From: Deltaproteobacteria bacterium | GTDB lineage: Bacteria > BMS3Abin14 | DNA length: 64,000 nt | Assembly (NCBI GenBank): GCA_013151915.1 | Contig: JAADHJ010000006.1 | Span: 65,404 to 129,403, forward strand | Reading direction: 5' to 3' | Shown here: positions 1 to 64,000 of the stretch, piece after piece | Position numbering within the stretch: position 1 is the stretch's first letter | How the letters are laid out: each line of letters starts with the position of its first letter | Made by a program: the position numbers and the translations under genes | The notes under the pieces: model-generated | Database searches by the model: none | The model's input: the letters and a program-made list of their open reading frames with translations, nothing else | What the model was told of the DNA's origin: nothing

Positions 1-272
1 CTGCCATGGAGGTCATCAACGGCCGCGCGGACGCCTTCGTGTATGATCTGCCATACTGCGCGGTGTTCTTCGCCCAGAAGGGCCAGGGAAAGCTGGTATT
101 CCTTGACAAACCTTTCACCTTCGAACCCCTTGGATGGGCGGTCAAGAAGGGCGATCCGGATTTTCTCAACTGGCTGAACAATTTCCTGCGCCAGGTCAAG
201 GGAGACGGCCGCTACGACAAGATCTACAAGAAGTGGATCACCGGCACGACCTGGTTGAAGACCGTTCAATAG
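1..272 (+). CDS. polar amino-acid ABC transporter substrate-binding protein (C-terminal fragment; gene starts before window)
   Basis: ORF 6..272 in frame from the window edge. The C-terminal motifs (FVYDLPY..., KKGDPDF, GRYDKIYKKW) are typical of ArtJ/GlnH-type periplasmic binding proteins. It is followed by a cognate permease and ATPase. Confidence 0.7.
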   Translation, partial: AMEVINGRADAFVYDLPYCAVFFAQKGQGKLVFLDKPFTFEPLGWAVKKGDPDFLNWLNNFLRQVKGDGRYDKIYKKWITGTTWLKTVQ

Positions 273-444
273 GACAGTGCGCGCGAAAACGCGGGTTATA
301 TCATTATTCAGGCTTCACCTGCCGTTTTCGCTTTTTCCATGCATATGGATATATTTGCTGATTGATGATTTTCCGGTTTTCGGGGGGGCAATGCCCCCCT
401 GAAACCATTTTCAACCTTAATATAGCCAGAGAGGAAAGCCCCTG

Positions 445-1428
445 TTGAACACCCTTAAGCGCCTGTCCCGTGATATAAGGGTTCGCCATAGCCTCTCCTG
501 GAGTCTTCTCGTCCTCATCCTCCTCGGTATTATCCTCGTAATCGGAAGAGCCACAAAGAAGATCGATTACATCTGGCAATGGCAGCGAATGCCACGATAC
601 ATCCTTTTCAAGGAACAGATAGATATTACGGCGGAGGATCCGGGCACGATTTCCTCCATCAGGAATGATGGAAAGGACAAAGTGGTCATCCTGCGCACTT
701 TCGACGGAAAGGACGAAACATACCGAATCCCCGCCGGGATAGTACAGGTTTACGAGGGCGATGATCTGGATTCAGGGGATATCATCGGGTCATACAAAAA
801 ATGGGCGGTCGGGATTCTTCTCATCGGCCTATGGCTCACCCTTAAGATGTCCTTCATTTCGGTTATTCTGGCGGTGTTCATCGGGCTCATCACAGGTCTT
901 GCACGGATATCCTCCAGCCCCGCGCCCAAGTGGCTGGCCATAGGATACATCGAGTTGATCCGTGGAACCCCTCTTCTGGTCCAGCTTTACATCTTTTACT
1001 TCTTTATCGGGCAGCTATTCTCACTGTCCAACGAGGTCGCCGGGATCCTGGCCCTCTCCTTCTTCGCCGGTGCATATGTGGCGGAAATCGTGCGTGCCGG
1101 GATCCAGTCGATTCACAGGGGACAGATGGAGGCCGCCCGATCCCTCGGTATGACCTACCCACAGGCCATGCAGTTTATAATTCTTCCCCAGGCTTTCAAG
1201 CGCATAATGCCGCCCCTCGCCGGCCAGTTCATATCGCTTATCAAGGACTCGTCCCTGGTATCAATCATCGCCATTACGGATCTCACCAAGGCGGGCCGCG
1301 AGATCGCAACCTCAACGTTCAGCCCCTTCGAGGCATTCTTTACCGTCGCGGCCCTTTATCTTGTCCTTACCTTCTCCCTTTCCATGTTCGTCCAGTACCT
1401 CGAGAGGAGGTATGCAACTCATGATTGA
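445..1428 (+). CDS. amino-acid ABC transporter permease (His/Gln/Arg/opine family) with N-terminal extension
   Basis: Multi-TM protein with the conserved EAA loop ([22 protein letters not shown]). It sits between a binding-protein gene and an ATPase gene. Confidence 0.85.
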
Positions 1429-2152
1429 AGTACGAAACGTCTCCAAGACCTTCTACACCACACACCAGGTCAACGCCCTTACCGATGTCTCCATGCAGGT
1501 CGACAGAGGCGAGGTAGTGGTCATCATGGGTCCCTCCGGCTCGGGAAAGAGTACGCTCCTGCGCTGCCTTAACCATCTGGAGACCATTGACGAAGGGGAG
1601 ATTATAATCGACGGAATCACCCTCACCGATTTCATGACCGACATAAACAAGGTCCGTGCGGAAGTGGGCATGGTTTTCCAGAGCTTCAACCTTTTTCCCC
1701 ACATGACGGTAATGAACAACATAACCATCGCCCAGGTAAAGGTCCGGGGCCGATCAACCAGGGAGGCTGAGGAGACCGCCATGAAGCTGCTGGACAAAGT
1801 GGGGATCCCCGAGAAAGCCCCTGTTTACCCCGGCCAACTTTCGGGCGGACAGCAGCAGCGGGTGGCCATCGCGCGGGCGCTTGCCATGCAGCCGAAGATC
1901 ATGCTCTTCGATGAGCCCACCTCGGCCCTGGATCCTGAGATGATAGGTGAGGTTCTGGACGTCATGAAAACTCTGGCACGCGAGGGGAGGACCATGATTT
2001 GCGTTACCCACGAAATGGGTTTCGCGAAGGAGGTGGCCGACAGGACCATCTTCATGGACGAGGGAAAAATCGTGGAGGTGGGAACTCCTCAGGACATATT
2101 CAACAATCCGCAGAACGAACGTACGAAGCTGTTCCTTTCCCAGATACTGTAA
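1412..2152 (+). CDS. amino-acid ABC transporter ATP-binding protein
   Basis: Walker [13 protein letters not shown] signature [15 protein letters not shown] and Walker [12 protein letters not shown]. An ATG at 1412 is preceded by GAGGAGG and overlaps the permease stop (the ORF track started at 1361). Confidence 0.9.
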
Positions 2153-2157
2153 GGAAA

Positions 2158-2189
2158 CCAGTCCAGAGTCCAGTGTCCAGAGTCCAGAG
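2158..2189. repeat. heptamer tandem array GTCCAGN x4
   Basis: Direct reading gives cc AGTCCAG AGTCCAG TGTCCAG AGTCCAG agg, immediately after the ABC ATPase stop. Confidence 0.8.
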
Positions 2190-2252
2190 GGGAAAGATAG
2201 ACACGGGGACATAAACGCTATGATTTCACGCTCCTCAACGCTAATATAACCG

Positions 2253-2324
2253 TGTGACATTGGGTGGTCTCCTTAGTTTGGTTTCCGCTAAAACTCAAAC
2301 TATCAAGACTTAACCCAATGTCAC
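2253..2324. other. 12-bp perfect inverted repeat (GTGACATTGGGT ... ACCCAATGTCAC) forming a potential long hairpin
   Basis: Both arms read directly from the sequence. The ~48-nt intervening segment contains AAGGAGACC on the minus strand. Confidence 0.7.
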
Positions 2325-2353
2325 CTCTTTTTATGCGTTTCGCTTGAATCCGC

Positions 2354-2420
2354 GACTCTGGACTCCAGCACTCTGGACTCTGCACTCTGGACTATTTTGA
2401 AGACTCTGGACTATTTTGAA
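2354..2420. repeat. inverted-orientation CTGGAC(T) array, including two 19-bp units AGACTCTGGACTATTTTGA
   Basis: This is the reverse complement of the GTCCAGAG array at 2158-2189. It sits just upstream of the flavin reductase start. Confidence 0.8.
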
Positions 2421-2431
2421 ATGAGGCAAAG

Positions 2432-2998
2432 ATGAAAAAACGAACCGTCAAACCTTCAACATTCCTGTGTCCCGTACCCGTTGTCCTGGTGACCTGTCAG
2501 GACAAAGGGGGACGACCGAACATCATCACCATCGCCTGGACGGGCATCATCTGTTCCGACCCGCCCATGGTCAGCATCAGCATCAGGCCAAGCCGGTACT
2601 CCCACGGTATCATCAAGGAGACGGGCCAATTTGTGGTCAATATCCCCCCTGTGGACATTATCAGGAAAGTCGACCTTTGCGGCATCATCTCCGGAAAGGA
2701 CGCGGACAAATTTAAAGAAGCCGGCCTGACCGCGGTCCCGGCCGACAAAGTGTCCCCTCCCCTCATCGAGGAGTGTTCCATCTCCCTGGAGTGCAGCCTC
2801 ACCGAAATAGTCCCACTGGGAATTCACGACATGTTTCTGGGCGAGATCATGGCCACCCACGTAGCCGAGGATGCTTTCGATGACGGTGGAAATATCCGTA
2901 TGGGAAGAATCAATCCCCTGGCCTTTTCACCGCTGGACCATTCCTACAGGGCGCTGGGCGACGCGTTGGGGAGCTACGGGTACAGCCGGAAGGATTGA
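2432..2998 (+). CDS. flavin reductase-like (FMN-binding split-barrel) domain protein
   Basis: The N-terminal CPVPVVLVT...GRPN...IAWTG...PPMVSISIRP pattern is typical of the flavin reductase-like domain. Length is 188 aa. Confidence 0.75.
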   Translation: MKKRTVKPSTFLCPVPVVLVTCQDKGGRPNIITIAWTGIICSDPPMVSISIRPSRYSHGIIKETGQFVVNIPPVDIIRKVDLCGIISGKDADKFKEAGLTAVPADKVSPPLIEECSISLECSLTEIVPLGIHDMFLGEIMATHVAEDAFDDGGNIRMGRINPLAFSPLDHSYRALGDALGSYGYSRKD

Positions 2999-3035
2999 TG
3001 ACTTCGCGTACCTTATTGTGTTAGCATCAATTCGT

Positions 3036-3080
3036 CTCACGCCCGTTCGTCACGCCGCCGGCGTGACGAGCGGGCGTGAG
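3036..3080. terminator. perfect 22+22 bp palindrome (CTCACGCCCGTTCGTCACGCCG/CGGCGTGACGAACGGGCGTGAG) between convergent genes
   Basis: Read directly. It lies between the flavin reductase (+) and MscS (-) 3' ends. No clear U-tract on either strand. A related CCCGTTCGTCACGCC string occurs near 62375. Confidence 0.5.
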
Positions 3081-3122
3081 AAAACAGGTTTCAACGCCAG
3101 GTACTCGTTTTTACGATGATCC

Positions 3123-4217
3123 TCATGACTTTTCTACGAAGAGCGTCTGCGTCGGGTAGGCGAAATCCACACCCTCTTCCTTGAACTTCCGGAAGATAGC
3201 CAGATTGATGGCCTGCTGGATCTCCATATAAATAGTGTAGTCCCTGTCAAGGACGTAGTAAACTATTTCATAGTTCAGGGAAAAATCTCCGTAATTCTTG
3301 AAGTGCGTCCTGTCAAAACGTACATTCTCCTGTGATTGGATGATATCCCTGATCCAGCCGGGGATAGCCTCGAGCTTCCCGGCGGTGGTCTGATAGGTCA
3401 CCCCCAGGGAAAAGACCACCCGTCTTTCGTTCATCCGGCGATAGTTCTGTATCCTGCTGCTCAGAAGATCATTATTGGAAAAGATGAGCTGCTCTCCGGA
3501 TAGGCTCCTGAGCCTGGTGGTCTTGAGACCCACGTGTTCAACCGTCCCCCGCAGCTCACCCACCACAATGAAATCACCGATAACGAAAGGCCTGTCGAAG
3601 ACTATTGAAAGGGAGGCGAAAAGGTCGCTCAGGATGCTCTGGACCGCGAGGGCTACCGCGATGCCGCTAACCCCCAGGCCGGCCACAAGGGCTGTAACCT
3701 TCACCCCGAGATGCTGGAGGGCAAGAAGAAGGATAGCCGCCCACAGGACGGTCCTGACGATGATGGTAATGACCGAGTAGGCTTCCAGGTTCAGCTGTTC
3801 ATCCGCATCGCGCGAAGCGCGACGGGAGATGAAGTAGGAGATGACCCCGTTGCCCCACAGGCCCACCTGAAACGCAAGGGAGACAATTGCCGCGTTGGTG
3901 ATTATCAGTGCCAGCCGACCCGGAAGGATGAGGAAGAGGGATCCGGCGTACAGGGCAAAGACAAAGAAAAAAAGGCGCTTCGTCCTCACCTTCAGGAGGT
4001 CAACGAAAAAATCGTCCAACGTCGTCTCGGTCTTTTCCGCAAGTTTTCCGAGGTACCGGACGACCGCCTTAATGCAAATTCCCAAACCGGCGTAGGCAAT
4101 CAGCAGGACAAAAGCGGCGGTTATCCATCTCCAGACGCTGTTTCCAAGGACGATGGTTTCTAAAAAACTCAGGTAATTCGGCATATTAGTTATCGACCTC
4201 CACAGATTTGAGACCAT
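3123..4217 (-). CDS. mechanosensitive ion channel family protein (MscS-like)
   Basis: N-terminal TM helices plus a C-terminal MscS beta-domain (GTVEHVGLKTTRLRSLSGEQLIFSNNDL). The start may be the downstream Met (MPNYLSF, ~4184) to avoid overlap with otsB. Confidence 0.85.
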   Translation of the reverse strand: MVSNLWRSITNMPNYLSFLETIVLGNSVWRWITAAFVLLIAYAGLGICIKAVVRYLGKLAEKTETTLDDFFVDLLKVRTKRLFFFVFALYAGSLFLILPGRLALIITNAAIVSLAFQVGLWGNGVISYFISRRASRDADEQLNLEAYSVITIIVRTVLWAAILLLALQHLGVKVTALVAGLGVSGIAVALAVQSILSDLFASLSIVFDRPFVIGDFIVVGELRGTVEHVGLKTTRLRSLSGEQLIFSNNDLLSSRIQNYRRMNERRVVFSLGVTYQTTAGKLEAIPGWIRDIIQSQENVRFDRTHFKNYGDFSLNYEIVYYVLDRDYTIYMEIQQAINLAIFRKFKEEGVDFAYPTQTLFVEKS

Positions 4218-4981
4218 TTTTTGAGGAATTCAAGGAGCTGGACCGGGGGTCTGACCCAAGCCTGCGCGTCAGTGGGCCTCCACTCTGCCCTGGCCAGCAC
4301 GCCCAACCCCCGGCCTTTAATCGCCTGAAATGCGTCCTCGTCGGAGAGACCATCCCCAAGGTAGGCCGATACGGCGTCAGCCCCGGCCTCGTCAAGCACC
4401 GTTCTGACGGCATTTCCCTTGTCGTGGCCCGGGGGCCTCAGTTCGATCCCACCGTAGAAATCGTTAAGGACCAGGCCCCTTCGCCGGGCAATACGAAACC
4501 ACGCCTTTCTGGCATTTGCACTCATTTCATCGGATATGCCGACGGCCCCGGCAAAGTGGAGGGCCACACAGCCGGGTTTCCGTTCGCTTATCTCCCCTAT
4601 CCCGGCATCTCTGGCCCACTCATCGGCCTCGATGAACCCCCTCATTTCCTCCTCCAGGATATCGCCGGTGGTCAGGTGCCCATTCGAAAGAAGCCGTTCC
4701 ATACCATGACAGCCCCATATTTCAGGGAAGGGGTCAAGACCCAGAAGCCGGACCAGATCCATAATCCCGCGCCCGCTTATAATAACAAGGCGACAACGCC
4801 CACTGTCAATGATGGCGCCCAATTCCTCTCTGACGCCTTCATAGGGAAATGCCTTTCTTCTGTCGACGTCCAGGGGTGCCAGGGTCCCGTCATAATCCAG
4901 CATCAGGACCCGCTTGTCATGCTCTGCCGCCTCCAGGGCCTCCCATAGACTGTCTATTTGCTCGTGCCCCTCCCTGTTCAA
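4190..4981 (-). CDS. otsB: trehalose-6-phosphate phosphatase (HAD-IIB)
   Basis: HAD motif I LMLDYDGTL, plus GHDKG...DGLSDEDAF, matches T6PP family motifs. Confidence 0.75.
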   Translation of the reverse strand: MNREGHEQIDSLWEALEAAEHDKRVLMLDYDGTLAPLDVDRRKAFPYEGVREELGAIIDSGRCRLVIISGRGIMDLVRLLGLDPFPEIWGCHGMERLLSNGHLTTGDILEEEMRGFIEADEWARDAGIGEISERKPGCVALHFAGAVGISDEMSANARKAWFRIARRRGLVLNDFYGGIELRPPGHDKGNAVRTVLDEAGADAVSAYLGDGLSDEDAFQAIKGRGLGVLARAEWRPTDAQAWVRPPVQLLEFLKKWSQICGGR

Positions 4982-5019
4982 ACGGCTTCCTCCGGAAAAT
5001 TACCACCCACCTCATTTTT

Positions 5020-5448
5020 TGGTTCATCCTGGAAATGAGTACCTGAAGGATGACCAGATTTTGTGAAAAGCTAACTTAACACAGGGTGCACAGAGTTTCA
5101 CAGGGTAACACAGGGTTTATTCAAAACAAGTTAACGAGGTTTCGCGAAGTTTAAAACCAGGACCTTGTGGTTTTCAGACCTCCTCTGCCTGCCAAGCCGA
5201 CTTGTCAGCCATAGCTTTAGCGACGGCTGAAGCTTTACGCAAAGGCTGGTTAAACCCTCCTTTAAAACCCTGCCTGTCCTGAGCTTGCCGAAGGGCGGTA
5301 CAGCCTGCAAATCACGCCATCGGCGTGACCGTGGTAAATCAGCTCTTGACCTTTTCAGCTCCGCCCGGGATTGCCGCGCCTACGGTTTCACTCGGGCTCG
5401 CAATGACAGCAAAATAATAATAAAGGTACGCATTAACCGGATGAACCC
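5020..5448. mobile_element. MITE-like non-autonomous element, family A, copy 1 (~429 bp)
   Basis: Terminal inverted repeats GGTTCATCCTGGAAATGAGTACC (5021-5043) and GGTACGCATTAACCGGATGAACC (5425-5447). There is no ORF inside. Flanking CATTTTTT / CATGTTTT is a possible 8-bp target duplication. Homologous copies lie at 42759, 60680 and 62472. Confidence 0.7.
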
Positions 5449-5660
5449 ATGTTTTAAACATACCATCCAATTTACTTTTGGGTGATTCTGGAAGTATTGG
5501 TCATTATTCAATAGCCGTCAAGATGTACCTGTGTACCTTTTTCGGCCCTTGCCCAAAAAAGGATGATTATGTATCTTTTCTCCGTACCATCACGATAACG
5601 CATATCAGCGATCAGCATTACTCATGGCGCTGTTTGCGAAAGGACAAATTGGAGGAAATG

Positions 5661-7676
5661 ATGGCTAAGATAAAAACCAGGCAAGGTTTCGAAGATGAAA
5701 TGCGGCACCGGATGGGAAACCAGATCATCACCAACGCCCTTAAGGGGGGCCTTATCGGCATCTGTGCTCCTGTAGGATGGCTGGCCATTGACATCCTCTT
5801 TTTCAGACCCCACGGATCCCCCCTGTCGGTGTATCTGGCGGATCAGATCGTGGGAGACATTCGCACCCTTTCCACCCTCCTTTACATGCTCCTCGGCACA
5901 TCCCTGGCAATGGGGATATTCGGCGCCCTCATCGGGAAGAAAAATATGAAGCTGCTGAATGAAGAGAGAAAAATGTCCGACACCAACAAACTTTTCATCC
6001 AGAAGGAGGAACAGTTCGAGCAGCGGCTTTTCAACCTCCAGAACAGAATGCGGGGCATTACCAAGGTCAGCGCCTCTATCCAGCGCTCTGCGGATCTCAA
6101 AGCGGTTTTCCGCCTGTGTGCCGATGGAATTCACGATGTGCTGAACTTTGACAGGGTTAACATCTTCCTTGTGAACAAGAAGACCGGCATGCTCGAATGT
6201 CAGGAGACAAGGGGCAACCTGAACGAAGCTATCGCGGACATTCAGGTCCCCTTGAACGAGGCGGGTGGTATCCTTAATCTCACAATCAAGAATGACCGTC
6301 CATATGTCGTGAGGGGGTCGGAGGAGATGAAGCCCGAGTACATCCTTCAACACCCCTACGACCTCATAAAGGCGATCAGATCCGTATCTTTCATGCTCAT
6401 TCCTTTTCACGACGGCGACGAACCGGTAGGTCTGTTCGCCGTTGACAACAAGTTCAAAAAAACGGCCATCCACGACGAGGAGGTTGACATCATCAGGGTT
6501 CTGGCGGATCAGACCTCGGTAGCCATCTCCAACATCAGGCTTATTCAGGGGATCAGACGTATGGATTACCTTATGAGCCAAGCGTTTAAAACCATAAAGG
6601 ACAGGAGGGAGCGATACGCGCAGGAGACCCAGAAATTAGCCCTCGCCACCACCAGTTTCAGGAAATCCGCCGACACCATGACCATGGATGCGGAGGAGAT
6701 GCTGACGGCCTCGGACCAGGAGATGAAAGTGGCCGAGGATTTCGACCGGGCTGGAGTTGAAGTGGCCGACCAGATGGATGACCTGACATCCTCCATGGAG
6801 GAAATAACGCAGGTGGTCCGGAACATGGGGGAAACCCTGCAGGACATCCGGACGAGGGCCGAAGAATCGGCCCTTGCGGACGAACGGGTAAAAGAAGAGG
6901 TGTCGTCCGGAGAGAAGGTCTTCAAGGAAGCCAGTAAGGAGATCGAGAACCTTGACCGATCGACGGACGTTTTCTTCAAGACCATGGAGGATTTGGCGGC
7001 CGGATCAGTGGACGTCAGGGATATGGTCAAGGTCATAGACGACGTGATGGATCAGACCAAGCTCCTGGCCCTGAATGCCTCCATTATCGCAGCCCAGGCG
7101 GGAACCCATGGAAGAAGCTTCGCCGTCGTAGCCGAGGAGATCGGGAAACTTTCCAGGGATGTCGAGGGCTTCACCGGAAAAATCAAAACCGCCATGGACG
7201 GATTTGAAAATGACCTTCAGGAGCTCATCAGGGGTACGGGAAAGATAAAGACTGAGGTAGGTACCGCCGTTGATAATTCCAGAAAGATGGAGGGCATTTT
7301 TAACAGGATAAGCCAGAGCTTCGAAAAATCCCACGATATCAGTCTTTCCATAAGAGACGAGACCCAGCGTCAGGCGGAATTCACGGTGAGTGTGGTCGAG
7401 ACCTCAGGACAGGTCCAGGCCCTGGCTGCAAACCTCAGGGAAGGGGCCGATCAGTACAGGGCCAAAGCGGATATCATTACCAGGTCGGCCAATAGTATGC
7501 GGGAGATATCAAACAGATTGACCCGCACGGCCAAAAGCAACCAGTCCGAGAGTAAAACTCTGCTTCAGACGGTCAACGACTCCGAGCAGATCTTCGAGAC
7601 ACTCTTCGTAAGTCTCCAGGAGTGGAGGGAGTTGGGAAAGGACCTGCTTAAGGAGCTGGAGACTTTCGGGGTTTAG
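5661..7676 (+). CDS. methyl-accepting chemotaxis protein with cytoplasmic GAF domain
   Basis: Two N-terminal TM helices and a GAF-like region (RVNIFLVNKKTGMLECQE...). The MCP signalling domain has the highly conserved LLALNASIIAAQAGTHGRSFAVVAEEIGKLS. An ATG at 5661 follows GGAGGA; the ORF track extends in frame upstream to 5478. Confidence 0.8.
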   Translation: MAKIKTRQGFEDEMRHRMGNQIITNALKGGLIGICAPVGWLAIDILFFRPHGSPLSVYLADQIVGDIRTLSTLLYMLLGTSLAMGIFGALIGKKNMKLLNEERKMSDTNKLFIQKEEQFEQRLFNLQNRMRGITKVSASIQRSADLKAVFRLCADGIHDVLNFDRVNIFLVNKKTGMLECQETRGNLNEAIADIQVPLNEAGGILNLTIKNDRPYVVRGSEEMKPEYILQHPYDLIKAIRSVSFMLIPFHDGDEPVGLFAVDNKFKKTAIHDEEVDIIRVLADQTSVAISNIRLIQGIRRMDYLMSQAFKTIKDRRERYAQETQKLALATTSFRKSADTMTMDAEEMLTASDQEMKVAEDFDRAGVEVADQMDDLTSSMEEITQVVRNMGETLQDIRTRAEESALADERVKEEVSSGEKVFKEASKEIENLDRSTDVFFKTMEDLAAGSVDVRDMVKVIDDVMDQTKLLALNASIIAAQAGTHGRSFAVVAEEIGKLSRDVEGFTGKIKTAMDGFENDLQELIRGTGKIKTEVGTAVDNSRKMEGIFNRISQSFEKSHDISLSIRDETQRQAEFTVSVVETSGQVQALAANLREGADQYRAKADIITRSANSMREISNRLTRTAKSNQSESKTLLQTVNDSEQIFETLFVSLQEWRELGKDLLKELETFGV

Positions 7677-7678
7677 CC

Positions 7679-9004
7679 CTACCCTCTACCTCCCTCCCCC
7701 CGTCCACGCCGGAACCTCAATCGTATGGGGTTTCCGGCGAAGCCGGCCTCTTCCCTGATCCGCCCCTCAAGGTATTTCACATAGTTCTCCCTGATCTCGC
7801 CGGGACGATTTGTGAAGATAAGGAAGGTAGGTGGATGGGTCAAAGTCTGGGTAGCGTAGTAAAAGCGGACCCGCCTGCCCCTTACCAGAGGGGGCTGGTG
7901 ACGCTCAACAGCCCTTACCAAAAGGTCGTTCAGCTCCCTTGTGGGGATCTTTTTCCCGGCTTCCCCGTAGACGGTTTCCACCGCATCAAAGATCCTCCCG
8001 ACCCGCATCCCGGTGAGGCTCGACAGGGACACTATGGGTGCATGGTTGAAGAAGAAGAGCTGCTCCCGAATATCCTTGCACATACGGTCGAACGTCATAT
8101 GGTCCTTTTCCATCAGGTCCCATTTGTTTAGAACAACAACCAGCCCTCTGCCGCGATCCTCGGCCAGCCCGGCCAGGCGGATGTCCTGTTCCACCAGGCC
8201 CTCAACGCTGTCAAGGAGAAGGAGGCATACATCACACCTTTCCAGTGCGGATATTGCTCTCATGACCGAATGGCGTTCCATGTCCATCCTGATCCTGCTT
8301 CGCCTGCGCACTCCAGCCGTATCGACAAACAGATAATGTCTTTCCCCATGCTTCAACAGCGTATCGATACTGTCCATGGTTGTGCCGGGGATCTCGGAAA
8401 CAAGCAGCCTCTCCTCTCCCAGGATACGGTTGATCAGGGTGGATTTCCCCGTATTTGGACGTCCGATCACGGCAACCCGTATATCCCATTGCTCCCGGGT
8501 GGTCTCTCCCGCATCCGGCAGGTCCAAAACAACCTTCTCCAACAGTTCAGCCACCCCGGCCCCGTGAAGCGCTGAAACGGGCATCACACTGCCTAACCCC
8601 AGTTCAAAAAACTCCGCGGCTTCCATCTCACGCTTGTCCCCCTCGGACTTGTTGGCGACAACGATGACCGGTTTTTCGGTCCTCCTGAGAACGTCGGCAA
8701 CCTCCATGTCGGCGGGTGTAAGGCCGTCGCGGGTATCCAGAACAAAAAGAATGACGTCCGCTTCTCCTATTGCCAGCATGGCCTGATCCCGGATAAGGGG
8801 AAAAAATCCCTCCTCAACGGTGGGGTCCAGTCCCCCCGTATCCACCAGGGTAAATTCCCTTCCCGTCCACGAGGCGACACCGTAGTTTCTGTCCCTGGTA
8901 ACCCCGGAGGTGTCATCCACGATGGCCTTTCTCCTGCCCAGAATCCGGTTGAACAGGGTTGATTTGCCTACATTGGGACGTCCCACGATGGCTACGACCG
9001 GCAT
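7679..9004 (-). CDS. der: ribosome-biogenesis GTPase Der (EngA), tandem GTPase domains
   Basis: Two G1 motifs (GRPNVGKST and GRPNTGKST) and a C-terminal KH-like domain. Length is 441 aa. Confidence 0.95.
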   Translation of the reverse strand: MPVVAIVGRPNVGKSTLFNRILGRRKAIVDDTSGVTRDRNYGVASWTGREFTLVDTGGLDPTVEEGFFPLIRDQAMLAIGEADVILFVLDTRDGLTPADMEVADVLRRTEKPVIVVANKSEGDKREMEAAEFFELGLGSVMPVSALHGAGVAELLEKVVLDLPDAGETTREQWDIRVAVIGRPNTGKSTLINRILGEERLLVSEIPGTTMDSIDTLLKHGERHYLFVDTAGVRRRSRIRMDMERHSVMRAISALERCDVCLLLLDSVEGLVEQDIRLAGLAEDRGRGLVVVLNKWDLMEKDHMTFDRMCKDIREQLFFFNHAPIVSLSSLTGMRVGRIFDAVETVYGEAGKKIPTRELNDLLVRAVERHQPPLVRGRRVRFYYATQTLTHPPTFLIFTNRPGEIRENYVKYLEGRIREEAGFAGNPIRLRFRRGRGEGGRG

Positions 9005-9008
9005 CTTC

Positions 9009-10205
9009 TCAACCCCCCTTTTTCAGGTCCTTGATGAAGTCCGCCTGCAGGTCATGGATCCCCTTTCCGGTATAGGACATCATGGCTTCCTCGAGGGAGA
9101 GCCCCCGCTGCAGATCCGATACGATAACCGGGATCATATTTTCCCCGTATTTTCCTTCCAGGTATTCAATAAATAGATAACTGGCCGCATAGGCCATGTT
9201 CCTCTTATCGGCGGGAAGGCTGACGTAACTGTCACCGAAAGAAAGCAGATCGAGAGAAAAGGCACCCTTCATGGCGTCCCGCAAAACCCTCTTCATCTCC
9301 ACCGTTTTCCTTGCGGACGGCCTCTCCCCCAACTTCTGAGCCACTCCCTCCTGGAACCAGGCGGGAAGAACGCCGCCTGCCTGACGAAGGAGGGCGTGAA
9401 CCATCTCATGACGAACAGTTCGGGTCAACACATCCCTGTCGTTTAATGAATCTCCCAGGTAGAGACGTATCCTCCCATCGTAGATACCTTTGAAAGCCGG
9501 GTCCACCGGTTTGGCTTTTTCACCCAGGTCCTCGGTCATGAGCAGAACATCGATGGGATGGGAGGGGAAAATCCCAAGGGCCGCGGTCAGGGAATCCATC
9601 TCCTCCTGTAGAATGGCCAGCAGTTCCCCCTCGAACTCAAGCTGTCTGGCCCCGCTGTAAAGCAGCCGGAAATACTGCCCCTTCTCGGCCACCATACCTT
9701 TATCCTCCTCCATGAGGCTCTCCAGGCGGGCGATATACTCACGGAGATTGGGAAGATCGGGATGGAACGCGGCCAATCTCACGGCGAGATTCCACGCGTC
9801 CTTGTATCTGCCATCTTCATAGTAACGGCGGGAGAGGCTGTTTAAAGCTTCCGGATTTTCCGGCCATACGCTCAGGGCTTCCTTTAACAGGGCTTCATTT
9901 TCCTCGATCCCTCGACCATTTTCCGCCGTCCGGGATAACCGGGCCAACCCCAGGGAGAGATTTTGGGCGATAACCGAATCTCCAGGTTTTGCGGCCCTCG
10001 CAGCACGGAGAATTTTCACGGCTCTCTCAAATTTCCCCTCCTTCATAAAGGTGATCCCCTGTTGGTTCAGGGCATGCGAGTCCGTCACTTTTCTATTTTC
10101 CAAAACGGGTTTTGGTCCCGTGAACGATGGCAGCCCTCTGTTGATGGCCAGAATCACGATGATGCACCCCACCCCTGCGATCAGCACTGCAACGGCCTTA
10201 TTCAT
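9009..10205 (-). CDS. TPR-repeat protein with C-terminal HExxH (peptidase MA-like) domain, signal peptide
   Basis: A signal/TM segment at the MNKAVAVLIAG start, TPR-like helices, and VRHEMVHALL with a downstream E (zinc-metalloprotease-like). The start was moved to the Met at 10205 to remove overlap with the next gene. Confidence 0.6.
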   Translation of the reverse strand: MNKAVAVLIAGVGCIIVILAINRGLPSFTGPKPVLENRKVTDSHALNQQGITFMKEGKFERAVKILRAARAAKPGDSVIAQNLSLGLARLSRTAENGRGIEENEALLKEALSVWPENPEALNSLSRRYYEDGRYKDAWNLAVRLAAFHPDLPNLREYIARLESLMEEDKGMVAEKGQYFRLLYSGARQLEFEGELLAILQEEMDSLTAALGIFPSHPIDVLLMTEDLGEKAKPVDPAFKGIYDGRIRLYLGDSLNDRDVLTRTVRHEMVHALLRQAGGVLPAWFQEGVAQKLGERPSARKTVEMKRVLRDAMKGAFSLDLLSFGDSYVSLPADKRNMAYAASYLFIEYLEGKYGENMIPVIVSDLQRGLSLEEAMMSYTGKGIHDLQADFIKDLKKGG

Positions 10206-11040
10206 GGGGCATATCCATCCTTTTGCCGGCCCCAGGGTGTTCCAACGATTCGGCGGGACCGTCATATACCGGCAGGATCTGCTCCGGGCGGTTTACGATA
10301 ATCTCCGGACCATTGTACTCCTGGACCTTCCCCAGAACGTACACTGTACGTCCCAGGAGATCCTCAGGGTTAAGCCCCATGGATGCAAACCGGGCCCGCC
10401 CCCTGGAAAAGAGAACTATTGTAAAGTCCGTCCTCCAGTTATCCCCGAAGTTGAGGTGAATAACCTTGCGTCCGCGATGGACGTTTCGAATCGTCCCGAA
10501 GACAACGCTCTGTCTCCCCACGACCGCGCCGGCATCTTGATCCTTCACCACCTGGAAAGCGCTGGAGCTGTAAATCCCCTTCCGCCCCTTAATGGCGCTT
10601 CCGGCCGCCCTGATTGAATGATCAGCGACTAAAGCGCCGCAGGGCGGTATCAACAGCGGAACCGCCAATCCCTCCCTTAAAAGACTGGTATTGATATTCA
10701 CTCCACCCTGTTGTAAAACAGCCAGGGTTCGTCCGTACGGGTCTTTTTCGTTACACTCCTTCAGGGTGACCATCTTCCCCAGAGCCATTTTCCGTAAAGA
10801 TCGCGTCGCCTTTGCGGCCCAGGGCTCACCTACTTCCGGAGCGTCTATTCCAAGAAGCCTGACCCTCGTCCCGCCCGCAAGCACCAGGGTATCACCGTCT
10901 ATGATCCTCCCAACGAGGAACGTGCCGTCGGCGCCGGATGGTATCGGGACAGCGATCAGGCCCCACGCGGCCAATATTAACGCGGCAAGCTTGAATCGGA
11001 GATTCTTTGCGGGTATCATCATAAGCCTGATTGATACCAC
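10198..11040 (-). CDS. thermonuclease (SNase/micrococcal nuclease-like) family protein with extra C-terminal domain
   Basis: The SNase core is GRIIDGDTLVLAGGTRVRLLGIDAPE...NEKDPYGRTLA. It has a signal-like N-terminus and a ~120-aa C-terminal region of unknown function. Confidence 0.7.
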   Translation of the reverse strand: MVSIRLMMIPAKNLRFKLAALILAAWGLIAVPIPSGADGTFLVGRIIDGDTLVLAGGTRVRLLGIDAPEVGEPWAAKATRSLRKMALGKMVTLKECNEKDPYGRTLAVLQQGGVNINTSLLREGLAVPLLIPPCGALVADHSIRAAGSAIKGRKGIYSSSAFQVVKDQDAGAVVGRQSVVFGTIRNVHRGRKVIHLNFGDNWRTDFTIVLFSRGRARFASMGLNPEDLLGRTVYVLGKVQEYNGPEIIVNRPEQILPVYDGPAESLEHPGAGKRMDMPHE

Positions 11041-11084
11041 AAGAACATTGGATCTGACCAGAAAACAGAGAAGGAAATGACGCC

Positions 11085-12380
11085 ATGTGGAAAATGCTGT
11101 TAACCATCCTCGCGGTTAACGTTCTGGCCACGGCCCCCATTAATGTTTACGCCCTGGAACAGGCGGCCCCCGTCGGAACCGTCGATTTCCTTCCCGAGGG
11201 GTCGGCGGCGCCGCTTTTTAAAGCAACCGACCATTCAGGCCGGACGATCGACCTTGCAGATTTTCTCGGCAGGGTGCCGGTTGTCCTCAACTTCTGGTCC
11301 ATTTACTGTGACTCCTGTGTGGAAGAGATGCTCTCTCTGCAGAAACTCGAGGACAAATACGGCGGAAAGAACCTTGCAATCCTGGCAATAAACGAGGATA
11401 TCAATATATCCCAGGATAGAATCCGAAGATTTCTTGAACGCCTGGAACGCTTCCAAGGCAAGGTAACCTACCCCATCCTTTTCGACCAGGATTCAGCCAT
11501 CTTCAACTCATACCGGGGTAATCTTCTCCCCACGCTTGTCCTAATAAACCGTGATGGAAAGATCGTCTCGACATTCAGGGGATACACCGCGGAAAGCGAG
11601 CCCGACACCCTGGCAACGATCGAAGGCCTCGTTTCCCCTGAAATCCGGGCCACACCGGAAAAACCACCCGCCGGGACGGCAAAGGTTCAGTTTTCATCCG
11701 TTGCCGGTATGGCATCCCTTTGCGGTTTTTATGATGGGGGAAAATGGAAGAAGAGCTTTACGGGAAATGACAGTTTCGGCCAGGAACTGGAACTGACAAG
11801 AGAACTGGCCAGGCGGGACGCTACAAGACAGACCATCCTTTATGCTCTTAACGCCCAGGGGATCAAGCTTTTCTCCAACAGGCCTTTGCGCGGCTGCATC
11901 GATGAGGCAGGGATCCATCTTAACCGCGACCCATTCGACACCGGAGATCCTGCATCCAACATCCTGAATCTCCTGAATTACTCGGATTTCTTCACCACCA
12001 CCAGTGAGCAGGAGAAGCTTGTAGGCAACACGTATTACGTCGCGAGGACCGTCAGAATAGACGTCGAGGCCCTGTCTAAGGAACTGGCCTCATCAGGATA
12101 CCTTTTCAGCCCCACGAGAATCGAGTTCACATATGTCAACATGACCCCATTGGACCGGAAAGAGTTTCTCCAGTCCCTCCTCAGTCAATCCAGGTTTATC
12201 GGCAACTTTGAAAACCCGGTAATCACACCCCATTCCACCTCGCAGGTGTTCGAGGTCTACACCTCATCACAGGAATTCGCCGATGAGATCCTGAGTATGG
12301 ATTTTTCGGACCTGCAGGTGTTCGTGGAACAGGTGACTCCATCGTCCCTGGAACTGGAGATCTGGAAAAAGGCGGAATAA
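11085..12380 (+). CDS. secreted TlpA/redoxin-like thiol-disulfide oxidoreductase fused to ~240-aa uncharacterised C-terminal domain
   Basis: Signal peptide; thioredoxin fold with WSIYCDSC (CxxC) and ALIN...; the C-terminal half has no recognisable motif. Confidence 0.65.
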   Translation: MWKMLLTILAVNVLATAPINVYALEQAAPVGTVDFLPEGSAAPLFKATDHSGRTIDLADFLGRVPVVLNFWSIYCDSCVEEMLSLQKLEDKYGGKNLAILAINEDINISQDRIRRFLERLERFQGKVTYPILFDQDSAIFNSYRGNLLPTLVLINRDGKIVSTFRGYTAESEPDTLATIEGLVSPEIRATPEKPPAGTAKVQFSSVAGMASLCGFYDGGKWKKSFTGNDSFGQELELTRELARRDATRQTILYALNAQGIKLFSNRPLRGCIDEAGIHLNRDPFDTGDPASNILNLLNYSDFFTTTSEQEKLVGNTYYVARTVRIDVEALSKELASSGYLFSPTRIEFTYVNMTPLDRKEFLQSLLSQSRFIGNFENPVITPHSTSQVFEVYTSSQEFADEILSMDFSDLQVFVEQVTPSSLELEIWKKAE

Positions 12381-12400
12381 AATACCGGTTGGTGAAATAA

Positions 12401-13468
12401 TCAGGTTCCAGGTTTCGGCTCTTTTATCCCATTGGACTCGGGAAAAAGGTCCTCCTGTTCCCCGGCTTTGGGGGTCGGTCTTCGTCCCAAATGCCGGTAG
12501 GCCGTCTCAGTGGCCAGCCGCCCCCGTGGCGTACGCTGGAGAAATCCCCCCTGAAGCAGGAAGGGTTCGCAAATATCCTCGATCGTATCCCTCTCCTCAC
12601 CCACGGCGGCGGCAATCGTATCGATCCCCACCGGGCCGCCTCCGAACTTGTCAATAATCGCTATCAGAACCTGGCGATCGAGTTTATCGAACCCTTGTTC
12701 GTCTATCTCAAGCCGTTTCAGGGTCAGACAGGCCACATCCCGGGTAATAACGCCGTTTCCCTGGACCTGGGCGAAGTCGCGTGCTCTTCTGAGCAGCCGG
12801 TTTGCTATCCTGGGAGTAGCCCTTGAACGTCGAGCTATCTCATCGGCCGCCTCAGGAGCAAGTTCGATCCTCATGATCGTCGCGGACCTGAGGACGATTT
12901 CCGTCAACTCCGCCACTGAATAGAACTCCAGACGGAAAACAACACCAAACCGATCTCTGAAAGGCGAGGAAAGCAGGCCCATGCGGGTTGTGGCCCCAAT
13001 CAGGGTAAACCTGGGGAGATCCAGCTTTACGGTCCTTGCTCCCGGCCCCTTTCCGATAATCAGGTCGAGGGAAAAATCCTCCATGGCTGGATATAGCACC
13101 TCCTCAACCGTTCTGTTCATCCTGTGGATCTCGTCCACAAAGAAGACGCCCCTGTCTTCCAGGTTTGTCAGGATTGCCGCAAGGTCACCGGAACGCTCCA
13201 TCGCGGGTCCGGAAGTCGCCCGGATCTCCACACCAAGCTCGTTGGCCAGAATGTGTGCAAGGGTTGTCTTTCCAAGACCCGGCGGACCATAAAGAAGAAC
13301 GTGATCAAGGGCCTCTTGCCTCTCCCTCGCGGCCTCGATAAAAACACGGACGTTTTCCTTGACCGCAGATTGGCCGATATATTCCGCAAGGGTCCTGGGA
13401 CGGATATCGGCCTCGAACACCTTGTCGTCGCCGGACTGTTCCGGATCTATGAACCTTTCGTCATCCAC
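12401..13468 (-). CDS. ruvB: Holliday junction branch migration helicase RuvB
   Basis: Walker [12 protein letters not shown], RuvB-N/AAA and a winged-helix C-terminus. It lies in a ruvCAB operon. Confidence 0.95.
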
Positions 13469-13478
13469 TGTACCTCTG

Positions 13479-13595
13479 GTAGGGTCGTAAAAAGTCCATA
13501 CGTGGCTTTTTACTCAACGGGAAGCGAAAAGTGTCATTTTCTCTTCCCTCACAAATCTTCGATTTGGGCCCCCCTAAAGGGGGCGCCTTGATTCA
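13479..13595. repeat. REP/MITE-like palindromic element, family B, copy 1, filling the ruvA-ruvB spacer
   Basis: Sequence GGTCGTAAAAAGTCCATACGTGGCTTTTTACTCAACGG...CACAAATCTTCGATTTGGGCCCCCCTAAAGGGGGCGCC. It is homologous to 20064-20240, 39188-39233 and 59981-60060. Confidence 0.75.
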
Positions 13596-13600
13596 CAGTC

Positions 13601-14215
13601 TCAGGCCGAGGGTTTTCTTCCGGAAAGAACACTGAGACACTCACGTATCAGGTCGTTGAAGGAAGGCATTTCCCCCTGGTCTTTCAGAACGGACTTAAGC
13701 GCCGCTCTACCATCCTTGGCTTTGTACCCAAGGTTTGCGAGGGCGGATATAACGTCCGAGGTGATTGCATCATCGCGGCCCGGAACAGCCGCCCCCGGTG
13801 TTACCTCCACCGACTGCACCTTGTCCTTAAGTTCCAGGATAATCCTCTCGGCGGTTTTGCGGCCAACCCCCGGAACAGTGCATATCCAGCCGGCGTCCTC
13901 GCTGGATATGGCTTTGGCAAGCTCAGGCGCTTTCAGGCCTCCAAGGATGGCTAACGCGAGCCTGGGGCCAACCCCCTTGGCCTGAACCAGGAGTTTAAAC
14001 AGCTCCATTTCATCCATTTCGGCGAACCCGTACAGATGTATTGCGTCATCCCGGACCACGGTGATCGTATTGAGAGAGACATCATCCCCCTGGGGGGGGA
14101 GGGTCATCAGCGTATTGAGCGATACGAAAAGCCGATAACCCACCGTGCCGGAATCGATAACGATAGTCCCGGAAGGGTCTTTCCGCGCCAGTCGGCCTTT
14201 TACGAGAGCGATCAT
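13601..14215 (-). CDS. ruvA: Holliday junction DNA helicase RuvA
   Basis: MIALVKGRL...GYRLFVS N-terminal OB domain, HhH motifs and a C-terminal RuvB-binding domain. Confidence 0.95.
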   Translation of the reverse strand: MIALVKGRLARKDPSGTIVIDSGTVGYRLFVSLNTLMTLPPQGDDVSLNTITVVRDDAIHLYGFAEMDEMELFKLLVQAKGVGPRLALAILGGLKAPELAKAISSEDAGWICTVPGVGRKTAERIILELKDKVQSVEVTPGAAVPGRDDAITSDVISALANLGYKAKDGRAALKSVLKDQGEMPSFNDLIRECLSVLSGRKPSA

Positions 14216-14697
14216 CAGGCGTTGGCCGCCGCATCCTGCCGAAAAAGGTGTGTCAGGGCGGCAGCGAGGGCGTCCGCGGCATCCGGTGGAGGTACTTTGG
14301 AAAGGGTCAGTGTCCTGGTCACCATATACTGGACCTGCTGTTTGTCCGCCCGGCCATATCCGGCCACGGTCTCCTTGATCTGGGTTGCTGAATACTGGGC
14401 AGCCGGAAGACCGGACATCCGGCAGACCAGGATCACTGCTCCTCTCACATGACCCAATTGAAGCGCCACGCGCATGTTCCTGGCGGTGAATATATCCTCT
14501 ATGGACAGGCAGTCCGGGCTGTGTCGGGAGAGGATGGCTTCAAGAGATTCAGCGATATGAAAAAGGGAGGCTTCCAGGGGTTCGCCGACCTTGGTCCTGA
14601 TAAGGCCGTATTCAACAACCTTTTGACGGGTTCGATCTCCTTCAACAACCGCGTATCCTGTGGACCTCAGACTGGGATCAACCCCAAGCACACGCAT
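14215..14697 (-). CDS. ruvC: crossover junction endodeoxyribonuclease RuvC
   Basis: MRVLGVDPSLRSTGYAVVE catalytic N-terminus. Length is 160 aa. Confidence 0.95.
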   Translation of the reverse strand: MRVLGVDPSLRSTGYAVVEGDRTRQKVVEYGLIRTKVGEPLEASLFHIAESLEAILSRHSPDCLSIEDIFTARNMRVALQLGHVRGAVILVCRMSGLPAAQYSATQIKETVAGYGRADKQQVQYMVTRTLTLSKVPPPDAADALAAALTHLFRQDAAANA

Positions 14698-14704
14698 CTC
14701 TCAG

Positions 14705-15448
14705 CTAGAGAGTTTCCATGACATCATCAGGGATGTCAAAGTTTGCATAGACTTTCTGGACGTCGTCGTTTTCCTCGAGAGCCTCTACCAGCCTCAATGC
14801 CTGCTCCGCCTGTTTGCCTTCCAGGGGTATGGTGTTCTGGGGAAGCATGGTTACCTCTCCAACCTGATAGACAATTCCCGCGGCATCGAATGCATCCTTG
14901 ATCTCCTGGAACTTTTCAGGGGGGGCCGTCACCTCGATATCACCATCATTCTCACCGATGTCCTCAGCCCCGGCCTCGAGAGCAACCTCAACGAGAGAGT
15001 CGCCATCCACCTCTTTGCCGTCGAAAACGAAATAGCACGCCATCTGAAAAATCCATGACACACAGCCTGTTTCACCGAGATTCCCATTGTGTTTGGAGAA
15101 AAGATGCCTCACGTCCGAGACGGTCCTTTTACGGTTGTCGGTGAGGGTTTCAACGAGTATGGCAACACCGGCAGGACCGTAACCTTCGTAGGTGACCTCC
15201 TCGTAATTGACCCCATCCAGGTCACCGGTGCCCTTCTTGACGGCTCTTTCGATAGTGTCCATGGGCATGTTGCTGGACCTGGCTTTGGCGATGGCCTGCC
15301 TCAAGCGGGGATTGGCCTCAGGGTCGCCTCCTCCCATTTTGGCGGCAACGGTAATCTCGCGGTTGATCTTGGTGAAAATCTTACCCCTCTGGGCGTCCTG
15401 AGCACCCTTTCGCCTCTTGATATTCGCCCATTTTGAGTGACCTGACAT
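14705..15448 (-). CDS. yebC: YebC/PmpR family DNA-binding transcriptional regulator
   Basis: [27 protein letters not shown] matches the family N-terminus. It is upstream of ruvC, as in many bacteria. Confidence 0.95.
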
Positions 15449-15673
15449 CTTTCCTCCCTCTGAAAATGAACTCGGCCCATTTTACACGGGGAGCCATAAA
15501 TGTAAATACGGGGTTGGGACGCCTTGCCCTGCCTCGGAGGTACGAAAGCGCCCAATTCCGAGGCAGCGAGTGTGGAGTAATGAAGGACAGAAAAACGGGC
15601 AGGTTCCGCATGTCGTCTCACAGGGCCTGCCCGATGGTGATGATCAGGTGATTGAAGGCTCCCCGGTTTATCC

Positions 15674-15952
15674 TCAGGAATTAACCCTGTCCCTAAGTTC
15701 CTTGCCCGCCTTGAAATAGGGGACGCGTTTGGAATCCACGTAGACCTTTTCCCCGGTCTTGGGATTGCGCCCCTCCCGGGAACGCCGCTCCTTTACCTTG
15801 AAACTGCCGAAACCCCGCAATTCAACTTTGTCACCCCGGGCCAGCGAGTCGGAAATGCTTTTCAGAAAGATATTCACAATCAATTCGGCTTCCCTTTTGG
15901 TCAGAACGTCAATATGCTCCACAAGAGCCTCAACAAGCCCAGCTTTGGTCAT
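15674..15952 (-). CDS. ihfB: integration host factor subunit beta / HU-family DNA-binding protein
   Basis: LRGFGSF...GRNPKTGE beta-arm motif. Its position downstream of rpsA mirrors the E. coli rpsA-ihfB arrangement. Confidence 0.8.
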   Translation of the reverse strand: MTKAGLVEALVEHIDVLTKREAELIVNIFLKSISDSLARGDKVELRGFGSFKVKERRSREGRNPKTGEKVYVDSKRVPYFKAGKELRDRVNS

Positions 15953-16090
15953 ACTCCCTCCTTAAACAAATAGGCAGCCCGATCCAGGGGGATGTGGACA
16001 ACCCCGAAAAAGGCTCCCGACCCTTCCTGCAAGTCCATCGATACCAAAAAACTAAACAAATTTGCGTTAGAAGTCAAGAGCTTAGGAAAA

Positions 16091-17029
16091 TTAAAACGCC
16101 CTCCAAAGCTGAAGAAACCGACTGTTTTTCCCAAAAACACCACCTCTTTGGGCCCAGGCCAACGTCACGGTCTCCAACTGGTCCGTAAACGAACGTCCAA
16201 AAAGGAGGGCAATAAGACCCCTTCCCCGCTTTTTCGGTTCCAGAATTTTAGATGGCACCCCAGGCAGCCCCGCGAGTTCGGCGGCTTTTTCCAAGGCCAC
16301 ATTTATGTTTCCCAGTTCGTCAACAAGCCCGAGGTTCAGGGCCTGGCGTCCGGTGAAAATACGGCCGTCGAGGTAGGGGTTTATTTTTTCGAACTCAACC
16401 GGACGTCCAGCCACCACTGCCTCCACAAACTGTTCGCGGACATCCTTAACCATTTCGGTCAGGAGGGTTCTTTCCTCTTTCGTCAGCTCCCTGAAAGGGG
16501 ACCCCATGTCCTTGTGAGCCCCGCTTTTTATAGTCTCGTTCCTGATCCCGAGCTTTCCAAAAAGCTCCTCCATGTTGGTAAACTCCATAATAACACCGAT
16601 GCTTCCGGTAATGGTCCCGGGGTTCGCCACAATCCAGTCGGAAGCACAACTCAGATAATAACCTCCCGATGCCGCTACTGTTCCCATTGACACAACCAGG
16701 GGTTTTTTACTTTTGAGTTTGAGAAGCTCATCGTAGAGTTCCTGGGTTGGAGCGACGGCTCCACCCGGGCTGTCAATCCTCAACACGACCCCTTTGACCC
16801 GGTCATTGGTGCGAAACGAATTTACCTGCTCCATGTACCAGTCCACATCCGTGATAACCCCCTCGACCCTAAGCAGGCCGAGGGTGTTTCCAGCGAAGAC
16901 GTCCGGTAAATCGCGGTGGAAAATCCCCAGGACGAAGGCCATAACAATGACGGCGATAGTCACAAGGATAATTATCTTCAATCCTCTGCTCATATCCTTT
17001 CCCCCTGAACCTTCTGCAGGTTTAACCAA
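16091..17029 (-). CDS. sppA: signal peptide peptidase SppA (36K type)
   Basis: An N-terminal TM segment, then VVSMGTVAASGGYYLSCASDWIVANPGTITGSIGV, the S49 peptidase Ser/Lys region. Confidence 0.9.
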   Translation of the reverse strand: MVKPAEGSGGKDMSRGLKIIILVTIAVIVMAFVLGIFHRDLPDVFAGNTLGLLRVEGVITDVDWYMEQVNSFRTNDRVKGVVLRIDSPGGAVAPTQELYDELLKLKSKKPLVVSMGTVAASGGYYLSCASDWIVANPGTITGSIGVIMEFTNMEELFGKLGIRNETIKSGAHKDMGSPFRELTKEERTLLTEMVKDVREQFVEAVVAGRPVEFEKINPYLDGRIFTGRQALNLGLVDELGNINVALEKAAELAGLPGVPSKILEPKKRGRGLIALLFGRSFTDQLETVTLAWAQRGGVFGKNSRFLQLWRAF

Positions 17030-17127
17030 GCCTGGTCCGCATCATCGTGGCGAAAAACGAAAAAAGCCGTGAAACCCTTCCCACTGCTATGGAGTCCACG
17101 GCCTTAATAGGGCTGATTATGGGGAAG

Positions 17128-19038
17128 TCAGGACTTCTCGGTCTCCCCTTTCTCGGCCTCCCCTTCCTCGGTCTTTCCTTCTTCAGCCTCCCCCTCTTCA
17201 CTTTCGTCGTCCTCCCCACCACCTTCCACATCTTTTCCAACCTCCTGGTGAGGAGAGGGATCAGTCTGGTCCATCTGAGCCGCCAGAGAGGCTCCCAGGA
17301 TGTCTCCAAGGGTGCCGCCGCCTTCACTGTTGTTGTTCAGGTAAGAGGAGTACTTCCCGGCGGAAGATCCTTCCTGTGCCGCCGTAATGCTCAGGCTGAC
17401 CTTCCGCTCATCGGGGTCCAAACCCAGGATCTTGACCTTGACCTCGGACCCCGGAGGATATACCTCCTCGGCGCCCTGGCCATTTTCAAGACCCATCTCG
17501 GAAATATGGATCAAACCCTCAATGCCTTCCATTATCTGTACGAACGTTCCGAAATCAGCGTGGCTCACAACTTTGCCGGTGAGAATGGACCCGACAGGGT
17601 GCTTCGAACCGATCTCCTCCCAGGGATTTGTGGTAAGCTGTTTAAGCCCCAGGGAGAGCCTCTCCCTGGTTTTGTCAACACTAAGCACCACGACCGTTAC
17701 GGGATCACCTTTCTTAACAACCTCGGAAGGGTGGTTGATCTTCCTTGTCCAGGACATGTCACTGACGTGGATGAGTCCGTCAATTCCTTCTTCCAGCCCC
17801 ACAAAAGCCCCGAAATCGGTGAGCGTCCTCACTTTGCCGTCAATCATGCTTCCTGGAGGATATTTTTCGGCGACGACATCCCACGGGTTGGGTTCCACCT
17901 GTTTCATCCCAAGGGAAATCCTGCGGTTTTCCTTATCGAAATTCAGGACCTCGGTCTCGACCTGATCACCGACATCCACCAGCTTCGAAGGGTGCTTTAT
18001 CTTACGGTTCCATGTCATCTCCGAGATGTGGACCAGACCTTCGACCCCATCCTCAAGCTTAACGAAGGCACCGTAATCGGTGATGCTTACAACCTTGCCG
18101 GCGACCCTGGAGCCCACTGGATACCGGCCGGCGACCAATTCCCACGGATCCTCGGTCAACTGCTTCATTCCGAGGGAAACCCTTTCCTTTTCGCGGTCGA
18201 ACTTCAGAACTTTGACGTTGACGGTATCCCCCACGGTTAGAACCTCGGAGGGATGCTGGAGACGGCCCCAGGACAGGTCGGTAATATGGAGGAGGCCGTC
18301 AATACCGCCAAGGTCTATGAAAGCACCATAATCGGTGATGTTTTTTACGATCCCTTCCATTACACTGCCTTCCTCGAGGACCTTCAGGGTTTCCTCTTTC
18401 TTGCTTTCCCTTTCCTCCTCCAGAAGGACTCTTCGCGAGAGAACGACGTTGCCCCGCCGCGGGTTGAATTTAATAATCTTAAAGAAGAATTCTTCGCCAA
18501 CCAGGCGATCCAGATTCCTGATGGGGCGAATGTCCACCTGGGACCCCGGTAGAAAGGCTTTAACGCCGATATCCACGGTCAGGCCGCCCTTGATCCTCGA
18601 TATTATCTTGCCGCTGACAGGTTTGTTGTCGTCATAGGCCTTTCCAATATCGTTCCAGACCTTCATTTTGTCGGCCTTCTCTTTGGAAAGGTAGATCAGC
18701 CCCTCAGCATCCTCTTTCTTCTCGAGAAACACCTCCACCGAATCGCCGACTTCAACAGTTATCTCACCGTTTTCATCCTCAAACTGTTTCTTTGGGATTA
18801 TTCCCTCGGATTTATACCCGACATCCACGAGAACACCATCATCCGTGATCCCGATAACGGAACCGGTTACGACCTCCCGTTCCTTGAGGTCCTTTATGCT
18901 CTCCTCGTAGAGCTTTGCAAAATCTTCCTCTTCTTCGTAATCATCGTCCTCAATATCTGCGCTTACATTGACAGGCTCCCTCGACGCATCATCGTCGTAT
19001 TCCGCACCTGTGAGGGAATTTTTCTCTTCGATTATCAT
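17128..19038 (-). CDS. rpsA: 30S ribosomal protein S1 with long acidic/Gly-rich C-terminal tail
   Basis: Six S1 repeats. An ATG at 19038 (MIIEEKN) follows AAGGAGG; the ORF track began 27 codons upstream. The C-terminal ~80 aa are Glu/Gly/Lys rich. Confidence 0.9.
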   Translation of the reverse strand: MIIEEKNSLTGAEYDDDASREPVNVSADIEDDDYEEEEDFAKLYEESIKDLKEREVVTGSVIGITDDGVLVDVGYKSEGIIPKKQFEDENGEITVEVGDSVEVFLEKKEDAEGLIYLSKEKADKMKVWNDIGKAYDDNKPVSGKIISRIKGGLTVDIGVKAFLPGSQVDIRPIRNLDRLVGEEFFFKIIKFNPRRGNVVLSRRVLLEEERESKKEETLKVLEEGSVMEGIVKNITDYGAFIDLGGIDGLLHITDLSWGRLQHPSEVLTVGDTVNVKVLKFDREKERVSLGMKQLTEDPWELVAGRYPVGSRVAGKVVSITDYGAFVKLEDGVEGLVHISEMTWNRKIKHPSKLVDVGDQVETEVLNFDKENRRISLGMKQVEPNPWDVVAEKYPPGSMIDGKVRTLTDFGAFVGLEEGIDGLIHVSDMSWTRKINHPSEVVKKGDPVTVVVLSVDKTRERLSLGLKQLTTNPWEEIGSKHPVGSILTGKVVSHADFGTFVQIMEGIEGLIHISEMGLENGQGAEEVYPPGSEVKVKILGLDPDERKVSLSITAAQEGSSAGKYSSYLNNNSEGGGTLGDILGASLAAQMDQTDPSPHQEVGKDVEGGGEDDESEEGEAEEGKTEEGEAEKGETEKS

Positions 19039-19197
19039 ACCTTGGTAATCCTCCTTTAGTATTTTCTTTTTCGAACGGTTGCGGATTATCCTATATTTGA
19101 TATACCATGTCAATCGCAATAAACGCCGGGAATACAGCTTTTACGGGGCTTTCCGGCAACATCGGGGCACCCATGATGGTGATGATTTCCGGCGGTC

Positions 19198-20040
19198 CTA
19201 TCCCAAAGCCTTCTCCAGAATACCGACGACTTCATCAATAACCCAGCCGGGGGTTGAGGCGCCTGCCGTCACTCCAACCGTCGCTCCGGGGGGGATATGC
19301 AGACCCTCCAGCTCTTCGGCGCTTTCGATCTGGCAGGTCCTGGCGCATTCTTCCAGCGCCGCTTCGGTCAGCCTTGCCGTGTTGGCACTGTTTCTACCGC
19401 CCACAACGATCATGACATCCACTTTCTTTGCCATATTCCGCGCCTGTTTCCTTCTCGCGTCGGTCGCCTGACAGGTGGTTCTGAAGACCTTGATCTCCTT
19501 GCAGACCCCCACGCAGTAGGAGGCGACACGCTGCAGATTCTCCAGGGCATGTGTCGTTTGAGCGACGATGCCGACCCTGGCCTTTATGCCCGGACTTTCT
19601 TTCAGTTCCTGGACGCTTTTGGCCACCAGACTGTCAGCGGGGGCAAAACTCAGGATGGCTTTTACCTCCGGATGGTCGACCTGTCCTACGATGATGACCT
19701 GGTAATTTTCGTCGGCAAGGGTTTCCACCCGTTCCTTGAGCCTGTTGACGAAAGGACATGTGGCATCAACCACATTGAGGCCTTTCGCCCCCGCCATATC
19801 GATGACACCCTTCTGCGCACCGTGGGATCGTATAATAACGGTACCTGTCTCGATATCGTCCAGACTTACCGCCATCCGCAGCCCCATGGTCTCGAGACGC
19901 CGCACCTCCTGGGGGTTATGAATGATGGGCCCCAGGGTATAAACCGGTCCGGGACCTTTCCGGAGCGCCGAAACAGCCATTTCCACAGCCCTCTCCACCC
20001 CAAAGCAGAACCCGGCTGTTTTTGCCAGCAGAACCTTAGC
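19198..20040 (-). CDS. ispH: 4-hydroxy-3-methylbut-2-enyl diphosphate reductase
   Basis: KVLLAKTAGFCFGVERAV and NVVDATCPFV cysteine ligands. The proposed GTG start at 20040 was chosen because the upstream 16 codons of the ORF are encoded by repeat element B2. Confidence 0.8.
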   Translation of the reverse strand, partial: AKVLLAKTAGFCFGVERAVEMAVSALRKGPGPVYTLGPIIHNPQEVRRLETMGLRMAVSLDDIETGTVIIRSHGAQKGVIDMAGAKGLNVVDATCPFVNRLKERVETLADENYQVIIVGQVDHPEVKAILSFAPADSLVAKSVQELKESPGIKARVGIVAQTTHALENLQRVASYCVGVCKEIKVFRTTCQATDARRKQARNMAKKVDVMIVVGGRNSANTARLTEAALEECARTCQIESAEELEGLHIPPGATVGVTAGASTPGWVIDEVVGILEKALG

Positions 20041-20063
20041 CACCTTGATTCTTCCGTCCTTTA

Positions 20064-20240
20064 GATAGGTCGCAAAAAGTCCATCCATGGCTTTTTACTC
20101 AACGGAAAGCGAAAAATGTCATTTTCACTTTCCTCACAAATCTTCGATTTGAGCGCCCCAAAAGGGGCGCGTTGATGACTTCTTACGAAATCATCATCCT
20201 TGATAGGTCGTAAAAAGCCATGGATGGACTTTTTACGAAG
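20064..20240. repeat. REP/MITE-like palindromic element, family B, copy 2 (full length, both palindromic ends)
   Basis: Begins GATAGGTCGCAAAAAGTCCATCCATGGCTTTTTAC and ends GATAGGTCGTAAAAAGCCATGGATGGACTTTTTACGAAG. It has an internal GCGCCCCAAAAGGGGCGC hairpin. It overlaps the annotated ispH 5' end and the cmk stop. Confidence 0.75.
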
Positions 20241-20904
20241 TCTCCAATTCTTTAACCCTTCTGAAAATCAGATCAACGACATCCTCCGGGGACATGTCGG
20301 TCGTGTCTACAATGATGGCATCATCCGCACGCCGAAGGGGGGAATCGGAGCGGGTGGAATCGTTGTGGTCGCGCTCCTGCATATCATCTTCCACCTTATC
20401 CAACGGATCCTTTTCCCCCTGTCCACTGAGTTCAAGCCAACGTCTTTTCGCCCTCTCTCCGACGGCTGCGTCGAGGTAAAATTTGGCCCGGGTTTCAGGG
20501 AAGACGACCGTGCCCATATCCCTTCCCTCAGCCACCAGGCCGCCCCGGCTCCCTATTTCACGCTGCAGGCGCACCATGTGGCGCCTGACGGAACTGACCC
20601 CGGACACGGCGGAGGACGCGCGGCTCATCTCGGGGGTTCGAATAAGATCCGAAACATCCTCCCCGTCCAGGGTCACCCTCATTCCGCATTCGGTGTTGAC
20701 GAAATTGATGTGAATTCTGCCGCAGAGAGCGTCGAGAGCAATCTCATCTTCCAGATCCAGGCCGTCCCTGACCGCGGCCAGCGCCACCGCCCGGTACATC
20801 GCCCCCGTATCAAGGTGGACATACCCCAAGCGCTTCGCCAATTCCCCGGCCACGGTGCTCTTGCCCGCCCCGGATGGTCCGTCAATGGCGACAACCTGCT
20901 TCAT
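20233..20904 (-). CDS. cmk: cytidylate kinase
   Basis: MKQVVAIDGPSGAGKSTVAGELAKRLGYVHLDTGAMYR. Confidence 0.95.
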   Translation of the reverse strand: MKQVVAIDGPSGAGKSTVAGELAKRLGYVHLDTGAMYRAVALAAVRDGLDLEDEIALDALCGRIHINFVNTECGMRVTLDGEDVSDLIRTPEMSRASSAVSGVSSVRRHMVRLQREIGSRGGLVAEGRDMGTVVFPETRAKFYLDAAVGERAKRRWLELSGQGEKDPLDKVEDDMQERDHNDSTRSDSPLRRADDAIIVDTTDMSPEDVVDLIFRRVKELETS

Positions 20905-20907
20905 CGT

Positions 20908-22254
20908 TCAGTCCACTCTGCTCAGCGCCGATAAGCTGTCAGATTCTGCTGAAGGCTCCGGGGCAAGCGCCCCGGGAGAAAGGGTATTGAGCACATCAGG
21001 AAAGGTGCCAAAGGAGGTAGCGACGCATTTGATATCGGAAACCCTGCTCGTTGAACCCGCGAGAAGGGAAAGGATTGCAGAGGCCATGGCGATGCGATGA
21101 TCACCACCGCTCTTAAAATCAGCGCCCTTGATGCTTCCCCCTCCCTCAACGATAAAACCGTCATCAAGTTCACGGACCTGGACCCCGGCCCGCTGAAGCA
21201 TCCTCACCGTACCGGTGATTCTGTCCGATTCCTTGACCCTCAATTCCCTGGCGCCCCGGATCTCGGTAATCCCATCAGCGGCGGCGGCCGCTACCGCGGC
21301 TAAGGGGAGTTCGTCAATAATACTCGGAACCCACTCCAGCGGGACCTTGAATCCCCTCAGCCGCCCTGTCCCGCGAACCCTTATATCCGCAACCGGTTCG
21401 ACGTCCCAGGGACGATCATCAATCTCTATGTCGGCTCCCATGGCGCTTAACAGGCGGAGAATCCCCGTCCGGGTCGGGTTGACTCCGACGTTCCTGATCA
21501 CGATGTCCGAACCATTCAGTACGGCGCCGGCGACGAGAAAAAATGCAGCAGACGAAATGTCCCCAGGCACAGCTATTTCGCATGCCGAGAGGCTCTGCCC
21601 CCCCATCATAATGGTGGAGCCTCCCCTGGTTGCGAGATGCACCCCCATACTCTTGAGCATTCTCCCGGTATGATCCCGGCTTAAGACAGGTTCCCGGAAG
21701 GTTGTGGTGCCCCTGGCCTGAAGACCCGCAAGAAGGACGCATGACTTTACCTGGGCACTCGAAACCGGCGATACAAAATCCACCGCTTTCAGACCTCCGC
21801 CGCGAATCACCAGGGGCAGGAGCCGGCCCCCGTCCCTACCGTCAATGGCGGCCCCCATCCTCTTTAATGGGTCTGTGACCCGCCCCATGGGGCGCCCCCG
21901 GAGGGAGGAATCGCCGGTCAATATGGACAGAAACGAACATCCGGCCAGGAGACCGGCCAGGAGTCGAACACCGGTGCCGGAATTTCCCAGGTCAAGCACG
22001 TCGCCCGGCTCTGAAAGGCCGTCCGGTCCGCGACCGCGGATGAGCACCACATCCCCTTTGGACTCGATATCCACTCCCAGGGATCGAATCGCTTCAAGGG
22101 TATTGTCTGTATCCTCAGCCCTCAAGGGCCTTGAAACAACGGTTTCGCCGACCGAAACAGCACCCAGAATATAGGCCCTGTGGGTGATGGATTTATCCCC
22201 TGGAACCTGGACCTCACCCAATAGAGGCCCCGACGGAGAGATGATCCACGTCAC
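20908..22254 (-). CDS. aroA: 3-phosphoshikimate 1-carboxyvinyltransferase (EPSP synthase)
   Basis: PGDKSITHRAYILGA... and GNSGTGVRLLAGLLA. A GTG start at 22254 follows GGAGGGAG and overlaps the tyrA stop; the ORF track extension is probably spurious. Confidence 0.9.
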   Translation of the reverse strand: MTWIISPSGPLLGEVQVPGDKSITHRAYILGAVSVGETVVSRPLRAEDTDNTLEAIRSLGVDIESKGDVVLIRGRGPDGLSEPGDVLDLGNSGTGVRLLAGLLAGCSFLSILTGDSSLRGRPMGRVTDPLKRMGAAIDGRDGGRLLPLVIRGGGLKAVDFVSPVSSAQVKSCVLLAGLQARGTTTFREPVLSRDHTGRMLKSMGVHLATRGGSTIMMGGQSLSACEIAVPGDISSAAFFLVAGAVLNGSDIVIRNVGVNPTRTGILRLLSAMGADIEIDDRPWDVEPVADIRVRGTGRLRGFKVPLEWVPSIIDELPLAAVAAAAADGITEIRGARELRVKESDRITGTVRMLQRAGVQVRELDDGFIVEGGGSIKGADFKSGGDHRIAMASAILSLLAGSTSRVSDIKCVATSFGTFPDVLNTLSPGALAPEPSAESDSLSALSRVD

Positions 22255-23111
22255 TTCATCTCCCTCCTGACAGAGGCGATCCGCCGAAAAGTTTCCTCCA
22301 GCCTGTCGTGATCGCCGGACTCGACAGCTGTGTAGATTTTGTCGATGCTCGCCCGAAACCCACCCAATGCCTCCAGCAGCAGGCTTTTGTTTGCTACCGC
22401 GATATCCGCCCACATCCTGGGACTGCTGGCGGCCACCCGCGTGTAGTCTCTCAAACCGCCGCCGGACAGGGAAACCCAGGAGCGGTCCTTCTCCAGAACT
22501 GCATCAACGATGCCGTAGGCCACCATATGGGGAAGGTGACTGACCCAGGCAAAAACAGAATCGTGATATTCCGGATCCATGATTTCCACTCTGGCTCCCA
22601 CTCCCCTCCACATTGCCGCCACAGGGGCAATATTGGGATCGTTTTCCGCTACGGGTGTAATTATCGCGCGCGCCCCGCGAAACAGACCCCGCCGGGCGGA
22701 ATCAGGTCCCGATCTCTCATCCCCCGCTATGGGGTGCCCCGGCACGAAGTCATAGTCCGCACCGTGTTTTATCGACTCCAGATAGGCCTCCACCAGGGGG
22801 TACTTCACACTCCCCACGTCGGTCACCAGCGTACCGGCGTCAAAGCCGTCCGCCAGTATCTCAACAAGGTTCAGGACCGGGATGGCCAGGATAACCAGAT
22901 CGCATGTCCGAAAGTTTTCCCGGGTCGGCGGAAGATGCCCGTCCAGAATCCCCATATCGAGGGCCATTTGGAGCGATTCCGGGTCATCATCGCTGCCGAC
23001 TATTGTCCCCGCCAGGCCGTTGGCATGCAGATCGAGCGCCAGCGACCCTCCGATGAGGCCGGTTCCCAGCAGGTAAACCCGGTCGAACCGGATATCATCG
23101 GAACAGTCCAT
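22251..23111 (-). CDS. tyrA: prephenate dehydrogenase
   Basis: Rossmann motif LLGTGLIGGSLALDL and PDH family motifs. It is located in the aromatic amino-acid operon. Confidence 0.85.
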   Translation of the reverse strand: MDCSDDIRFDRVYLLGTGLIGGSLALDLHANGLAGTIVGSDDDPESLQMALDMGILDGHLPPTRENFRTCDLVILAIPVLNLVEILADGFDAGTLVTDVGSVKYPLVEAYLESIKHGADYDFVPGHPIAGDERSGPDSARRGLFRGARAIITPVAENDPNIAPVAAMWRGVGARVEIMDPEYHDSVFAWVSHLPHMVAYGIVDAVLEKDRSWVSLSGGGLRDYTRVAASSPRMWADIAVANKSLLLEALGGFRASIDKIYTAVESGDHDRLEETFRRIASVRREMK

Positions 23112-24124
23112 TAAATTTGTCTACCCACTACCTTCGCGATTTCCCCTATCCTCACCATGAGATCAGCAAAATCCGACAGCCTGAGGGATTGAGTACCATC
23201 GCAGAGTGCCTCTTCCGGCTTCTGGTGGATCTCGATAATAAGCCCATCCGCACCGGCAGCCACCGCGGCCAATGACATCGGGGGCACAAGATCCGCCCGG
23301 CCCACAGCATGGCTGGGATCCACGATAATGGGCAGATGGCTCATGGATTTGATGAGGGGCACGGCGGAAAGATCAAGGGTGTTTCTGGTTTCGGTCTCGA
23401 AGGTCCGCACCCCTCTCTCGCAGAGGATAACGTCCATGTTTCCCTGGTCGAGAATATATTCGGCCGACATGAGAAATTCCTTGACGGTGGCCGAGAGCCC
23501 CCTTTTCAGAAGTACAGGTTTGTCAAACCTGCCTACCTCCTTTAGAAGAGAGAAGTTGGACATGTTTCTGGCCCCGATCTGGATAAGATCGGCGTAGCGG
23601 TAAACCAGGTCGGCGTCCCGGGGGTCCATGAGCTCTGTGACGACAAGCAGCCCGGTCTCCCTGCTCGCCTCGGCGAGATACTTGAGCCCTTCCTCCCCCA
23701 GACCCTGAAATGAATAGGGTGACGATCGGGGTTTGAAAGCGCCGCCCCGGAGGAAGGTGCCGCCGGCCTCCTTGACGGCCCTGGCCACTGTCAACAGGCC
23801 GTCATGGTCCTCGACACTGCATGGCCCCGCCATGATCTGAATCTTCTCACCTCCGACCGCGGTCCCACGGACCCGGATGATGGAATTTTCATTCTGAAAA
23901 TCACGGCTGGCCAGCTTGAACGGTTTGAGAATCGGGAGGATCTTCTCAACGGCCGGATAGGCGGCCAGGGACGCCTCCCTGAGAATCCTTTCATCGCCGA
24001 TGGCGCCGATAATGGTCCTCTCCTCACCCCTGGAGAGATGGACCTTCAGCCCTTTCTCCTTCAGCTTCCGCTCGACATAATCTATGTCGGCCTGAGTTGA
24101 TCCGGGTTTAAGTACGATAATCAT
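23111..24124 (-). CDS. aroF: 3-deoxy-7-phosphoheptulonate synthase (class I-beta, with N-terminal regulatory domain)
   Basis: Ferredoxin-like N-terminal domain (MIIVLKPGSTQADIDYV) plus a KDSA/DAHPS TIM-barrel region. Confidence 0.85.
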   Translation of the reverse strand: MIIVLKPGSTQADIDYVERKLKEKGLKVHLSRGEERTIIGAIGDERILREASLAAYPAVEKILPILKPFKLASRDFQNENSIIRVRGTAVGGEKIQIMAGPCSVEDHDGLLTVARAVKEAGGTFLRGGAFKPRSSPYSFQGLGEEGLKYLAEASRETGLLVVTELMDPRDADLVYRYADLIQIGARNMSNFSLLKEVGRFDKPVLLKRGLSATVKEFLMSAEYILDQGNMDVILCERGVRTFETETRNTLDLSAVPLIKSMSHLPIIVDPSHAVGRADLVPPMSLAAVAAGADGLIIEIHQKPEEALCDGTQSLRLSDFADLMVRIGEIAKVVGRQI

Positions 24125-24127
24125 TTT

Positions 24128-25291
24128 CTAACCCTCATTTCTTTCCATAATTTCCGTTAATTTTTCCAGAAAATATTTGTTTTCATCGGGGTTGCCGATG
24201 GTCACTCGAAGGTGGCCGGGAAGACCGTATCCCGCCATGGGACGGACGATAACGCCATTTTTCAGCAGTGCCTGATAGACTGTCTCCCCCTTTGGGTCCA
24301 TAAGATCGACAAGCAGAAAGTTACCGGCCGAAGGCGCCGCCGAAAGTCCAAGGGAACGGACACCGTCCGAAACCCGCTCCATCTCAATCCTGTTCAACCT
24401 GACGGCCTCCCTGATAAATTCCTGGTCCCCAAGGGCAGCCGCAGCTGCCGCCTGTCCCAAGCTGTTGACATTGAAGGGTTGGCGAACCCTGTTAAGAAGG
24501 TCTGCAAGCTCCTCGGGCATCACCGCATATCCAACCCTGAGCCCGGCCAGACCATAGGCCTTGGAGAAGGTCCTCGTCACAACCAATGACCGGCCCTGTT
24601 TGACAAGTTCGATCCCGTCGGGATAGTCCGGCCGATCCATGGCATATTCGAAATAGGCCTCGTCAAGGACCGGCACCACATCCTCCGGCAATGCGTCGAG
24701 AAACCTCTCCACATCGGGTCGGGCTACATAGGAACCGGTGGGGTTGTTGGGGTTGGCGACAAAGACAATTCGGGTATCCGGGGTAACCGCCTCGGCCATG
24801 GCCCCAAGATCGTGCGCCATGGCGGTGTCAAGAGGCACCTCAACACCCCTGCCCCCGTGGGCAAGGGTACAAAGTCGGTAGACGATAAACGCAGGCCAGG
24901 CGTACACCGTTTCAGCACCTTCACAAAGGAGGAGCTGGGCAAGCAGTTCGAGAATTTCGTTGGACCCGTTTCCCAGAACAATCATCTCACCGGGCACACC
25001 ATGTTTTTCAGCCAACAGCCCCTTCAGATGGTAGGCGCTTCCGTCTGGATAACGATTGATGCCGTTCAATGCCTCCTGAACCGCCTTTCTCGCCAAGGGA
25101 GACATCCCCATGGGGTTCTCGTTGGAGGCCAGCTTGATTATCCTCTCCAGGCCCATCTCCCTTAAAAGCTCTTCAATGGGTTTTCCCGTTTGGTAGGGAA
25201 CCAGATTTTCCACCGATCCGTATGCCGTGCGGTATTTGAGCTGTTTCATATTTTTAAGTCCCATGTTTAAATAACAAGGTTCAACGTTCAA
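24128..25291 (-). CDS. hisC: histidinol-phosphate/aromatic aminotransferase (class II PLP)
   Basis: HisC-family signature FSKAYGLAGLRVGYAV. The first ~9 codons of the ORF are encoded by the GTTCAAN tandem array, so the true start may be a downstream Met (~25249). Confidence 0.85.
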   Translation of the reverse strand: MNVEPCYLNMGLKNMKQLKYRTAYGSVENLVPYQTGKPIEELLREMGLERIIKLASNENPMGMSPLARKAVQEALNGINRYPDGSAYHLKGLLAEKHGVPGEMIVLGNGSNEILELLAQLLLCEGAETVYAWPAFIVYRLCTLAHGGRGVEVPLDTAMAHDLGAMAEAVTPDTRIVFVANPNNPTGSYVARPDVERFLDALPEDVVPVLDEAYFEYAMDRPDYPDGIELVKQGRSLVVTRTFSKAYGLAGLRVGYAVMPEELADLLNRVRQPFNVNSLGQAAAAAALGDQEFIREAVRLNRIEMERVSDGVRSLGLSAAPSAGNFLLVDLMDPKGETVYQALLKNGVIVRPMAGYGLPGHLRVTIGNPDENKYFLEKLTEIMERNEG

Positions 25292-25335
25292 TGTTCAAGG
25301 TTCAACGTTCAATGTTCAACGTTCAAGGTTGAACG
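25278..25335. repeat. heptamer tandem array GTTCAAN x8
   Basis: Reads gGTTCAAC GTTCAAT GTTCAAG GTTCAAC GTTCAAT GTTCAAC GTTCAAG GTTGAAC, in the pheA-hisC junction. Confidence 0.85.
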
Positions 25336-25337
25336 GG

Positions 25338-26171
25338 TCATTTACCTTCAACTGTTCCTTTAGGATAAGACCCCAACACCTTCATAAACATGCACATTTT
25401 CTCCAATTTACGGAGGGCATCCCGCACCGCCGAATCATCCTTGTGTCCCTCAAGATCGATGAAGAAGACATAGTCCCACGCCTTCTTTTTTGAGGGTCTC
25501 GACTCGATTTTCGTCAGGTTGATCCCCGCTTCGCCGAACGGTCTGAGGATCTCATAGAGGGCCCCGACCTTGTCCTTGATGGAGAAAACCAGTGAGGTTT
25601 TATCATTCCCTGATGATGCCGTGGGATGGGTTGAAAACACCAGGAACCGTGTGAGGTTCTCCTCCCAGTCGCCGATATTCTCCACAAGCGTGGGGATTCC
25701 ATAGAATTGCGAGGCCATCGCACCGGCCACAGCCGCGGTTCCCTCCTGAGAAAGGCAGAAAGCCGCCGCCTCAGCTGTGCTCCTGGCGTCTACAAACGCT
25801 GCGCCCCTGAGGTTTTTCCGCAGCCAGTGCCTGCATTGGGCAAATGGCTGCGGATGGGAGTAGACCTTTACAATCCCCCGGATATCTTTTTCCCGCGACA
25901 GAAGCATCAGCCGAATGGGTAATATGACCTCGCCTGTGATGACGAGGGTGGAGTCCACAAGGAGATCCATGGTGGATGTAACCACACCCTCATTGGAGTT
26001 CTCAACAGGCACCACTCCCCGATGGGCTTCGCCCTCCTGGACCGCGGTGAAAACATCGTCAATAGTCTCTGCCGGGATATATTCCACACCCTCCCCGAAC
26101 GCACGCCACGCCGCCTGATGTGTAAACGTGGCCTGGGGACCCAGGTAGGAAATATCCATACGCGATGCCAC
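25338..26171 (-). CDS. pheA: prephenate dehydratase with C-terminal ACT domain
   Basis: MDISYLGPQATFTHQAAWRAFG N-terminus and the PDT/ACT architecture. Length is 277 aa. Confidence 0.85.
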   Translation of the reverse strand: MASRMDISYLGPQATFTHQAAWRAFGEGVEYIPAETIDDVFTAVQEGEAHRGVVPVENSNEGVVTSTMDLLVDSTLVITGEVILPIRLMLLSREKDIRGIVKVYSHPQPFAQCRHWLRKNLRGAAFVDARSTAEAAAFCLSQEGTAAVAGAMASQFYGIPTLVENIGDWEENLTRFLVFSTHPTASSGNDKTSLVFSIKDKVGALYEILRPFGEAGINLTKIESRPSKKKAWDYVFFIDLEGHKDDSAVRDALRKLEKMCMFMKVLGSYPKGTVEGK

Positions 26172-26174
26172 CTG

Positions 26175-27152
26175 TTATGACTCCTTGTAAACCCCGATTT
26201 TACGGAATCTCGCCCAACGGTTCTCAACCAGCTCGGCGGGTCCCAATTCCGAAAGTTCATCAAGATGTCTTTTAATGAATCCCCCAAGTATCTCGGCCGC
26301 CGCGGCGTAATCCCTATGGGCGCCACCCACCGGTTCAGACACAATTTCATCAATTATCCCGTTGGAGAGACTGTCCTGGGCGGTGAGTTTCATGGCCTCG
26401 GCGGCATCCTTGGCAAAAGCCTGGTTCTTCCAGAGAATGGCGGCGCACCCCTCCGGTGATATAACCGAATAGGTGCTGTTCTCCATCATGAGAACCCTGT
26501 TGGCCACAGCCAACGCAAGCGCGCCTCCACTGCCCCCTTCACCCGTTACCACGGTTACAATCGGGACGGTAAGGTCGGACATCTCAATGAGGTTCCGGGC
26601 TATAGCCTCAGCCTGGCCTCTTTCTTCCGCCTGAATGCCCGGGAAGGCTCCCGGGGTGTCCACAAGGGTCAGGACGGGAACCTGAAAACGTTCGGCCAGC
26701 TTCATCAGGCGCAGGGCCTTCCTGTAACCCTCGGGGTGGGGCATGCCGAAGTTTCTCATAACCTTCTGTTTGGTGTTCCTACCCTTCTGATGTCCGATCA
26801 CCATCAGGGACTTACCAAAAAAACGACCGATTCCACCCACGATGGATGAATCGTCGCCAAAGACACGGTCTCCATGCAGTTCGATAAAGTCTTCAACTAA
26901 AAGCTCAATGAAATCAAGGGTATACGGCCTCATGGGATGCCTGGCGAGGAGGGTTCGCTGCCACCTGTTCAGTTTTTTATAAAGCTCGTCCCTCAGCTTG
27001 TCCAGTTTCTTTTCAAGCCTTTCGACATCGTCGGTCAGGTCAAGCCCGGACTCCCCCGTTTCCATACGGCGAAGTTCCTCGATGCGTCTTTCCATTTCCA
27101 CGATCGGTTTTTCAAAATCCAGATAGAATTCAACCATGGTTTTTCCTTTCAA
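26175..27152 (-). CDS. accA: acetyl-CoA carboxylase carboxyltransferase subunit alpha
   Basis: MPHPEGYRKALRLMKLAERFQVPVLTLVDTPGAFPG. Confidence 0.95.
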   Translation of the reverse strand: MKGKTMVEFYLDFEKPIVEMERRIEELRRMETGESGLDLTDDVERLEKKLDKLRDELYKKLNRWQRTLLARHPMRPYTLDFIELLVEDFIELHGDRVFGDDSSIVGGIGRFFGKSLMVIGHQKGRNTKQKVMRNFGMPHPEGYRKALRLMKLAERFQVPVLTLVDTPGAFPGIQAEERGQAEAIARNLIEMSDLTVPIVTVVTGEGGSGGALALAVANRVLMMENSTYSVISPEGCAAILWKNQAFAKDAAEAMKLTAQDSLSNGIIDEIVSEPVGGAHRDYAAAAEILGGFIKRHLDELSELGPAELVENRWARFRKIGVYKES

Positions 27153-27159
27153 TACCGTC

Positions 27160-30100
27160 TTACTCGAACGTCACCGTTCCGCTTCCGAGAAGATCCTCCA
27201 CCTCTCGAACCATCCGGTCCGAGGACCCTACACGGAGGGAATCATCGGCACATATAACCGCCTCGGCCTTGGTTGGGATGGCCAGTTTCAGTTTGACTTT
27301 ACATTGCCCGGAATGCCTTGCAAGAACAGCCTTGAGTGAGGATAAATCCTCCCTGGTCAGCCCTAAAGTCGTCAGGTTGATCTGCACGACGTTCGTCACT
27401 TTTTCCCTGTAGTCCTCAAGAAAACTCATCTTCTGAACCCTTATCTTGGGTTTCTCGCCGTCAGAGTCGGTGACCCCTTCAACCAGAATCGGTTTGTCGG
27501 ATGCTATGATAGAGGAGTACTCCTTGAAAACATCCGAAAATATCACCAGCTCGGCGCTGCCGTGAAGATCCTCCAGGGTCAGGAACGCCATTCTGTCACC
27601 CTTTTTGGTATTAATCTCCTTGATGCTCTGTTTAACCCCCGCGACCCTGACCTCCTGGCCGTCGCCCATTTCACCGAGCTTGCCAAGATCAAACGTAACA
27701 TACCGTTCAAGCTCCCGCATATATTTTTCCAGTGGATGACCGGAGATGTAGAACCCCAGGCTCTCCTTCTCGAAGGTGAGCCTCAGATGTTCGGTCCACG
27801 GTTCTACATCCGGCAGGGACAGTCCATCGTCGATTCCCATCGCCCCACCGAACATATTGATCTGCCCGTTGATCCTGTCCCGCTGCTCCTTCTGGCCCCT
27901 CTCAATGGCCTGATCGAGCCCCGCGATGTTACGGGCCCGATGGCCTGAAAACCCATCGAAAGCACCGGACTTGATCAGGCTTTCAATCACTCTCCTGTTA
28001 ACCTTGTGAAGATCGACCCTGCCGCAGAAATCTTCAAGGGAAAAAAACTCTCCAGCCCGGTCCCTCTGCCCCAGGATTTCCTCCAAGGCCGCCACCCCCA
28101 CGTTTTTGACTGCTCCCAGCCCGAATCGAATCCCGCCGTCGACGACGGTGAAGGGGATCTCGGATTCATTGATATCAGGGGGAAGAAGGCTGATCCCCAT
28201 CTCCTTGCAGACACCGATATGCTGCGTTACCTTGTCCGTGTTGTCCATCTCGCTTGTGAGAAGGGCGGCCATAAACTCCATTGGATAATGGGCCTTGAGA
28301 TGAGCCGTACGGAAGGAGATGAGGGCATAGGCCGCACTGTGCGATTTGTTGAAGCCATATCCGGCAAAATATTCCATGGTGTCGAAAATCCTGTTTGCTT
28401 TGGCGGACGAAATATCCCTCTTTTTGCACCCTTCCTGGAAACGGGTCCTCTGCTTCTCCATCTCCTCGTGTTTTTTCTTGCCCATGGCGCGTCTCAGGAT
28501 ATCGGCTTCGCCAAGGGAATATCCCGCCAGGGTGCTGGCGATCTGCATCACCTGCTCCTGGTAAACGAGAACACCGTAGGTCTCCTCAAGGATCTCCTTC
28601 AGTTCGGGCACTTCATAGGTTATTGACTGCCGCCCTCTTTTTCGGTTGATGAAGTCGGTGACCATCCCGCTTCCAAGAGGCCCGGGCCTGTACAGAGCAA
28701 CCAGGGCCACAAGATCTTCGAAGGTCCCCGGTTTCATCTTGTTGAGGAGATCCCTCATGCCTGAGCTCTCAAGCTGAAAAACCCCATCCGTGTTGGCCGA
28801 AGATAGAAGCTCGTAGGTCTTGGGGTCCTCCAGGCTCAGGTCTTCGAAGGCGAGAGAAGGCCTGCCCTCGCGTTCAAGCCTGCGGTTAACCAGCTTCAAC
28901 GCGTGGTCAAGGAGAGTAAGGGTCCGGAGGCCGAGGAAATCGAACTTGACCAATCCAATCTCCTCGAGGTTCTTCATGGTAAACTGGGTAATCGCCTCGC
29001 CCTTTGTTCCCCTGTAAAGAGGAACGTGCTCATCCAACCTGTCCTGGCTGATGACAACGCCTGCCGCGTGGGTGGAGGCATGGCGATGAAGACCCTCTAT
29101 TTTCTGCGCCAGATCAAGCAGATCGGCGATTTTCTTTTCCTTCTTCATGATTTCACGGAGCTGGGGTTCCTGTTCGATTGCCTGGCTGATCGTAATCTTG
29201 AGGATATCCGGGATCATTTTGGCAATCCGGTCGACCTCGGCGTAGCTGATGTCCAGCGCCCTCCCGACGTCCCGGATGGCCCCCCTCGCCGCCATGGTGC
29301 CAAAGGTGATGATCTGTGCTACCTTGTCTTCCCCATATTTTTCGGTAACGTAACGTATGACCTCGTCCCGCCGGTCCATACAGAAATCGACGTCGATATC
29401 CGGCATGCTGACCCGCTCAGGGTTGAGAAACCTCTCGAAGAGAAGACCATAACGCAGCGGGTCAATGTCGGTGATACCAAGGGAATATGCAACCAGGGAC
29501 CCGGCTGCCGACCCGCGGCCGGGTCCCACAGGCACATCCTTCTCCTTTGCGAACCTGATGAAATCCCAGACAATAAGGAAATACCCGGAAAAACCCATGG
29601 CGGTAATTGTTTCGATTTCCTTGCCCAGCCTCGTCTGGTAGCGCTCGAGAATCGACTCCCTTTTCTCAGACGGCGCCGCGGCGAGAATGCCCTCCATGCG
29701 CCGCTCGAAACCCGACCTGACCGTGTCGGCGAGAAAGGATTGCGGGGTTCGGTCCTCGGGCACCGGGAACCGGGGCATCTGGGTCCTGTGGAGAGGAATC
29801 TCGAGGTTGCACCGTTCCGCCACCTCAAGGGTATTGGCAAGGGCCTCGGGAAGGTCCCGAAAAAGAACACCCATCTCATCAGCGGATTTCAGGTACAGTT
29901 CGTGGGCGTCCATGCGCATTCTGTCCTCGGCGTTGACGGTCTTCGCCGTCTGGATGCACAGGAGGACGTCGTGCATGCGCCGGTCCTCTTTCTGGAGATA
30001 ATGAATATCGTTGGTGGCGACCATGGGTATTCCAAGATCCGCTGAAATCCTTGCCAGCCCCTCATTGGCGCGGGCCTGCTCCTCGAGCCCGTTCCGCATT

Positions 30101-30630
30101 ATCTCCAGATAATAGGCGTCACCGAATACGTCCCGGTACCACGCGGCGGTTTCCACCGCTTCCCTCTCCTTACCCTGGACGATGCGCCTGGCAACCTCCC
30201 CCTTAAGGCACGCCGAAAGCGCGATAAGGCCTTCGCTGTGTTCGCTTAGTATCTCCCTGTCTATGCGGGGCTTATAGTAAAACCCCTCCCTGAAACCTGA
30301 GGAGGACAGTTTAAGGAGGTTGTGGTATCCAGTCAGGTTCCGGGCCAGGAGGACGATGTGATAGTAGTTGTCACCATCGGCAGCCGGTTTCTTGTCCATT
30401 CTGCTTCCCGGCGCCACATAGAATTCACTACCGATAATGGGCTTTATTCCGGCGGATAATGCGCTCTGGTAAAAATCGATAACGCCGAACATGCCCCCGT
30501 GGTCCGTAATAGCCAGCGCAGGGAAGCGCATCCGGGCCGCAAGCTTCGTAAGATCAGAAATGCGGCAGGCACCGTCTAAGAGACTGAAGGAGGTGTGAAC
30601 GTGGAGGTGTACGAATTCAACCCGTTTCAT
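27160..30630 (-). CDS. dnaE: DNA polymerase III subunit alpha
   Basis: N-terminal PHP domain HLHVHTSFSLLDGA, 1156 aa. The ATG at 30630 is preferred over the TTG at 30657. Confidence 0.95.
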   Translation of the reverse strand: MKRVEFVHLHVHTSFSLLDGACRISDLTKLAARMRFPALAITDHGGMFGVIDFYQSALSAGIKPIIGSEFYVAPGSRMDKKPAADGDNYYHIVLLARNLTGYHNLLKLSSSGFREGFYYKPRIDREILSEHSEGLIALSACLKGEVARRIVQGKEREAVETAAWYRDVFGDAYYLEIMRNGLEEQARANEGLARISADLGIPMVATNDIHYLQKEDRRMHDVLLCIQTAKTVNAEDRMRMDAHELYLKSADEMGVLFRDLPEALANTLEVAERCNLEIPLHRTQMPRFPVPEDRTPQSFLADTVRSGFERRMEGILAAAPSEKRESILERYQTRLGKEIETITAMGFSGYFLIVWDFIRFAKEKDVPVGPGRGSAAGSLVAYSLGITDIDPLRYGLLFERFLNPERVSMPDIDVDFCMDRRDEVIRYVTEKYGEDKVAQIITFGTMAARGAIRDVGRALDISYAEVDRIAKMIPDILKITISQAIEQEPQLREIMKKEKKIADLLDLAQKIEGLHRHASTHAAGVVISQDRLDEHVPLYRGTKGEAITQFTMKNLEEIGLVKFDFLGLRTLTLLDHALKLVNRRLEREGRPSLAFEDLSLEDPKTYELLSSANTDGVFQLESSGMRDLLNKMKPGTFEDLVALVALYRPGPLGSGMVTDFINRKRGRQSITYEVPELKEILEETYGVLVYQEQVMQIASTLAGYSLGEADILRRAMGKKKHEEMEKQRTRFQEGCKKRDISSAKANRIFDTMEYFAGYGFNKSHSAAYALISFRTAHLKAHYPMEFMAALLTSEMDNTDKVTQHIGVCKEMGISLLPPDINESEIPFTVVDGGIRFGLGAVKNVGVAALEEILGQRDRAGEFFSLEDFCGRVDLHKVNRRVIESLIKSGAFDGFSGHRARNIAGLDQAIERGQKEQRDRINGQINMFGGAMGIDDGLSLPDVEPWTEHLRLTFEKESLGFYISGHPLEKYMRELERYVTFDLGKLGEMGDGQEVRVAGVKQSIKEINTKKGDRMAFLTLEDLHGSAELVIFSDVFKEYSSIIASDKPILVEGVTDSDGEKPKIRVQKMSFLEDYREKVTNVVQINLTTLGLTREDLSSLKAVLARHSGQCKVKLKLAIPTKAEAVICADDSLRVGSSDRMVREVEDLLGSGTVTFE

Positions 30631-30643
30631 GATTGCCCGCCGG

Positions 30644-32203
30644 TTATTCCCACTCAATGGTGGCCGGAGGTTTGGAACTTATGTCGTAGACAACCCGATT
30701 TACTCCACGGACCTCGTTAATGATTCTGTTGGAGATTCGGCCCATGAGGTCATAGGGAAGGTGTACCCAGTCCGCTGTCATGCCGTCAAGGCTGGAAACG
30801 GCCCTTACCGCAAGGACATTCTCGTATGTTCTCTCATCACCCATGACGCCCACTGTCTTGACTGGAAGGAGGACGGCGAATGCCTGCCAGATGGAATCGT
30901 GCAGACCCGAAGCGAGGATTTCCTCCCTGACTACAGCGTCAGCCTCCCCGAGGATGAACAGCCGCTCTCCGGTTACCTCACCGACAATCCTGATCGCCAG
31001 GCCGGGACCGGGAAACGGGTGCCTTTTGAGAATCGCATCAGGAACCCCAAGTTCCCTGCCGACCTCCCGAACCTCATCCTTGAAAAGTTCCCGGAGGGGT
31101 TCGATCAACGTAAGATTCATTACCTCCGGGAGCCCTCCGACGTTGTGATGGCTTTTAATGGTGGCCGAAGGCCCCTTGAATGAAACGCTCTCGATGACGT
31201 CAGGATAGAGGGTCCCCTGGGCCAGGTACTTCACGTTTCCGATCTTCGCAGCTTCTACCTCAAAAAGTCGGATAAACTCGTTCCCGATGATTTTTCTCTT
31301 TTTCTCGGGTTCATGGACACCCGAAAGTTTCTTCAAAAAATGTTTTCCGGCATCGAGAACAACAAGGGGGATGTGAAGGTGATCGGAGAAAACGGAACGG
31401 ACCCCCTCGACCTCACCCTTTCGCAGAAGACCGTTATCCACAAAAACGCAGGTCAGCCGGTTGCCGATGGCCCTGTGAACCAGCACGGCCACAACGGAGG
31501 AATCTACCCCGCCGGAAAGAGCGCAGAGAACCCTTCCGTGGTCTCCCACCTCCCTTTTTATCTGGTCGACGGTGTTTTCAATGTAGGAGTGAGCGGTCCA
31601 CAGGGGCCGCAGACCGCAGATCCGGAACAGAAAGTTCTCAAGTATATCTTTCCCCCTGGGGGTGTGCACAACTTCGGGGTGAAACTGGACCGAAAAAATC
31701 CTGGAAGCGCGGTCCTTCATGGCAGCCACGGGTGAATTTGTTGTGTGCGCGATGGGGACAAAACCGGGTGGCGCCGACTCGATACGGTCACCGTGACTCA
31801 TCCAGACCTTTATGCGGTCCTCGGCGCCCGTCTCAAAACCCGCAAACAGATCCTCGCTGTCATCGATCTGGAGAAGAGCGGGGCCATATTCACGGTGATG
31901 GGCTTTCCCGACCTTTCCCCCGAGAAGGTGTGTAATGAGCTGCATACCGTAGCAGACACCCAGGAACGGAACATTCAGATCGAACAGCTCCACGGGAACA
32001 AGGGGGGCACCCTCGTCCAGGATACTGGAAGGTCCCCCGGACAGAATAATGCCCCCGGGCTCGAAGTCCCGGATCTTCTCCATGCCTGCAGTACAGGGCA
32101 GGATCTCACAGTACACCTTCAGTTCCCGGACCCTGCGCGCGATAAGCTGGGTGTACTGGCTTCCGAAATCGAGGATCAGTATCTTTTCTTCATGCAGATC
32201 CAT
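30644..32203 (-). CDS. guaA: GMP synthase (glutamine-hydrolysing)
   Basis: N-terminal GATase ([20 protein letters not shown]) and [10 protein letters not shown]-loop. Confidence 0.95.
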
Positions 32204-32210
32204 TTAATCC

Positions 32211-32306
32211 ATCCAGTGGAGTCCAGGGTCCAGAGTTCAGTGTCCAGAGTCCAGTGTCCAGGGTCCAGTGTCCAGGGTCCAGAGTTCAGAGTCCAGAGTT
32301 CAGAGG
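32211..32306. repeat. heptamer tandem array GTCCAGN/GTTCAGN x~13
   Basis: Thirteen consecutive 7-bp units. The array starts 8 nt upstream of the guaA start codon and therefore lies in the guaB-guaA spacer / guaA leader. Confidence 0.85.
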
Positions 32307-32361
32307 GCGCGGTCAGGACATGGGCAAAGGATGCCCCCGTCTCGATCTTCCCCTTGACGTC

Positions 32362-33852
<1,491 letters not shown>

Positions 33853-33926
33853 TCATGATCATTGCCGAAATCGGTATTATTGGGAGCTTTCGCTCCTCGG
33901 GTCCCGTGTTCCGGCCGTTTTATCAC

Positions 33927-34012
33927 GTTGGACGTTGGACCTTGGACCTGTTTACTCTACAGCCTATAGCCTATAGCCGATCGCCTGCCTTTACCTGCAG
34001 CCTACAGCCTGC
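33927..34012. repeat. short tandem arrays: GTTGGAC x3 (rc GTCCAAC) followed by CTAYAGCC units
   Basis: Reads ACGTTGGACGTTGGACCTTGGACC, then CTACAGCCTATAGCCTATAGCC ... CTGCAGCCTACAGCC, about 100 bp upstream of guaB. Confidence 0.75.
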
Positions 34013-34160
34013 TTTGCCATGCAGTTACGAAAACACCGCCCAGGCGGTGTGATGAAAATGAGATACCTATTGAAGGAGTTACCCGATGAATTAGGCGAGA
34101 TTAGAGGCAATGGGCAGATGTGTCAACATGTGATTTCCCGAATGTTTCCCGAAAGGAAAA

Positions 34161-34892
34161 TCATAACCCCAGATAGGCCTCCCGAACCTCATCCGATTCT
34201 TTTATCTCTTCGGGAGATCCCTCGGCCTTTATGATGCCCTCGTGCATGATGTATACGTAGTCCGCCGCGTCAAGAGAAGCTGCGGCGTTCTGCTCCACCA
34301 GGAGAATAGTCAGGCCCACTTCATCCTTGAGCTTTCCGATGGCGTCAAACATTTCCTGTACCAGTTTCGGAGCCAGACCCTGGCTTGGCTCGTCGAGCAT
34401 TATCATCCTGGGATGGGTCATGAGGGCGCGCCCAACGGTAACCATCTGCTGCTGCCCACCGGAAAGGGATCCTGCTTCCTGTTCCCTCCTCTCCTCGAGG
34501 ATGGGAAAGATGGAGTACACGAGATCCAGGCTTTCATTCCTGAGGTCCTGTGCCTCTTTGCGGTAGGCGCCCATAATCAGGTTTTCGTAAACGGTCATCT
34601 CGGTGAACAGGTGCTTGCCCTCAGGGACAAGCGTCAGCCCGAGATCGACCTTCCTGTGGGGAGGGAGGCCTGTAACGTCACGCCCATCGAACATGACTTT
34701 TCCACCCTTGATTTTCACATCCCCTAAAATGCTCCAGAGAAGGGTGGATTTTCCAGCCCCGTTGGGACCGAGCAGGGATGTAATAGTCCCTTTTTTTACC
34801 TCAATATCCGGCCCCCACAGGACCTGCATGGATCCGTATCCGGATTGCAGGTTTTCGACTTTAAGCATCAGTACCCTCCGGTGGGTGGCCAA
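34161..34892 (-). CDS. livF: branched-chain amino-acid ABC transporter ATP-binding protein
   Basis: GPNGAGKSTLL, with LSGGQQQM signature. Confidence 0.9.
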   Translation of the reverse strand: MATHRRVLMLKVENLQSGYGSMQVLWGPDIEVKKGTITSLLGPNGAGKSTLLWSILGDVKIKGGKVMFDGRDVTGLPPHRKVDLGLTLVPEGKHLFTEMTVYENLIMGAYRKEAQDLRNESLDLVYSIFPILEERREQEAGSLSGGQQQMVTVGRALMTHPRMIMLDEPSQGLAPKLVQEMFDAIGKLKDEVGLTILLVEQNAAASLDAADYVYIMHEGIIKAEGSPEEIKESDEVREAYLGL

Positions 34893-35610
34893 GATAGACT
34901 TCTATAACCCTGGGATCGCTAAGGGCCGCCTTGGTCGGTTCGTCCACGAGCTTTGCGCCCTGATGCATGACCAGGACCCTTTCGGCCAGACCCGCCACCG
35001 CACGCATGATATGCTCCACCATGGCGATGACGGCGATGTCCTCCGTTTCCCTGATCATCTTGATAAAGGAGACCATCTCATCAATATCCTTTGGGTTCAT
35101 CCCCGCCATAGCCTCATCCATGAGCAGAAGGCTCGGCTTCATGGCGAGGGCCCGGGCGATCTCCACCAGCTTCTTCTCAGTGGGGGTGAGGCCTCCGGCC
35201 GGCTTGTCGCGGTAGGCCTTTAGACCGATGAGTTCGACGTAGCGATCAGCCATCATCATAGCTTCATCAACGCTGGTTTTACTGCCTTCCGCCCCGAACA
35301 TGGCCCCGATGGCGATATTTTCCTGCACCGTGGCAGAGGAAAAAGGTCTCGGAATCTGGAACGTCCTGCCGATTCCCAGGTGGGCCCTCTTGAATGCGGG
35401 GAATCTGGTGATATCCAGACCCTCAAAGATGATCTGCCCTGCATCGGCTAAAAACATGCCGTTGATGAGGTTGAACAGTGTGGTCTTCCCCGCACCGTTC
35501 GGGCCCACGATGGCCATCATCTCACCCCGCCCGATCTCCAGGCTGACATCGTCCACAGCGACGAGACCGCCGAAGCGTTTGGTGACGTTTTTTAGTTCAA
35601 GCAGCGGCAT
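34861..35610 (-). CDS. livG: branched-chain amino-acid ABC transporter ATP-binding protein
   Basis: GPNGAGKTTLFN Walker A, with the LivG-type C-terminus. Confidence 0.9.
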   Translation of the reverse strand: MPLLELKNVTKRFGGLVAVDDVSLEIGRGEMMAIVGPNGAGKTTLFNLINGMFLADAGQIIFEGLDITRFPAFKRAHLGIGRTFQIPRPFSSATVQENIAIGAMFGAEGSKTSVDEAMMMADRYVELIGLKAYRDKPAGGLTPTEKKLVEIARALAMKPSLLLMDEAMAGMNPKDIDEMVSFIKMIRETEDIAVIAMVEHIMRAVAGLAERVLVMHQGAKLVDEPTKAALSDPRVIEVYLGHPPEGTDA

Positions 35611-35618
35611 TATTCACC

Positions 35619-36626
35619 TCAGATGATAAATTTTTCCAAGGGCGTTCCCACAAGCTTCCGCTTGATAACCCCTACGGTTCCCTCCGGGAAGAGAACAATT
35701 ATGATAATGATGGCCGGCGCGAAAATGAGGAGCTGGAAACCGGGAAGCGTAATGGCCAGGTAGTATTTGGACAGCCCGTAAATCAGGCCTCCTACCATGG
35801 GGCCCAGGAGGGTGCCTGCCCCTCCGAGCATTACGATTATGATGGCCTCGACCGTGTAGTGGATCTCGAAAACATCCTCGGGATAAACATAGCTCAGCTT
35901 CAGGGCCCACGCGGTGGCGCCGAGCAATCCCGCGAGAACAGCGCTGGTCATGAACGCGAGGATCTTGTACTTGGTTACGTGGACACCCATCGCCTTGGCG
36001 GCGTCCTCATCCTCCCTGAGCGCGGTGAGCGCGTATCCTACTTTATTCCTGAGATAGATTATGGTCATGACCGCCGCCAGAACCGCCACGCCGAATACCA
36101 TAATATCAACCCAGAAGGTTGATATGGCGCTTGCGGTCTGTCTGCCGAATGCTACCTTCATATTTCTGGTGAAGATAATGCCGTCCGCCCCATTCCAGAT
36201 CCGGGCTCCCTCGATAAGGTATCGAAACCCCTCGTTCACACCTATGGTGGCAATGGCGAAGTATGCGCCCCTGAGCCGGAGAGCAACGGCGCCGACCGCG
36301 AGGGATAGAATAGTGGAAAAGAGAATCGCCATCAACAATCCAAGGATGATCAGGCCAAAACCGAGCCCCTTGTCGTAAAAGTTTTCAATGGTCACCGCCA
36401 TTCCATAGGTTCCTACCCCAAGAAAAGCGACATAGCCGAAGTCTACATACCCGGTCATCCCCATGAAAAGGTTGAAAGCCTGCCCCAGGGCGCAGTAGAA
36501 GGCAAGCTGGGAGATCAACTGCCAATGCCCGGGCGAGAGCAGACCGACAAGCAGGAGAATGGCATAGCCCAGAAGAACGGGGAGAATGGGAAAATATTTC
36601 CGGAATTTAGACATTTTTCCGCCCAA
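35619..36626 (-). CDS. livM: branched-chain amino-acid ABC transporter permease
   Basis: 335-aa polytopic permease of LivM type. Confidence 0.85.
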   Translation of the reverse strand: MGGKMSKFRKYFPILPVLLGYAILLLVGLLSPGHWQLISQLAFYCALGQAFNLFMGMTGYVDFGYVAFLGVGTYGMAVTIENFYDKGLGFGLIILGLLMAILFSTILSLAVGAVALRLRGAYFAIATIGVNEGFRYLIEGARIWNGADGIIFTRNMKVAFGRQTASAISTFWVDIMVFGVAVLAAVMTIIYLRNKVGYALTALREDEDAAKAMGVHVTKYKILAFMTSAVLAGLLGATAWALKLSYVYPEDVFEIHYTVEAIIIVMLGGAGTLLGPMVGGLIYGLSKYYLAITLPGFQLLIFAPAIIIIIVLFPEGTVGVIKRKLVGTPLEKFII

Positions 36627-37500
36627 ACAGGCCTGTGGGCTTGATCAGAAGAATGACCAGGAGAATCACGAATGAGAAAAACCGTGTCATGGCGAACGGC
36701 TCTAACCCGGGAATATTCGCAAAGAGCGTATAGGAGCCGTTTTCCACTAAACCGAAGATGAGCCCGGCGAAAAAAGCCCCGTACGGGGAAGACAGACCGC
36801 CGAGAACCGCGATGACAAAGGCCTTCAGGGTATACCCGCCCCCCATGTACGGGTTAATGCCCACGGGGATGAACATGGTCAGGAGCACACCGCTCATAAC
36901 GGTGATACCGATGCCGAGGGAAAAGCTCAGGGCATACTGCCAGGCCACATTGACCCCGCATACCATCGCCCCGCGATCATCCTCCACCACGCTTCTCATG
37001 GCGGTTCCCGCACGGGTCCTGTTGAACCAGAGATAAAGAACAATGGCCACGATAATACTACCGAAAAAAGCGATGATCTTGGAATATGGCAAAACCGTAA
37101 CGCCGAGATCAAGCTTTCCCAGGTTCCAATAAAAGCCCCTGGCCTCGGAAGTAAAGAGCTGCTTGGCAACCTCCTCCAGGAGTACCCCGAAGGAAAAAGT
37201 CACCAGCAGCGTGGACAGTTCAGGGGCCTTCAGAAGCCTGCTGATTGTCGTGTAGTAGATGAAAAACCCGAGAAGCATACCCAGGAGAAGGGCTACGAAA
37301 ACAGCGAAGATGGGGGATACGCCCAACGAGTTGAAAAGAATCAGCGCGGTATAGGCACCGACCATGATAAAGGCGCCATGTCCGACATTGACCACCTTTA
37401 GAACCCCGAAGATAAGGCTCAACCCCATGGTGGCCACTCCATATACGGCGCCCAGAACCACTCCCTGTATGAGGTTGCCCGCAAGCTGTTCAAAAATCAC
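36607..37500 (-). CDS. livH: branched-chain amino-acid ABC transporter permease
   Basis: 297-aa LivH-type permease. Confidence 0.85.
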   Translation of the reverse strand: MIFEQLAGNLIQGVVLGAVYGVATMGLSLIFGVLKVVNVGHGAFIMVGAYTALILFNSLGVSPIFAVFVALLLGMLLGFFIYYTTISRLLKAPELSTLLVTFSFGVLLEEVAKQLFTSEARGFYWNLGKLDLGVTVLPYSKIIAFFGSIIVAIVLYLWFNRTRAGTAMRSVVEDDRGAMVCGVNVAWQYALSFSLGIGITVMSGVLLTMFIPVGINPYMGGGYTLKAFVIAVLGGLSSPYGAFFAGLIFGLVENGSYTLFANIPGLEPFAMTRFFSFVILLVILLIKPTGLFGRKNV

Positions 37501-37552
37501 TCGAATATCCCCTTTTTTCTACCCACTAAATGGATATCGGGCGGTTTATGCG

Positions 37553-37597
37553 CAGAAAAAAGGCTTCTCTCTGGAAGCATGTTCCAGAGAGAAGCCG
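37553..37597 (-). terminator. intrinsic terminator/attenuator between the binding-protein gene and livH
   Basis: A 15-bp perfect stem GGCTTCTCTCTGGAA(gcatg)TTCCAGAGAGAAGCC is followed on the minus strand by TTTTTTTCT. Confidence 0.7.
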
Positions 37598-37685
37598 CAT
37601 CTTACTTTATTCAAAGGGCGTATGCCACCATTAGATATCACCTGATACCGGCCCACCCGAGGTCGGATCGGCGGGGCAAAATTCG

Positions 37686-38936
37686 CTACTTGAAGTCGGG
37701 CTTCGGGTAAATGACGTTTCCTGTTTTTGCGGCCTCGGGCCAGACAATAACCCTCTTCGCGTTCTGCCACTGGACATCCACCATGGAATGGCCGACCTGC
37801 TTGCCGGTATCATCTATTTTCCAGGTACCGTAGAAGGACATGAACTCCAGGTTTCCGAGGGCCGCGCGAACCGCGTTGGAATCAACGGAGCCGGCATTCT
37901 CAACACCCAGAACCAGGGCCAGGACAGCCGCGCCGGCCTCAGCTCCGTGGTAGTCCGGGATAATATCCTTGCCTACCGCCTTCTTGAACAGGCTGACGAA
38001 TTCATCCTGGCTGGGGCCGATCCACCTGTAGCCTTCCTTCTTGGCGTCCTCCTTTGAGAAGGTCACTCCATACTCCCAGTGCGAGGGACCCATAACGCCT
38101 TCAGCATTTTCCTTTAAGGCATCGTAAAACGCGGGGAGGGTCGCTGCGGCAATGAGGGAAAGGGCTTTAACGTTGATATCGAGATCGGCCATCTGCCTGT
38201 TGAACAGCTGGCCATCCTGGAAATGTCCGCCGCCGAGAACGATCTCAGGCTTGGCAGCCTTAAGGTCCGACAGAAGCGGCGTCAGGTCGGTAACACCCTT
38301 TGGATAGGTACGCTTGAAGACGATATCGAAACCGAGCTTCCTGGCATGGGCCTCGGTACCTTTCATGACCGATCTGGCGAACTCCGAATCCTCATATGCG
38401 AGGGCAATCCGCCTGGGGCCGGGATCGATCTTCCTGATCATGTCCAGGGTGCCTGCATGATACTTTGAGGCGGGGCCGATGGTCTGAACGATGTATTCGA
38501 ATCCCTGCCGGAAGATCTTGTCGCTGGCGCCTCCATGGTCCATATAGACAATTCCGTACTTCTCCGCGATGGGAGCCCCCGCCAATGTCAGGCCGGAGGT
38601 GTAGGGAGCGAACAGGAAGTTTACCTTGTCGGTGGTAATCAACCTTTCCAGAAGGCTGGTAACCGATTCTTTTTTCGACTCACAATCGTATTTGCGGTAC
38701 TCCAGGGGCACCCTTTTACCGTTTACGGTGACTCCCCCGTACACAGTGTTGACCCAGTCGACGATGGCCTGGATGCCGCCCGTCGCCTGCTCACCGGCCT
38801 TGGCGTACTTTCCGGAAAGGGTCGCGGCATGCCCTATGACGATTTTGTCAATCGCTTTGGCATGTGCAACCGGAGCGAACGCAAGTCCGAAGGTTACAAT
38901 CAACGCCACTAATGCTAACAAGGTCCCTCTCTTCAT
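37686..38936 (-). CDS. branched-chain amino-acid ABC transporter substrate-binding protein
   Basis: Signal peptide followed by a LivK/LivJ-type periplasmic binding fold. Length is 416 aa. Confidence 0.85.
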   Translation of the reverse strand: MKRGTLLALVALIVTFGLAFAPVAHAKAIDKIVIGHAATLSGKYAKAGEQATGGIQAIVDWVNTVYGGVTVNGKRVPLEYRKYDCESKKESVTSLLERLITTDKVNFLFAPYTSGLTLAGAPIAEKYGIVYMDHGGASDKIFRQGFEYIVQTIGPASKYHAGTLDMIRKIDPGPRRIALAYEDSEFARSVMKGTEAHARKLGFDIVFKRTYPKGVTDLTPLLSDLKAAKPEIVLGGGHFQDGQLFNRQMADLDINVKALSLIAAATLPAFYDALKENAEGVMGPSHWEYGVTFSKEDAKKEGYRWIGPSQDEFVSLFKKAVGKDIIPDYHGAEAGAAVLALVLGVENAGSVDSNAVRAALGNLEFMSFYGTWKIDDTGKQVGHSMVDVQWQNAKRVIVWPEAAKTGNVIYPKPDFK

Positions 38937-39187
38937 AATCGTCTCCTCCTGTTATGGTTGCGGAAAATGTAACCTTTTCCAACACTTGGAATCAGGTTTA
39001 ATTTTAGCACAGAAACTGAGGATCAAGGGCGGATTTTCCAACTCCGGGAAAAGAATAACAGCTCAGGAATATCAGATATACACTTAACGGTCAATTCAAA
39101 AACCCGTTCTATTTTCATCGGTCGCAGATCATGTATCCGATGCAACAGGGGTCTTTCGTGGGAAACACGATTTCGCACCATCAAACA

Positions 39188-39233
39188 TGATAGGGTCGCA
39201 AAAAGTCCATTGATGACTTTTTGCGAAGTCATC
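39188..39233. repeat. REP-like element family B, minimal copy (palindrome only)
   Basis: GATAGGGTCGCAAAAAGTCCATTGATGACTTTTTGCGAAGTCATC, flanked by direct CATCAAACATG repeats. Confidence 0.6.
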
Positions 39234-39246
39234 AAACATGCTGGGT

Positions 39247-40359
39247 TTAGAAACGGCACACCGGTTGTGATGTGCCGTATTTGGTCATGACGATCTGCCA
39301 CACCTGCATGCTGCGGGCCCGGAAGGCCCCGGCGAAAGAAAGAAGGAAATACTCCCACATCCGCTTGAACTTTTCATCGTACTTGTCTTCAAACTTCGGC
39401 CATGCGCTCTGGAGGTCGGCGTTCCATATCATGAGGGTCCTGTCGTAATGGGGGCCCAGGTTGTGCATGTCCTCGATGACGAACAACCCTTCAACCGAAC
39501 GGCCGATCTGGGCCAGGCTCGGCACCATTCCGTTCGGGAAGATGTACTTGTCGGTCCAGGGGTCGCAGTCCACGTCGGATTCGTTGCCCCCGATGGTATG
39601 CAGAAGGAAGATGCCTCCGTCCTTCAGGTTGTGATGGACCGTTTTCATGAAGGTACGGTAGTTCTTGAAGCCGACGTGCTCGAACATGCCCACGGAGACT
39701 ATCTTGTCGAATGTACCCCGAATATCGCGATAATCACATTCCAGGAACTGCACCGGAAGGTTCCTGCAGAACTCGCGGGCATAGTTCAATTGCTCCCGGG
39801 AGATGTTCACCGCGGTTACGCTGCAGCCGAAGCGCTCGGCGATGTACTTGGCAAACCCGCCCCAACCACAGCCGATATCAAGAACGCGGTCCTCAGGACC
39901 GAGGTCCATCTTGCAGCTGATGAGGTCCATCTTCGCCAGTTGGGCCTGATGAAGGTCCTCCGTACCGCTGAAAAAGGCACAGCTGTACTGGTTGTAGGGA
40001 TCAAGAAAAGACAGGAACAGGTCGTTACCGGTGTTGTAGTGCCGGTCCGCGATGATCCCGGCGCGCCCCCTGCTCTGGAGGTTAAGCAACCGGGCCGTGA
40101 CGGCGGGCCAGAGTATCCTGAGGTTTCCTCTGACCCTGGTGTTGAGCCGGGCTCTCAGTATCCGGAAAAAAAACTCATCCAATCGTGCGCAATTCCACCA
40201 ACCCTCCATGTAGGCCTCCCCGAGGCCAAGGTTTTTCTCACGGAGCATCCGCGCGTACAGCCTGTCGTCCCTGACCTGGATATCCCACGGGTTCGGGCCG
40301 TCAATGGCCACACCCGCCATGGCGAGCAGTTCCTCTACGATCTGACGTTGTTTCGACAT
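39247..40359 (-). CDS. cfa: cyclopropane-fatty-acyl-phospholipid synthase
   Basis: SAM-binding LDIGCGWGG and CFA family motifs. Length is 370 aa. Confidence 0.9.
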   Translation of the reverse strand: MSKQRQIVEELLAMAGVAIDGPNPWDIQVRDDRLYARMLREKNLGLGEAYMEGWWNCARLDEFFFRILRARLNTRVRGNLRILWPAVTARLLNLQSRGRAGIIADRHYNTGNDLFLSFLDPYNQYSCAFFSGTEDLHQAQLAKMDLISCKMDLGPEDRVLDIGCGWGGFAKYIAERFGCSVTAVNISREQLNYAREFCRNLPVQFLECDYRDIRGTFDKIVSVGMFEHVGFKNYRTFMKTVHHNLKDGGIFLLHTIGGNESDVDCDPWTDKYIFPNGMVPSLAQIGRSVEGLFVIEDMHNLGPHYDRTLMIWNADLQSAWPKFEDKYDEKFKRMWEYFLLSFAGAFRARSMQVWQIVMTKYGTSQPVCRF

Positions 40360-40653
40360 GATCGATTTTCAACCTTCACTGCAGACAAACAGGCCGTCAC
40401 CTCTTGATAACGATAACCGGCCTAAGAAAACGGCGGATGACGTTCCCCGACACCGAGCCGAGAAACCCCTGAAGAAGCGTCCCGGGACTGATCCTCTTCA
40501 GCCATTGCACTACCTAATTGATATTATAACTCGGACGATAGGATATAAAAAGGTGAACATGGTCGCTACCAACTTCTACCCGATAGGATCTCTCTCTATG
40601 GACCTTCAAATCAAACTTCGTGCGCGCCTAGTAGGCGGTGTTTGTACAATCCA

Positions 40654-41406
40654 TCACCGATTGTCCGCAGCCAGCAGCGCCGCACCCAGAGCGCCAATCA
40701 TTTGCGGATCATCGGGTATGTGGATTTCACGACCCAATTTTTCTGAAAGGAGTTTACGTATACACTGATTTTTGGCCACACCGCCGGTAAAAACAATATC
40801 CCCTTCCGATGACACACGATTGATCATGCTGGCGGCCCGGCGGATGACGCTGGTGTGCAAACCCCGGGCGATTTCCCTGCGGCTTAGCCCTTTTGCGATC
40901 AGGGAAGTGACCTCGGATTCGGCAAATACCGTACACATGCTGGAAATATTGAGATCTTTCTTCGCCATAAGTGCTTCCCGGCCAAAGGCCTCGATTTCAA
41001 AACCCAGCGTCTTGGCCATAATCTCCAAAAATTTTCCGGTGCCGGCTGCGCAGCGGTCGTTCATTTCGAATTTTTTCACTTTACCGTTTTCGTACAGCAC
41101 AATGGCCTTGCTGTCCTGTCCACCGATATCCAGCACGGTCCGCGCACCGGGGAAAATGGCCAGTACACCCCTGACATGGGCTTTGATTTCCGTGACCGTC
41201 GGCGCATCGAAGGAGATCTCAAACAGGTTTCGGCCGTAGCCGGTGGCCATGATACGATCAAAGCTCACCCCATTTACCAGATTATCGGCCTCGCTTTTGG
41301 GATCAAAGCCGGTGTCTGTCTGAAGGCTGAGGACGATTTCACCCGCATCATCCACAACCACCAGTTCAATGGTGCGCGAGCCGATGTCGATTCCCGCAAA
41401 ACACAT
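40654..41406 (-). CDS. acyl-CoA dehydratase activase (BadF/BadG/BcrA/BcrD / HgdC-type ATPase)
   Basis: MCFAGIDIGSRTIELVVV ASKHA-fold N-terminus. The ~250-aa size is typical of archerases. Confidence 0.8.
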   Translation of the reverse strand: MCFAGIDIGSRTIELVVVDDAGEIVLSLQTDTGFDPKSEADNLVNGVSFDRIMATGYGRNLFEISFDAPTVTEIKAHVRGVLAIFPGARTVLDIGGQDSKAIVLYENGKVKKFEMNDRCAAGTGKFLEIMAKTLGFEIEAFGREALMAKKDLNISSMCTVFAESEVTSLIAKGLSRREIARGLHTSVIRRAASMINRVSSEGDIVFTGGVAKNQCIRKLLSEKLGREIHIPDDPQMIGALGAALLAADNR

Positions 41407-41428
41407 ATTTACCTATAACTCCCGAAAG

Positions 41429-42730
41429 CTACTGAATTTGCTCGATAAAGGCTTCAATCCGGGTTTTTAACTGGCCGACATCCTCCATGCTGTAATCGGT
41501 CTCGATGCGCAGGGTGGGAATATTCTTTTCCTCAAGGGCTTTTTCAACCGAAATGGATTCCATGAGATAGGGTTGGCAGAACTGCAAACTATAGTGGATC
41601 ACCCCGTTAGCCTTGTAGGTAGCGACCATTTCCTGGATATGTTTCAGGCGTTCCGGATTGGGCGTGAAAATGGCGCAATCCACCTGGTAATAACGATCCA
41701 CAATGGCTTCCATCATCTCCTCGACTGTTCGGCAGGATTCGTCCGTGAGATTACGGGTGCCCCGTTCACCCACACAGGATTCCTCGCCAACGATAACCGC
41801 GCCGGAAGTTTCCACGATAAAGGGCAGCTTCCAATTGGGCACCGCCTGGGGGCAGCCGGATACGAGGATACGGGGAGTCTTTTCCGGGAAAACTCCCTTT
41901 TTCTCCGCAATACGATTCTCCAACGCATCACAGATCTTATTCACGGATTCCGTAAAGCGGGCCGGGTTGTCATAAAAAAAGACCTGGTTGGCCAACAGGG
42001 CGTCCAAACCGGATATGGGTGCCGGGTCAGCTTTGCGCAGGGATGAGAGACGATGAATGGCGGATCGTTTGGCATTCACCATCTGAATCGCCTGCTTCAA
42101 CGATTCGGCGGTAATGGAGACGCCGGTGAGTTCCTCGACCGCGGTTTTGAAACGATCGTATTCAGATTTCAGGAGTGTTCGACCCTGTTCGGACTTAACC
42201 TGTGGCAGATCCATAATATAGAGATTTTTCACCAGATGGTTTAAAGATTCATAAGCTTTTTTCTTGCCGTCACAGGTGTTCTCGCCGACAATCATGTCTG
42301 TGCTTTCCAGATAAGGGCAGACCTTGCCGAGTTTAAACCCAAACAATGACTTGATCAGGGCACAGGTATTGCGCGGCAAGAGCTTTTCCACTTCATCCAT
42401 AGCGAAATCAGCTCCTGAGCACAGTCCCACCAGTGTGGCGTTGGCAGCCAGAACGATTTCTTCCGGTACAAAAACACAGTATGAACCAATGATTTTCCGG
42501 CCTGCTTCTTTTTCATCCAGAAGCTCCCTGATCCGCAGGCCATGGACCTCACTCATCACAAAGTCGAAATAACCCATTCCATCAGGGCGATCTTTCTGTG
42601 ACAAATAAATGTCTTGATAGGCTTTCCCCAAAACGCCCAGCAAGGCGTCATGGGCCTCAAGATCAAGTCCCAAATCCGCCCACATAGAACGATAGTCTTC
42701 ACTCATTATTTTCCCCCTTAATGCAAACAC
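41429..42730 (-). CDS. 2-hydroxyacyl-CoA dehydratase family protein (HgdB/D-like single subunit; possible double-cubane cluster protein)
   Basis: Conserved Cys residues (CxxDxKK, CVGERG). Only one dehydratase-like subunit lies next to the activase. Confidence 0.7.
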   Translation of the reverse strand: MFALRGKIMSEDYRSMWADLGLDLEAHDALLGVLGKAYQDIYLSQKDRPDGMGYFDFVMSEVHGLRIRELLDEKEAGRKIIGSYCVFVPEEIVLAANATLVGLCSGADFAMDEVEKLLPRNTCALIKSLFGFKLGKVCPYLESTDMIVGENTCDGKKKAYESLNHLVKNLYIMDLPQVKSEQGRTLLKSEYDRFKTAVEELTGVSITAESLKQAIQMVNAKRSAIHRLSSLRKADPAPISGLDALLANQVFFYDNPARFTESVNKICDALENRIAEKKGVFPEKTPRILVSGCPQAVPNWKLPFIVETSGAVIVGEESCVGERGTRNLTDESCRTVEEMMEAIVDRYYQVDCAIFTPNPERLKHIQEMVATYKANGVIHYSLQFCQPYLMESISVEKALEEKNIPTLRIETDYSMEDVGQLKTRIEAFIEQIQ

Positions 42731-42758
42731 GGCCGGCTAATTTATGGCCCTCAAATTT

Positions 42759-42924
42759 GGGTTCATCCTGGAAATGAGTACCTGGATGTGGACCGGATTG
42801 TGGAAAGAGCCAACTGACCGCAAAGTTAACGAATCCGCCCGGGATTGCCGCGTCGCTCTCGTCTCCCTCGATGCCCCTCGCAATGACAGCAAAATAATAA
42901 AGGTACGCATTAGCCGGACGAACC
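42759..42924. mobile_element. MITE-like element family A, copy 2 (internally deleted, 166 bp)
   Basis: Ends GGGTTCATCCTGGAAATGAGTACC ... GGTACGCATTAGCCGGACGAACC. It shares the internal CGCCCGGGATTGCCGCG and CTCGCAATGACAGCAAAATAATAAAGG with copy 1. Confidence 0.7.
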
Positions 42925-43071
42925 GATTTCACCAATATCCTATATCATGGGAAAAATCAATACATCGAATAGAAAAATACGATACATGTGGTGATTTCGC
43001 TGCACCAAAATGGGATCAGGACGTATCGGGGTTTTACCTGGAAATTGAGGAAAGAAAATCCGGATCGACTA

Positions 43072-44247
43072 TTATCTGCTGCAACCGTCTGAACAACAGT
43101 TGTCGGTCCCCGTCGGCGCTTTCCTGATGACACCCAGCCTATGAATCCATCTTTTTACCATCGTCGTCAGGGGGCGGATTGACAGTATCAGGAGGACAAC
43201 AGCTCCAGCAAATTGCAACCACCCTGGAATCACCTCCCCTGCCTGTCCTATCACCGCCTGCGGAGATATTCCTGCCAGACCGTAGATCTGATCCAGGAGC
43301 AGGCCCGCCAGAACGCTTACGGAAGCGATGACCGCCAGGTAGAGGACCGTAGCTCTTTTCCCGAGGAACCCGACAAGGACGGAAAGAGAGGCCAGGTTTG
43401 TTGCCGGACCGACCAGGAGAAAAACCAGTGCCGCGCCCGGGCTTACCCCCTTAAGCACCAGCGCCGCAGCGATGGGCGTCGAAGCGGTGGCGCAGATGTA
43501 AAGGGGGATACCTATCACGAGCATGATCAGCATGGACGACAGACCGCCGCCCAGATGTGATGAAAAAAGGTCCTCCGGAACAGCTGCGGTAATGATGCCT
43601 GCCAGCAGAAGTCCGATGAAGAACCAACCGGCAAGGTCACCCCAGAGTTCACTAAAGGAATAACGCATTCCTGTCCGAACCTTTTCGAAAAAAGAATGAT
43701 GATGACGGTGCTGCTCGGGGGGGCAGTTTTCGCCGTCGCAGCAGCCGTCCACCGGACATGCGGCATTGGCCTTTTCATCGGCAAGGGGATCTGGAGAGGC
43801 CATGAAGTTTTCGCTGATCCCCGCGATGAAAGCCGTAACGAATGCCACCAGGGGTCTGGCCACAGTCATGATGGGGTCAAGCAGAGCATAGCTGATGGCT
43901 ATGGAATCCACACCCGACTCAGGCGTTGAGATAAGAAAGGCCACCGTGGCGCCCCTGTTGGCTCCCTGTTTTCTCAGGGACGCCGCGGCCGGCAAAACAC
44001 CGCAGGAGCAAAGAGGGATGGGGATGCCGAAAAACGCAGCCTTGATAACGGGAAGAAACCGTCCCTTGCCCAGTTGTTTTGCCACGGTCTCGGGCGATAG
44101 AAACATCTTCAGCAATCCCGCGATGAGGATGCCGAACAGGACGTAAATGGCCGACGCCAGGAGGATATCCCAAGTCTCCGTGAGGACTGTCAAAAAACCG
44201 TGCAGTATGGCGAACATGAGATATCGTCTCCTTATCGAATACGGCAA
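43072..44247 (-). CDS. arsP: ArsP-family permease (DUF318) with Cys/His-rich cytoplasmic segments
   Basis: The conserved motif IPLCSCGVLP matches the ArsP TPFcSCS motif. There are 8+ TM segments, and a tail/loop with CPVDGCCDGENCPPEQHRHHH and GTDNCCSDGCSR. Confidence 0.7.
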   Translation of the reverse strand: MPYSIRRRYLMFAILHGFLTVLTETWDILLASAIYVLFGILIAGLLKMFLSPETVAKQLGKGRFLPVIKAAFFGIPIPLCSCGVLPAAASLRKQGANRGATVAFLISTPESGVDSIAISYALLDPIMTVARPLVAFVTAFIAGISENFMASPDPLADEKANAACPVDGCCDGENCPPEQHRHHHSFFEKVRTGMRYSFSELWGDLAGWFFIGLLLAGIITAAVPEDLFSSHLGGGLSSMLIMLVIGIPLYICATASTPIAAALVLKGVSPGAALVFLLVGPATNLASLSVLVGFLGKRATVLYLAVIASVSVLAGLLLDQIYGLAGISPQAVIGQAGEVIPGWLQFAGAVVLLILSIRPLTTMVKRWIHRLGVIRKAPTGTDNCCSDGCSR

Positions 44248-44256
44248 GCCCGGTGT

Positions 44257-44628
44257 TTATTCGCGAACGTGCTCCAGCGCCAGTTGGAGCATGTCCTCTA
44301 TATGTTCATCATTGAGACGGTAATATAGAATTGTGCCTTCTCTGCGGTTGGCCACCAGATTCAGTTGCCGCAAGAGCCGCAACTGGTGGCTGATGGCTGA
44401 TTCCGTGATCCCGAGGGTAGCCGCAATGTCGCACACACATATTTCTCCGGATTTGAGTGCACGCAGAATGTTAAGCCGTGTTGGATCCCCGAATGCTTTG
44501 AAGAATCGCGACAAATGCTCTACCTCGGCTGGATCCAGAGCTGACTTCCTCGCCCTCTCGATCCGGTCCTCATGGATAATCCGGCTGTCACAGCGATCTT
44601 CCCGATTGTTTATCATGGCGATCCTCAC
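44257..44628 (-). CDS. arsR: ArsR/SmtB family metalloregulator (CVC-type)
   Basis: HTH LSRFFKAFGDPTRLNILRAL and metal-binding ELCVCD-like GEICVCDIA. Confidence 0.85.
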   Translation of the reverse strand: MRIAMINNREDRCDSRIIHEDRIERARKSALDPAEVEHLSRFFKAFGDPTRLNILRALKSGEICVCDIAATLGITESAISHQLRLLRQLNLVANRREGTILYYRLNDEHIEDMLQLALEHVRE

Positions 44629-44817
44629 GGCATTTTGATATCTGTTTATATAATCATATAGTCAATAATAGGGGTTTGTCAATGCCCGCGAGGTCAACCT
44701 TTTCGCTATCTACAATTTCTATCTCTAATATTGATTCTGTCTATTTTCCATGCTATCTTCCATCCCAAGATTCTATCCGCCGATATTCCTGGTCGTCTAT
44801 TTGTAAGGAGGAACCCA

Positions 44818-45831
44818 ATGGGAAGGCTTTTTCCGCTTATCCTGGCCTTTTTCCTGGGCCTTATCCCGTCTGCCGCCCTGGCCGGGCCACAGTCCGGCAC
44901 CATCACCATGGAGTTTGACCTCACCTCCCACCAACCCGGGAAGGATGCCCAGCTCTGGATCCCCTATCCCGTGTCTGACGGGAACCAGCTGATTAAGAAA
45001 ATCAGGATAACGGGCGACTTCGCCGAATCGGCCGTATACACCGACCGTGAATACGGAACGCCCATGCTGTACGCTCGTTGGGACGGGAACGCGAAAAGCC
45101 GGAAGCTGACATTCTCCTTCACGGTGGAGCGCGAGGAAAGGCTTACAAGGGATCTGCCGGCCGGCGAGGCGCCGTGGGACCCGGCCAACTTCGCCCTGTA
45201 CCTAAAACCTACCCGGCTCGGCCCCACCGACGGCGAGATCAGGAAACTGGCTGACAGCATAACAGCGGGAAGGATGGGTGTGAGGGATCAGGCCAGGGCA
45301 ATATACGACTGGGTCAGCGAGAATATGTTCCGTGACCCGAATACCCGCGGGTGCGGGTCGGGCGACGTCGACTCCCTTCTGAACTCCCTGGGGGGCAAGT
45401 GCGCCGACATCTCTTCCGTATTCGTTGCCCTGACACGCGCGGCCGGGGTTCCCTCCCGCGAGGTGTTCGGAATACGCCTTGGAAAGGGCGGCACAACAGA
45501 CATCACCAAATGGCAGCACTGCTGGGCGGAGTACTACCTGCCGGGATACGGGTGGGTCGTCGTGGACCCTGCCGACGTCCTGAAGATGGTACTGAAGGAG
45601 AAGCTGGATGCCGGGGACGCGAAGACTGCCGAGTACCGGGAATACTTCTGGGGCGGGGTCGACCCTTACAGGGTGAAGCTCGGGGAGGGCCGGGACCTGA
45701 CACTCAACCCGCCGCAGAGCGGCGGGCCGGTGAATTATCTCATGTATCCCTACGCACAGATAGGGGGAAAAACCCTGGACTGGCTTGACCCGGATTCATT
45801 CAGATACAGGATTTCCTATACCGCCGGATAA
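44818..45831 (+). CDS. transglutaminase-like domain protein, secreted
   Basis: Signal peptide MGRLFPLILAFFLGLIPSAALA after AAGGAGGA. Transglutaminase core GKCADISSVFVALTRAAGVPSR with downstream H/D. Confidence 0.7.
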   Translation: MGRLFPLILAFFLGLIPSAALAGPQSGTITMEFDLTSHQPGKDAQLWIPYPVSDGNQLIKKIRITGDFAESAVYTDREYGTPMLYARWDGNAKSRKLTFSFTVEREERLTRDLPAGEAPWDPANFALYLKPTRLGPTDGEIRKLADSITAGRMGVRDQARAIYDWVSENMFRDPNTRGCGSGDVDSLLNSLGGKCADISSVFVALTRAAGVPSREVFGIRLGKGGTTDITKWQHCWAEYYLPGYGWVVVDPADVLKMVLKEKLDAGDAKTAEYREYFWGGVDPYRVKLGEGRDLTLNPPQSGGPVNYLMYPYAQIGGKTLDWLDPDSFRYRISYTAG

Positions 45832-45861
45832 AATATCGCGGGCTTCACATTCAGCATTTTG

Positions 45862-46395
45862 TCAACCCAGTACTTTAAGATACTCCAGCAGATCGTTCAT
45901 GTCTTCATCCGATATGTTCCACCTGGGCATGGTCCGGTCCATGGACTCTCCCGAGGGCTCGATGCCATCGCGAATAGCCTTTTTGATCCCCTCATCGGTG
46001 TATGCGGCCTCTTCTCCGTCGTCTGCCTCACCGTGATGCTTGCCTGAAATAAGCGAGGAATACCGGATGTCGCCCGGGATGTGCGTCCCCATCATCACCG
46101 GCAGGCCGCCCTTGCCGTCCGGACCATGGCAGTTGACGCAGGACCCCCCCATCATGCGGAGCCAGTGGGGCCCTCCCCGGAACCGGATTCTCTGTCCCTC
46201 GCCGTCGATTCCGAGATAGTAGATGCGCTCCCCGGCAGACGAGTATGACCCCTTGTCATAGACCCCCCCGGCCCCCCATCCTGAGAAGGAAGCCATATGC
46301 CTGCTCCCGGCGCCGTACAGACAGACCCCGGCGATTCCCAGGATCATCAGGCCGAGGCCCCACCACAGGGTCCGGCGGGATCTTTTATCGCTCAT
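45862..46395 (-). CDS. membrane-anchored mono-heme c-type cytochrome
   Basis: An N-terminal TM helix with a single CVNCH haem-binding motif. The start overlaps the SHOCT gene stop by 4 nt (ATGA). Confidence 0.65.
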   Translation of the reverse strand: MSDKRSRRTLWWGLGLMILGIAGVCLYGAGSRHMASFSGWGAGGVYDKGSYSSAGERIYYLGIDGEGQRIRFRGGPHWLRMMGGSCVNCHGPDGKGGLPVMMGTHIPGDIRYSSLISGKHHGEADDGEEAAYTDEGIKKAIRDGIEPSGESMDRTMPRWNISDEDMNDLLEYLKVLG

Positions 46396-46664
46396 CCTTC
46401 CCCCTCCAGGGTGCGCTTCCTCTGCTCGAACTCCTCGGTGTCGATCTCGCCCTTCGCGTACCGCTCCCTGAGGATCTCCATGGGATTCCGATCACGGGCC
46501 ATGGATCCGCCACCCTGCCCGGCGGCGATGCCTCCGCGTCCCGCGGTGAAATAACGGAAGATAAGTACGGCCCCCACGATAATGACGGCCCAGAAAAAGA
46601 TCATCATGATCATACCTCCCGCCCCCCACATTCCGTAGCCATGATTGCCCCATCCTCCCATCAT
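46392..46664 (-). CDS. SHOCT-domain small membrane protein
   Basis: A TM helix, then ILRERYAKGEIDTEEFEQRKRTL (SHOCT motif). An ATG at 46664 follows AAGGGAGGA. Confidence 0.7.
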   Translation of the reverse strand: MMGGWGNHGYGMWGAGGMIMMIFFWAVIIVGAVLIFRYFTAGRGGIAAGQGGGSMARDRNPMEILRERYAKGEIDTEEFEQRKRTLEGEG

Positions 46665-46863
46665 AACCCTGTCCTCCCTTGGTGCCTGTCGGGTGAACCC
46701 GATATGCAATCAAATATCCGGCGAAAAACGGATTCACATTATTGAACGCATTTCGCCCGTTTCGCAGTCCGTACAAGTATAACCGCGATTTTCCAAAATA
46801 CCATTCGAAGCCGGCTTTTCCACAAGCAAAAAAGATGGTAGGTACTGCGTGGTACGGATGGGT

Positions 46864-48873
46864 TTACCGCATCTTGAGCGTCCGCGCATTGATCGCCACG
46901 ACAACAGTGCTCAGCGACATGAGAAGGGCCCCCATGGCCGGGCTGAGGACAATGCCCTTGCCGGCAAGCACTCCTGCCGCCAGCGGGATGGCGAAGATGT
47001 TGTAGCCCGTCGCCCAGGCCAGGTTCTGGACCATCTTGCGGTATGTGGCCCTCGCCAATTCGAAGATAGCCGCCACGTCGCGGGGATCACTGCGGACCAG
47101 GACGACGTCGGCCGTCTCCACAGCAACGTCGGTGCCCGCACCGATGGCAATTCCCAGATCGGCCGTTGCCAGGGCCGGCGCGTCGTTGACGCCGTCCCCG
47201 ATCATGGCGACTTTCTGTCCATCTTCCATGAGCTTCCTGATCGTGGCCGCCTTCTGGTCGGGAAGGACTTCCGCAAAATACTCATCAAGACCCAAGGTCT
47301 TGGAAACGGCGGCAGCCACCTTACTGTGGTCTCCCGTGAGCATCACGCACTTGATCCCCATGGCGTGAAGTCGCTCCACAGCTTCCACGGACGCGGGTCT
47401 TATAACGTCGCCCAGGGCAATGGCGCCCAGGATGGTGTCCCCCTCCAGCACGAAGACCACCGTCCGGCCTTCTGAATAGTGCTCAGCGAGGGGTTCTTCG
47501 TCAAAATGAAGGCCCCTTTCCCGCAGGTAGCCCGGGCTTGCCACCATGATCTTCCGCCCTTCCACCGTGGCCGTTGCTCCCTTCCCCTTGACTGCGTAAA
47601 AATCAACGGCCGGGGGGACTATGATCTCACGGGTGGAGGCCTCGGCGACAACTCCCTGAGCAATGGGGTGCTCTGACAGGCTTTCCACCGATGCCGCGAG
47701 ACGCAGGATCTCTTCCCCGGTTATGTTCTCGGATGGAATGATCCCCCGGACCCCGAAAAGACCTTCGGTGAGAGTCCCGGTTTTATCGAAAACAACGGCG
47801 TCGATGAGCCGGGACCTCTCGAAGGCGGCCCGGTCGCGCAGCAGCAGACCGCTGGACGCCGCGAGGGAAGTGGACACGGCCACAACAAGAGGGACGGCGA
47901 GACCGAGAGCGTGAGGACACGTTATGACCATGACGGTAACCATGCGCTCCATCGCGTATGCGAAGTCCTGGCCCAGGAGCAGCCACACGATCAGGGTCAG
48001 CGATCCAACACTCAGGGCAATGACGGTGAGCCAGAAGGCGGCACGGTTGGCCAGATCCTGGCTGCGCGACCTCGTCTCCTGGGCATTCCGGACCATCGTC
48101 ACCACCTGGGCGAGAAAGGTTTCCTCGCCCACTTTTTCCACAGCCACGGTGATGGAACCCTCGTTGTTGATGGCACCGCCCACCACTCCGTCGCCCGCCT
48201 TCTTTCCTACCGGCACCGATTCACCGGTAAGCATGGATTCGTTCACCGTGGTACTTCCCTCCACCACAGTGCCATCCGTGGGGACTTTCTCACCAGGCTT
48301 GACCACGAATCGGTCCCCCTTGACCAGGGTGTCGACCGGGACGTCACTGACGGATCCGTCATCCGCGACGAGGTGGGCTTCGGAGGGCAGGAGCCGCACC
48401 AGCTCCTCCAGGGCGCGGGACGCGCCCATGACGGACCGCATCTCGATCCAGTGACCGAGCAGCATGATGTCGATTAGGGTAACCAGTTCCCAGAAAAACA
48501 CCTTTCCGGGAAGGCCGAAAACCACCGCGGCGCTGTAGCCGTACGCCGCCGATATGGCCACGGCGATAAGGGTCATCATTCCCGGCCGGCGGGCGGCGAC
48601 TTCAGTGAACAGACCCTTAAGGAACGGCCACCCGCCGAAAAAATAAACCACTGAGGCAAGCACGAACAGGACCAGGGAATCGCCGGGGAAAACGATCCGT
48701 CCCTCGATCCCGAGGAACGACTGGACCATGGGAGACAGGGCGAGGACAGGGACCGTCAGGGCGAGGCAGATCTTGAAGCGCCCCTTGAAATCGGCCACCA
48801 TGTGCTCGTGGTGCGAACTGTGCCCCTTGTGTTCGCCCTGCGCTGAATGTGCCTGCATGTTATGTTTCTCCAT
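46864..48873 (-). CDS. copB: P1B-3-type heavy-metal ATPase (CopB-like), His-rich N-terminus
   Basis: His-rich N-terminus MEKHNMQAHSAQGEHKGHSSHHEH, TM6 CPH motif (ITCPHALGLA), DKTGTLT and GDGVNDAP. Confidence 0.85.
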   Translation of the reverse strand: MEKHNMQAHSAQGEHKGHSSHHEHMVADFKGRFKICLALTVPVLALSPMVQSFLGIEGRIVFPGDSLVLFVLASVVYFFGGWPFLKGLFTEVAARRPGMMTLIAVAISAAYGYSAAVVFGLPGKVFFWELVTLIDIMLLGHWIEMRSVMGASRALEELVRLLPSEAHLVADDGSVSDVPVDTLVKGDRFVVKPGEKVPTDGTVVEGSTTVNESMLTGESVPVGKKAGDGVVGGAINNEGSITVAVEKVGEETFLAQVVTMVRNAQETRSRSQDLANRAAFWLTVIALSVGSLTLIVWLLLGQDFAYAMERMVTVMVITCPHALGLAVPLVVAVSTSLAASSGLLLRDRAAFERSRLIDAVVFDKTGTLTEGLFGVRGIIPSENITGEEILRLAASVESLSEHPIAQGVVAEASTREIIVPPAVDFYAVKGKGATATVEGRKIMVASPGYLRERGLHFDEEPLAEHYSEGRTVVFVLEGDTILGAIALGDVIRPASVEAVERLHAMGIKCVMLTGDHSKVAAAVSKTLGLDEYFAEVLPDQKAATIRKLMEDGQKVAMIGDGVNDAPALATADLGIAIGAGTDVAVETADVVLVRSDPRDVAAIFELARATYRKMVQNLAWATGYNIFAIPLAAGVLAGKGIVLSPAMGALLMSLSTVVVAINARTLKMR

Positions 48874-48888
48874 ATCCTGATATCCCCC

Positions 48889-49956
48889 TCAATCCGCTGT
48901 CTTCCTGAGATTCAGAAGGTGCCGCCTTGCAGCCAAAGCTGCCTTCGCACCTTCTCCCGAAGCTATGATAATCCTCTTTCCGAAAGCGTCGGTAACGTCC
49001 CCGGCCGCAAAGAGCCCGGGACAGGACGTTGAGCAATCGGGGCCGATGGTGATCTCCCCGTTTTCGTTGAGTTCGACAATATCCGAAACCAGATGGGAGT
49101 TAGGCTGCAAGCCGATGGCAATGAATACGCCCCCGGCCGGCAGGTATAACGTCTCCTCCCCGGCTATCTTTCTGATCGTCAAACCGGACAATGCACTCTC
49201 GCCCTTAAAATCAACTACTTTGTATCCTTCGTACATGTTGAGGTTCTCGAATCTGCATATACGAGCCACAAGCGACGGATCAGCACTTAGTTTGCAGTCG
49301 GAGATGAGATTTATATTTTTGACGACGGTTCGCACTTTCTCAACGATCTGCACGGCCGAATTACCCCCCCCGATGATAGCGACATCTTCCCCTGTCACAA
49401 AGGAAAAATCCTGGATATTGCCGTAAAAGAGTCCTTTTCTCTGGAACTCCTCCTCACCGGGAACATCCAGTTTTCTCCTCGTCATACCGGTTGAAATGAT
49501 CAGGGTTTTTGCAAAATAGATCTTAAGCTCCGATGTAGTAACGTTGAAACCACCCTGGACGGTTTCGATCTTATCCGCTTCAGCGATCAGGTGGTCTATA
49601 TAGTGTGAGTGGAGCAACTGGCGCTGAAACTTTTCAGTCAGTTCAGGTCCCGTGATGAAGTCGAAACCCATGTAGTTCTCTACTTTCGTGCTGTCTATGG
49701 CCTGACCGCCGAGATCTTTAGCCAGCAGGAAGGCATCAATTTTAAGCGTGTCCGCATAGACAGCCGCCGTGAGCCCGGCGGGTCCGCCGCCGATAATAAT
49801 GAGATCGTAGGAAGTGCGGGGGAGTTCACATACCCTCTCCGCCAGGAATTTGTCCCTGCAGCCTTCGGAGCAGAAATAAAAGATCTTGTTGTCACATTCT
49901 GTTGTAAGAGCAGTTCTTTCGTCGATATCCATCTTGCATATGGGATCTTTTTTCAC
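48889..49956 (-). CDS. YHS/TRASH-domain fused to thioredoxin-reductase-like NAD(P)/FAD oxidoreductase
   Basis: The N-terminus has ICKMDIDERTALTTECDNKIFYFCSEGCRDKF, the same module as at the CopA N-terminus. This is followed by LIIIGGGPAGLTAAVY and the TrxR-like C-terminal GD motif FAAGDV. No CxxC redox pair is present. Starts at GTG. Confidence 0.65.
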   Translation of the reverse strand: MKKDPICKMDIDERTALTTECDNKIFYFCSEGCRDKFLAERVCELPRTSYDLIIIGGGPAGLTAAVYADTLKIDAFLLAKDLGGQAIDSTKVENYMGFDFITGPELTEKFQRQLLHSHYIDHLIAEADKIETVQGGFNVTTSELKIYFAKTLIISTGMTRRKLDVPGEEEFQRKGLFYGNIQDFSFVTGEDVAIIGGGNSAVQIVEKVRTVVKNINLISDCKLSADPSLVARICRFENLNMYEGYKVVDFKGESALSGLTIRKIAGEETLYLPAGGVFIAIGLQPNSHLVSDIVELNENGEITIGPDCSTSCPGLFAAGDVTDAFGKRIIIASGEGAKAALAARRHLLNLRKTAD

Positions 49957-49996
49957 TTACTCCCCTTTCGATTTGCGCGCCCCTCCGTGGGCGCGT

Positions 49997-51118
49997 TCAT
50001 AATGTTTTGGTGGGACGTTCGCATCTGCACCAGATGCACGTGCAGTTCAGGTGGTTGCAGCTCTCGTCCTTGACCCTGTTGACATAGTTTTTCCTGGCTT
50101 TGGGAAGAAGCAGGTGCTTTATACGGGAGCGGTTGTAATGGTGCATCAGGAATGTGTTGGAATCACCTTTGGCGAGCTTCCTCGTCAGGTACCTGTAACC
50201 CGCATGGCCGAGCTTCTCATACAGGAACCTGTTTATGAGAGAGGTCTCGAGCATGGGTGCCAGTTCATTTTTCCACAGGGCGTCGTAGCTGGTTTTCTCT
50301 ATGAGGCTCCTGGCGGCAAGACAGCCTGATGCGATCGAATACCTCATCCCGAACCCCCACAGACAATCCTGAAACCCAGCTGTCTCACCGATATAAAGCT
50401 TGCCGTTGCGAACCTGCGTGTCCCGCAGGAAAAAGTTACCGAAGCCCCCGAACTTCCTCTCGTTTCTGACGTCGGCATCCATTTTCGTGTTAAAAAAACG
50501 CATCATGTTATCAAAGTACTCCTCGCTCCTTCGATAATTTCGGTAAAGGACAGTGGCCATGGTCCCATAGCCCCCGTTTACAAGAAGGTAAGCGTAACCT
50601 TTGGGAGCGATATCATCATCAAGGACCACGACCGCCGTGTCTTCCATGGATGTGTCAAAGGTGATGCCCATGGCGATCACATCGGCCCCCTTCGGGCCGA
50701 TTCCCACTATGGCCGGCCCCGAAAGGTGATCCATGCCGTGTTCGAACAGAATCTCTGTGCCCAGCGCCTGGGCCTGTTCCTTCAGGCCCGTGTCGAGGGT
50801 GCCGGACATGGGTCCCCTTTTAACGAGGTAGAAACTGGGTTTTTCCGACTTTATGACAACAGGCTCCATCCCACGGGAATGGATGACTCCTCCAAAATAG
50901 GGTTCGCAGAGAAAGTTTATTTCGACACCCATATTTTTCAGCGTTTCGGTGACGTCGACATTCGAGCTCCAGTTTTCGAGCCCCTGAAAATCACCGCTCA
51001 ACCTGTGGCCGACATCCGGGGACTTCTCAAAAATCGTCACCGGGATACCGTGACGGCGCAGGACGATGGCGGCGACGAGTCCCGCTGGACCAGCGCCGAT
51101 TATTTTCACCGTGTTCAT
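49997..51118 (-). CDS. FAD-dependent oxidoreductase (geranylgeranyl-reductase-like fold) with Cys-rich C-terminal tail
   Basis: IIGAGPAGLVAAIVL dinucleotide motif. C-terminus CNHLNCTCIWCRCERP. Good RBS GGGAGGA. Confidence 0.6.
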   Translation of the reverse strand: MNTVKIIGAGPAGLVAAIVLRRHGIPVTIFEKSPDVGHRLSGDFQGLENWSSNVDVTETLKNMGVEINFLCEPYFGGVIHSRGMEPVVIKSEKPSFYLVKRGPMSGTLDTGLKEQAQALGTEILFEHGMDHLSGPAIVGIGPKGADVIAMGITFDTSMEDTAVVVLDDDIAPKGYAYLLVNGGYGTMATVLYRNYRRSEEYFDNMMRFFNTKMDADVRNERKFGGFGNFFLRDTQVRNGKLYIGETAGFQDCLWGFGMRYSIASGCLAARSLIEKTSYDALWKNELAPMLETSLINRFLYEKLGHAGYRYLTRKLAKGDSNTFLMHHYNRSRIKHLLLPKARKNYVNRVKDESCNHLNCTCIWCRCERPTKTL

Positions 51119-51204
51119 GGTCGCTGTCCTCCCCGCGCTTCACAAGTTTTTCGCCCCCCTGCATAATATCCGTACGTCTGTCCCCATTTCAAGTGCAAAC
51201 AACT

Positions 51205-51280
51205 AACGACCAGGGGGTCTTGCATTTATCCGGCGCCGTTTCCCTCGCCCGGCAATATCCGGCAACGGCCCCTGGTCGTT
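51205..51280 (-). other. long-stem hairpin (12-bp arms AACGACCAGGGG/CCCCTGGTCGTT, ~50-nt loop) between small membrane gene and flavoprotein genes
   Basis: Read directly. The inner loop contains the repeated CCGGC / ATCCGGC strings. Confidence 0.5.
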
Positions 51281-51307
51281 GAAAGCTGGTGTATGGAAAC
51301 TGAAATC

Positions 51308-51553
51308 TCACACGATCCTGTTGTAAACAACCCCGAATGAGTAGAGCAGAACAAAGCTTATGACAGCCGCCTCCACCATCCCCCCGATGATCCCGAGAGG
51401 GCTGAGGGAAAAGATCATGTGCCACTTCATCATCATCTCCACGGCTCCTCCGTATAGCCCGAGGTTGCCCAGAATTCCGAGGAGCAGCATCACGGCCGCT
51501 GAGACGACAGCGCTCGACACGCCAAGCGCCCGGGGATCCAGTTTTGCTCTCAT
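51308..51553 (-). CDS. small two-TM membrane protein (81 aa)
   Basis: Two hydrophobic helices. Strong RBS GAGGAGG upstream; 36 nt downstream of the copA stop. Confidence 0.55.
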   Translation of the reverse strand: MRAKLDPRALGVSSAVVSAAVMLLLGILGNLGLYGGAVEMMMKWHMIFSLSPLGIIGGMVEAAVISFVLLYSFGVVYNRIV

Positions 51554-51589
51554 GTTTTTTCCTCCTCACTCTTTTTTACCTGATCCATT

Positions 51590-54319
51590 TCATATCCTGC
51601 GCCTGTACCTGCGCATCAGTAGTGAGTTTGTAACGACGGACACGGAGCTGAAGGCCATAGCCGCTCCGGCGATGATCGGACTGAGCAGAAACCCTGTGAA
51701 CGGATACAGGATGCCGGCGGCAATGGGGAGACCGAGGGCGTTGTATATAAAGGCCCAGAAAAGGTTCTGTTTGATCTTGCGCATGGCGAAGCTGGACAGA
51801 TCCATGGCCATGACCACATCCCGGATGTCGTCCTTGATAAGCACGATGTCGCCTGATTCTATAGCCACATCCGTGCCGCTGCCGATGGCGATCCCGATGT
51901 CCGCCTGGATCAGCGCGGGGGCGTCGTTGATGCCGTCCCCAACCATGGCGACCTTGAGACCATCGTCCTGGAGTTTTTTCACCTCGGCTGATTTGTCCTG
52001 GGGAAGCACCTCGCTAAGCACCCTGTTTATCCCCACCTGGGCGGCGATGGCCTTAGCGGTCCTTCTATTGTCGCCGGTGATCATTACCACCTCCTTACCC
52101 ATCTTTTGCAGAGCCCCGACAGCCGCCGCAGAGTGTTCCTTAAGGGTGTCGGCCACCGCCAGGATTCCGGCAACATCGTTGTCAACACCGACGATCATCG
52201 ACGTTTTGCCCTGCTCCTCAAGCCCGGTCATCGCCTCGTCTGCGTCCTTCAGGTCCAGACCCGCCTCGGTAAAGTAGGCCCGGTTTCCGATGACAACTTT
52301 CCGGCTGTTCACAGTGCCCTCGACACCTTTCCCGGTAATGGAGATAAAGTCCTCAGGCGGCGTCAACTCCAGACCCTTGGCAAGAGCGCCGTTCACGATC
52401 GCCTCTCCCAGAGGGTGTTCCGAGTTCTTCTCGACGGAAGCGGCAAGTTGAAGCAAAAGGTCGGAGTCCCAGTCCCCGAAGGTCCCCACATCGGTTAACT
52501 CGGGTTCCCCTTTGGTCAATGTGCCTGTCTTGTCGAACACCACCGTGTCTATTTTATGTGCTATCTGAAGCGCCTCCGCGCTCTTGATGAGGACCCCGTT
52601 CTTGGCACCCAACCCGGTGCCCACCATGACGGCGGTGGGGGTTGCCAGCCCCAGGGCGCAGGGACAGGCAATGATGAGCACAGCGATGAACACGGTCAGG
52701 GCGAAGATGAAGCTCTGGCCGGCCAGCATCCAGATGCCGAAAGCGACCAGGGCGATTACTACCACACCCGGAACGAAATAAGCCGAAATGAGATCCGCCA
52801 ACGCCTGGATAGGGGCCTTGGAGCCCTGGGCCTCTTCCACCAGGTTGATGATCTGAGCCAGGGCCGTGTCCTTGCCGACCTTGGTGGCCCTGAATCTGAA
52901 GGAGCCGGTCCTGTTCATGGTGGCCCCGACGACCTCGTCGCCCACGGTTTTTTCCACCGGGATACTCTCACCCGTGAGCATCGACTCGTCCACGGCCGAA
53001 TACCCGTCAATGATGATTCCGTCCACGGGGATCTTCTGTCCCGGTTTGACCAACACTTCATCGCCCGTGTGCACCTCCTCAACCGGGATCTCCATCTCCC
53101 GGCCGTCTCGCACGACGAGGGCGGTTTTGGCCTGGAGCCCCATCAGCGACCTGATCGCTTCGGAGGTCTTTCCCTTGGCTATGGCCTCAAGCCACTTACC
53201 CATCAGTATGAAGACAATAAGAAGCCCGGCGACCTCAAAATAAAGATTCTCTGCCGAGTAGCCGGGCTTCCCGGACCAGATGGCGACCAGTACCGCCGTA
53301 CTGTAGATCCAGGCGGCGCCGGTACCAAGGGCCACCAGTGTGTCCATGGTTGCCATCCGGGTCTTGATAACCGAGAGAATACCCCTCGTGTAGAACTGGT
53401 AGTTGACGAACAGTATGGGAGTGGCCAGGAGGAACTGCAGGATGGACTCCCACCTGGCCGGCATGTGGGGCACCGGTATGCCCACCAGGGGCCCCATGGT
53501 GAGGGTGACGAGAGGCAGGCCCAGGACAGCCGAGAAGATGAACTTGAGCTTGAGGATCTTGATCTCCCGGTCCCTCGCCTCCTTCTCCCGGTCCAGGGTC
53601 TCTTCCGTCTCCTCCAGGGGTGTGTATCCCGCGTCCCGTATCGTCTGGAAGATCTCTTCCCTGCTGATAACGGCAGGATCGAAGTCGATCTTGGCCCTCT
53701 CGTTGATGAAAAGTTCCTTGGATAGGATCCCCCGCAAGCTGTTCAGGACGCCCTGAACCGTTCCAAGGCAGTGGGGGTTGTCCATTCCTACGACCTTCAG
53801 GTCAAGGTGCCCGGCGCGCGCCTCTCTTATATGGGGTGTATAGCCTGCGTCCACGATGGCCTTTTCAAGGTCCTGGTAAGAGACGGCGGCGGGGTCGAAT
53901 CGGACCATCGCCGATTCGGCCGCGAAGTTGACGTTTGCTTCCGACATGCCGTCAAGCTTCGACAGAGCCTTTTCGATGGTCGACGCGCACGATGCGCAGT
54001 GCATGCCGGTTATTCCCATGGTGACCGTCTTTTCGGCGGGTGCCTCCGCATCACTTTTCTCCGGCAAAGGTATTTCACGGGCTTCAACTGAGACCCCCGC
54101 CTCGAGTTCCGGAGCACCATTCTCTTCCTCTGGACCCTGGACTCCCGACTCCGGACTTCCGGCTCCGGAATCCGGAGTCAGGAATTTGTCCCTGCACCCG
54201 GGGCTGCAGAAGTACCAGGTCTTACCGTCCTTCTCCCCGGAAAGGGCTGTGCTCTCATCCACCTCCATGCCGCATATCGGATCAACCACCATCTCTGAAC
54301 CCTTCTTTTCCGGTTTCAT
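51590..54319 (-). CDS. copA: Cu(I)-translocating P1B-1 ATPase with N-terminal YHS/TRASH plus HMA domains
   Basis: N-terminal [35 protein letters not shown] motif GMHCASCAS, plus a second degenerate HMA. CPC motif ([12 protein letters not shown]), [15 protein letters not shown]. Confidence 0.9.
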
Positions 54320-54434
54320 AAGCCTCTCTCCATTTCGTTTTTACCCAGCCCCCATACTCGATCATCGCACGCGGAGGGTTTCCATAACTCAGTGAAATAA
54401 TTCCGCATCATGACGTGTTCGGCAATGCGGCCCG

Positions 54435-54608
54435 TCAACCACAGCAGCCCCCGCCTTTTTTTGTGTGCTTAGCGGTGCTGTTATCGTCCCGGGCACTTGA
54501 TTCCGGATCATCTTCATGATGTGCGTGGCCGACGTTTCCGTGCCTGGGTCGGAATATCATGAATCCCAGAGCTAAAATTACCGCCAATCCTATCAGTTTC
54601 GAAACCAT
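54435..54608 (-). CDS. small membrane protein with His-rich region and C-terminal GGGCCG (57 aa)
   Basis: An ATG at 54608 follows GGAGGT. It has one TM helix, then HGNVGHAHHEDD and the terminal KKGGGCCG. It lies directly upstream of copA. Confidence 0.5.
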   Translation of the reverse strand: MVSKLIGLAVILALGFMIFRPRHGNVGHAHHEDDPESSARDDNSTAKHTKKGGGCCG

Positions 54609-54903
54609 CCTTAACCTCCATTTCTGTATCGGGTGCAAAAGAGACCCGATATCCATTTGATGCCCCTGACTTGCCCCTTGATCCGATTAAAGCGAACGAT
54701 CTGTCTGTGCCCATGCATGTCAATCTCCCTCTTGATATTATATCAGCTCTGCTCTCATGGTTAAAATATACCCTACCCCCCTAGGGTATGTAAAGGAGTT
54801 TTTTCATCCCCTTGTGCTGAAAGACTATTCCTGGACACATATCGGAACGGTTGATATCCTTGTATCCGGCATAGGCACCGGCGGCATCGAGACGGAGAAG
54901 CTG

Positions 54904-55749
54904 ATGGGAAAAACTTTGAAAACTGCAGCAGTACCCGGTGCAAAACTGGCTCATCTGCGGGAGATCCTCAGGAAGCTGGGATCAGTCGTCGTCGCCTATT
55001 CCGGAGGGGTCGACAGCACCTTTCTTATGTGGGTCGCCGCCGATGAGCTGGGGAACAGGGCCTTGGCGGTCACAGCCCGCTCGGAGACCTATCCGAAGCG
55101 TGAAGGCGAAGAAGCGGTGTCCATGGCCGAGGGGTTCGGGTTTCGCCACCGCGTCATGGAAACCTCAGAACTGGCGATCCCCAACTTCCGCCACAATCCT
55201 CCGGAGCGATGCTATTATTGCAAATCGGAGCTGTTTGCCACCATGCGCATGATCGCCGACGAGGAGGGCCTCAGACACGTGGCGGACGGGTCTACAGTAA
55301 GCGACATTGCCGACTACCGACCCGGCCGGAAGGCCGCAGAAGAGCAGAACGTGGTTTCACCCCTCATCCAGGCGAGACTGAACAAAGAAGAGGTTCGAAC
55401 CCTGTCGAAGGAACTCGGGATTCCCACCTGGAACAAACCCGCCTTCGCCTGCCTCGCCAGCCGCTTCCCCTACCATGAGGAGATAACAGAGGAGAAGCTG
55501 TCCCGGGTGGCCCTTGCGGAGGAGTACCTTCGATCTCTCGGTATCCGACAATACCGTGTCCGTCACCACGGAAACCTTGCACGCATCGAGGTCGAACCGG
55601 GGGACATCGAGGTCCTTCTGAAACAGGAGGACCTCGTTGGGCGCTTTCGTGAGCTCGGGTTTACTTACGTAACGGTAGACCTTGAGGGCTATCGACAGGG
55701 GAGCATGAACGACACGTTGACTGTTCAGTCAATGAACGAGAAGAGATGA
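54904..55749 (+). CDS. LarE-like PP-loop ATP pyrophosphatase (TIGR00268 family)
   Basis: VVAYSGGVDSTFL PP-loop and conserved C-terminal Cys (AFACLASRFPYHEE). The Met at 54904 is preferred; the ORF track begins 49 codons upstream. Confidence 0.7.
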   Translation: MGKTLKTAAVPGAKLAHLREILRKLGSVVVAYSGGVDSTFLMWVAADELGNRALAVTARSETYPKREGEEAVSMAEGFGFRHRVMETSELAIPNFRHNPPERCYYCKSELFATMRMIADEEGLRHVADGSTVSDIADYRPGRKAAEEQNVVSPLIQARLNKEEVRTLSKELGIPTWNKPAFACLASRFPYHEEITEEKLSRVALAEEYLRSLGIRQYRVRHHGNLARIEVEPGDIEVLLKQEDLVGRFRELGFTYVTVDLEGYRQGSMNDTLTVQSMNEKR

Positions 55750-55761
55750 ACTTCCGCTTAA

Positions 55762-57165
55762 TCACACTATCAGCCGATCCCACGTCCCATACTTTTCCTT
55801 AATGGTACCGCGAGGAATGCACAGCAAGATCAGCAGAACGCCGACGATTGTATTGTTCAATATTGTGCTGGTGCCGGCCCCTGCAAGCAGCCAGGGTGAA
55901 GCGATGACCCACGCACTGAATAAAACATTGATAAAACGGCCGGCCCTGATAATTTCAGCCATGGCTATCACTGCGACAGTTACAATGAGCGCGCCAAAAA
56001 TATTGTTGCTGACCGCTGCTCTACCCATCGTGCCAAGCACCACAGGCGAAAGCATGAGCCATAGGCCGAAGGCCGCGCTGAGAAGCAGCGTCCATGGCAT
56101 CGTGACTCCCCAGGACATTGCGGGAAAGTGCTCTTTAACGGGGGTCCCGTACAATGGCGTTCTTTCGTCCGTGTTCTCCAGGTTCAGCGTCCCCCCGATC
56201 CAGAATGTCCGCCACAGAGAATTTCCTTCACGCACGCTCTGCTTGAGAAACTGCCCCATCGCGACCAGCTCATCCACGGTGAACGGGATCATCAGGAGCA
56301 TGAGCAATGCGGTTATCAGACATAACGTGCACCAGTAACCCACAACAACCGGCTGCAGGATCACCAGCACGATGCTCGTGACGCCGAGCGGCACGACGAG
56401 GATGAAAAAGCCTGTCACCATCCACGGCATGGAACGCCAGCGCGTCTTGCCGCCCATCCAGGCCATGAGCATCTCCAGGGTATAGGCCACCGCGCCAAGT
56501 CCGGCATCGGAGATAGGAAATTTCCGCGACACGTCTGAAGTCAACACGTTCACAGTGCCCTGTCCAAAAAGCGGTTCCCAGATCGTGGGGATAAAACCCA
56601 ACTGGAATGCCGCGAGATAACGGGAAATCAACCAGCCGGCAAACGCGATGACGATCATCGGCGCACGCTGATGCCAGGTTGATGGATTGTAGCTCCAGCC
56701 TGGTGGAATTTCCGGGCCTGATTTGGCCATCTCCATATGATGCGCCATGCCGGGCATCGAGGGCACGAGGACTGAAAACGCAATGGCTAACGTGCCGATC
56801 AAGGTGTCGTTCGCAAACGCAGCCGGGCTTTTGGTCCAGAATACAAGGGGTGCGAACTGAAGCCATATCCCCACCAGGGCAACACTCCAGCGCCCCCAGG
56901 AATCAAATTGCGGGAACATCGCCAACAGGGCAAACAAGGCAAGCAACAGGCCACTGACCACATCGCTCCAGATCATTGCCGGTTTCACATAGCCGAAGGT
57001 AAACGGGCTGGTGATCAGCCAGAAACCAAGTCCCACGATAGTAAAGTTGGTCCATAACCACCGGCGGCGCATGTTCAGCGTCATATCCGTCATGTTTCCG
57101 TGGCTGTCCATGGAATCCATATTATGTTCACCGTGCTTCAAGGTGTGTTCGTGTTCCGATCTCAT
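55762..57165 (-). CDS. polytopic membrane protein (SPW-repeat-like / possible VKOR-like, CxxC in membrane)
   Basis: At least 10 predicted TM helices, repeated (S/T)SP(W/F) segments, and a membrane-embedded CTLC. Confidence 0.4.
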   Translation of the reverse strand: MRSEHEHTLKHGEHNMDSMDSHGNMTDMTLNMRRRWLWTNFTIVGLGFWLITSPFTFGYVKPAMIWSDVVSGLLLALFALLAMFPQFDSWGRWSVALVGIWLQFAPLVFWTKSPAAFANDTLIGTLAIAFSVLVPSMPGMAHHMEMAKSGPEIPPGWSYNPSTWHQRAPMIVIAFAGWLISRYLAAFQLGFIPTIWEPLFGQGTVNVLTSDVSRKFPISDAGLGAVAYTLEMLMAWMGGKTRWRSMPWMVTGFFILVVPLGVTSIVLVILQPVVVGYWCTLCLITALLMLLMIPFTVDELVAMGQFLKQSVREGNSLWRTFWIGGTLNLENTDERTPLYGTPVKEHFPAMSWGVTMPWTLLLSAAFGLWLMLSPVVLGTMGRAAVSNNIFGALIVTVAVIAMAEIIRAGRFINVLFSAWVIASPWLLAGAGTSTILNNTIVGVLLILLCIPRGTIKEKYGTWDRLIV

Positions 57166-58250
57166 AAACCATCGTTCCGTTCTTTGAGGCCCTCTGGAGG
57201 GTCGAGGTTGTTCTGCCGATACCAGCCTAACGGGTCCTGCTTCAATGCCGCCAGCATTTTCGGCAGGACCGCACGAAGCGAATGTTTCGGTTCCCAGTCA
57301 AGGAGGGTGCGCGCACGAGTGATGTCGAGGGCATAATGGTCGTTGGCCCGGTCGATCATCCACGGCTTGATGAACGGCTTCCGGCCGGGGATCTGGTTCT
57401 CCAGCCAGGCGCCTGCCTTCGCCAGCGGCGCCGGGACCTCGTGGGTCTCCCACGACCGGCCGTGAAGAATCCTGGCAATGGTATGCTGCAGCTCGTCGTA
57501 ACTTAGAGTTTCCGGCTCTCCGAGCAGCAGCGGTATTTCCGGCGGCAGTTGGGCGCGACGCTCCACGACGCGTTCAATGGCGTCCACCAGATCATCCTTG
57601 TGCATAAAGGCCTGACCATGCGCGATCTCGCCCGAGTACAGATGGCCGGAGAGCTGCTGCTCGTGGATACGCTGGATCTGGTGCGCCAATGGTATCGAGT
57701 TACAGAAATCATCGTAGACACCCGAGATACGAAGCAAAACGACAGGAATGTCGCCATGCTCCGCCAGGAGGAGTTGCTCAGTGCGAACCTTTGACTCCGG
57801 GTACGCCCAGGTCGGTTCAATCGGCCAGTCTTCTGTTATGAACAAACCCGGCTCCGCGGGTTTGTGTACCAGCATGGTGCTGGAAAAAACGAACTGCTCG
57901 ACCTTGAGGCCCACCTCCTTGAGCCCGCGCAGAAGGCGGCCGGTACCGCGAACGGTGATCTCATCATACAGGGGGCTCGGCTTACCCATGAAATCGTAGT
58001 ACGCCGCGAGATGAATCACTGATGCGACATGCTCCCCGTGGTGTTCACGGATGATGCGAAGACCTTCCAGCACATTGTCGTCTGATGTGATCTCGACCGG
58101 AACGTACACGCAATCGGGTGGCGGCGGAGCGAGAGCCTTGCGGTCGAAACCGATGACATGTTCGAATTTACCGGTAAACCGACGCATCACGGCATCGCCG
58201 ATTGATCCGTTGGAACCCGTGACAAGGATGATACCGCTGCCTGGCTTCAT
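57162..58250 (-). CDS. NAD-dependent epimerase/dehydratase family protein
   Basis: ILVTGSNGSIGDAV Rossmann motif and YxxxK-type SDR features. It overlaps the downstream membrane gene by 4 nt. Confidence 0.75.
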   Translation of the reverse strand: MKPGSGIILVTGSNGSIGDAVMRRFTGKFEHVIGFDRKALAPPPPDCVYVPVEITSDDNVLEGLRIIREHHGEHVASVIHLAAYYDFMGKPSPLYDEITVRGTGRLLRGLKEVGLKVEQFVFSSTMLVHKPAEPGLFITEDWPIEPTWAYPESKVRTEQLLLAEHGDIPVVLLRISGVYDDFCNSIPLAHQIQRIHEQQLSGHLYSGEIAHGQAFMHKDDLVDAIERVVERRAQLPPEIPLLLGEPETLSYDELQHTIARILHGRSWETHEVPAPLAKAGAWLENQIPGRKPFIKPWMIDRANDHYALDITRARTLLDWEPKHSLRAVLPKMLAALKQDPLGWYRQNNLDPPEGLKERNDGL

Positions 58251-58520
58251 TACAGTCCCTCCAAATCAGGCTTAACGTTTTGTCATGCCGACATGTTCAC
58301 CGGAATCCCGACGTATGCCTTGCCCCCACCATCAACGCGCAACGCGCCGGCGGATTGTGAGACGGACGACTCTTCGTTGGCACGAATTCCCTAATGTTGA
58401 TATCATACCATAGTTTATTATACCTTGGAGCATATACGCGGGGATCTGTAGTTTCTAAGGGGTCTTACGACAATATCAGTTTGGTACATTCAGGTTTTTC
58501 CGCCTTGATGGAGTCAGACA

Positions 58521-59252
58521 ATGGAAAAGTTCGCATGGCTTATCTGGTCGCTGAGTTTCCTTTCCTTTTGGGGCGTTGTATATTTTACGAGGCCTTCAAC
58601 GAGGAAGCAGATGCTGCGAATGAGTCTGTTCACAGCCCCCCTGGGGCTCACCGAGCCGCTGTTCGTGCCGGCATACTGGAACCCCCCGACCCTGTTCGGC
58701 CTGGCCCAGAGAACCGGGTTCGATATCGAGAGCCTTATTTTCTGCTTTTCGATAGGAGGTATCGCGACGGTCCTTTATGAGATGGTGGTGCCGACGCGGC
58801 ATGTCCCGATGCACAAGGACGAAAGACACAACCCTCACCACCGGTTCCATCTGCTCGCACTGATAAGCCCGGTCATCGTCTTCATTCTGCTAGCGCTGAC
58901 CACTTCCTGGAACGCCATCTACCCCGGCATCCTGGCCATGATCGTAGGAGCGATGGCGTCTCTGTGGTGCCGGCCGGACCTCAAGGGCAAGATCTGGGTG
59001 GGCGGAGGAATCTTCCTGGTTCTCTATTTTCTGTTTTTCCAGCTTCTGGATCTGGCGTTTCCGACCTACGTTGAAAGATACTGGACACTTGATGCCCTTT
59101 CGGGGATTATAGTGTTGGGAATCCCGATAGAAGAATACCTTTTTGCTTTCACCTTCGGCCTGATGTGGTCCAGTTTGTATGAACACCTCTCGTGGCAGAA
59201 AATAATACCCGCTCACCGGGGGACACATTCACCAAACAACAAAGACTCATGA
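58521..59252 (+). CDS. lycopene-cyclase-domain-like integral membrane protein
   Basis: 7 hydrophobic helices and two P-x-EE-like segments (GLTEPLF, GIPIEEYLFAF), reminiscent of CrtYcd-domain proteins. Confidence 0.4.
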   Translation: MEKFAWLIWSLSFLSFWGVVYFTRPSTRKQMLRMSLFTAPLGLTEPLFVPAYWNPPTLFGLAQRTGFDIESLIFCFSIGGIATVLYEMVVPTRHVPMHKDERHNPHHRFHLLALISPVIVFILLALTTSWNAIYPGILAMIVGAMASLWCRPDLKGKIWVGGGIFLVLYFLFFQLLDLAFPTYVERYWTLDALSGIIVLGIPIEEYLFAFTFGLMWSSLYEHLSWQKIIPAHRGTHSPNNKDS

Positions 59253-59280
59253 TTCATAAGCTCGAACGTATACCAAATAG

Positions 59281-59937
59281 ATGGGGGAACAGGATATGAG
59301 CCAGAACTACGCATATGGGAAATGGCCCCTGGTTGTGGGAATGATCATTGTAGCCCTTTTCTTTATAACCAGGTACATCCCTATAAAAACTAAATTCGAA
59401 AAACGCAGCGGCGGTGTGTTGTACACCTTTATCATCGCTCTTTTTGCCGAAATGTATGGTTTCCCGCTTACTATCTATATATTATCAACACAGTTCGGAC
59501 TCAAGATCCCTTTGACACACTCATATGGTCACCTGTCCGCTTATCTCCTCACCTTTTTGGGAATCAAGATAGCTTACGGCTGGGCATTAGTGATGATCGT
59601 GAGTAACGTTGTCATTGTTTTTGGCGTGATATGGATCACCAAAGGGTGGAGCCAGGTTTATCATTCGGATGGCAAACTCGTAACAACGGGAATCTATTCC
59701 AGAATGCGTCATCCCCAATACAGCGGGATCATCCTGGTTGCCATAGGTTTTTTAATCCAATGGCCGACACTAATTACCCTGTTCCTGTTCCCCTTTCTTA
59801 TAGTGATGTATTACAGGCTCGCCATGAGGGAAGAACACGATGTCGAGGAAGTATACGGACCGGAATATATCGACTATAAGAAAAATGTACCGGCCTTTAT
59901 TCCTCGTCTTAAGCTTGGTCTCTTGACAGCAAAATAA
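59281..59937 (+). CDS. isoprenylcysteine carboxyl methyltransferase (ICMT/PEMT) family membrane methyltransferase
   Basis: The C-terminal GIYSRMRHPQYSGIIL...EE...L matches the ICMT SAM-binding signature. Confidence 0.75.
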   Translation: MGEQDMSQNYAYGKWPLVVGMIIVALFFITRYIPIKTKFEKRSGGVLYTFIIALFAEMYGFPLTIYILSTQFGLKIPLTHSYGHLSAYLLTFLGIKIAYGWALVMIVSNVVIVFGVIWITKGWSQVYHSDGKLVTTGIYSRMRHPQYSGIILVAIGFLIQWPTLITLFLFPFLIVMYYRLAMREEHDVEEVYGPEYIDYKKNVPAFIPRLKLGLLTAK

Positions 59938-59980
59938 TCAGTAAAAACAAATTATTATGGCCTTAAACCTAATGTTTAAC

Positions 59981-60060
59981 ATTCAGCGTTGATGACTTCG
60001 CAAAAAGTCCATCCATGGCTTTTTACTCCACGGAATAACGAAAAATGTCATTTTCACTTA
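59981..60060. repeat. REP/MITE-like element family B, copy 4 (truncated)
   Basis: GATGACTTCGCAAAAAGTCCATCCATGGCTTTTTACTCCACGGAATAACGAAAAATGTCATTTTCAC. It provides the last codons and the stop of the gene at 60054-60452. Confidence 0.7.
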
Positions 60061-60452
60061 CCGGACTCAGGGGAACTTTCCGCGTGCCACTGAGCCGCCG
60101 TGAATTTCCTGAGATCTTCAAAGTACCGTGAATTGGGATCAGCGCCCGCAGTGTGCCCTTTCATGACATCGAACCCGTGCCGGGAGAGCACCCAACCAAC
60201 CGCATGGATGGCCTCGTGGCGGGAAAGGCCGTCAGCCACCAGGCGCCGGAGCGTCCCAGCCACGGGAATCTCGTCGCCCATTGCCGTCTGGGTTTCCACC
60301 ATCGCATGGATCTGGGCATGAAGAAGAACATTCGGCAGGTTCGCCTCGCCGGCCTCGCAGTACTGAAGCACCGCGTTCACCCGCTCGGGCTCATCAGCTT
60401 TAAGCCACATCTCTGATTCAGGTTCGATCTCAGGATCGTAGTCGTGGATCAT
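60054..60452 (-). CDS. hypothetical protein (132 aa)
   Basis: An ATG at 60452 follows GGAGGAAAGGGGAG. No recognisable motif. Confidence 0.45.
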   Translation of the reverse strand: MIHDYDPEIEPESEMWLKADEPERVNAVLQYCEAGEANLPNVLLHAQIHAMVETQTAMGDEIPVAGTLRRLVADGLSRHEAIHAVGWVLSRHGFDVMKGHTAGADPNSRYFEDLRKFTAAQWHAESSPESGK

Positions 60453-60679
60453 TTCCACTCCCCTTTCCTCCTTGGTTCCTATTCGAATCGCCCCGGCAAA
60501 CTCAGCCCCCCCGGCTCTGCCGTGGGACCCAAGGAGTTTGACCATACCGGGCGTAGATGAAAGCCTCCCGTTTGTGAACCGCTCAAAGCTTTCAGGAGAG
60601 GAGACTTTCGTTTAACGATGTAAGAAGTTTAAGCCATACGGTATGGGACTGCAAGTATCATAATTGTTTGGGTTCATCC

Positions 60680-60881
60680 GGTTAATGCGTACCTTTATTA
60701 TTTTGCTGTCATTGCGAGGAGCATCGAGTAAGACGAGAGTGACGCGGCAATCTCATGCGGAGCTGAAAAGATCGTCACGGTGCCCTTCGGTCGCCCACGG
60801 GATCGCTTCGCATAGTTTCAGCTCGCGATGACGAATGGTGGGATATGGTCTTCATCCGGGTACGCATTTCCAGGATGACCC
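60680..60881. mobile_element. MITE-like element family A, copy 3 (inverted orientation, 202 bp)
   Basis: Ends GGGTTCATCCGGTTAATGCGTACC ... GGTACGCATTTCCAGGATGACCC. Flanks ATTGTTT / TATTCTTT. Confidence 0.7.
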
Positions 60882-61019
60882 TATTCTTTCACCACCTTTT
60901 GAACTTGACCTTCCCGACCCGGTTCCCCTAAAATACCCTTAGCTACTTATTGACGAAGGGAAACCGGCGGTTTATCTACACTCAGATTTGCCGAAAAACG
61001 ATAGTAAGGAGGTAGAGAA

Positions 61020-62321
61020 ATGGCAGGCAATAATGAAAAAGTCGTCGTTTCAACTTACACAAACGGCATTCTGGACCCCGACGAGCCGATGCTAGGTCCG
61101 GTAAAGGATGGTGGTACCATTGAGGCAAACACAATGCCTGGTTGTTGGGGGCCGATGATAACCCCTCACCTCAGGGGTGGTCATGAGGTAACTCGGCCGG
61201 TTTATGTGGAAAATGCAGAACCGGGGGATGCTCTCGCCATCAGAATCCGGGAGATAAAAGTCACATCCGCCGCCACAGCCTCCGGGCAGGATCGTATGGT
61301 TGATGGACATTTCCTTGGTGATCCATATGTGGCTAAGAAATGTCCCGGGTGCGATACCATGCATCCTGAGACAACGATAGAGGGAATCGGCCAAAATGCA
61401 GTACGCTGTTCCAATTGCGGCACCGTAATAACGGCCTTTCAGTTCGAGAATGGCTATACTGTCGTTTTCAACGAGGAGAGATCTCTCGGGGTGACCGTGG
61501 ATAAAGAAACAGCGGAGCGAATTGCCCGCAATGCCAGGAATTACGCCCAGCTTTCGGGAAATTGCACGCAGCACTCAGCCCTGCTCTTTGCTCCTCACGA
61601 CCTCAGCGGAGTCATATCCCGGATGAGACCCTTCATGGGTCAGCTCGGAACAACCCCTGCCGTGAAAATGCCGGATTCTCACAATGCCGGCGATTTCGGG
61701 GTGTTTCTTATTGGTGCGCCCCATGATTATGCAATTACCGATGAGCAACTCGAACTGCGCACCGACGGACACATGGATATCGACGCGGTCCGGCCCGGAG
61801 CGATACTGGTGGCTCCTGTGAAGGTGCCTGGCGCAGGCGTATATATGGGCGACATGCACGCGCTCCAGGGAGACGGAGAAATTGCCGGACACACTATGGA
61901 TGTGTCCGGGGTCGTGACGGTGCAGGTCGAGGTGGTGAAGGGACGGGAGCTTCGGGGACCGGTACTTTTTCCCCTTGTCGAAGATCTCCCTTACCTGGCT
62001 ATGCCTTTTAACTCCGAGGAAGGAGCAAAAGCCGAAATACTGGCAAAACAATGGGACCTTCCAAGACTGGAGAAATCCGCTCCTATCTCTGTCGTTGGAA
62101 CGGGAGCTGATTTAAATAAGGCTACGGAAAACGGGTTGCAGCGAGCTGCCGATATCTTAGGGATGAGCGTTCCGGAAGTGAAGAACCGCGCCACAATTAC
62201 CGGAGCTATTGAAATCGGCCGTCTACCGGGAGTTGTTCAGGTTACCTTCCTGGCGCCACTGGAGAATTTGAAAAGCGCCGGTCTCCTTCCCTTTGTAAGT
62301 GAGCAATATGGAATTGGTTAG
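61020..62321 (+). CDS. acetamidase/formamidase (FmdA_AmdA) family protein
   Basis: TRPVYVENAEPGDALAIRI and DGHMD..., 433 aa. RBS AAGGAGG. Confidence 0.7.
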   Translation: MAGNNEKVVVSTYTNGILDPDEPMLGPVKDGGTIEANTMPGCWGPMITPHLRGGHEVTRPVYVENAEPGDALAIRIREIKVTSAATASGQDRMVDGHFLGDPYVAKKCPGCDTMHPETTIEGIGQNAVRCSNCGTVITAFQFENGYTVVFNEERSLGVTVDKETAERIARNARNYAQLSGNCTQHSALLFAPHDLSGVISRMRPFMGQLGTTPAVKMPDSHNAGDFGVFLIGAPHDYAITDEQLELRTDGHMDIDAVRPGAILVAPVKVPGAGVYMGDMHALQGDGEIAGHTMDVSGVVTVQVEVVKGRELRGPVLFPLVEDLPYLAMPFNSEEGAKAEILAKQWDLPRLEKSAPISVVGTGADLNKATENGLQRAADILGMSVPEVKNRATITGAIEIGRLPGVVQVTFLAPLENLKSAGLLPFVSEQYGIG

Positions 62322-62359
62322 GGGAGAAGAGCCGGAGGGGCACTAAACTCCTTATCTCA

Positions 62360-62494
62360 CCACCCGTTCGTCACGCCTGCGGCAAGCTGTTCCTTAACCA
62401 AAGATTTCAGGTGTCCTCCGTATCCTTCCATAACGTGCCTTGTAGCGGTGAGCCGCTCCTTAACTCAATAAGGTACGCATTAACCGGAGGAACC
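62360..62494. mobile_element. MITE family A partial copy / solo terminal repeat
   Basis: GGTACGCATTAACCGGAGGAACC at 62472-62494 with upstream CCCGTTCGTCACGCCTGCGG. No matching left TIR. Confidence 0.5.
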
Positions 62495-62498
62495 AATT

Positions 62499-63902
62499 TT
62501 ATACGCAGCACGAGATACCCGAGATGTCCCGGGTGAACGAGACGGCTGCGAGTTTTATAGATTCGGCCATGCTCGGGAACACGGGCATGGACTCGATGAC
62601 GTCGTCGATGGTGTTTTTGTTCCTGATCAGCGTCATGGCCACGGAAGCCAACTCCGAAGACTGATTCGACAGGAAGTGTACGCCGCGGATTCGCCTCGTC
62701 TTCGGGTTTATCACCATCCTGATCAACCCCTCGGTGCGTCCCGTGATGATGGCCTTGGGGATTTTTTCGAAAGAAACGGTCCTGCAGGAGCAGATGCCTT
62801 CACGTTCCATCAGCTCTTCCTCCGTGAGGCCGACGCCTGAAAGCTGCGGGTCGGTGAATACCGTGTATGGGACAGTGTCATAGTCTATGCCGTGTTCCGT
62901 CCCGCTCAGGGCGTTTTGGGCGCCCAGCGTCCCCTCGCGGCCGGCGGTGGTCTCGAGGCGCCGCGGCAGATCCACGACGTCACCGGCGGCGAAGATATGG
63001 GGCTGCGAAGTCTGCATGAACCCGTTGACGGTAATAGCCCCCTTTCCATTGGTCTTTACACCGGCAATGTCGAGGGCAAGGCCGTTTGTGTTCGGATCCT
63101 TTCCAGCCGCCAGCAGGATCTCGTCACCGCTCACGACCACTTCCTTGCCGCCTGAAAGATAGGAAAGGTGTTTCCTGCCGTTTTTCACCCACGCCTTCCG
63201 GTATTCGACACCCAGGGTGATGGAGATCCCTTCGCCTTCGAGGAGTTCACGGAGCCTGACCGCCAGCTCCGGCTCCGTTCCCCTGTATATCGACCTTGAA
63301 CGCCTGAGCAGGGTCACCCGGGTTCCGAACCTGGAGTACATCTGGGAAAACTCCAGGCCCACCGCCCCGGCGCCGATCACGATCATGTCCTTTGGTAGGC
63401 GCCTTAACTTCAGGGCCTCGATATGGGTCAGGAAGCCTGTGTCTTCAATCCCCTCGATGTCAGGAACCCTGGCTGTGGACCCGGTGGCGACGAGGAACTT
63501 CTCCCCCTCGACAATATTTCCGTTGACCTCAACCTGATTGGGCGAGACGAATTTCCCCTTTCCATCAAGAAACGTGATGTTCTCAAGCCCTTTGAGTACA
63601 TGCTCGTACTTTTCACCGCGCATTTCTTCCACCATATCCAGTTCGGCCCGGACCACGGTGGGGAAATCGAACGTATCTCTGGACAGCCCTATCCCGGGGA
63701 CGCCATGATGATCCACTGCATGGAGGACCTCTCCGGCATACAGCAGCGCCTTGGAGGGGACGCAACCGACGTTCACACAGGTCCCTCCCAGGGGTAGTCC
63801 CGTGTTGATCATGGCCGTCCCGGCACCAAGATCATTGGCCTTTATGGCAGCCCCGAAGCCGCCGGCCCCGCCGCCGATAATGACCAGATCATACTTGTCC
63901 AT
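62499..63902 (-). CDS. merA: mercuric-reductase-like class I pyridine nucleotide-disulfide oxidoreductase (no N-terminal HMA domain)
   Basis: FAD motif VIIGGGAGG, redox-active GGTCVNVGCVPSK, and a C-terminal IKLAAVSFTRDISGISCCV carrying the MerA-type vicinal Cys pair. Confidence 0.6.
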   Translation of the reverse strand: MDKYDLVIIGGGAGGFGAAIKANDLGAGTAMINTGLPLGGTCVNVGCVPSKALLYAGEVLHAVDHHGVPGIGLSRDTFDFPTVVRAELDMVEEMRGEKYEHVLKGLENITFLDGKGKFVSPNQVEVNGNIVEGEKFLVATGSTARVPDIEGIEDTGFLTHIEALKLRRLPKDMIVIGAGAVGLEFSQMYSRFGTRVTLLRRSRSIYRGTEPELAVRLRELLEGEGISITLGVEYRKAWVKNGRKHLSYLSGGKEVVVSGDEILLAAGKDPNTNGLALDIAGVKTNGKGAITVNGFMQTSQPHIFAAGDVVDLPRRLETTAGREGTLGAQNALSGTEHGIDYDTVPYTVFTDPQLSGVGLTEEELMEREGICSCRTVSFEKIPKAIITGRTEGLIRMVINPKTRRIRGVHFLSNQSSELASVAMTLIRNKNTIDDVIESMPVFPSMAESIKLAAVSFTRDISGISCCV

Positions 63903-64000
63903 TTCAACCCTCTCTTTCCGACAATGAGGATATCGCGCTCGACCCGGACCCCCGGATTCTAACTTCCCGCGGCCGGCTCTCTCCGGATGACCTTTCCCTT

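Follow-up and report, generated by a model that had tools for sequence, protein, structure and literature searches.

A probable one-ended relic of an IS30-family insertion sequence between inverted heptamer arrays in a deltaproteobacterial intergenic spacer

Introduction

What kind of element lies in the intergenic spacer flanked by the ABC-transporter ATPase and flavin reductase genes of a deltaproteobacterium? The spacer occupies positions 2153-2431 of the 64,000-nucleotide stretch of DNA that we analyzed (hereafter, the window) and separates two plus-strand genes. Within it, two arrays of heptamers in opposite orientation face each other around a middle segment of about 165 bp, which holds a perfect 12-bp inverted repeat and, on the minus strand, the sequence AAGGAGA followed by an ATG; each of these features was present where the original prediction had placed it. 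That prediction left two readings open, namely, a small mobile or invertible cassette with the arrays as its ends or a structured regulatory RNA.

Cyanobacterial STRR are intergenic heptanucleotide tandem repeats, with the named units STRR1-3 in heterocystous cyanobacteria, and the question of where heptamer repeats come from and what they do dates from the description of these sequences. For both parts of this question, origin and function, the spacer studied here provides a test case. Here, we report that the flagged feature very likely derives from a new insertion sequence (IS) of the IS30 family, of which a relic with one end is left, lying in an inverted heptamer array pair that was already there.

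The middle of the spacer matches one end of an IS30-family element

We found that the hairpin 20-mer from the middle of the spacer matched eight metagenome contigs, of which two were chance hits and six true ones. In each of the true ones, an open reading frame of 335 aa that starts MSHSHISVEDREIIAFM... (MSHSHISVEDREIIAFMFAHDHSQAEIA...) has the hairpin and the AAGGAGA...ATG at its 5' end, and the ribosome-binding site and ATG noticed in the window correspond to a genuine translation start. The protein encoded by one full copy, L129, matches the IS30 model of NCBIfam (NF033563) with 268.7 bits (E 6.6e-80; cut-off 80), while Pfam HTH_38 covers residues 2-45 in the full copies with 37.9-44.2 bits (cut-off 27). 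Pfam rve reached 24-27 bits, which is under the Pfam cut-off of 32.6, in a region that the full-length NCBIfam match covers. Judged by these profile matches, the full copies encode an IS30-family transposase; a sequence search for a relative of solved structure returned none.

Elements of the IS30 family transpose by a copy-out-paste-in route through an IR-IR junction circle. As criteria for an IS30 element, we used a length of about 1.0-1.7 kb, a single open reading frame, and imperfect terminal inverted repeats of 20-30 bp, and the full copies have all three. Five copies whose contigs include the two ends are 1,110-1,113 bp long (L133 and L137 also show both ends), and their imperfect terminal inverted repeats span about 26 bp (CGCG.ATTCAA..CCGAAA.GCATAA), with the two ends agreeing at about 20 of 26 positions by manual count. 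The IS itself is about 90-95% conserved between copies, all of which lie on short metagenome contigs, and a consensus scan of the full IS detected no sigma-70-like promoter. The copies are therefore built like IS30 of the Escherichia coli type, with one open reading frame encoding an N-terminal helix-turn-helix and a DDE core, a length of about 1.1 kb, and imperfect inverted repeats of about 26 bp. Unlike IS30, on the other hand, the window copy is a one-ended relic (Table 1).

Table 1. Positions of the features in the spacer, its flanking genes, and the period-7 arrays of the window
Feature	Position	Strand	Basis
ABC-transporter ATPase gene (upstream), final gene of an amino-acid ABC operon	1421..2152	+	open reading frame list
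Left heptamer array, (GTCCAGN)x4 + G	2161..2189	+	TRF period 7, 4.3 copies; repeat analysis
Spacer remnant pre-dating the insertion, 19 nt	2190..2208	.	without match to the IS
Relic of an IS30-family insertion sequence (probable)	2209..2354	-	blastn, 93.9% identity over 148 nt to full copy L129:340-1450
First 17 codons of the transposase (MSHGYISVEEREIIAFM), start of HTH_38	2210..2260	-	tblastn, residues 1-17, 82% identity
Hairpin of the IS 5' UTR	2254..2324	-	inverted-repeat analysis, fold
T-rich tract CTCTTTTTA, directly past the hairpin	2325..2333	+	sequence; T-rich tract retained in all IS copies
Transposase-proximal terminal inverted repeat, minus strand CGCGGATTCAAG--CGAAACGCATAA	2331..2354	-	alignment of 8-10 copies
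Right heptamer array, opposite orientation, ACTCTGGAC x4 + degenerate units	2355..2420	+	repeat analysis
Flavin reductase family gene (PF01613), downstream	2432..2998	+	open reading frame list, domain match
GTCCAGN arrays of the studied spacer	2159-2190 and 2368-2393		period-7 call
GTTCAAN array	25275-25330		period-7 call
GTCCAGN array, 12 units, between guaB and guaA	32219-32305 (32238-32305 in the period-7 list)		period-7 call
GTTGGAC array	33924-33950		period-7 call
CCTATAG array	33956-33985		period-7 call

The expectation that mobile DNA is involved at this locus was borne out, as the middle of the spacer is 94% identical to the end of the full IS copies. Positions 2209-2354 align with nt 964-1111 of the full element (1,111 bp), a stretch that includes one terminal inverted repeat, the whole 5' UTR, and 17 initial codons, while the other ~963 bp of the IS are missing. 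The window copy thus departs from an intact element in having one end and an incomplete transposase, and tblastn matched no transposase sequence beyond residue 17; the window contains no second IS copy. Compared to the intact copies, its terminal inverted repeat carries a 2-bp deletion. This repeat stops at ...GAATCCGCG (position 2354), abutting the right array, and since the right array in the IS-free related genome L001 opens with the same ACTCTGGAC, the IS boundary can be fixed at 2354|2355. The proposal that the element ends in the heptamer arrays does not hold, since the IS has its own terminal inverted repeat up to this boundary and its copies elsewhere abut other heptamers.

We also considered a MITE or an invertible cassette and rejected both. 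A self-BLAST found no second copy of the 164-165-bp middle in the window, the hairpin 22-mer has no match in 185,579 species genomes, and in metagenomes the element occurs only as the end of a full IS, whereas a MITE would be expected to recur at many sites, each time between inverted repeats and a target duplication.

A predicted hairpin over the transposase start

The arms of the 12-bp inverted repeat GTGACATTGGGT / ACCCAATGTCAC (2254-2265 / 2313-2324) are separated by 47 nt and show 100% complementarity, and an imperfect inner stem (2267-2280 / 2296-2309) lies between them. On the minus strand, the ATG (2260-2258) falls in the 12-bp stem and the Shine-Dalgarno sequence AAGGAGA (2274-2268) in the inner stem, so the predicted fold covers both start signals, as the original prediction had it. 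Structure prediction on both strands, which had been suggested as a check, gave -36.4 kcal/mol and z = -8.5 for the hairpin alone and z = -6 to -7 for the whole spacer on either strand. The hairpin sequence is near-invariant in 10 copies. Based on its energy, its position, and precedent, the hairpin is predicted to bury the Shine-Dalgarno sequence and AUG of the transposase, which would hold translation low. Sequestration of the ribosome-binding site in the mRNA is a common strategy of ISs and is known from IS10 and IS50. Similarly, ISPpu9 has a 5' UTR that hides its ribosome-binding site, and the IS described here resembles it in having a transposase mRNA with a long 5' UTR that is predicted to fold over this site (PMC8450116).

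A strong Shine-Dalgarno sequence with an ATG, a minus-strand frame open for 168 codons, and a stable structure could also be expected of a stand-alone structured regulatory RNA or of a small-protein gene (MSHGYISV...) under hairpin control. However, conservation of the peptide is limited to its first 17 residues, which are the N-terminus of the truncated transposase, and the 168-aa frame consists of these 17 real codons followed by unrelated antisense sequence that runs through the ABC ATPase gene; its counterpart in the related genome L002 is 58 aa long. As for the RNA, no Rfam family matched at its gathering threshold in the 64 kb, and when the spacer was searched at E up to 10, the best local E was at least 1, far under the cut-offs and with no credible score. 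Among the 10 closely related copies, none of the 34 predicted pairs shows a compensatory change. Membership in an Rfam cis-regulatory or small RNA family was accordingly rejected, with neither a covariance-model match nor covariation, and we consider a stand-alone RNA or small-protein gene highly improbable. For annotation, the IS-relic reading means that the 168-aa minus-strand open reading frame and the 58-aa gene called in L002 are a transposase fragment and that the spacer is an IS relic.

Read on the plus strand, the hairpin and the T-rich tract behind it resemble either an intrinsic terminator that faces the ABC operon or an antisense RNA directed out of the IS. A consensus scan of the spacer called neither a promoter nor a terminator; the hairpin and T tract went uncalled as a terminator because the loop exceeds 8 nt. 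In IS10, RNA-OUT and RNA-IN constitute an antisense control. The arrangement here is like IS10 RNA-OUT in that a stem-loop with a T-rich tract lies antisense to the transposase start, points outward, and covers the Shine-Dalgarno sequence and AUG. Unlike IS10, the consensus scan detected no outward promoter here, and the resemblance is one of geometry, read from the sequence.

Heptamer arrays as host repeats and as probable insertion targets

The left array begins 8 nt past the stop codon of the ABC ATPase gene, which ends at 2152, and reads GTCCAGA GTCCAGT GTCCAGA GTCCAGA G. The right array ends 11 nt 5' of the flavin reductase ATG at 2432. On the minus strand, the right array holds the octamer GTCCAGAG at 2356-2363, 2371-2378, 2385-2392, and 2404-2411, which on the plus strand gives four copies of its reverse complement CTCTGGAC. 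The spacing of these units is irregular (15, 14, and 19), with degenerate units between them, and a perfect 18-nt direct duplication (2384-2401 / 2403-2420) lies inside the array. While the arrays at this locus are real, as originally described, they are not peculiar to it, since TRF called six period-7 arrays within five intergenic spacers between real genes in the 64-kb window (Table 1). In addition, the octamer GTCCAGAG occurs 14 times in the window compared to 2.3 expected, and 0 of 100 shuffles reached 14. Scanning one genome per species, we found four tandem GTCCAGN units at no fewer than 120 loci; those listed include Acidobacteriota, Planctomycetota, Alcanivorax, cyanobacteria, Desulfobaccales, and others.

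The arrays are thus host intergenic tandem repeats and not parts of the element. They are like STRR in their 7-bp units, short tandem arrays, nearly always intergenic location, many loci per genome, and scattered phylogenetic distribution, but their units (GTCCAGN, GTTCAAN, GTTGGAC, and CCTATAG) differ from those of STRR1-3. The window arrays are therefore the same kind of repeat as STRR but a different family. Heptamer repeats with the unit TAACTGA occur in Beggiatoaceae and cyanobacteria, where one inverted case was present among 170 sets, whereas inverted pairs with complementary arms are found here (PMC4679880).

We then asked what lies next to the IS at its 13 independent insertion sites (window/L002, L124, L126-L130, and L132-L137), which provided 20 flanks long enough for scoring. 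A period-7 score of at least 12/14 was reached by 7 of the 20 flanks, compared to 0.31% of random 35-nt windows, and 9 of the 13 independent sites scored at least 11/14. The heptamers that flank the IS vary (GTCCAGN, TTCCAGA, TTCTAGA, TTCTACN, CTTCAAA, and CTTTGGA), and the junction of the window, GTCCAGAGT|CGCG, was found again at the unrelated locus L136. Since full IS copies adjoin or lie within heptamer arrays far above chance, the arrays are better read as the target than as the ends of the element. Heptamer arrays are apparently the preferred landing site of this IS group, as far as the flanking sequences tell. At L129, L130, and L126, the IS lies at the center of an inverted array pair, and its flanks therefore lengthen its inverted repeats; the ends of L129 form 36-nt inverted-repeat arms that are 83% complementary, made up of 26 nt of IS and 10 nt of flank.

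A preference for heptamer arrays fits the IS30 family, because IS30 favors near-palindromic hot spots (PMC9333248), and the two share a preference for near-palindromic targets. Unlike IS30, the preferred target here consists of tandem heptamer arrays, often the center of an inverted array pair, and the 2-bp target duplication that is typical of IS30 is inconsistent. A target duplication of 2-3 bp would be expected in this family; a 3-bp repeat is present at the IS ends in L128 (GGT) and L132 (ACT), while none was seen in L124, L129, and L130, which have palindromic flanks instead. No IS30 transposase adjoined an array at any of the 120 GTCCAGN loci listed from other phyla, and our literature search, whose coverage was incomplete, found no published case of an IS30-family element targeting heptamer repeats.

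IS1397 is a member of the IS3 family. Together with ISPpu9, ISPpu10, and ISPa11, it belongs to the IS elements that are specialized on REP/BIME sequences (PMC1525189), and the IS described here is like them in its apparent specialization on a host intergenic repeat family. Unlike the target of the REP-specialized elements, which are palindromes of 20-40 nt, the target here is made of tandem 7-bp units. REP/BIME-type elements are imperfect palindromes that occur hundreds of times and have a cognate RAYT (Y1) transposase, and the likeness of the arrays to them is an analogy. The transposase families also differ, with IS30 here and IS110 in the case of ISPpu9 (PMC12288879). If the preference is true, this would be an IS30-family element specialized on tandem heptamers, which would extend the theme of REP targeting to another repeat class and another transposase family.

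History of the locus

The flanking coding sequences of L001 are 95-98% identical to those of the window, and L001 shares the two arrays but has between them an unrelated 145-bp middle without IS sequence. Since L001 has both arrays without the IS, the arrays are, on this comparison, either older than the IS or have outlasted it. The possibility that the L001 middle is the other IS end or kin of the window middle was rejected; it has in common with other spacers only a 30-nt dispersed hairpin. In L002, whose flanking coding sequences are 87.5% identical to the window, the left array has three units, and both the relic and its deletion junction, 2208|2209, are shared with the window. The 19 nt between the left array and the relic (2190-2208) can be loosely aligned with the start of the L001 spacer (the initial ~20 of its 145 bp) and are identical to L002 at 16 of 18 aligned positions. 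The proposed comparison of related genomes thus turned up the presence (L002) and the absence (L001) of the segment but not its inversion: its orientation does not differ between the window and L002, and there is no recombinase among the neighboring genes in either, which comprise an ABC transporter, flavin reductase, MscS, and trehalose phosphatase. These observations lend no support to an invertible segment. A search for tRNA and tmRNA genes found none.

The history that we propose would start from an L001-like spacer with mirror-image (GTCCAGN)n ... (NCTGGAC)n arrays. An IS30-family IS of about 1.1 kb would have landed where the right array borders the middle, oriented so that its transposase is encoded on the minus strand. 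Afterwards, some 1.1 kb would have been deleted, starting at IS nt 963 and extending into the spacer, with loss of the far IS end and of most of both the transposase gene and the old spacer; what would be left is one terminal inverted repeat, the 96-nt 5' UTR, and 17 codons (2209-2354), together with 19 nt of spacer (2190-2208). Homology to the full IS copies, the transposase family, the truncation, the enrichment of arrays at the IS ends, and the IS-free arrays of L001 are observed, while the order, with insertion before deletion, is one that we infer.

Between the window and L002, identity is 98.6% for the relic compared to 87.5% for the flanks (P about 1e-7), yet the window flanks are nearer to those of the relic-free L001 than to those of L002. 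Since these two observations do not fit simple vertical descent, some other process must have acted, whether strains recombined, full IS copies converted the relic, or the relic was under selection.

Complementary arms in other lineages and phyla

Orthologues of the ABC ATPase (243 aa, with PF00005) are syntenic in L001, L002, L003, L138, L139, and L141, which allowed us to follow the same spacer across lineages with different heptamers. In L138, the spacer holds (ATTCCAN)4, 68 bp, and (NTGGAAT)4; in L139 and L140, (GTACCNA)4, about 70 bp, and seven units of GTACTGG type; and in the L141 group, weak AAGTGCT / AGCACT units. L003 has only an ordinary inverted repeat and no arrays. In each array-bearing lineage, the two arms are complementary to each other, weakly so in the case of AAGTGCT, and in every GTCCAGN, ATTCCAN, and GTACCNA lineage, the arms are predicted to pair across the spacer. 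If the arms keep their complementarity while the heptamer turns over, then the pairing of the arms, or the recognition of both by one protein, is under selection. Across these five to six lineages, the complementarity may come from selection for a stem in RNA or DNA, from protein recognition, or from conversion by other genomic copies. The relic itself is ordinary in kind; what deserves follow-up is the apparent specialization of the IS on arrays and the way in which the arms apparently stay complementary as the heptamer turns over.

The predicted pairing of the arms also bears on whether the relic has been adopted by its host, with the plus-strand hairpin and U-tract terminating or stabilizing the ABC operon transcript and the array stem acting as an RNA processing or stability element. 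The plus strand does offer a hairpin of -36 kcal/mol followed by CUCUUUUUA, and the relic is far better conserved relative to L002 than its flanks are. However, all mobile copies have this hairpin with its T-tract, which were therefore not shaped at this locus, the terminator scan made no call for the hairpin, and the high identity could equally have come from a recent recombination event or from conversion by full IS copies. We therefore regard host adoption as unlikely, although it would be compatible with the IS-relic explanation as a later step.

Inverted pairs are not confined to this spacer. Among the 120 listed GTCCAGN loci from other phyla, 14 have an array on the opposite strand within 600 bp, and 12 of these 14 inverted pairs are ordered 5'-(GTCCAGN)n...(NCTGGAC)n-3' (P about 0.01 by our own binomial estimate). 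Because this order reads alike on both strands, the polarity bias is real, and these observations suggest that an inverted heptamer pair acts as one unit, whose inside is distinct from its outside. The spacers enclosed by the pairs range from 8 to about 530 bp, and three long ones are PF05635 genes, which encode the 23S rRNA intervening-sequence protein. On the other hand, an HMM built from the array-flanked PF05635 genes found no PF05635 remnant in the window, L001, L002, or L003.

Polarity of this kind in unrelated phyla, together with the three pairs that enclose a PF05635 gene and the different middle that the same arrays hold in L001 and in the window, would suit a small mobile or exchangeable cassette, whose terminal inverted repeats, as repeated protein-binding sites, would be the arrays and whose swapped cargo would be the middle. 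Yet the swap between L001 and the window is fully explained by IS insertion and deletion, and the window middle turns up elsewhere solely within full IS copies. The orthologous spacer, moreover, carries heptamers that differ between lineages, which is hard to square with repeated independent insertions, and we saw no target duplications and identified no associated enzyme. A cassette bounded by the arrays thus appears quite improbable; the idea gains some life at the general level but not for this locus, where the IS relic in an older array pair is the reading that we prefer.

A different class of element may account for the pairs themselves. Since the arms co-evolve, the pairs receive an IS30-family element, and the pairs of other phyla enclose PF05635 genes, we tentatively raise the possibility that inverted heptamer array pairs are a distinct class of protein-recognized intergenic element, REPIN/BIME-like and of fixed polarity. 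By analogy with rRNA intervening sequences, the long array stem could also be an RNase III-type processing or stabilizing structure.

Heptamer turnover in the orthologous spacer

Across relatives sharing the locus, we found that the heptamer of the inverted arrays in the spacer separating the ABC ATPase gene from the flavin reductase gene varies by lineage, and that arm-to-arm complementarity is always kept (see table). The orthologous spacer of L003, a relative at 78% protein identity, lacks arrays. When the stretch from the ABC stop codon to the left array was compared (window 2153-2160, L001:5638-5657 and L002:1592-1611), 12 nt (TGTCGAAGTATG) present in the relatives L001 and L002 were missing from the window. 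The right array of the window holds one additional 19-nt copy of ACTCTGGACTATTTTGAAG.

The IS relic and hosts of its family

The truncated IS30-family element between the arrays (window 2209-2354) is 98.6% identical to L002:1653-1795, compared with 87.5% for the flanking coding sequences, yet L001, the genome nearest to the window, lacks it. This pattern, a relic more alike than its flanks and missing from L001, indicates that recombination, gene conversion or constraint has been at work. One MAG, GCA_041556335.1, contains both a full IS copy (contig L132) and an orthologue of the ABC ATPase/flavin reductase locus (L143, 75% protein identity); relatives of the window's organism are therefore hosts of this IS family.

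Inverted array pairs in other phyla

Among at least 120 GTCCAGN loci from many phyla, with a pair defined as two opposite arrays no more than 600 bp apart, the order GTCCAGN...NCTGGAC was found in 12 of the 14 pairs in the loci listed and the reverse order in the rest. The same polarity, with the CCA arm first, occurs in the ATTCCAN pair of L138 and the GTACCNA pair of L139. In L041, L099 and L059, the inverted arrays enclose genes of about 125-130 aa that match PF05635, the four-helix-bundle family of the 23S rRNA intervening-sequence protein (59.5-70.5 bits; cut-off, 33.8). With 8 kb examined per locus, a PF05635 gene lies near an array in 6 of the 120 loci listed.

Other repeats in the window

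The window carries further heptamer arrays, including a GTCCAGN array between the guaB stop (32362) and the guaA start (32203), which is single, with no inverted partner nearby.

Locations of arrays and repeats
Feature	Location	Context
Inverted heptamer arrays	L138:1958-2094, L139:974-1141, L140:1-57, L141:1423-1500	orthologous spacer
PF05635 gene between inverted GTCCAGN arrays	L041:1371-2011, L099:2816-3430, L059:208-801	Vicinamibacterales and other MAGs
GTCCAGN x12, tandem	window 32219-32305	guaB-guaA spacer, minus-strand operon
GTTCAAN x8.7	window 25275-25335	intergenic; terminates in palindrome GTTCAAGGTTGAAC
GTTGGAC x3	window 33924-33950	intergenic, upstream of guaB
CCTATAG x4	window 33956-33985	intergenic, upstream of guaB
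Dispersed repeat copies	window 20069-20185, 13481-13557, 59998-60062, 39190-39235; L001:1440-1611	intergenic
Hairpin TCCACCATAGCTCGAAGAGCGACGGTGGA, 30 nt	L001:5761-5790, L002:4683-4712; window about 5208-5233 (weak)	L001: ABC ATPase-flavin reductase spacer; L002: another spacer
CACAGGG/CACAGAG-type direct repeats, ~10 nt	window 5077-5118	downstream of trehalose phosphatase gene
CACAGGG/CACAGAG-type inverted arrays	L141:2820-2985	flanking ~130-bp spacer

A dispersed repeat of about 65-137 nt with the palindromic motif CGTAAAAAGTCCAT...ATGGACTTTTTGCGA shows 73-87% identity among copies, and on the metagenome contig L136 the IS is flanked by a motif resembling this one. The stem of the recurring hairpin differs between L001 and L002 by compensatory changes (CCACC/GGTGG versus CCGCC/GGCGG).

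Follow-up and report, generated by a model that had tools for sequence, protein, structure and literature searches.

The window, by which we mean the whole 64-kb stretch of DNA analysed here, carries two minus-strand gene clusters, ruvC-ruvA-ruvB and aroA-cmk-ispH (Pfam), with copies of a short repeat, family B, between ruvA and ruvB (copy 1) and between cmk and ispH (copy 2, made of units 2a and 2b). Further pieces lie at higher coordinates, one of them (copy 4) at the end of an ORF of 132 aa. The features and the evidence used to delimit them are as follows.

12401-13468, minus strand: ruvB (Pfam RuvB_N/AAA_lid_4/RuvB_C; GTG start at 13468)
13478-13600, plus strand: copy 1 (covariance model, 102.3 bits; nhmmer, E=1e-34)
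13601-14215, minus strand: ruvA (Pfam RuvA_N/HHH_5/RuvA_C)
19198-20043, minus strand: ispH (Pfam LYTB; BLASTP against the IspH of a relative)
20044-20063, plus strand: junction sequence CTTGATTCTTCCGTCCTTTA (comparison with the relative, where it is absent)
20064-20195, plus strand: copy 2a (covariance model, 129.6 bits, model positions 1-153)
20202-20245, minus strand: copy 2b (exact 23-mer on the minus strand; inverted-repeat analysis; RNA fold; ORF end)
20233-20904, minus strand: cmk (Pfam Cytidylate_kin)
39183-39239, plus strand: copy 3 with its flanks (sequence reading; 6-bp duplication rule from copies outside the window)
49953-49997, plus strand: fragment (nhmmer, E=1.1e-4, profile positions 112-153)
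59991-60059, plus strand: copy 4 (nhmmer, covariance model, sequence reading)
60054-60452, minus strand: 132-aa ORF (no Pfam match; 163 aa from the farthest ATG)

The repeat is marked by a 23-mer, AAAAAGTCCATCCATGGCTTTTT, which has five matches in the window with at most three mismatches, at 13489(+), 20074(+), 20212(-), 39200(+) and 60002(+) (2, 0, 0, 3 and 0 mismatches, respectively). None is expected by chance, as no match occurred in any of 100 dinucleotide-preserving shuffles of the window. Copies 1 and 2 are 90% identical over 100 nt, and the first part of copy 4, about 65 nt, is common to both (repeat comparison, nhmmer). A covariance model of family B, trained on 78 copies from outside the window, also scored 59991-60119 (41.6 bits, the element part being only about 59991-60059), the minus strand of 20139-20245 (35.7 bits) and 39189-39316 (31.1 bits, the element part being only 39189-39233). 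Six pieces of the family were found in total. The original prediction had described four copies sharing a near-palindrome; its recurrence is borne out by the 23-mer, but the piece at 49953-49997 had been overlooked. An additional hairpin assigned to the longer copies is indeed homologous in copies 1 and 2, but the exact GC-rich sequence GCGCCCCAAAAGGGGCGC occurs in copy 2 only; copy 1 carries the variant GGGCCCCCCTAAAGGGGGCGCC, and the fragment at 49953-49997 also has a homologous variant.

Anatomy and distribution of family B

The canonical unit runs from GAT to ATC and measures 153 nt in 51 of the 81 distinct full copies (152-154 nt in 76 of them). Its modules follow the order H1, H2, TCACAAAT, H3, ATTTGG, H4, H5, in which H1 to H5 are hairpins. 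H1, which is the 23-mer, and H5, which is the right terminal repeat, are the ends folded back on themselves; H2 has 12 bp, H3 at least 12 bp, and H4 is GC-rich with 7 bp. The ends, written GATAGGGTCG... on the left and ...CGACCCTATC on the right, form terminal inverted repeats, GATAGGGTCG(C/T)AAAAAGTC and GATGACTTCGCAAGAAGTC, and the left GATAGGGTCGCAAAAAGTC and the reverse complement of the right, GATGACTTCGCAAGAAGTC, are identical at about 13 of 19 positions. In the window copies, H3 is shortened to 6 bp. A sister lineage has the same 23-mer and the same hairpin order, with ends CAGG...CCTG and inverted repeats CAGGATGTTGAAAAAG and CAGGGTGTTGAAAAAC. Clustering the ORFs of the loci showed that those running through family B copies are spurious, so that the family can be regarded as non-coding.

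The genome-wide count suggested by the original prediction revealed a family extending far beyond the window. The 23-mer pattern gave at least 120 loci in species-representative genomes (one per species), with dozens in the MAG CSMAG_1715 and matches often at contig ends, and a left-end pattern gave at least 120 further loci in metagenome contigs. As the loci were gathered with patterns containing hairpin 1, its invariance is partly built into the sampling. Among the matches listed, bins with the 23-mer are assigned to Deltaproteobacteria/Thermodesulfobacteriota, Nitrospirae, 'Pseudomonadota', Leptospirales, Zetaproteobacteria and others. The RuvB protein of the window is 100% identical to that of one JGI metagenome contig and 81% identical to the next best match. 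Since the RuvB of named Geobacter and Desulfuromonas are only about 67% identical to it, the host belongs to an uncultured lineage. Looking up the exact RuvB and RuvA proteins of the window gave no record. About 70% DNA identity with the window is shared by a syntenic relative (L121-L125) and by three bins (L044, L056 and L118), the latter carrying family B repeats too. Rfam gave no match in the window at gathering thresholds and, at E≤10, only chance miRNA-like hairpin matches far below threshold; a literature search with sequence strings of family B returned no relevant paper. We found no earlier description of family B, which is of a familiar type as an element but, as a family, apparently undescribed so far.

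Copies at gene junctions

The ruvA-ruvB spacer extends over 132 nt between the ruvA stop TGA (13603-13601) and the ruvB GTG at 13468 and is almost all element, as originally predicted. Copy 1 is a short-form unit, with hairpin 3 down to 6 bp and hairpin 5 truncated to CTTGATTCACAGTC. The ruvA stop follows immediately beyond its degenerate right end, while its left end directly adjoins the ruvB ribosome-binding site AGAGG (13472-13476). The ruvB GTG is the homologue of the ATG with which the gene begins in the relative L044 (in tblastn, residue 1 aligned with the start), and there ruvA and ruvB overlap as TAATG, which constitutes an empty site. No target-site duplication was recognisable at the flanks of copy 1.

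The cmk-ispH junction (20044-20232) measures 189 nt, again almost all element, and in the syntenic relative L121 the two genes overlap by 8 nt (GTGGGTAA), which makes it a second empty site. Copy 2a is a complete short-form unit GAT...ATC of 132 nt with all five hairpins, and copy 2b a minimal unit in which two terminal repeats surround an inverted hairpin 1; neither shows a target-site duplication at its flanks. The inverted 23-mer of copy 2b contains the cmk stop TAA (20235-20233), confirming that copy 2 donates this stop: the last two codons and the stop (ACT TCG TAA) come from this unit, and the relative ends in ...AGSG and a stop instead. On the ispH side, the junction sequence 20044-20063, read on the minus strand, is the ribosome-binding site GGACGGAAG ahead of the putative true GTG start. 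It is probably derived from the element, because its CCTTGATTC is found again where copy 1 ends on the right, and once more in the right-hand flank at the outside locus L070. The longest ispH ORF opens further upstream, at the ATG 20088-20086 in the hairpin loop CCATGG, and begins MDGLFATYLKDGRIK (Met-Asp-Gly...). The BLASTP alignment to the relative's IspH starts at residue 16 of this ORF, and the Pfam LYTB match at residue 19. Because IspH aligns to the relative from residue 16 onward, the predicted true start of ispH is the GTG at 20043-20041, giving a protein that begins MAKVLLAK, and the 15 codons upstream, read from the junction sequence and the element, appear to be an artefact. The original prediction had recognised both the artefactual extension and the GTG start, but had counted 16 codons and placed the GTG at 20040.

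The overlaps of ruvA and ruvB in L044 and of cmk and ispH in L121 show that copies 1 and 2 were inserted between coupled genes and split them, the exact insertion boundaries being unreadable at both empty sites as these relatives are only about 70% identical in DNA. This agrees with the claim that copies sit exactly at gene junctions. Family B copies were also found at the pgk-tpi junction in two other bins. A candidate copy beside ruvB in the MAG PFL40 (L012) was rejected, the ORF cluster there consisting of element-derived spurious ORFs and tblastn revealing no ruvB. Among overlapping contigs, no presence/absence polymorphism involved family B.

Copy 4 lies between two convergent genes and consists of a right-type terminal repeat, GATGACTTCGC, followed by hairpins 1 and 2, with a truncation after ATTTTCACTT; the hexamer to its left, AGCGTT, is compatible with the target consensus given below. 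It provides the 132-aa ORF with its final codon and stop (AAG TGA), the TGA (60056-60054) lying in the hairpin 2 remnant, so that the stop was rightly attributed to copy 4, but with one codon rather than several. Coding ends are therefore donated as claimed, in the form of the cmk stop, the end of the 132-aa ORF and the spurious ispH start. The fragment at 49953-49997 contains the 3' half of hairpin 2, a short hairpin 3 and hairpin 4 (TTTTCACTT..CTTTCGATTTG CGCGCCCCTCCGTGGGCGCG).

Stop donation was also seen outside the window. Among 99 copies from other genomes, 26 ORFs of at least 100 codons run up to the element boundary, and 12 of these incoming ORFs meet a TGA that straddles the boundary, beginning 1-2 nt before the first base of the element (8 of 13 ORFs from the left and 4 of 13 from the right). 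Where an element end is joined to a hexamer ending in T, it reads T/GA TAG on the left and T/GA TGA on the right, on the other strand (the slash marks the boundary).

Inside copies 1 and 2, no promoter-like or terminator-like consensus sites were found, and a function of these copies as promoter or terminator carriers was ruled out on this basis. Because of this absence, the operons would have to be read through both copies, which must then put a stable multi-hairpin RNA into the operon mRNAs.

Target-site duplications

The direct repeats abutting GAT...ATC display a sharp mode at exactly 6 bp, observed in 16 of 97 copies, with slightly longer repeats in 2 more. Identical hexamers flank 19 of 105 copies, compared to 3.7 expected from permutations, and for 44 of 105 the two hexamers show no more than one difference, compared to 17 expected. 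The duplicated hexamers are AACTTT (10 copies), AATCTT, AAGATT, AAACTT, AACGAT, AATATT and AACATT, pointing to AACTTT (A-A-Y-N-T-T) as the preferred target. The ends often look like TTGAT...ATCAA because this preferred hexamer contributes the TT and the AA. Where the hexamer departs from the consensus (AAACAT at copy 3 of the window, ATTTCT at the outside locus L110), TT and AA are seen to belong to the flank and not to the element. A perfect duplication is present in only about 18% of the copies, though copies are about 85-95% alike, and many right flanks read AACCTT irrespective of the left flank. The first 17 copies collected showed no duplication, the 6-bp mode emerging with about 100 copies.

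In the sister lineage, duplications of 4 bp were found in 15 of 23 copies, compared to 5.4 expected (permutation, P<5e-5). They have the form CTAN (CTAA, CTAT, CTAG, CTGA, TTAT), and the variable fourth base agrees in 17 of 23 copies. Hairpin 1 is shared by the two lineages but the duplications measure 6 bp in one and 4 bp in the other, hence they cannot use the same enzyme unchanged.

Copy 3 bears the sole duplication among the window copies. It is a minimal element of 45 nt (39189-39233), in which a 22-nt left terminal repeat is joined to the 23-nt hairpin 5, and its neighbours are a periplasmic-binding-protein gene on one side and a cyclopropane-fatty-acid-synthase-like (CMAS-type methyltransferase) gene on the other (Pfam). 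Its duplication is AAACAT, at 39183-39188 and 39234-39239. The direct repeat CATCAAACATG previously noted around copy 3 does exist, as 11 nt at 39179-39189 and 39230-39240, but only AAACAT is duplicated target: within CATCAAACATG, CATC is the copy's own end and G its first base.

Conserved folding and strand asymmetry

RNA of the minus strand of copy 1 is predicted to fold into four hairpins (z=-3.9), and that of copy 2 into a 29-bp outer stem enclosing four hairpins (-106.6 kcal/mol, z=-11.2), the outer stem being formed in the transcript by copy 2b and hairpin 1 of copy 2a, with 20074-20096 pairing to 20212-20234. Sister-lineage copies were aligned to the covariance model of the window's lineage, which they matched end to end with 60-75 bits; 93.9% of the cells were paired, and 40 of 49 pairs had changes on both sides. 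Doubly changed cells numbered 344, compared to 94 in shuffles and at most 68 with partners slid, a count to be read with the caveats that the alignment was fitted to the model, that hairpin 1 was fixed by the search patterns and that palindromic DNA can change both arms through DNA-level processes. What is conserved in sequence is hairpin 1, with its 23 nt, and the frame TCACAAAT...ATTTGG, the other stems being kept only as structure, through double changes. The order of the five hairpins is clearly conserved while three stems have been replaced. The objection that only the window copies might exist, with no conserved structure, is thus answered by at least 120 loci elsewhere and by this conserved hairpin order.

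The stem mismatches are asymmetric between strands, with 131 A.C cells against 40 G.T cells (18 against 5 stem positions), indicating that the complementary strand keeps wobble pairing. This bias is alike in copies co-oriented with the flanking genes (42:11) and in anti-oriented ones (60:23). Orientation relative to the flanking genes was anti in 21 cases and the same in 14 (p=0.31). An earlier, smaller set had shown 16 against 6, a bias that is gone in the larger one.

Search for a parent transposase

The 245 loci, with 2-14 kb per locus, provided about 1.6 Mb of flanking DNA, and the search of this DNA revealed no parent insertion sequence sharing the ends of family B. Recurrent-ORF clustering of all loci yielded only housekeeping families and orthologues, with no transposase-like family. 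Where two ends with matching hexamers lay 0.45-5 kb from each other, the pair was examined as a candidate parent and rejected, as such pairs are two MITEs placed round host genes such as gap-pgk-tpi and gidA. A tblastn search of the loci with the E. coli IS5 InsH gave nothing, and plasmid and viral collections, with no match or two chance matches, contained no family B copy. An unfound parent element is a common situation for MITEs.

Origin and possible functions of family B

The fixed-length duplications, together with the inverted repeats, argue for a cut-and-paste element, and we consider family B to be probably a non-autonomous DNA transposon (MITE). Of the two labels given by the original prediction, the MITE-like one is upheld by the target-site duplications, the terminal inverted repeats and the uniform unit length, whereas the REP label is not, given these duplications and repeats and the lack of a REP-type head. 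Family B would be moved in trans by a transposase making staggered cuts, most likely of the DDE type, a class suggested by the staggered-cut signature, and would insert at A-A-C/Y-N-T-T hexamers, of which 6 bp become duplicated. Insertion would split overlapping gene pairs, provide the upstream gene with a new stop codon, leave a ribosome-binding site for the downstream gene and introduce a false in-frame ATG; ispH and ruvB do have their ribosome-binding sites in or directly beside the inserted DNA. The window copies derive from the 153-nt unit as short forms of 132 nt, as truncated copies or as a minimal copy of 45 nt, and they may persist only where an insertion is tolerable, exactly between genes. 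Several observations fit the MITE origin less well. Copies 1, 2a and 2b have no duplication, perfect duplications are rare for copies so much alike, and the AACCTT right flanks recur regardless of the left flank. Neither an autonomous copy nor a recurrent transposase gene turned up in the flanking DNA. The excess of A.C over G.T mismatches is not predicted by a purely double-stranded cut-and-paste process, the 6-bp and 4-bp duplications preclude one unchanged enzyme for both lineages with hairpin 1, and the invariance of hairpin 1 results in part from the patterns used to collect the loci.

Some of these features recall REP/BIME or REPIN palindromes, which are spread by a RAYT, an HUH tyrosine transposase acting on single-stranded hairpins. 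Hairpin 1 is an imperfect palindrome of 23-35 nt with an invariant bulged T, solitary palindromes occur at two outside loci (L101 and L047), copy 2 contains a REPIN-like inverted doublet, and the modules form mosaics as in BIMEs; a single-strand mechanism could also explain the asymmetric mismatches, and a single RAYT gene per genome is expected to leave no transposase near the copies. Such an origin nevertheless accounts neither for duplications of fixed length, 6 bp here and 4 bp in the sister lineage, nor for terminal inverted repeats and a uniform unit of 153 nt, and the palindrome is preceded by GATAGGGTCG instead of a GTAG-type head. We hold it to be very unlikely and discarded it in view of the target-site duplications and the missing head. 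A palindrome-associated element derived from IS200/IS605, inserting 3' of TTGAT with its hairpins serving as left- and right-end binding sites, was also considered: TTGAT stands ahead of AGGGTCG in 13 of the first 17 canonical copies, and subterminal hairpins are present. ISDra2 inserts 3' of TTGAT (PMC2806898). However, the TT of TTGAT is part of the 6-bp duplication, copy 3 reading CATGAT and L110 CTGAT, with the hexamer present a second time at the opposite end; the two termini mirror each other as inverted repeats, and the two end hairpins are unlike. An ISDra2-like origin is, on these grounds, extremely improbable and was dismissed.

A function for the host would be compatible with a transposon origin. 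The hairpin chain may have been kept by host selection as a cis-acting RNA for mRNA stabilisation or processing, for example if RNase III cut the 29-bp stem in copy 2. In favour of this are the position of copies within operons, where they must be transcribed, the very stable predicted RNA structures of copies 1 and 2, the maintenance of stems through double changes across lineages, and documented effects of this kind for REP, Correia and ERIC. Yet selection on host mRNA predicts that the A.C bias should reverse between co-oriented and anti-oriented copies, which it does not, so that the stabiliser or processing idea gains no support from it. Nor is there a significant orientation preference; moreover, window copies are truncated at different modules and relatives lack the element at the same junctions. 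After these two indirect tests, a role as mRNA stabiliser or processing site appears unsupported so far, and we rate host selection as unlikely. We give a slightly smaller chance to the idea that the five-hairpin cassette serves the life cycle of the element itself, as a functional module in single-stranded form (RNA or ssDNA), rather than just filling the space between transposase-binding ends. Such a module is suggested by the conserved hairpin 1 and frame, the stems kept only as structure and the wobble tolerance of one strand whatever the host transcription, and by the sharing of the cassette between lineages that have different termini and 6-bp or 4-bp duplications; the labels of the genome bins that contain the cassette span at least five phyla. 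The cassette might work as a structured transcript carried by the element, or as a single-strand intermediate through which the transposase is recruited or regulated.

If true, a single-stranded role of the cassette would be a piece of MITE biology not described so far, and two minor puzzles, the cassette shared across duplication lengths and the asymmetry between strands, may merit study once a cultured or closed genome is available. In practical terms, family B breaks assemblies, with many matches at contig ends, produces spurious ORFs and false gene starts and alters real C-termini, and its recognition improves the annotation of poorly known sediment and groundwater lineages. The ruvA/ruvB and cmk/ispH junctions offer two clean cases in which a mobile element has split gene pairs that overlap in relatives, the operon not being destroyed, and the stops supplied by the element's own ends are useful material on how compact genomes tolerate insertions.

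Comparison with known systems

Like the REP, BIME and REPIN sequences of gamma-proteobacteria, family B consists of high-copy extragenic palindromes of mosaic or modular build, placed between operon genes in tandem and inverted arrangements. REPs, however, lack both target duplications and terminal inverted repeats, possess a GTAG-type head and are linked to RAYT, whereas family B has duplications and inverted repeats and no such head; overall, the likeness is limited to the mosaic organisation. BOX and RUP of Streptococcus pneumoniae and ERIC/IRU of enterobacteria resemble family B as modular or strongly folded, short, intergenic and transcribed repeats, RUP being a MITE whose movement is ascribed to an IS630-type transposase, but all differ from it in sequence, target, module structure and host phyla.

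To our knowledge, the ends of family B match no named insertion sequence. A 4-bp target of the YTAR type is characteristic of the IS5 group, and MITEs with IS5-type 4-bp targets are the closest analogue of the sister lineage, with its CTAA, CTAT, CTAG, CTGA and TTAT duplications. Unlike the IS5 group, the window's lineage duplicates 6 bp at AACTTT-like sites, and no IS5-like transposase was detected.

The closest analogues of family B itself are the Correia elements (CREE/NEMIS) of Neisseria. These MITEs measure about 100-160 bp, have terminal inverted repeats, duplicate a short target and are present in hundreds of copies; they often lie in transcription units by gene ends, form a long hairpin in mRNA and can donate stops or coding ends, and we know of no parent transposase for them. 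Family B shares with them the MITE structure with inverted repeats and duplication, the sites at gene ends and the donation of stops. The sequences are unrelated, and Correia elements duplicate TA and form one long stem, whereas family B duplicates 6 bp at AAYNTT and forms five separate hairpins; for Correia elements, cleavage by RNase III has been shown, as has promoter activity.

Expansion and mismatch pattern of family B

In sediment metagenome contigs, family B is also found as head-to-tail arrays of a 120-nt sub-unit, which comprises hairpins 1-3 and half of hairpin 4:

L142, positions 31, 151 and 271
L211, positions 139 and 259, and again 6998 and 7118
L235, positions 12236 and 12356

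These arrays indicate that family B expands in tandem as well as by dispersed insertion. Stem mismatches were examined in alignment A2, which gathers 78 copies from loci L012-L247 of other genome bins and metagenome contigs. They were strand-asymmetric, with 131 A.C cells compared to 40 G.T cells, and this bias was independent of the orientation of the flanking genes.

ORFs crossing the elements cluster as a "protein family" over several loci:

Window 13124-13591, plus strand, element-spanning ORF
L013, L023, L036, L042, L059, L065 and others, element-spanning ORFs

Gene callers would probably annotate such ORFs as conserved hypothetical proteins. A copy of the sister lineage, the family-B relatives with 4-bp CTAN target-site duplications, is carried by L109, a contig of only 1,027 nt whose bin is labelled Candidatus Azambacteria, a CPR bacterium. 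Its presence there could reflect either horizontal spread or a binning error.

Other repeats in the window and its syntenic relative

A second dispersed repeat family, with the motif CTCGCAATGACAGCAAAATAATAA, is present in the window in direct and inverted copies, the longest match between them being 91 nt with 90% identity:

5010-5450, second-family repeat
42749-42927, second-family repeat
60667-60884, second-family repeat
62463-62497, second-family repeat

In L121, a contig of the syntenic relative, the ruvA-ruvB spacer is occupied by a TGTCATCGCGAG...CTCGCAATGACA element related to this second family, so that different lineages carry different repeats at one junction. L121 and L122, another contig of this relative, are identical apart from an 83-nt indel (L121 15252-15334, L122 9819/9820) in the region of the der GTPase gene, where gene calls shift with the indel. 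This segment is not family B and may be a strain polymorphism or an assembly artefact.

The window also contains a palindrome, preceded just upstream by a half-site resembling hairpin 5, the folded right terminal repeat of family B:

2993-3007, half-site, GGATTGATGACTTCGC
3035-3081, near-perfect palindrome, 23-nt arms 96% complementary with a 1-nt gap, TCTCACGCCCGTTCGTCACGCCG/CGGCGTGACGAGCGGGCGTGAGA

Tandem heptanucleotide repeats were found at five places:

2160-2189, heptamer array
2354-2393, heptamer array
25275-25335, heptamer array
32219-32305, heptamer array
54139-54173, heptamer array

Their units and copy numbers include AGTCCAG (4.3), GACTCTG (5.6), CAACGTT (8.7) and GAGTCCA (12.4); the GACTCTG array is the inverse of the AGTCCAG array and lies 165 nt from it. 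In the relatives L035, L075, L121 (9700-9790) and L246, comparable heptamer arrays adjoin family-B copies. Such arrays are reminiscent of cyanobacterial short tandemly repeated heptamers.

Follow-up and report, generated by a model that had tools for sequence, protein, structure and literature searches.

Tandem heptanucleotide arrays with a GTYCAR core in gene spacers of an uncultured deltaproteobacterium-like lineage

Heptamer arrays in the window and their gene context

The window, the whole 64,000-nt stretch of DNA analyzed here, carries short tandem arrays of 7-nt units, most of them in the spacers around guaB and guaA, between pheA and hisC, and beside a transporter operon. The names guaA, guaB, hisC, and pheA had been assigned in an initial annotation made from the sequence alone, and they are correct. 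Arrays were located with Tandem Repeats Finder (TRF), and a period scan was run separately over periods 6-12. The genes and features that matter for the argument are the following:

1361-2152, plus strand: ABC-transporter ATPase gene, a context gene
2160-2189, plus strand: ABC-transporter-side array, TRF unit AGTCCAG (GTCCAGN) x4.3, left arm of an inverted pair
2354-2420, minus strand: flavin-reductase-side array, right arm of the same pair, with interrupted CTGGACN/CTCTGGA-type units on the plus strand and a 19-nt duplication inside
2432-2998, plus strand: flavin-reductase-like gene, a context gene
24128-252xx, minus strand: hisC, by a profile model match
25275-25335, plus strand: pheA-hisC array, GTTCAAN x8.7, reading UUGAACN on the sense (minus) strand
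25338-26171, minus strand: pheA, a context gene
30644-32203, minus strand: guaA (NF000848, 797.9 bits)
32211-32306, plus strand: focal array, GTCCAGN/GTTCAGN x13; the TRF call is 32219-32305, GTCCAGN x12.4, and a degenerate unit at 32211-32218 brings the count to 13
32362-33837, minus strand: guaB (TIGR01302, 650.6 bits)
33925-33947, minus strand: first guaB-upstream array, GTCCAAN x3.3 on the minus (sense) strand
33957-33986, minus strand: second guaB-upstream array, CTATAGC x4.3 on the plus strand and AGGCTAT/AGGCTGT on the sense strand, with a core that differs from GTYCAR
34030-34115, minus strand: promoter-like site and hairpin upstream of guaB
54130-54185, minus strand: tract of period 7/14 within copA (51590-54319), containing GTCCAGGGTCCAG on the minus strand; the TRF call is 54139-54185

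All five heptamer arrays of the initial annotation were detected by TRF where it had placed them, as head-to-tail units in 3.3 to 12.4 copies, and they lie far above shuffle expectation. There are 23 occurrences of GTYCARNGTYCAR, which corresponds to two adjacent GTYCAR units, in the window; 100 dinucleotide-preserving shuffles gave 0.22 on average and at most 2. The period scan gave 8 hits for period 7, covering 271 nt, and zero hits in the window for period 6 and for periods 8-12. Two period-7 arrays, at 33957-33986 and within copA, come in addition to the original five. That the five sites form a family with a shared core therefore holds insofar as they are related and non-random, but AGGCTAT/CTATAGC and further unit families coexist with them and fall outside the GTYCAR core.

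Non-coding DNA makes up 9.7% of the window in the curated ORF map, yet 6 of the 7 arrays are inside it (binomial estimate ~5e-6). The nearest start or stop codon is 3-15 nt away for 4 of the 6 intergenic arrays, while both guaB-upstream arrays are at least 88 nt from the guaB start. The tie between arrays and gene boundaries that had been proposed earlier is thus borne out. Arrays occupy 4 of the 25 spacers of 50 nt or more in the window and none of its 7 divergent spacers. The copA tract is an intragenic member of the repeat class; it falls in a coding linker of a CopA-type ATPase, with the Cys-rich N-terminal domain on one side and the metal-binding domains on the other. A separate repeat of period 10/20 (TAACACAGGG x4) is found at 5077-5118, within the divergent 496-nt spacer 4982-5477, and its unit is unrelated to the heptamers.

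The focal array occupies the 158-nt guaB-guaA spacer, where its sense strand reads (CUGGACN)13. It had been described as a guaA leader ending 8 nt before the start codon. The array does adjoin the ATG at 32203, but the distance is 7-15 nt, depending on the degenerate unit. Neither a promoter-like nor a terminator-like site was predicted in this spacer, which, together with the operon layout, suggests that the array is transcribed within the guaBA mRNA. The sense RNA of the spacer is less structured than its shuffles (z +1.67), 193 of 200 of which fold at least as well.

Between pheA and hisC, the array starts 3 nt past the pheA stop codon and ends 10-25 nt ahead of the likely hisC ATG. An overlap with the hisC translation start, as originally claimed, is true only if TTG 25291 is the start codon. 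Two ATGs, at 25264 and 25249, are conserved with the syntenic locus of a close relative (L001, described below), and the alignment to the hisC model does not begin until residue 27 of the TTG-25291 ORF, so we place the array between the two genes, with the likely start not overlapped. RNA of this spacer has no excess structure relative to shuffles (z -1.45).

The 33925-33947 array lies 88 nt upstream of the guaB ATG and had been assigned to the guaB promoter region. Upstream of guaB, 4 lineages share a conserved -35 hexamer, TTGACA or TTGACT, with TAATCT at a spacing of 17 nt (in the related locus L128, TAACGT), and, ~45-50 nt beyond this promoter-like site, a GC-rich hairpin with a T-run (TTTTCG tail) whose stem shows compensatory changes. 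The equivalents of the window feature are at 7975-8085 in L001, ~8190-8300 in the related locus L126, and ~8375-8460 in L128. The region has no Rfam match at the gathering score and may represent an attenuator close to the promoter, or a small RNA, ahead of guaB. Both guaB-upstream arrays of the window are downstream of the conserved TTGACA-17 nt-TAATCT site and of the hairpin, which contradicts the promoter assignment; the 33925-33947 array more likely sits in the guaB leader. In L126, unlike in the window, a CTGGACT array is found immediately upstream of the -35 site, so the placement of arrays relative to regulatory signals is not conserved.

At the other end of the window, the 2160-2189 array begins 8 nt past the stop codon of the ABC-transporter ATPase gene, and the 2354-2420 array ends 11 nt before the ATG (2432) of the flavin-reductase-like gene. 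The stretch 2150-2435 is predicted to fold with the two arrays as an outer stem (-99.5 kcal/mol, z -5.99); inside this stem lies a long hairpin followed by a T-run. This inner hairpin, at 2250-2330 between the arms of the pair (GTGACATTGGGT…ACCCAATGTCAC, then CTCTTTTTAT), is probably the terminator of the ABC-transporter operon, and a simple terminator scan misses it because its loop is long. An exact 19-nt tandem duplication (ACTCTGGACTATTTTGAAG x1.9) at 2384-2420 overlaps the heptamer array and directly precedes the ribosome-binding region of the gene at 2432-2998.

Promoter and terminator scans of the window predicted no site at the arrays. With no GC hairpin and U-tract predicted there, a classification of the arrays as intrinsic terminators was rejected, as was membership in a described structured RNA family, since Rfam gave no match in the window at the gathering score. 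When six array-rich loci were compared with Rfam at E <=0.1, only sub-threshold eukaryotic miRNA hairpin models and no bacterial family appeared.

Variation among relatives and spread of the core

GuaA of the window is 100% identical to a protein assigned to an uncultured Deltaproteobacteria MAG and 92% identical to that of "bacterium BMS3Abin14", which NCBI lists only as an unclassified bacterium. At the syntenic locus of BMS3Abin14 (L001), heptamer arrays with different units and copy numbers occupy the same three spacers as in the window:

guaB-guaA spacer of L001: ATAGGCN x6 and GTCCAAN x4, the latter with an inverted NTTGGAC partner
pheA-hisC spacer of L001: TGGAACC/TGGTGCC
upstream of guaB in L001: AGGCTAT x6, the same unit family as window 33957-33986 and at the orthologous place

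The inverted pair of L001 (9854-9880 with 9936-9962), in its guaB-guaA spacer, folds into a hairpin. More distant relatives with ~80% GuaA identity, L126 and L128, have heptamer arrays in nearly every spacer of the guaB-guaA-dnaE-accA-pheA-hisC-aroF cluster, and the units are quite different (ATCTCAA/TCTGAGA, AATCACG, GTGTCTG/CCAGACA, ATCTGGA, GTTTGAR, and again GTCCAGN/CTGGACT); several of these arrays form inverted pairs.

Copy number was compared among close relatives, as the initial annotation had suggested, and length differences in 7-nt steps were found. In a Logan contig with 92% GuaA identity (L125), spacer flanks near-identical to those of the window enclose ~2-3 CTGGACN units versus 13, and 2 metagenome samples with identical GuaA (L128 and L129) differ by an exact 7-nt indel inside an array of the guaA-dnaE spacer (L128 11675-11702); these copy numbers are taken from short-read assemblies. 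The description of the arrays as hypermutable spacers is supported by both cases. Four BMS3Abin14 assemblies are identical over 271 nt of spacer, which indicates that the arrays are not wildly unstable, with the proviso that the assemblies may derive from the same raw data. An exact 32-nt junction search of metagenome contigs returned no match. A GuaA-based metagenome scan recovered relatives at <=68% identity only, and the resulting 80 loci (L389-L468) serve as a background set rather than as conspecific alleles. The arrays therefore persist spacer by spacer while their number and sequence change fast, which is the behavior of slippage-prone SSRs and not of conserved operators.

The GTYCAR core extends well outside this lineage. 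Exact (GTYCARN)4 was found in at least 120 stretches of a species-representative genome collection (L005-L124), where uniform base composition would give ~1 match per 1.2e12 positions by chance. Carriers among the matches listed include Acidobacteriota, Planctomycetota, Verrucomicrobiota, Bacteroidota, Desulfobacterales, Cyanobacteria, and Gammaproteobacteria, with Photobacterium frigidiphilum, Xenococcus PCC 7305, and Rhodoplanes serenus as isolates. At least 120 viral contigs (L130-L249) contain (GTYCARN)4, versus 84, 40, and 18 for three control cores of the same composition, the first of which (CTYGARN) is an imperfect control because CTTGAAC arrays satisfy both patterns. Among the matches listed, GTTCAA is the commonest core and the GTCCAG of the window the rarest of the four. 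In the same matches, arrays of 4-5 units are the most frequent, a peak that is biased because the scan demanded 4 exact units. The outer side of an array is a median of 15 nt from a stop codon and 46 nt from a start codon (crude ORF calls, among the matches listed). We conclude that the GTYCAR core is a real and widespread unit family, one of several in this organism, and that it is probably over-represented. Searches of the literature for the GTYCAR units as such gave no result.

The distribution also argues against the earlier proposal that the arrays tune the expression of purine and aromatic amino-acid genes, since the spacers of relatives hold unrelated units at shifted positions and, across many phyla, the genes beside arrays of this core are unrelated.

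Period 7 is prominent irrespective of the unit. It accounts for 30 of the 59 TRF arrays in the clade loci (23 per 100 kb) and is the commonest non-triplet period in the 80 unrelated environmental guaA loci (<=68% identity; 49 arrays, 11.8 per 100 kb), where many of the arrays are immediately before or after guaA. This dominance agrees with Mrazek 2007, as summarized in PMC4679880, according to which heptanucleotides outnumber the other classes of long SSR in most prokaryotic genomes. In the clade loci and the control loci (L389-L468), many heptamer arrays with unrelated units are ~30 nt long (4.0-4.9 copies). This length, in arrays that are not G-rich, echoes the preference for "four units" that has been ascribed to G-quadruplex formation in Xanthomonas.

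Polarity of the inverted pairs

Inverted GTYCAR pairs less than 400 nt apart have a strongly preferred order. Among the matches listed, (GTYCARN)n-spacer-(NYTGRAC)n outnumbers the opposite order 37:1 in genome loci and 47:4 in viral loci, and at least 3 of those 4 exceptions are gaps between neighboring pairs. The binomial estimate for this bias is ~1e-10 per set. The window pair (2160-2189 and 2354-2420) and the L001 pair both follow the same polarity. At the variable seventh position, the bases of one arm complement those of the other in 37.5% of cases, compared with 33-37% in shifted registers, so a pair behaves as two oriented arrays rather than as a selected perfect hairpin, and selection for a perfect hairpin was dropped as the main explanation. 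No U-tract follows the right arms in the pairs inspected. The inverted pairs therefore resemble neither perfect hairpins under selection nor intrinsic terminators. Two properties of the unit were considered as causes of the polarity, its stop-codon content (a UGA in every YUGAAC unit, and hence in all three frames) and the -35-likeness of TTGAAC, and neither can be extended to the CTGGAC units that dominate the window.

Some viral contigs contain 3-5 copies of a composite intergenic element (L144 152-2287; L159 1163-7769; L222 11804-14338; also L189, L204, L168, and L218). Its parts are, in order, a GC hairpin, GTTCAAK-GTTCTAT-GTTCAAY-GTTCAAT, a spacer with CCTCTCTTTCC or its complement, and (YTTGAAC)4. 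The conserved odd second unit GTTCTAT and the conserved CCTCTCTTTCC spacer make the element look copied rather than slipped and suggest a regulatory cassette.

Origin of the arrays and relation to known repeats

We consider it likely, short of firm, that the five sites are heptanucleotide SSRs of the STRR / long-SSR class, generated by slippage and co-transcribed with their neighbors, with incidental effects on expression and no dedicated regulatory system. They share with that class tandem 7-nt units in at least 3 copies, an excess of period 7, a non-coding bias, variation in copies and units, and convergent inverted pairs. Slipped-strand mispairing at replication would create and resize the arrays, and they would persist where they are found because 7-nt steps are tolerated only outside reading frames. 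Those in the guaB-guaA and pheA-hisC spacers would be carried in the mRNAs of these genes, where spacer length and RNA structure would affect expression, if at all, only incidentally. A partnerless array, like that of 13 units before guaA, would provide a weakly structured leader without AUG, GUG, or UUG start codons, and two facing arrays could pair into a long hairpin broken at every seventh base. The shared GTYCAR core would reflect one dominant, widely distributed unit family and not a common operator. Pure slippage does not explain why pairs have one polarity (37:1 and 47:4 among the matches listed), nor does it explain the apparent clustering at 4-5 units, a count biased by the 4-exact-unit scan, or the excess of the core over controls in viral contigs (at least 120 versus 84, 40, and 18).

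The fixed polarity, seen in two independent collections among the matches listed, would be expected if the arrays were oriented multimeric sites for a putative sequence-specific nucleic-acid-binding protein with a ~7-nt footprint per unit, which would set the translation or mRNA fate of adjacent genes. Putative candidates would be a DNA-binding factor or an RNA binder of the cold-shock-domain or S1-like type. The absence of seventh-position complementarity above background (37.5% versus 33-37%), the copy-number peak at 4-5 units among the matches listed, and the way arrays abut start and stop codons all fit such sites, and the same idea has been put forward for TAACTGA repeats (PMC4679880). 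We nevertheless judge it unlikely here, though worth keeping in view, since unit sequences are not conserved at orthologous sites, several unrelated unit families occur within one genome, and the neighboring genes have no common function. Paired arrays might instead act at the RNA level, as hairpins that stabilize or process polycistronic mRNAs (like REP/BIME or RNase III sites) or terminate transcription. The folding of window 2150-2435 with the arrays as its outer stem (z -5.99), the hairpin predicted for the L001 guaB-guaA pair, and the position of arrays shortly after stop codons (median 15 nt among the matches listed) agree with this role. It is weakened by the lack of excess complementarity at the seventh position, by right arms without a U-tract in the inspected pairs, and by the focal 13-unit and pheA-hisC arrays, which are partnerless and no more structured than shuffles (z +1.67 and -1.45), so that we see it as rather improbable.

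Polarity that runs from outside to inside is also a property of transposon ends and REPINs, and the spread of arrays over many phyla and at least 120 viral contigs, along with the recurrent viral element whose odd unit GTTCTAT and conserved CCTCTCTTTCC spacer look copied, might indicate that the pairs are mobile or copied elements of the REPIN or MITE type, mobilized by a transposase or spread by phages, with single arrays as decayed half-elements. Yet the 164-nt interior of the window pair (2190-2353) is found only once in the window and in none of the compared loci, and target-site duplications are not evident by eye in inspected pairs, which led us to reject a MITE or REPIN classification. 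Arm-to-arm spacers range from 2 to more than 300 nt with unrelated content, and orthologous sites change by unit steps; mobility is accordingly a doubtful explanation. Variable copy number, and one array that adjoins a ribosome-binding region, would fit contingency (phase-variation) switches that turn guaA, hisC, or guaB on and off. The genes concerned are housekeeping biosynthetic genes, however, and the arrays are found in the spacers of guaBA, pheA-hisC, and the transporter operon, neither inside reading frames nor between -35 and -10 elements; a classification as phase-variation contingency loci was rejected, as it had been for the Xanthomonas and Nostoc repeats (PMC4692102), and we regard switching as very improbable. 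A more inclusive proposal treats GTYCARN arrays as one cis-element family across many phyla and phages, made of ~4-5-unit modules that usually form dyads of fixed polarity, with arms not selected to pair, recognized by a conserved putative binding or mobilizing factor (REPIN-like or operator-like), and the window arrays as expanded members. Recognition by such a protein or a mobilization mechanism is the main alternative to slippage; it is conceivable, but we would not expect it to be the case.

Read as slippage-prone SSRs, the arrays have published counterparts. The initial annotation stated that no described system matches, but intergenic heptanucleotide repeats of the same anatomy have been reported (PMC4692102, PMC4679880, PMC2700814), and the first two of these papers both cite Mrazek 2007. 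Rehm et al. 2015 described GGGAATC/GGGANTN arrays in two Xanthomonas genomes (186 and 183 arrays, 89-93% intergenic), mostly of four units and up to 26, with 70-75 convergent inverted pairs (PMC4692102). These are ~28 nt from the 5' neighboring ORF and always convergent, vary in length and sequence between Xcc and Xac, and adjoin genes of all functional classes, and no regulatory role was found for them (PMC4692102). The arrays described here resemble the Xanthomonas GGGAATC and Nostoc GGGGA(C/T)T repeats (PMC4692102) in their 7-nt tandem units with 1-2 degenerate positions, in being ~90% intergenic and close to an ORF, and in typically having ~4 units with a long tail and frequent convergent pairs of fixed polarity. 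In both, the same spacers are occupied in related species with differing length and sequence, and neighboring genes are of all classes. They differ from the Xanthomonas and Nostoc repeats in that the unit, GTYCARN, is not G-rich, that several unit families coexist, and that the host is an uncultured deltaproteobacterium-like lineage. Since GTYCARN is not G-rich, G-quadruplex formation cannot be the rationale here.

Cyanobacterial STRRs, with units such as CCCCAGT, TTGGTCA, and CAACAGT, have a lineage-specific abundance, and some are within transcripts. The arrays of the window are like the STRRs of Calothrix PCC 7601 and Anabaena/Nostoc in being tandem heptamers dispersed over intergenic sites, each genome having several unit families, while the units and the phylum differ. 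For Calothrix PCC 7601, the report cited by PMC4692102 concerns tandem repeats of three distinct heptanucleotides. TAACTGA repeats of marine Beggiatoaceae (MacGregor 2015) are present in 2-6 copies a few nucleotides upstream of start codons, and a binding protein was hypothesized for them (PMC4679880). Short heptamer arrays near starts, neighbors without a common function, and patchy sharing across phyla are common to these repeats (PMC4679880) and to ours; the TAACTGA repeats, however, are nearly always direct and point the same way with respect to the gene, a single indirect repeat having been reported, whereas both orientations and inverted pairs occur here, and the unit is different. In Geobacter metallireducens, dozens of sites carry four or five heptanucleotides in tandem (GGACCGG; MTYCTGA), and their annotation is as putative regulatory elements (PMC2700814). 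In that case the copy number is fixed inside longer conserved elements, some of them within genes, in contrast to the ~3 to 13 copies found here. REP, BIME, and REPIN elements are likewise abundant and intergenic, often inverted doublets of fixed polarity, and hairpin-capable, but REPs are 20-40-nt imperfect palindromes linked to RAYT transposases and not tandem heptamers.

The finding adds one lineage and a unit family that is not G-rich to the long-known heptanucleotide repeats of bacteria. The same anatomy, with intergenic placement, pairs of fixed polarity, and rapid turnover, is seen here without a G4-capable unit, which weakens the G4 rationale proposed for Xanthomonas and points to a general cause. 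If polarity and cross-phylum spread do reflect recognition by a protein or mobilization, these arrays would offer a testable route into an old question; otherwise, they would be useful mainly as hypervariable strain markers.

Follow-up and report, generated by a model that had tools for sequence, protein, structure and literature searches.

The right-hand part of the 64,000-nt stretch of DNA analysed here (the window), beginning at about 39.0 kb and continuing past 64 kb, is probably a chromosomal accessory cluster for soft-metal detoxification. The metals served would be copper, mercury and zinc, and the host is an uncultured sediment bacterium. The cluster is of a known and ordinary kind, a mosaic metal-resistance cluster, and is not a classical mobile or integrase-borne island. 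A preliminary description of the sequence had proposed a mosaic accessory metal region. Its accessory, metal-oriented and mosaic character was retained, with modules recombined and reordered among relatives; its limits and its history of successive insertion were not.

Limits of the cluster

Housekeeping synteny (rpsA ... dnaE-guaA-guaB-livFGMHK) stops at 38936. The order from rpsA to livK was kept in two related loci (L168 and L169), and in L169 (CP070719.1, DnaE 74%) it ends at livK, beside which a glycosyltransferase gene is found where the window has cfa. The left edge of the cluster is near 39.0 kb, after livK. The preliminary description had placed both the start of the region and a switch in gene content at a miniature element (MITE copy 2). 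The switch is real and lies further left, at 38936, and the cfa gene to the left of the element directly follows arsR and the exporter gene in 'bacterium BMS3Abin14' (77% identity for cfa). Thus cfa is a member of an arsR-exporter-cfa unit, and MITE copy 2 is an internal junction marker, not the cluster edge.

The cluster extends past the window end and does not stop at 63902 as had been described. In a conspecific strain (L163), merA is followed by merT, merR and a DsbD-like gene (DsbD_TM), where a search for an integrase or tRNA had been suggested; this extent was read from a strain 95-98% identical to the window, and the DsbD-like gene is the last one on that strain's contig. Between 44.7 kb and 64 kb the same strain is collinear with the window (94-98.6% nucleotide identity); the two are set apart by indels of repeat elements and by two deletions inside the region.

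Table 1. Coordinates of genes, repeats and regulatory features in the window
Feature	Position	Strand	Remarks
Family A copy 1	5021-5447		
Left synteny break, livK/cfa spacer	38937-39246		Contains repeat family B fragment, ~39179-39235
cfa, cyclopropane-fatty-acyl-phospholipid synthase	39247-40359	-	NF008686, 547 bits (cut-off 400)
Two-gene cassette within arsR-exporter-cfa unit	40654-42706	-	TIGR00241 and NF040772 above cut-off
Acyl-CoA-dehydratase-type activase	40654-41406	-	Cassette gene
Double-cubane-cluster reductase	41429-42706	-	Cassette gene
MITE-like family A copy 2	42760-42923	+	Junction between reductase and exporter genes
SO_0444-family Cu/Zn efflux transporter (Pfam ArsP_1)	43072-44217	-	NF033936, 419 bits (cut-off 300)
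ArsR/SmtB metalloregulator	44257-44616	-	CVC motif; HTH_5; NF033788
arsR promoter	44647-44682	-	TTGACA 44682-44677, 18-nt spacer, TATGAT 44658-44653
Candidate operator dyad	44647-44660		TATATAATCATATA
Secreted transglutaminase-like protein	44818-45831	+	PF01841; identical to NOY85963.1
Cytochrome c	45862-46395	-	CVNCH motif; Pfam; present in conspecific strain
Small SHOCT membrane protein	46392-46664	-	Pfam; present in conspecific strain
CopB-type P1B-3 ATPase	46864-48873	-	TIGR01511, 604 bits (cut-off 397); CPH motif
YHS-domain TrxR-like flavoprotein without CxxC motif	48889-49956	-	88% identical to BMS3Abin14
FAD-dependent oxidoreductase	49997-51118	-	83% identical to BMS3Abin14
81-aa membrane protein	51308-51553	-	Between the two ATPases; gene called in relatives
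CopA-type P1B-1 ATPase	51590-54319	-	YHS and HMA domains; CPC motif
Small TM peptide	54435-54656	-	C-terminal GGGCCG
Decayed csoR remnant	54635-54703	-	tblastn with BMS3Abin14 CsoR: 25 aa, 52% identity, E = 6e-4
LarE-family ATP-dependent sulfur transferase	54757-55749	+	TIGR00268, 330 bits (cut-off 150)
SPW-VKOR fusion membrane protein	55762-57165	-	Pfam
NAD-dependent epimerase-family protein	57162-58250	-	Pfam
Lycopene-cyclase-domain membrane protein	58521-59252	+	Pfam
ICMT/PEMT-like methyltransferase	59281-59937	+	Pfam; GC 0.44, codon z = -4.7
Repeat family B copy	59998-60062		At a junction
ORF without family match	60054-60545	-	132-163 aa; likely 132 aa, start 60452
MITE-like family A copy 3, inverted	60672-60881	-	
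Formamidase/acetamidase-family protein	61020-62321	+	PF03069; codon z = -6.5
Family A terminal remnant ('copy 4')	62472-62494	+	Formamidase/merA junction
MerA core enzyme without NmerA domain	62499-63902	-	TIGR02053, 494 bits (cut-off 454)

Gene content

The exporter is identical to NOY85961.1, for which NCBI uses the same SO_0444-family name; genetic evidence for this transporter family has been reported (PMC3219624). The assignment of the neighbouring regulator to ArsR was upheld, and the exporter, previously called ArsP, does belong to the ArsP_1 family. That Pfam family is broad, and an organoarsenical permease was rejected because the specific equivalog satisfied is that of the SO_0444 Cu/Zn efflux transporter. 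The 64-kb window contains none of the ars genes (arsB/acr3, arsC, arsM). The locus resembles the SO_0443/SO_0444 Cu/Zn locus of Shewanella oneidensis (PMC3219624) in the shared NCBIfam equivalog and in that transporter and metal-responsive regulator share an operon. It differs in that the regulator is of the ArsR/SmtB rather than the MerR/ZntR type, and in that, in the relative BMS3Abin14, the unit continues with CFA synthase.

The arsR promoter matched 11 of 12 consensus positions. Operator dyads had been suggested in the interval 44629-44817, and a candidate was found there: it overlaps the -10 hexamer and occurs once in the window (0.01 expected), and the motif TATATGAnnAnATA is conserved 5' of arsR in L170 and L083, making three lineages with the window. 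Judged by sequence, the unit is a predicted ArsR/SmtB-regulated efflux operon with a candidate operator dyad over its promoter.

The activase-reductase pair separates the exporter gene from cfa. It was found as an isolated unit with non-conserved flanks in 74 of 80 genomes, and is absent from the BMS3Abin14 cluster, where a contiguous arsR-exporter-cfa sits between the formamidase and ICMT-like genes. The reductase cassette has the lowest GC among scored genes (0.50).

For the two ATPases, the hallmarks of P1B copper ATPases (TM6 CPC/CPH, DKTGT and N-terminal metal-binding domains) were present, with TIGR01511 and TIGR01525 above cut-offs; the N-terminus of CopB is His-rich and has no HMA domain. 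The genes for the YHS flavoprotein and the FAD oxidoreductase are in the same order in BMS3Abin14. A 126-aa ORF on another frame at the position of the 81-aa membrane protein looked spurious (GC3 0.44). Positions 54649-54755, at the csoR remnant, are missing from the conspecific strain. An 80% homolog of the transglutaminase-like protein is encoded divergently beside an operon of HMA P-type ATPase, DsbD and MerR. The CPC motif and HMA domain of CopA and the CPH motif and His-rich N-terminus of CopB are as in copA/copB/csoR copper-homeostasis clusters, of which csoR is represented here only by its 25-aa remnant. Thiol-oxidoreductase accessories (DsbD-like, VKOR) are shared with plasmid copper/mercury clusters. 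Unlike in known copper clusters, the ATPases are interleaved with the CxxC-less flavoprotein, the FAD enzyme, LarE, the SPW-VKOR fusion and lipid-modifying genes, whose metal roles are putative.

Heavy-metal ATPases accompany the VKOR-epimerase pair in BMS3Abin14 and on a mobilizable Pontibacter plasmid from another phylum, and many homologs carry an N-terminal heavy-metal-binding domain (PF19335). The lycopene-cyclase-domain and ICMT/PEMT-like genes are 88% identical to those of BMS3Abin14 and partly deleted in the conspecific strain. The ORF at 60054-60545 had no Pfam or NCBIfam match and was found in the conspecific strain at 96%; it occupies the place held in BMS3Abin14 by arsR-exporter-cfa, arsR2-SBF and a methyltransferase. 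The formamidase is 85% identical to GBE15507.1 of BMS3Abin14.

MerA contains the CxxxxC motif (GGTCVNVGC) and a C-terminal Cys-Cys (...SGISCCV*). Directly upstream of merA, merT and merR were found in the conspecific strain (97% nucleotide identity) and in L083, where the module has different surroundings. By its gene context, merA is predicted to end a merR-merT-merA module that begins past the window. These motifs and neighbours are typical of mercury-resistance clusters, from which the module differs in that no merP or merB was seen and the NmerA domain is missing.

Most gene names in the preliminary description agreed with these assignments: the transglutaminase, the cytochrome c/SHOCT pair, CopB and CopA by Pfam/NCBIfam calls and CPH/CPC motifs, the LarE-like ATPase and the formamidase by TIGR00268 and PF03069, and the MerA-like reductase by its TIGR02053 score and cysteine motifs. 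MerA had been listed before LarE and is in fact the final gene of the window. The YHS flavoprotein, the FAD protein, the 81-aa membrane protein, the SPW-VKOR fusion, the epimerase, the lycopene-cyclase-domain protein, the ICMT/PEMT-like protein and the ORF at 60054-60545 had been omitted.

Repeat families A and B

Family A is present in the window as three full copies (164-427 nt) plus remnants. Its terminal inverted repeats are imperfect and 23 nt long (GGTTCATCCTGGAAATGAGTACC and GGTACGCATTAACCGGATGAACC, 19 of 23 nt matching between the ends), and pair in predicted folds. The copies are pairwise 79-90% identical with different internal parts; they are not chance matches, because BLAST E-values between them are 1e-15 to 1e-28. 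As short, non-coding, multi-copy elements with terminal inverted repeats they are MITE-like, and they resemble bacterial MITEs/REP-like repeats also in their intergenic location, their divergence and their variable presence between strains. They depart from MITEs in that no consistent target-site duplication was found at the flanks of copies 1-3, no clean empty site was found, and no parent transposase was identified in the window. Outside the host species, family A was found in none of the ~170 loci examined.

Copies 3 and 4 had been placed within the region and copy 2 at its start; copies 2 and 3 are full elements, and 'copy 4' is no more than a terminal remnant. In the conspecific strain, 60705-60890 (the body of copy 3 and one inverted repeat) is absent and the other inverted repeat is retained, which is an internal deletion or remnant and not an empty site. 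A longer family A remnant is present in that strain at the copy 4 site. Indels and rearrangements coincide with families A and B, and the two families occupy 5 of 9 junction spacers, a count that was tallied after the fact and is biased in that a long spacer is more likely to contain a repeat and also more likely to be a junction.

Conservation and origin of the cluster

A block of about 15 kb running from CopB to the ICMT-like gene, together with arsR-exporter-cfa and the formamidase, is common to the window and BMS3Abin14 at 77-89% amino-acid identity, with nearly the same order of 13 cluster genes on its contigs. The earlier proposal of an island built by successive insertions does not fit this block, which is an old conserved supercluster and did not arise by a piling-up of recent insertions. 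The synteny comparison that had been suggested gave a divided answer: the CopB-to-ICMT block is conserved, yet cluster modules occur in other combinations and other orders in relatives, and L169 has no cluster at livK. The compositional comparison was likewise divided, patchy codon usage being found and a shift of mean GC or GC3 between cluster and core not.

Purely vertical descent of an ancestral neighbourhood, with lineage-specific losses and local rearrangements, no transfer, and the repeats as bystanders in dispensable spacers, would account for the gene order kept in two lineages, for mean GC and GC3 equal to those of the core, for the lack of mobility genes, and for the copies of families A and B that lie in spacers of the core, at 5.0, 13.5 and 20.1 kb. 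It is nevertheless unlikely. Mean identity of the cluster genes to BMS3Abin14 is 84.5%, against 75.5% for core orthologs and their best non-conspecific matches (Mann-Whitney p = 0.002 for identity to best relatives), a comparison that rests on an upper bound of 78% for DnaE (best match among 5.8 billion proteins) and in which the L164 cluster and L168 core perhaps come from different organisms. Differing selective constraints could also produce this excess. Codon-usage z is below -3.5 in 6 of 21 cluster genes versus 1 of 32 core genes (Fisher p = 0.012), and its variance is larger in the cluster (Levene p = 0.0003) at the same median; the strongest outliers are the formamidase (-6.5), ICMT-like (-4.7), VKOR (-4.5) and double-cubane reductase (-3.8) genes. 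The last of these encodes a protein sharing 90% identity with MAG proteins from Desulfatiglandaceae and Syntrophaceae, whereas DnaE matches labelled Deltaproteobacteria or Syntrophobacterales reach only ~55%. Elsewhere the mer module and the VKOR-epimerase pair are found in unrelated surroundings, one of them a plasmid, and the cluster is missing beside livK in L169. Exchange or gene conversion between the host and BMS3Abin14 lineages is likely.

Acquisition of 42.76 kb to ~64 kb as a single block by site-specific integration, with its left end at MITE copy 2 and, just beyond the window, an integrase or tRNA, is very improbable. Gene content does change from housekeeping to metal resistance, some cluster genes have relatives on plasmids, and one VKOR relative (L167) has a DDE transposase neighbour. 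In dinucleotide and tetranucleotide signatures the deviation is larger on the right side; it sets in at ~34 kb and is confounded by membrane-protein genes. Against a single block, core synteny ends at 38.9 kb and not at 42.76 kb, cfa to the left of the MITE shares its unit with arsR and the exporter gene, and mean GC and GC3 are those of the host. No tRNA (ARAGORN) and no Rfam family were detected in the window, and none of the ORFs between 39 kb and 64 kb had an integrase, recombinase or transposase domain in Pfam. Beyond the window end, mer and DsbD_TM genes occupy the conspecific strain, with no integrase or recombinase domain in the 2.4 kb read there. The BMS3Abin14 cluster is followed by an Mla transporter and metabolic genes, and the 10 kb past its formamidase contain no integrase, transposase or tRNA. 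The block is not flanked by direct repeats, and all repeats shared are dispersed copies of families A and B. The cluster is thus like genomic islands in its accessory cargo, patchy codon usage and variability between genomes, and unlike integrase/tRNA-associated islands in that no integrase, tRNA or flanking direct repeats were found in the DNA covered, in its host-like mean composition and in the conservation of a large part of it in a related lineage.

Least probable of all is that some of the repeat junctions, above all those at 39.2 kb and 42.8 kb, were created by the assembler as chimeric joins and that the mosaic is partly non-biological: the window is from a 150.6-kb MAG contig, and the conspecific-strain and L168 contigs break at repeats or core-to-accessory transitions, but the independent assembly SONG20-1 (scaffold_1629), covering the right part only, shows the same order between 44.7 kb and 64 kb, a span that takes in the family B copy and the sites of copies 3 and 4, and mis-joining at family A copies is unlikely because of their divergence and different internal parts.

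The mosaic accessory cluster would then comprise an exporter arm (the SO_0444-type Cu/Zn exporter under ArsR/SmtB repression), a copper arm (CopB and CopA efflux ATPases with conserved redox partners, namely the YHS flavoprotein, FAD enzyme, cytochrome c and small membrane protein), a mercury arm (merR-merT-merA) and a putative envelope thiol/lipid maintenance set (LarE, SPW-VKOR, epimerase, lycopene-cyclase-domain protein, ICMT-like methyltransferase and CFA synthase). Its ancestor may have been an old supercluster common to the related BMS3Abin14 lineage, remodelled one module at a time: translocation would have moved the arsR-exporter-cfa unit, the double-cubane-reductase pair would have been inserted into that unit, the mer module would have been gained, and csoR, DUF302/RseC and an ACR3-like module would have been lost.

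Boundaries of the metal-resistance cluster

The right-hand part of the window, from ~39.0 kb to past 64 kb, is a familiar kind of chromosomal metal-resistance cluster with a mosaic structure. This supercluster, remodelled and in part conserved, runs from after livK into a mer operon. It is not a classical island. The preliminary description had set its start at copy 2 of a MITE-like repeat (family A); it starts instead after livK, and no integrase or tRNA gene was seen in the 64-kb window or in the sequence of relatives reached past its end. Feature positions are collected in the table.

Housekeeping genes fill the part left of the cluster (the core). GC of the window is ~54%, and its proteins were identical to NCBI entries NOY85958 to NOY85963 (MAG labelled 'Deltaproteobacteria bacterium'). 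DnaE had few relatives (at 78%, 74% and ~70% identity), with none above 78% outside the species in a set of 5.8 billion proteins, and sequences labelled as typical Deltaproteobacteria or Nitrospirota matched at ~55%; the organism therefore belongs to a poorly sampled lineage. Tandem heptamer arrays occupy several core intergenic spacers, with GAGTCCA repeated 12 times between guaA and guaB and found again, with its complement, at ~2.2-2.4 kb, and CAACGTT repeated ~9 times at 25.3 kb.

The order rpsA ... dnaE-guaA-guaB-livFGMHK was kept in CP070719.1 (DnaE 74%) at 63-86% identity, and there a glycosyltransferase gene adjoins livK. The synteny break in the window, at which a family B repeat fragment sits, was therefore placed after livK and not at MITE copy 2. 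Independent support came from 'bacterium BMS3Abin14' (L164, L170 and further near-identical contigs), in which arsR, the exporter gene and cfa form a single contiguous unit; its cfa is 77% identical to the window gene left of MITE copy 2. In the window, MITE copy 2 interrupts this unit together with a cassette of two genes, encoding a double-cubane-cluster reductase (NF040772, which replaces the label 'HGD-D') and an activase (TIGR00241).

The cassette is likely an insertion, because it is an isolated pair with atypical GC and codons, is 90% identical to proteins elsewhere (Desulfatiglandaceae and Syntrophaceae MAGs, for the reductase) and is missing from the BMS3Abin14 cluster. GC of the reductase gene (0.50) was the lowest of the genes scored, and its codon usage was atypical (z = -3.8). 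In a contig search with the reductase, 74 of 80 genomes had the two genes on their own amid flanks that are not conserved, and neither side was syntenic in any of the 80; this showed that the pair behaves as a cassette, and that the flank comparison is uninformative on the island question. Across these very diverse genomes (among them, by name, Desulfobacterales, Geobacteraceae, Deferribacteres/KSB1 and Vecturithrix) the pair is 74-90% identical amid unrelated flanks, and is thus an unusually conserved context-free two-gene cassette.

At the right end, a conspecific strain (ENA SONG20-1 scaffold_1629; L082 and L163) was collinear with the window over 44.7-64.0 kb at 94-98.6% nucleotide identity. 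Its contig reaches past merA on the upstream side to take in a family B repeat, then merT, merR and finally a DsbD_TM gene, after which it stops; merR-merT-merA is again one module, in a different context, in the more distant relative L083 (MerA 88%). The region therefore extends beyond the window.

Positions of features (window coordinates unless a locus is named)
Feature	Position	Remark
Core genes	1 to ~38.9 kb	der, ruvABC, yebC, rpsA, ispH, cmk, aroA, tyrA, DAHP synthase gene, pheA, accA, dnaE, guaA, guaB, livFGMHK ABC transporter
Heptamer arrays	2160-2189, 2354-2393; 25275-25335; 32219-32305	
Left synteny break	38.94-39.25 kb	
cfa	39247-40359 (-)	
Reductase/activase cassette	40654-42706	
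Exporter gene	43072-44217 (-)	
arsR dyad	44647-44660	
YHS flavoprotein	48889-49956	
126-aa ORF	51189-51569	discarded
GGGCCG peptide	54435-54656 (-); L164 15317-15505	
csoR remnant	54635-54703	
SPW-VKOR fusion	55762-57165	
Unassigned ORF	60054-60545	
merA	62499-63902	
Family A, full copies 1-3	5021-5447; 42760-42923; 60672-60881	last inverted
Family A, 'copy 4'	62472-62494	terminal remnant
Family B, window	13483-13592, 20068-20176, 20210-20242, 39179-39235, 59998-60062	
Family B, elsewhere	L082 1-47 and 6592-6834; L163 1809-1882; L083 11401-11478	
Deletions, conspecific strain	L163 6368-6586 and 5445-6366	vs window 58316-59060 and 59280-59783
Transglutaminase-like homolog context	L081 1608-5273	

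Gene identities and the arsR promoter

Family profiles and motifs bore out most of the gene list in the preliminary description (ArsR, permease, transglutaminase, cytochrome c/SHOCT, CopB, CopA, LarE, formamidase, MerA). MerA had been listed before LarE and is in fact the last gene; it scores above the TIGR02053 cut-off, carries a CxxxxC motif and a C-terminal CC, and has a best match of 88% identity in a metagenome contig search. A MerA-like call for the ORF that encodes the SPW-VKOR fusion was discarded. From the ArsR/ArsP pair, the ArsR/SmtB regulator was retained (CVC motif) and the arsenic permease dropped, the specific assignment within the ArsP_1 family being an SO_0444-type Cu/Zn exporter. 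SO_0444 efflux function is backed by mutant fitness and complementation in Shewanella (PMC3219624). The transglutaminase-like protein is secreted, the cytochrome c (CVNCH) adjoins the SHOCT protein, the CopB-type ATPase has a CPH motif and a His-rich N-terminus, and the CopA-type ATPase has CPC, YHS and HMA.

Absent from the earlier list were a YHS-TrxR-like flavoprotein, an FAD enzyme, an 81-aa membrane protein (preferred to a spurious 126-aa ORF on another frame), an epimerase, a lycopene-cyclase-domain protein, an ICMT/PEMT-like protein and an ORF of likely 132 aa. The last, which lies between a family B copy and MITE copy 3, had no Pfam or NCBIfam match, and is present in the conspecific strain and absent from BMS3Abin14. 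The YHS flavoprotein, a thioredoxin-reductase fold fused to an N-terminal YHS domain without any CxxC redox motif, keeps its place between the two copper ATPases in both the window lineage and BMS3Abin14. Directly upstream of copA, both lineages have a small peptide with one TM segment and the motif GGGCCG, which may be a membrane-anchored metal-binding peptide. The transglutaminase-like protein recurs beside heavy-metal ATPase, DsbD and MerR operons; a rhodanese-domain fusion in several homologs (P0065, P0072, P0076, P0078, P0085) points tentatively to a periplasmic role connected with sulfur or metals.

Upstream of arsR is a near-consensus minus-strand promoter (TTGACA, 18-nt spacer, TATGAT; 11/12 matches). 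The dyad TATATAATCATATA overlaps its -10 hexamer and occurs only here in the window. The motif TATATGAnnAnATA was found at the equivalent position upstream of arsR orthologs/paralogs in BMS3Abin14 (ArsR 80%) and L083 (63%), and the ArsR operator proposed for this divergent region thus has a candidate dyad supported by conservation. The motif resembles the AT-rich dyads of SmtB/CzrA-type operators, a lead at most.

Conserved order, repeats and strain differences

Thirteen genes were common to the window and BMS3Abin14, at 77-89% identity (mean 84.5%) and in almost the same order: CopB, YHS flavoprotein, FAD enzyme, 81-aa protein, CopA, LarE, SPW-VKOR, epimerase, lycopene-cyclase-domain protein and ICMT-like protein, followed in BMS3Abin14 by arsR-exporter-cfa and formamidase. 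In BMS3Abin14, csoR and a gene for a small Cys-rich peptide lie upstream of copA, whereas the window has only a csoR remnant (25 aa, 52% identical to the intact CsoR), and part of this stretch is deleted in the conspecific strain; copA has therefore lost its usual regulator in this species. DUF302 and RseC genes separate larE from the VKOR gene in BMS3Abin14, a gap of 12 bp in the window, which also lacks a second arsR, an SBF/ACR3-like gene and a methyltransferase gene. From the ICMT-like gene to formamidase the window holds a family B copy, the unassigned ORF and MITE copy 3. Past formamidase, BMS3Abin14 continues with an Mla transporter and metabolic genes, and the window with the MITE remnant and the mer module.

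Strain differences were of the same kind as lineage differences. The conspecific strain has two family B copies inserted at the 51.2-kb equivalent and one upstream of the transglutaminase gene, lacks 186 bp of MITE copy 3, and carries a different remnant at the copy 4 site. Large internal deletions were seen in its lycopene-cyclase-domain and ICMT-like genes, which appear dispensable and decaying there.

Family A has 23-nt imperfect terminal inverted repeats. MITE copies 1 to 3 are full copies, and 'copy 4' is only a terminal remnant. Family B (~110 nt, inverted motifs GCAAAAAGTC/GACTTTTTGC) varies in copy number between conspecific strains and is also present in L083 and in a Desulfatiglandaceae MAG. 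A copy of either family was found in 5 of 9 junction spacers versus none of ~10 conserved within-cluster spacers (counted after the fact). These small repeats are genuine and sit at the junctions of rearrangements. To back the MITE label, neither convincing target-site duplications nor a parent element were found for family A. Rfam gave no match to any repeat or spacer, and no family A copy was found outside this species in the other loci compared. Three of its four copies fall in the accessory 39% of the window, which is not a significant enrichment (simple binomial p ~0.17).

History and possible role of the cluster

The composition check against the core gave a split result: mean GC and GC3 were uniform, and codon usage was patchy. 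When codon usage was scored by likelihood, with gene length and amino-acid content controlled for, median z was the same as in the core with a much larger spread (Levene p = 0.0003), and z < -3.5 was reached by 6/21 cluster genes versus 1/32 core genes (Fisher p = 0.012). The outliers were formamidase, the ICMT-like gene, the VKOR gene, arsR, the reductase and the YHS flavoprotein. Mean identity to BMS3Abin14 was higher for cluster proteins (84.5%) than that of ten core proteins to their best non-conspecific match (75.5%; Mann-Whitney p = 0.002). A mobilizable Pontibacter plasmid carries a VKOR-epimerase pair beside a heavy-metal ATPase, and several phyla have SPW-VKOR homologs (60-66% identity), which often include a heavy-metal-binding domain. 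Together, these observations favour an old cluster that has gained and lost modules and undergone some exchange among related lineages; they are not proof of transfer.

Of most interest is the conserved linkage of LarE, SPW-VKOR, the epimerase, the lipid-modifying genes and the YHS flavoprotein to copper ATPases. An uncharacterised copper-defence pathway, which we consider improbable, would link the efflux of Cu with cofactor or thiol chemistry that depends on sulfur transfer, and with envelope lipid/quinone remodelling. Its members would be CopB, the YHS flavoprotein, the FAD enzyme, the 81-aa membrane protein, CopA, LarE, SPW-VKOR, the epimerase, the lycopene-cyclase-domain protein and the ICMT-like methyltransferase, with CFA synthase linked nearby, and the putative pathway's block is conserved in two lineages. 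Separately, and equally doubtful, repeat families A and B might act as recombination substrates that shuffle modules.

These results leave the current understanding of metal resistance or mobile elements unchanged. The corrected boundaries and nature of the region matter for annotating this MAG, and a concrete, conserved ArsR operator candidate is provided. The LarE/SPW-VKOR/epimerase/lipid-gene linkage with copper ATPases recurs in sediment and vent bacteria, in which it may have a role in copper tolerance.
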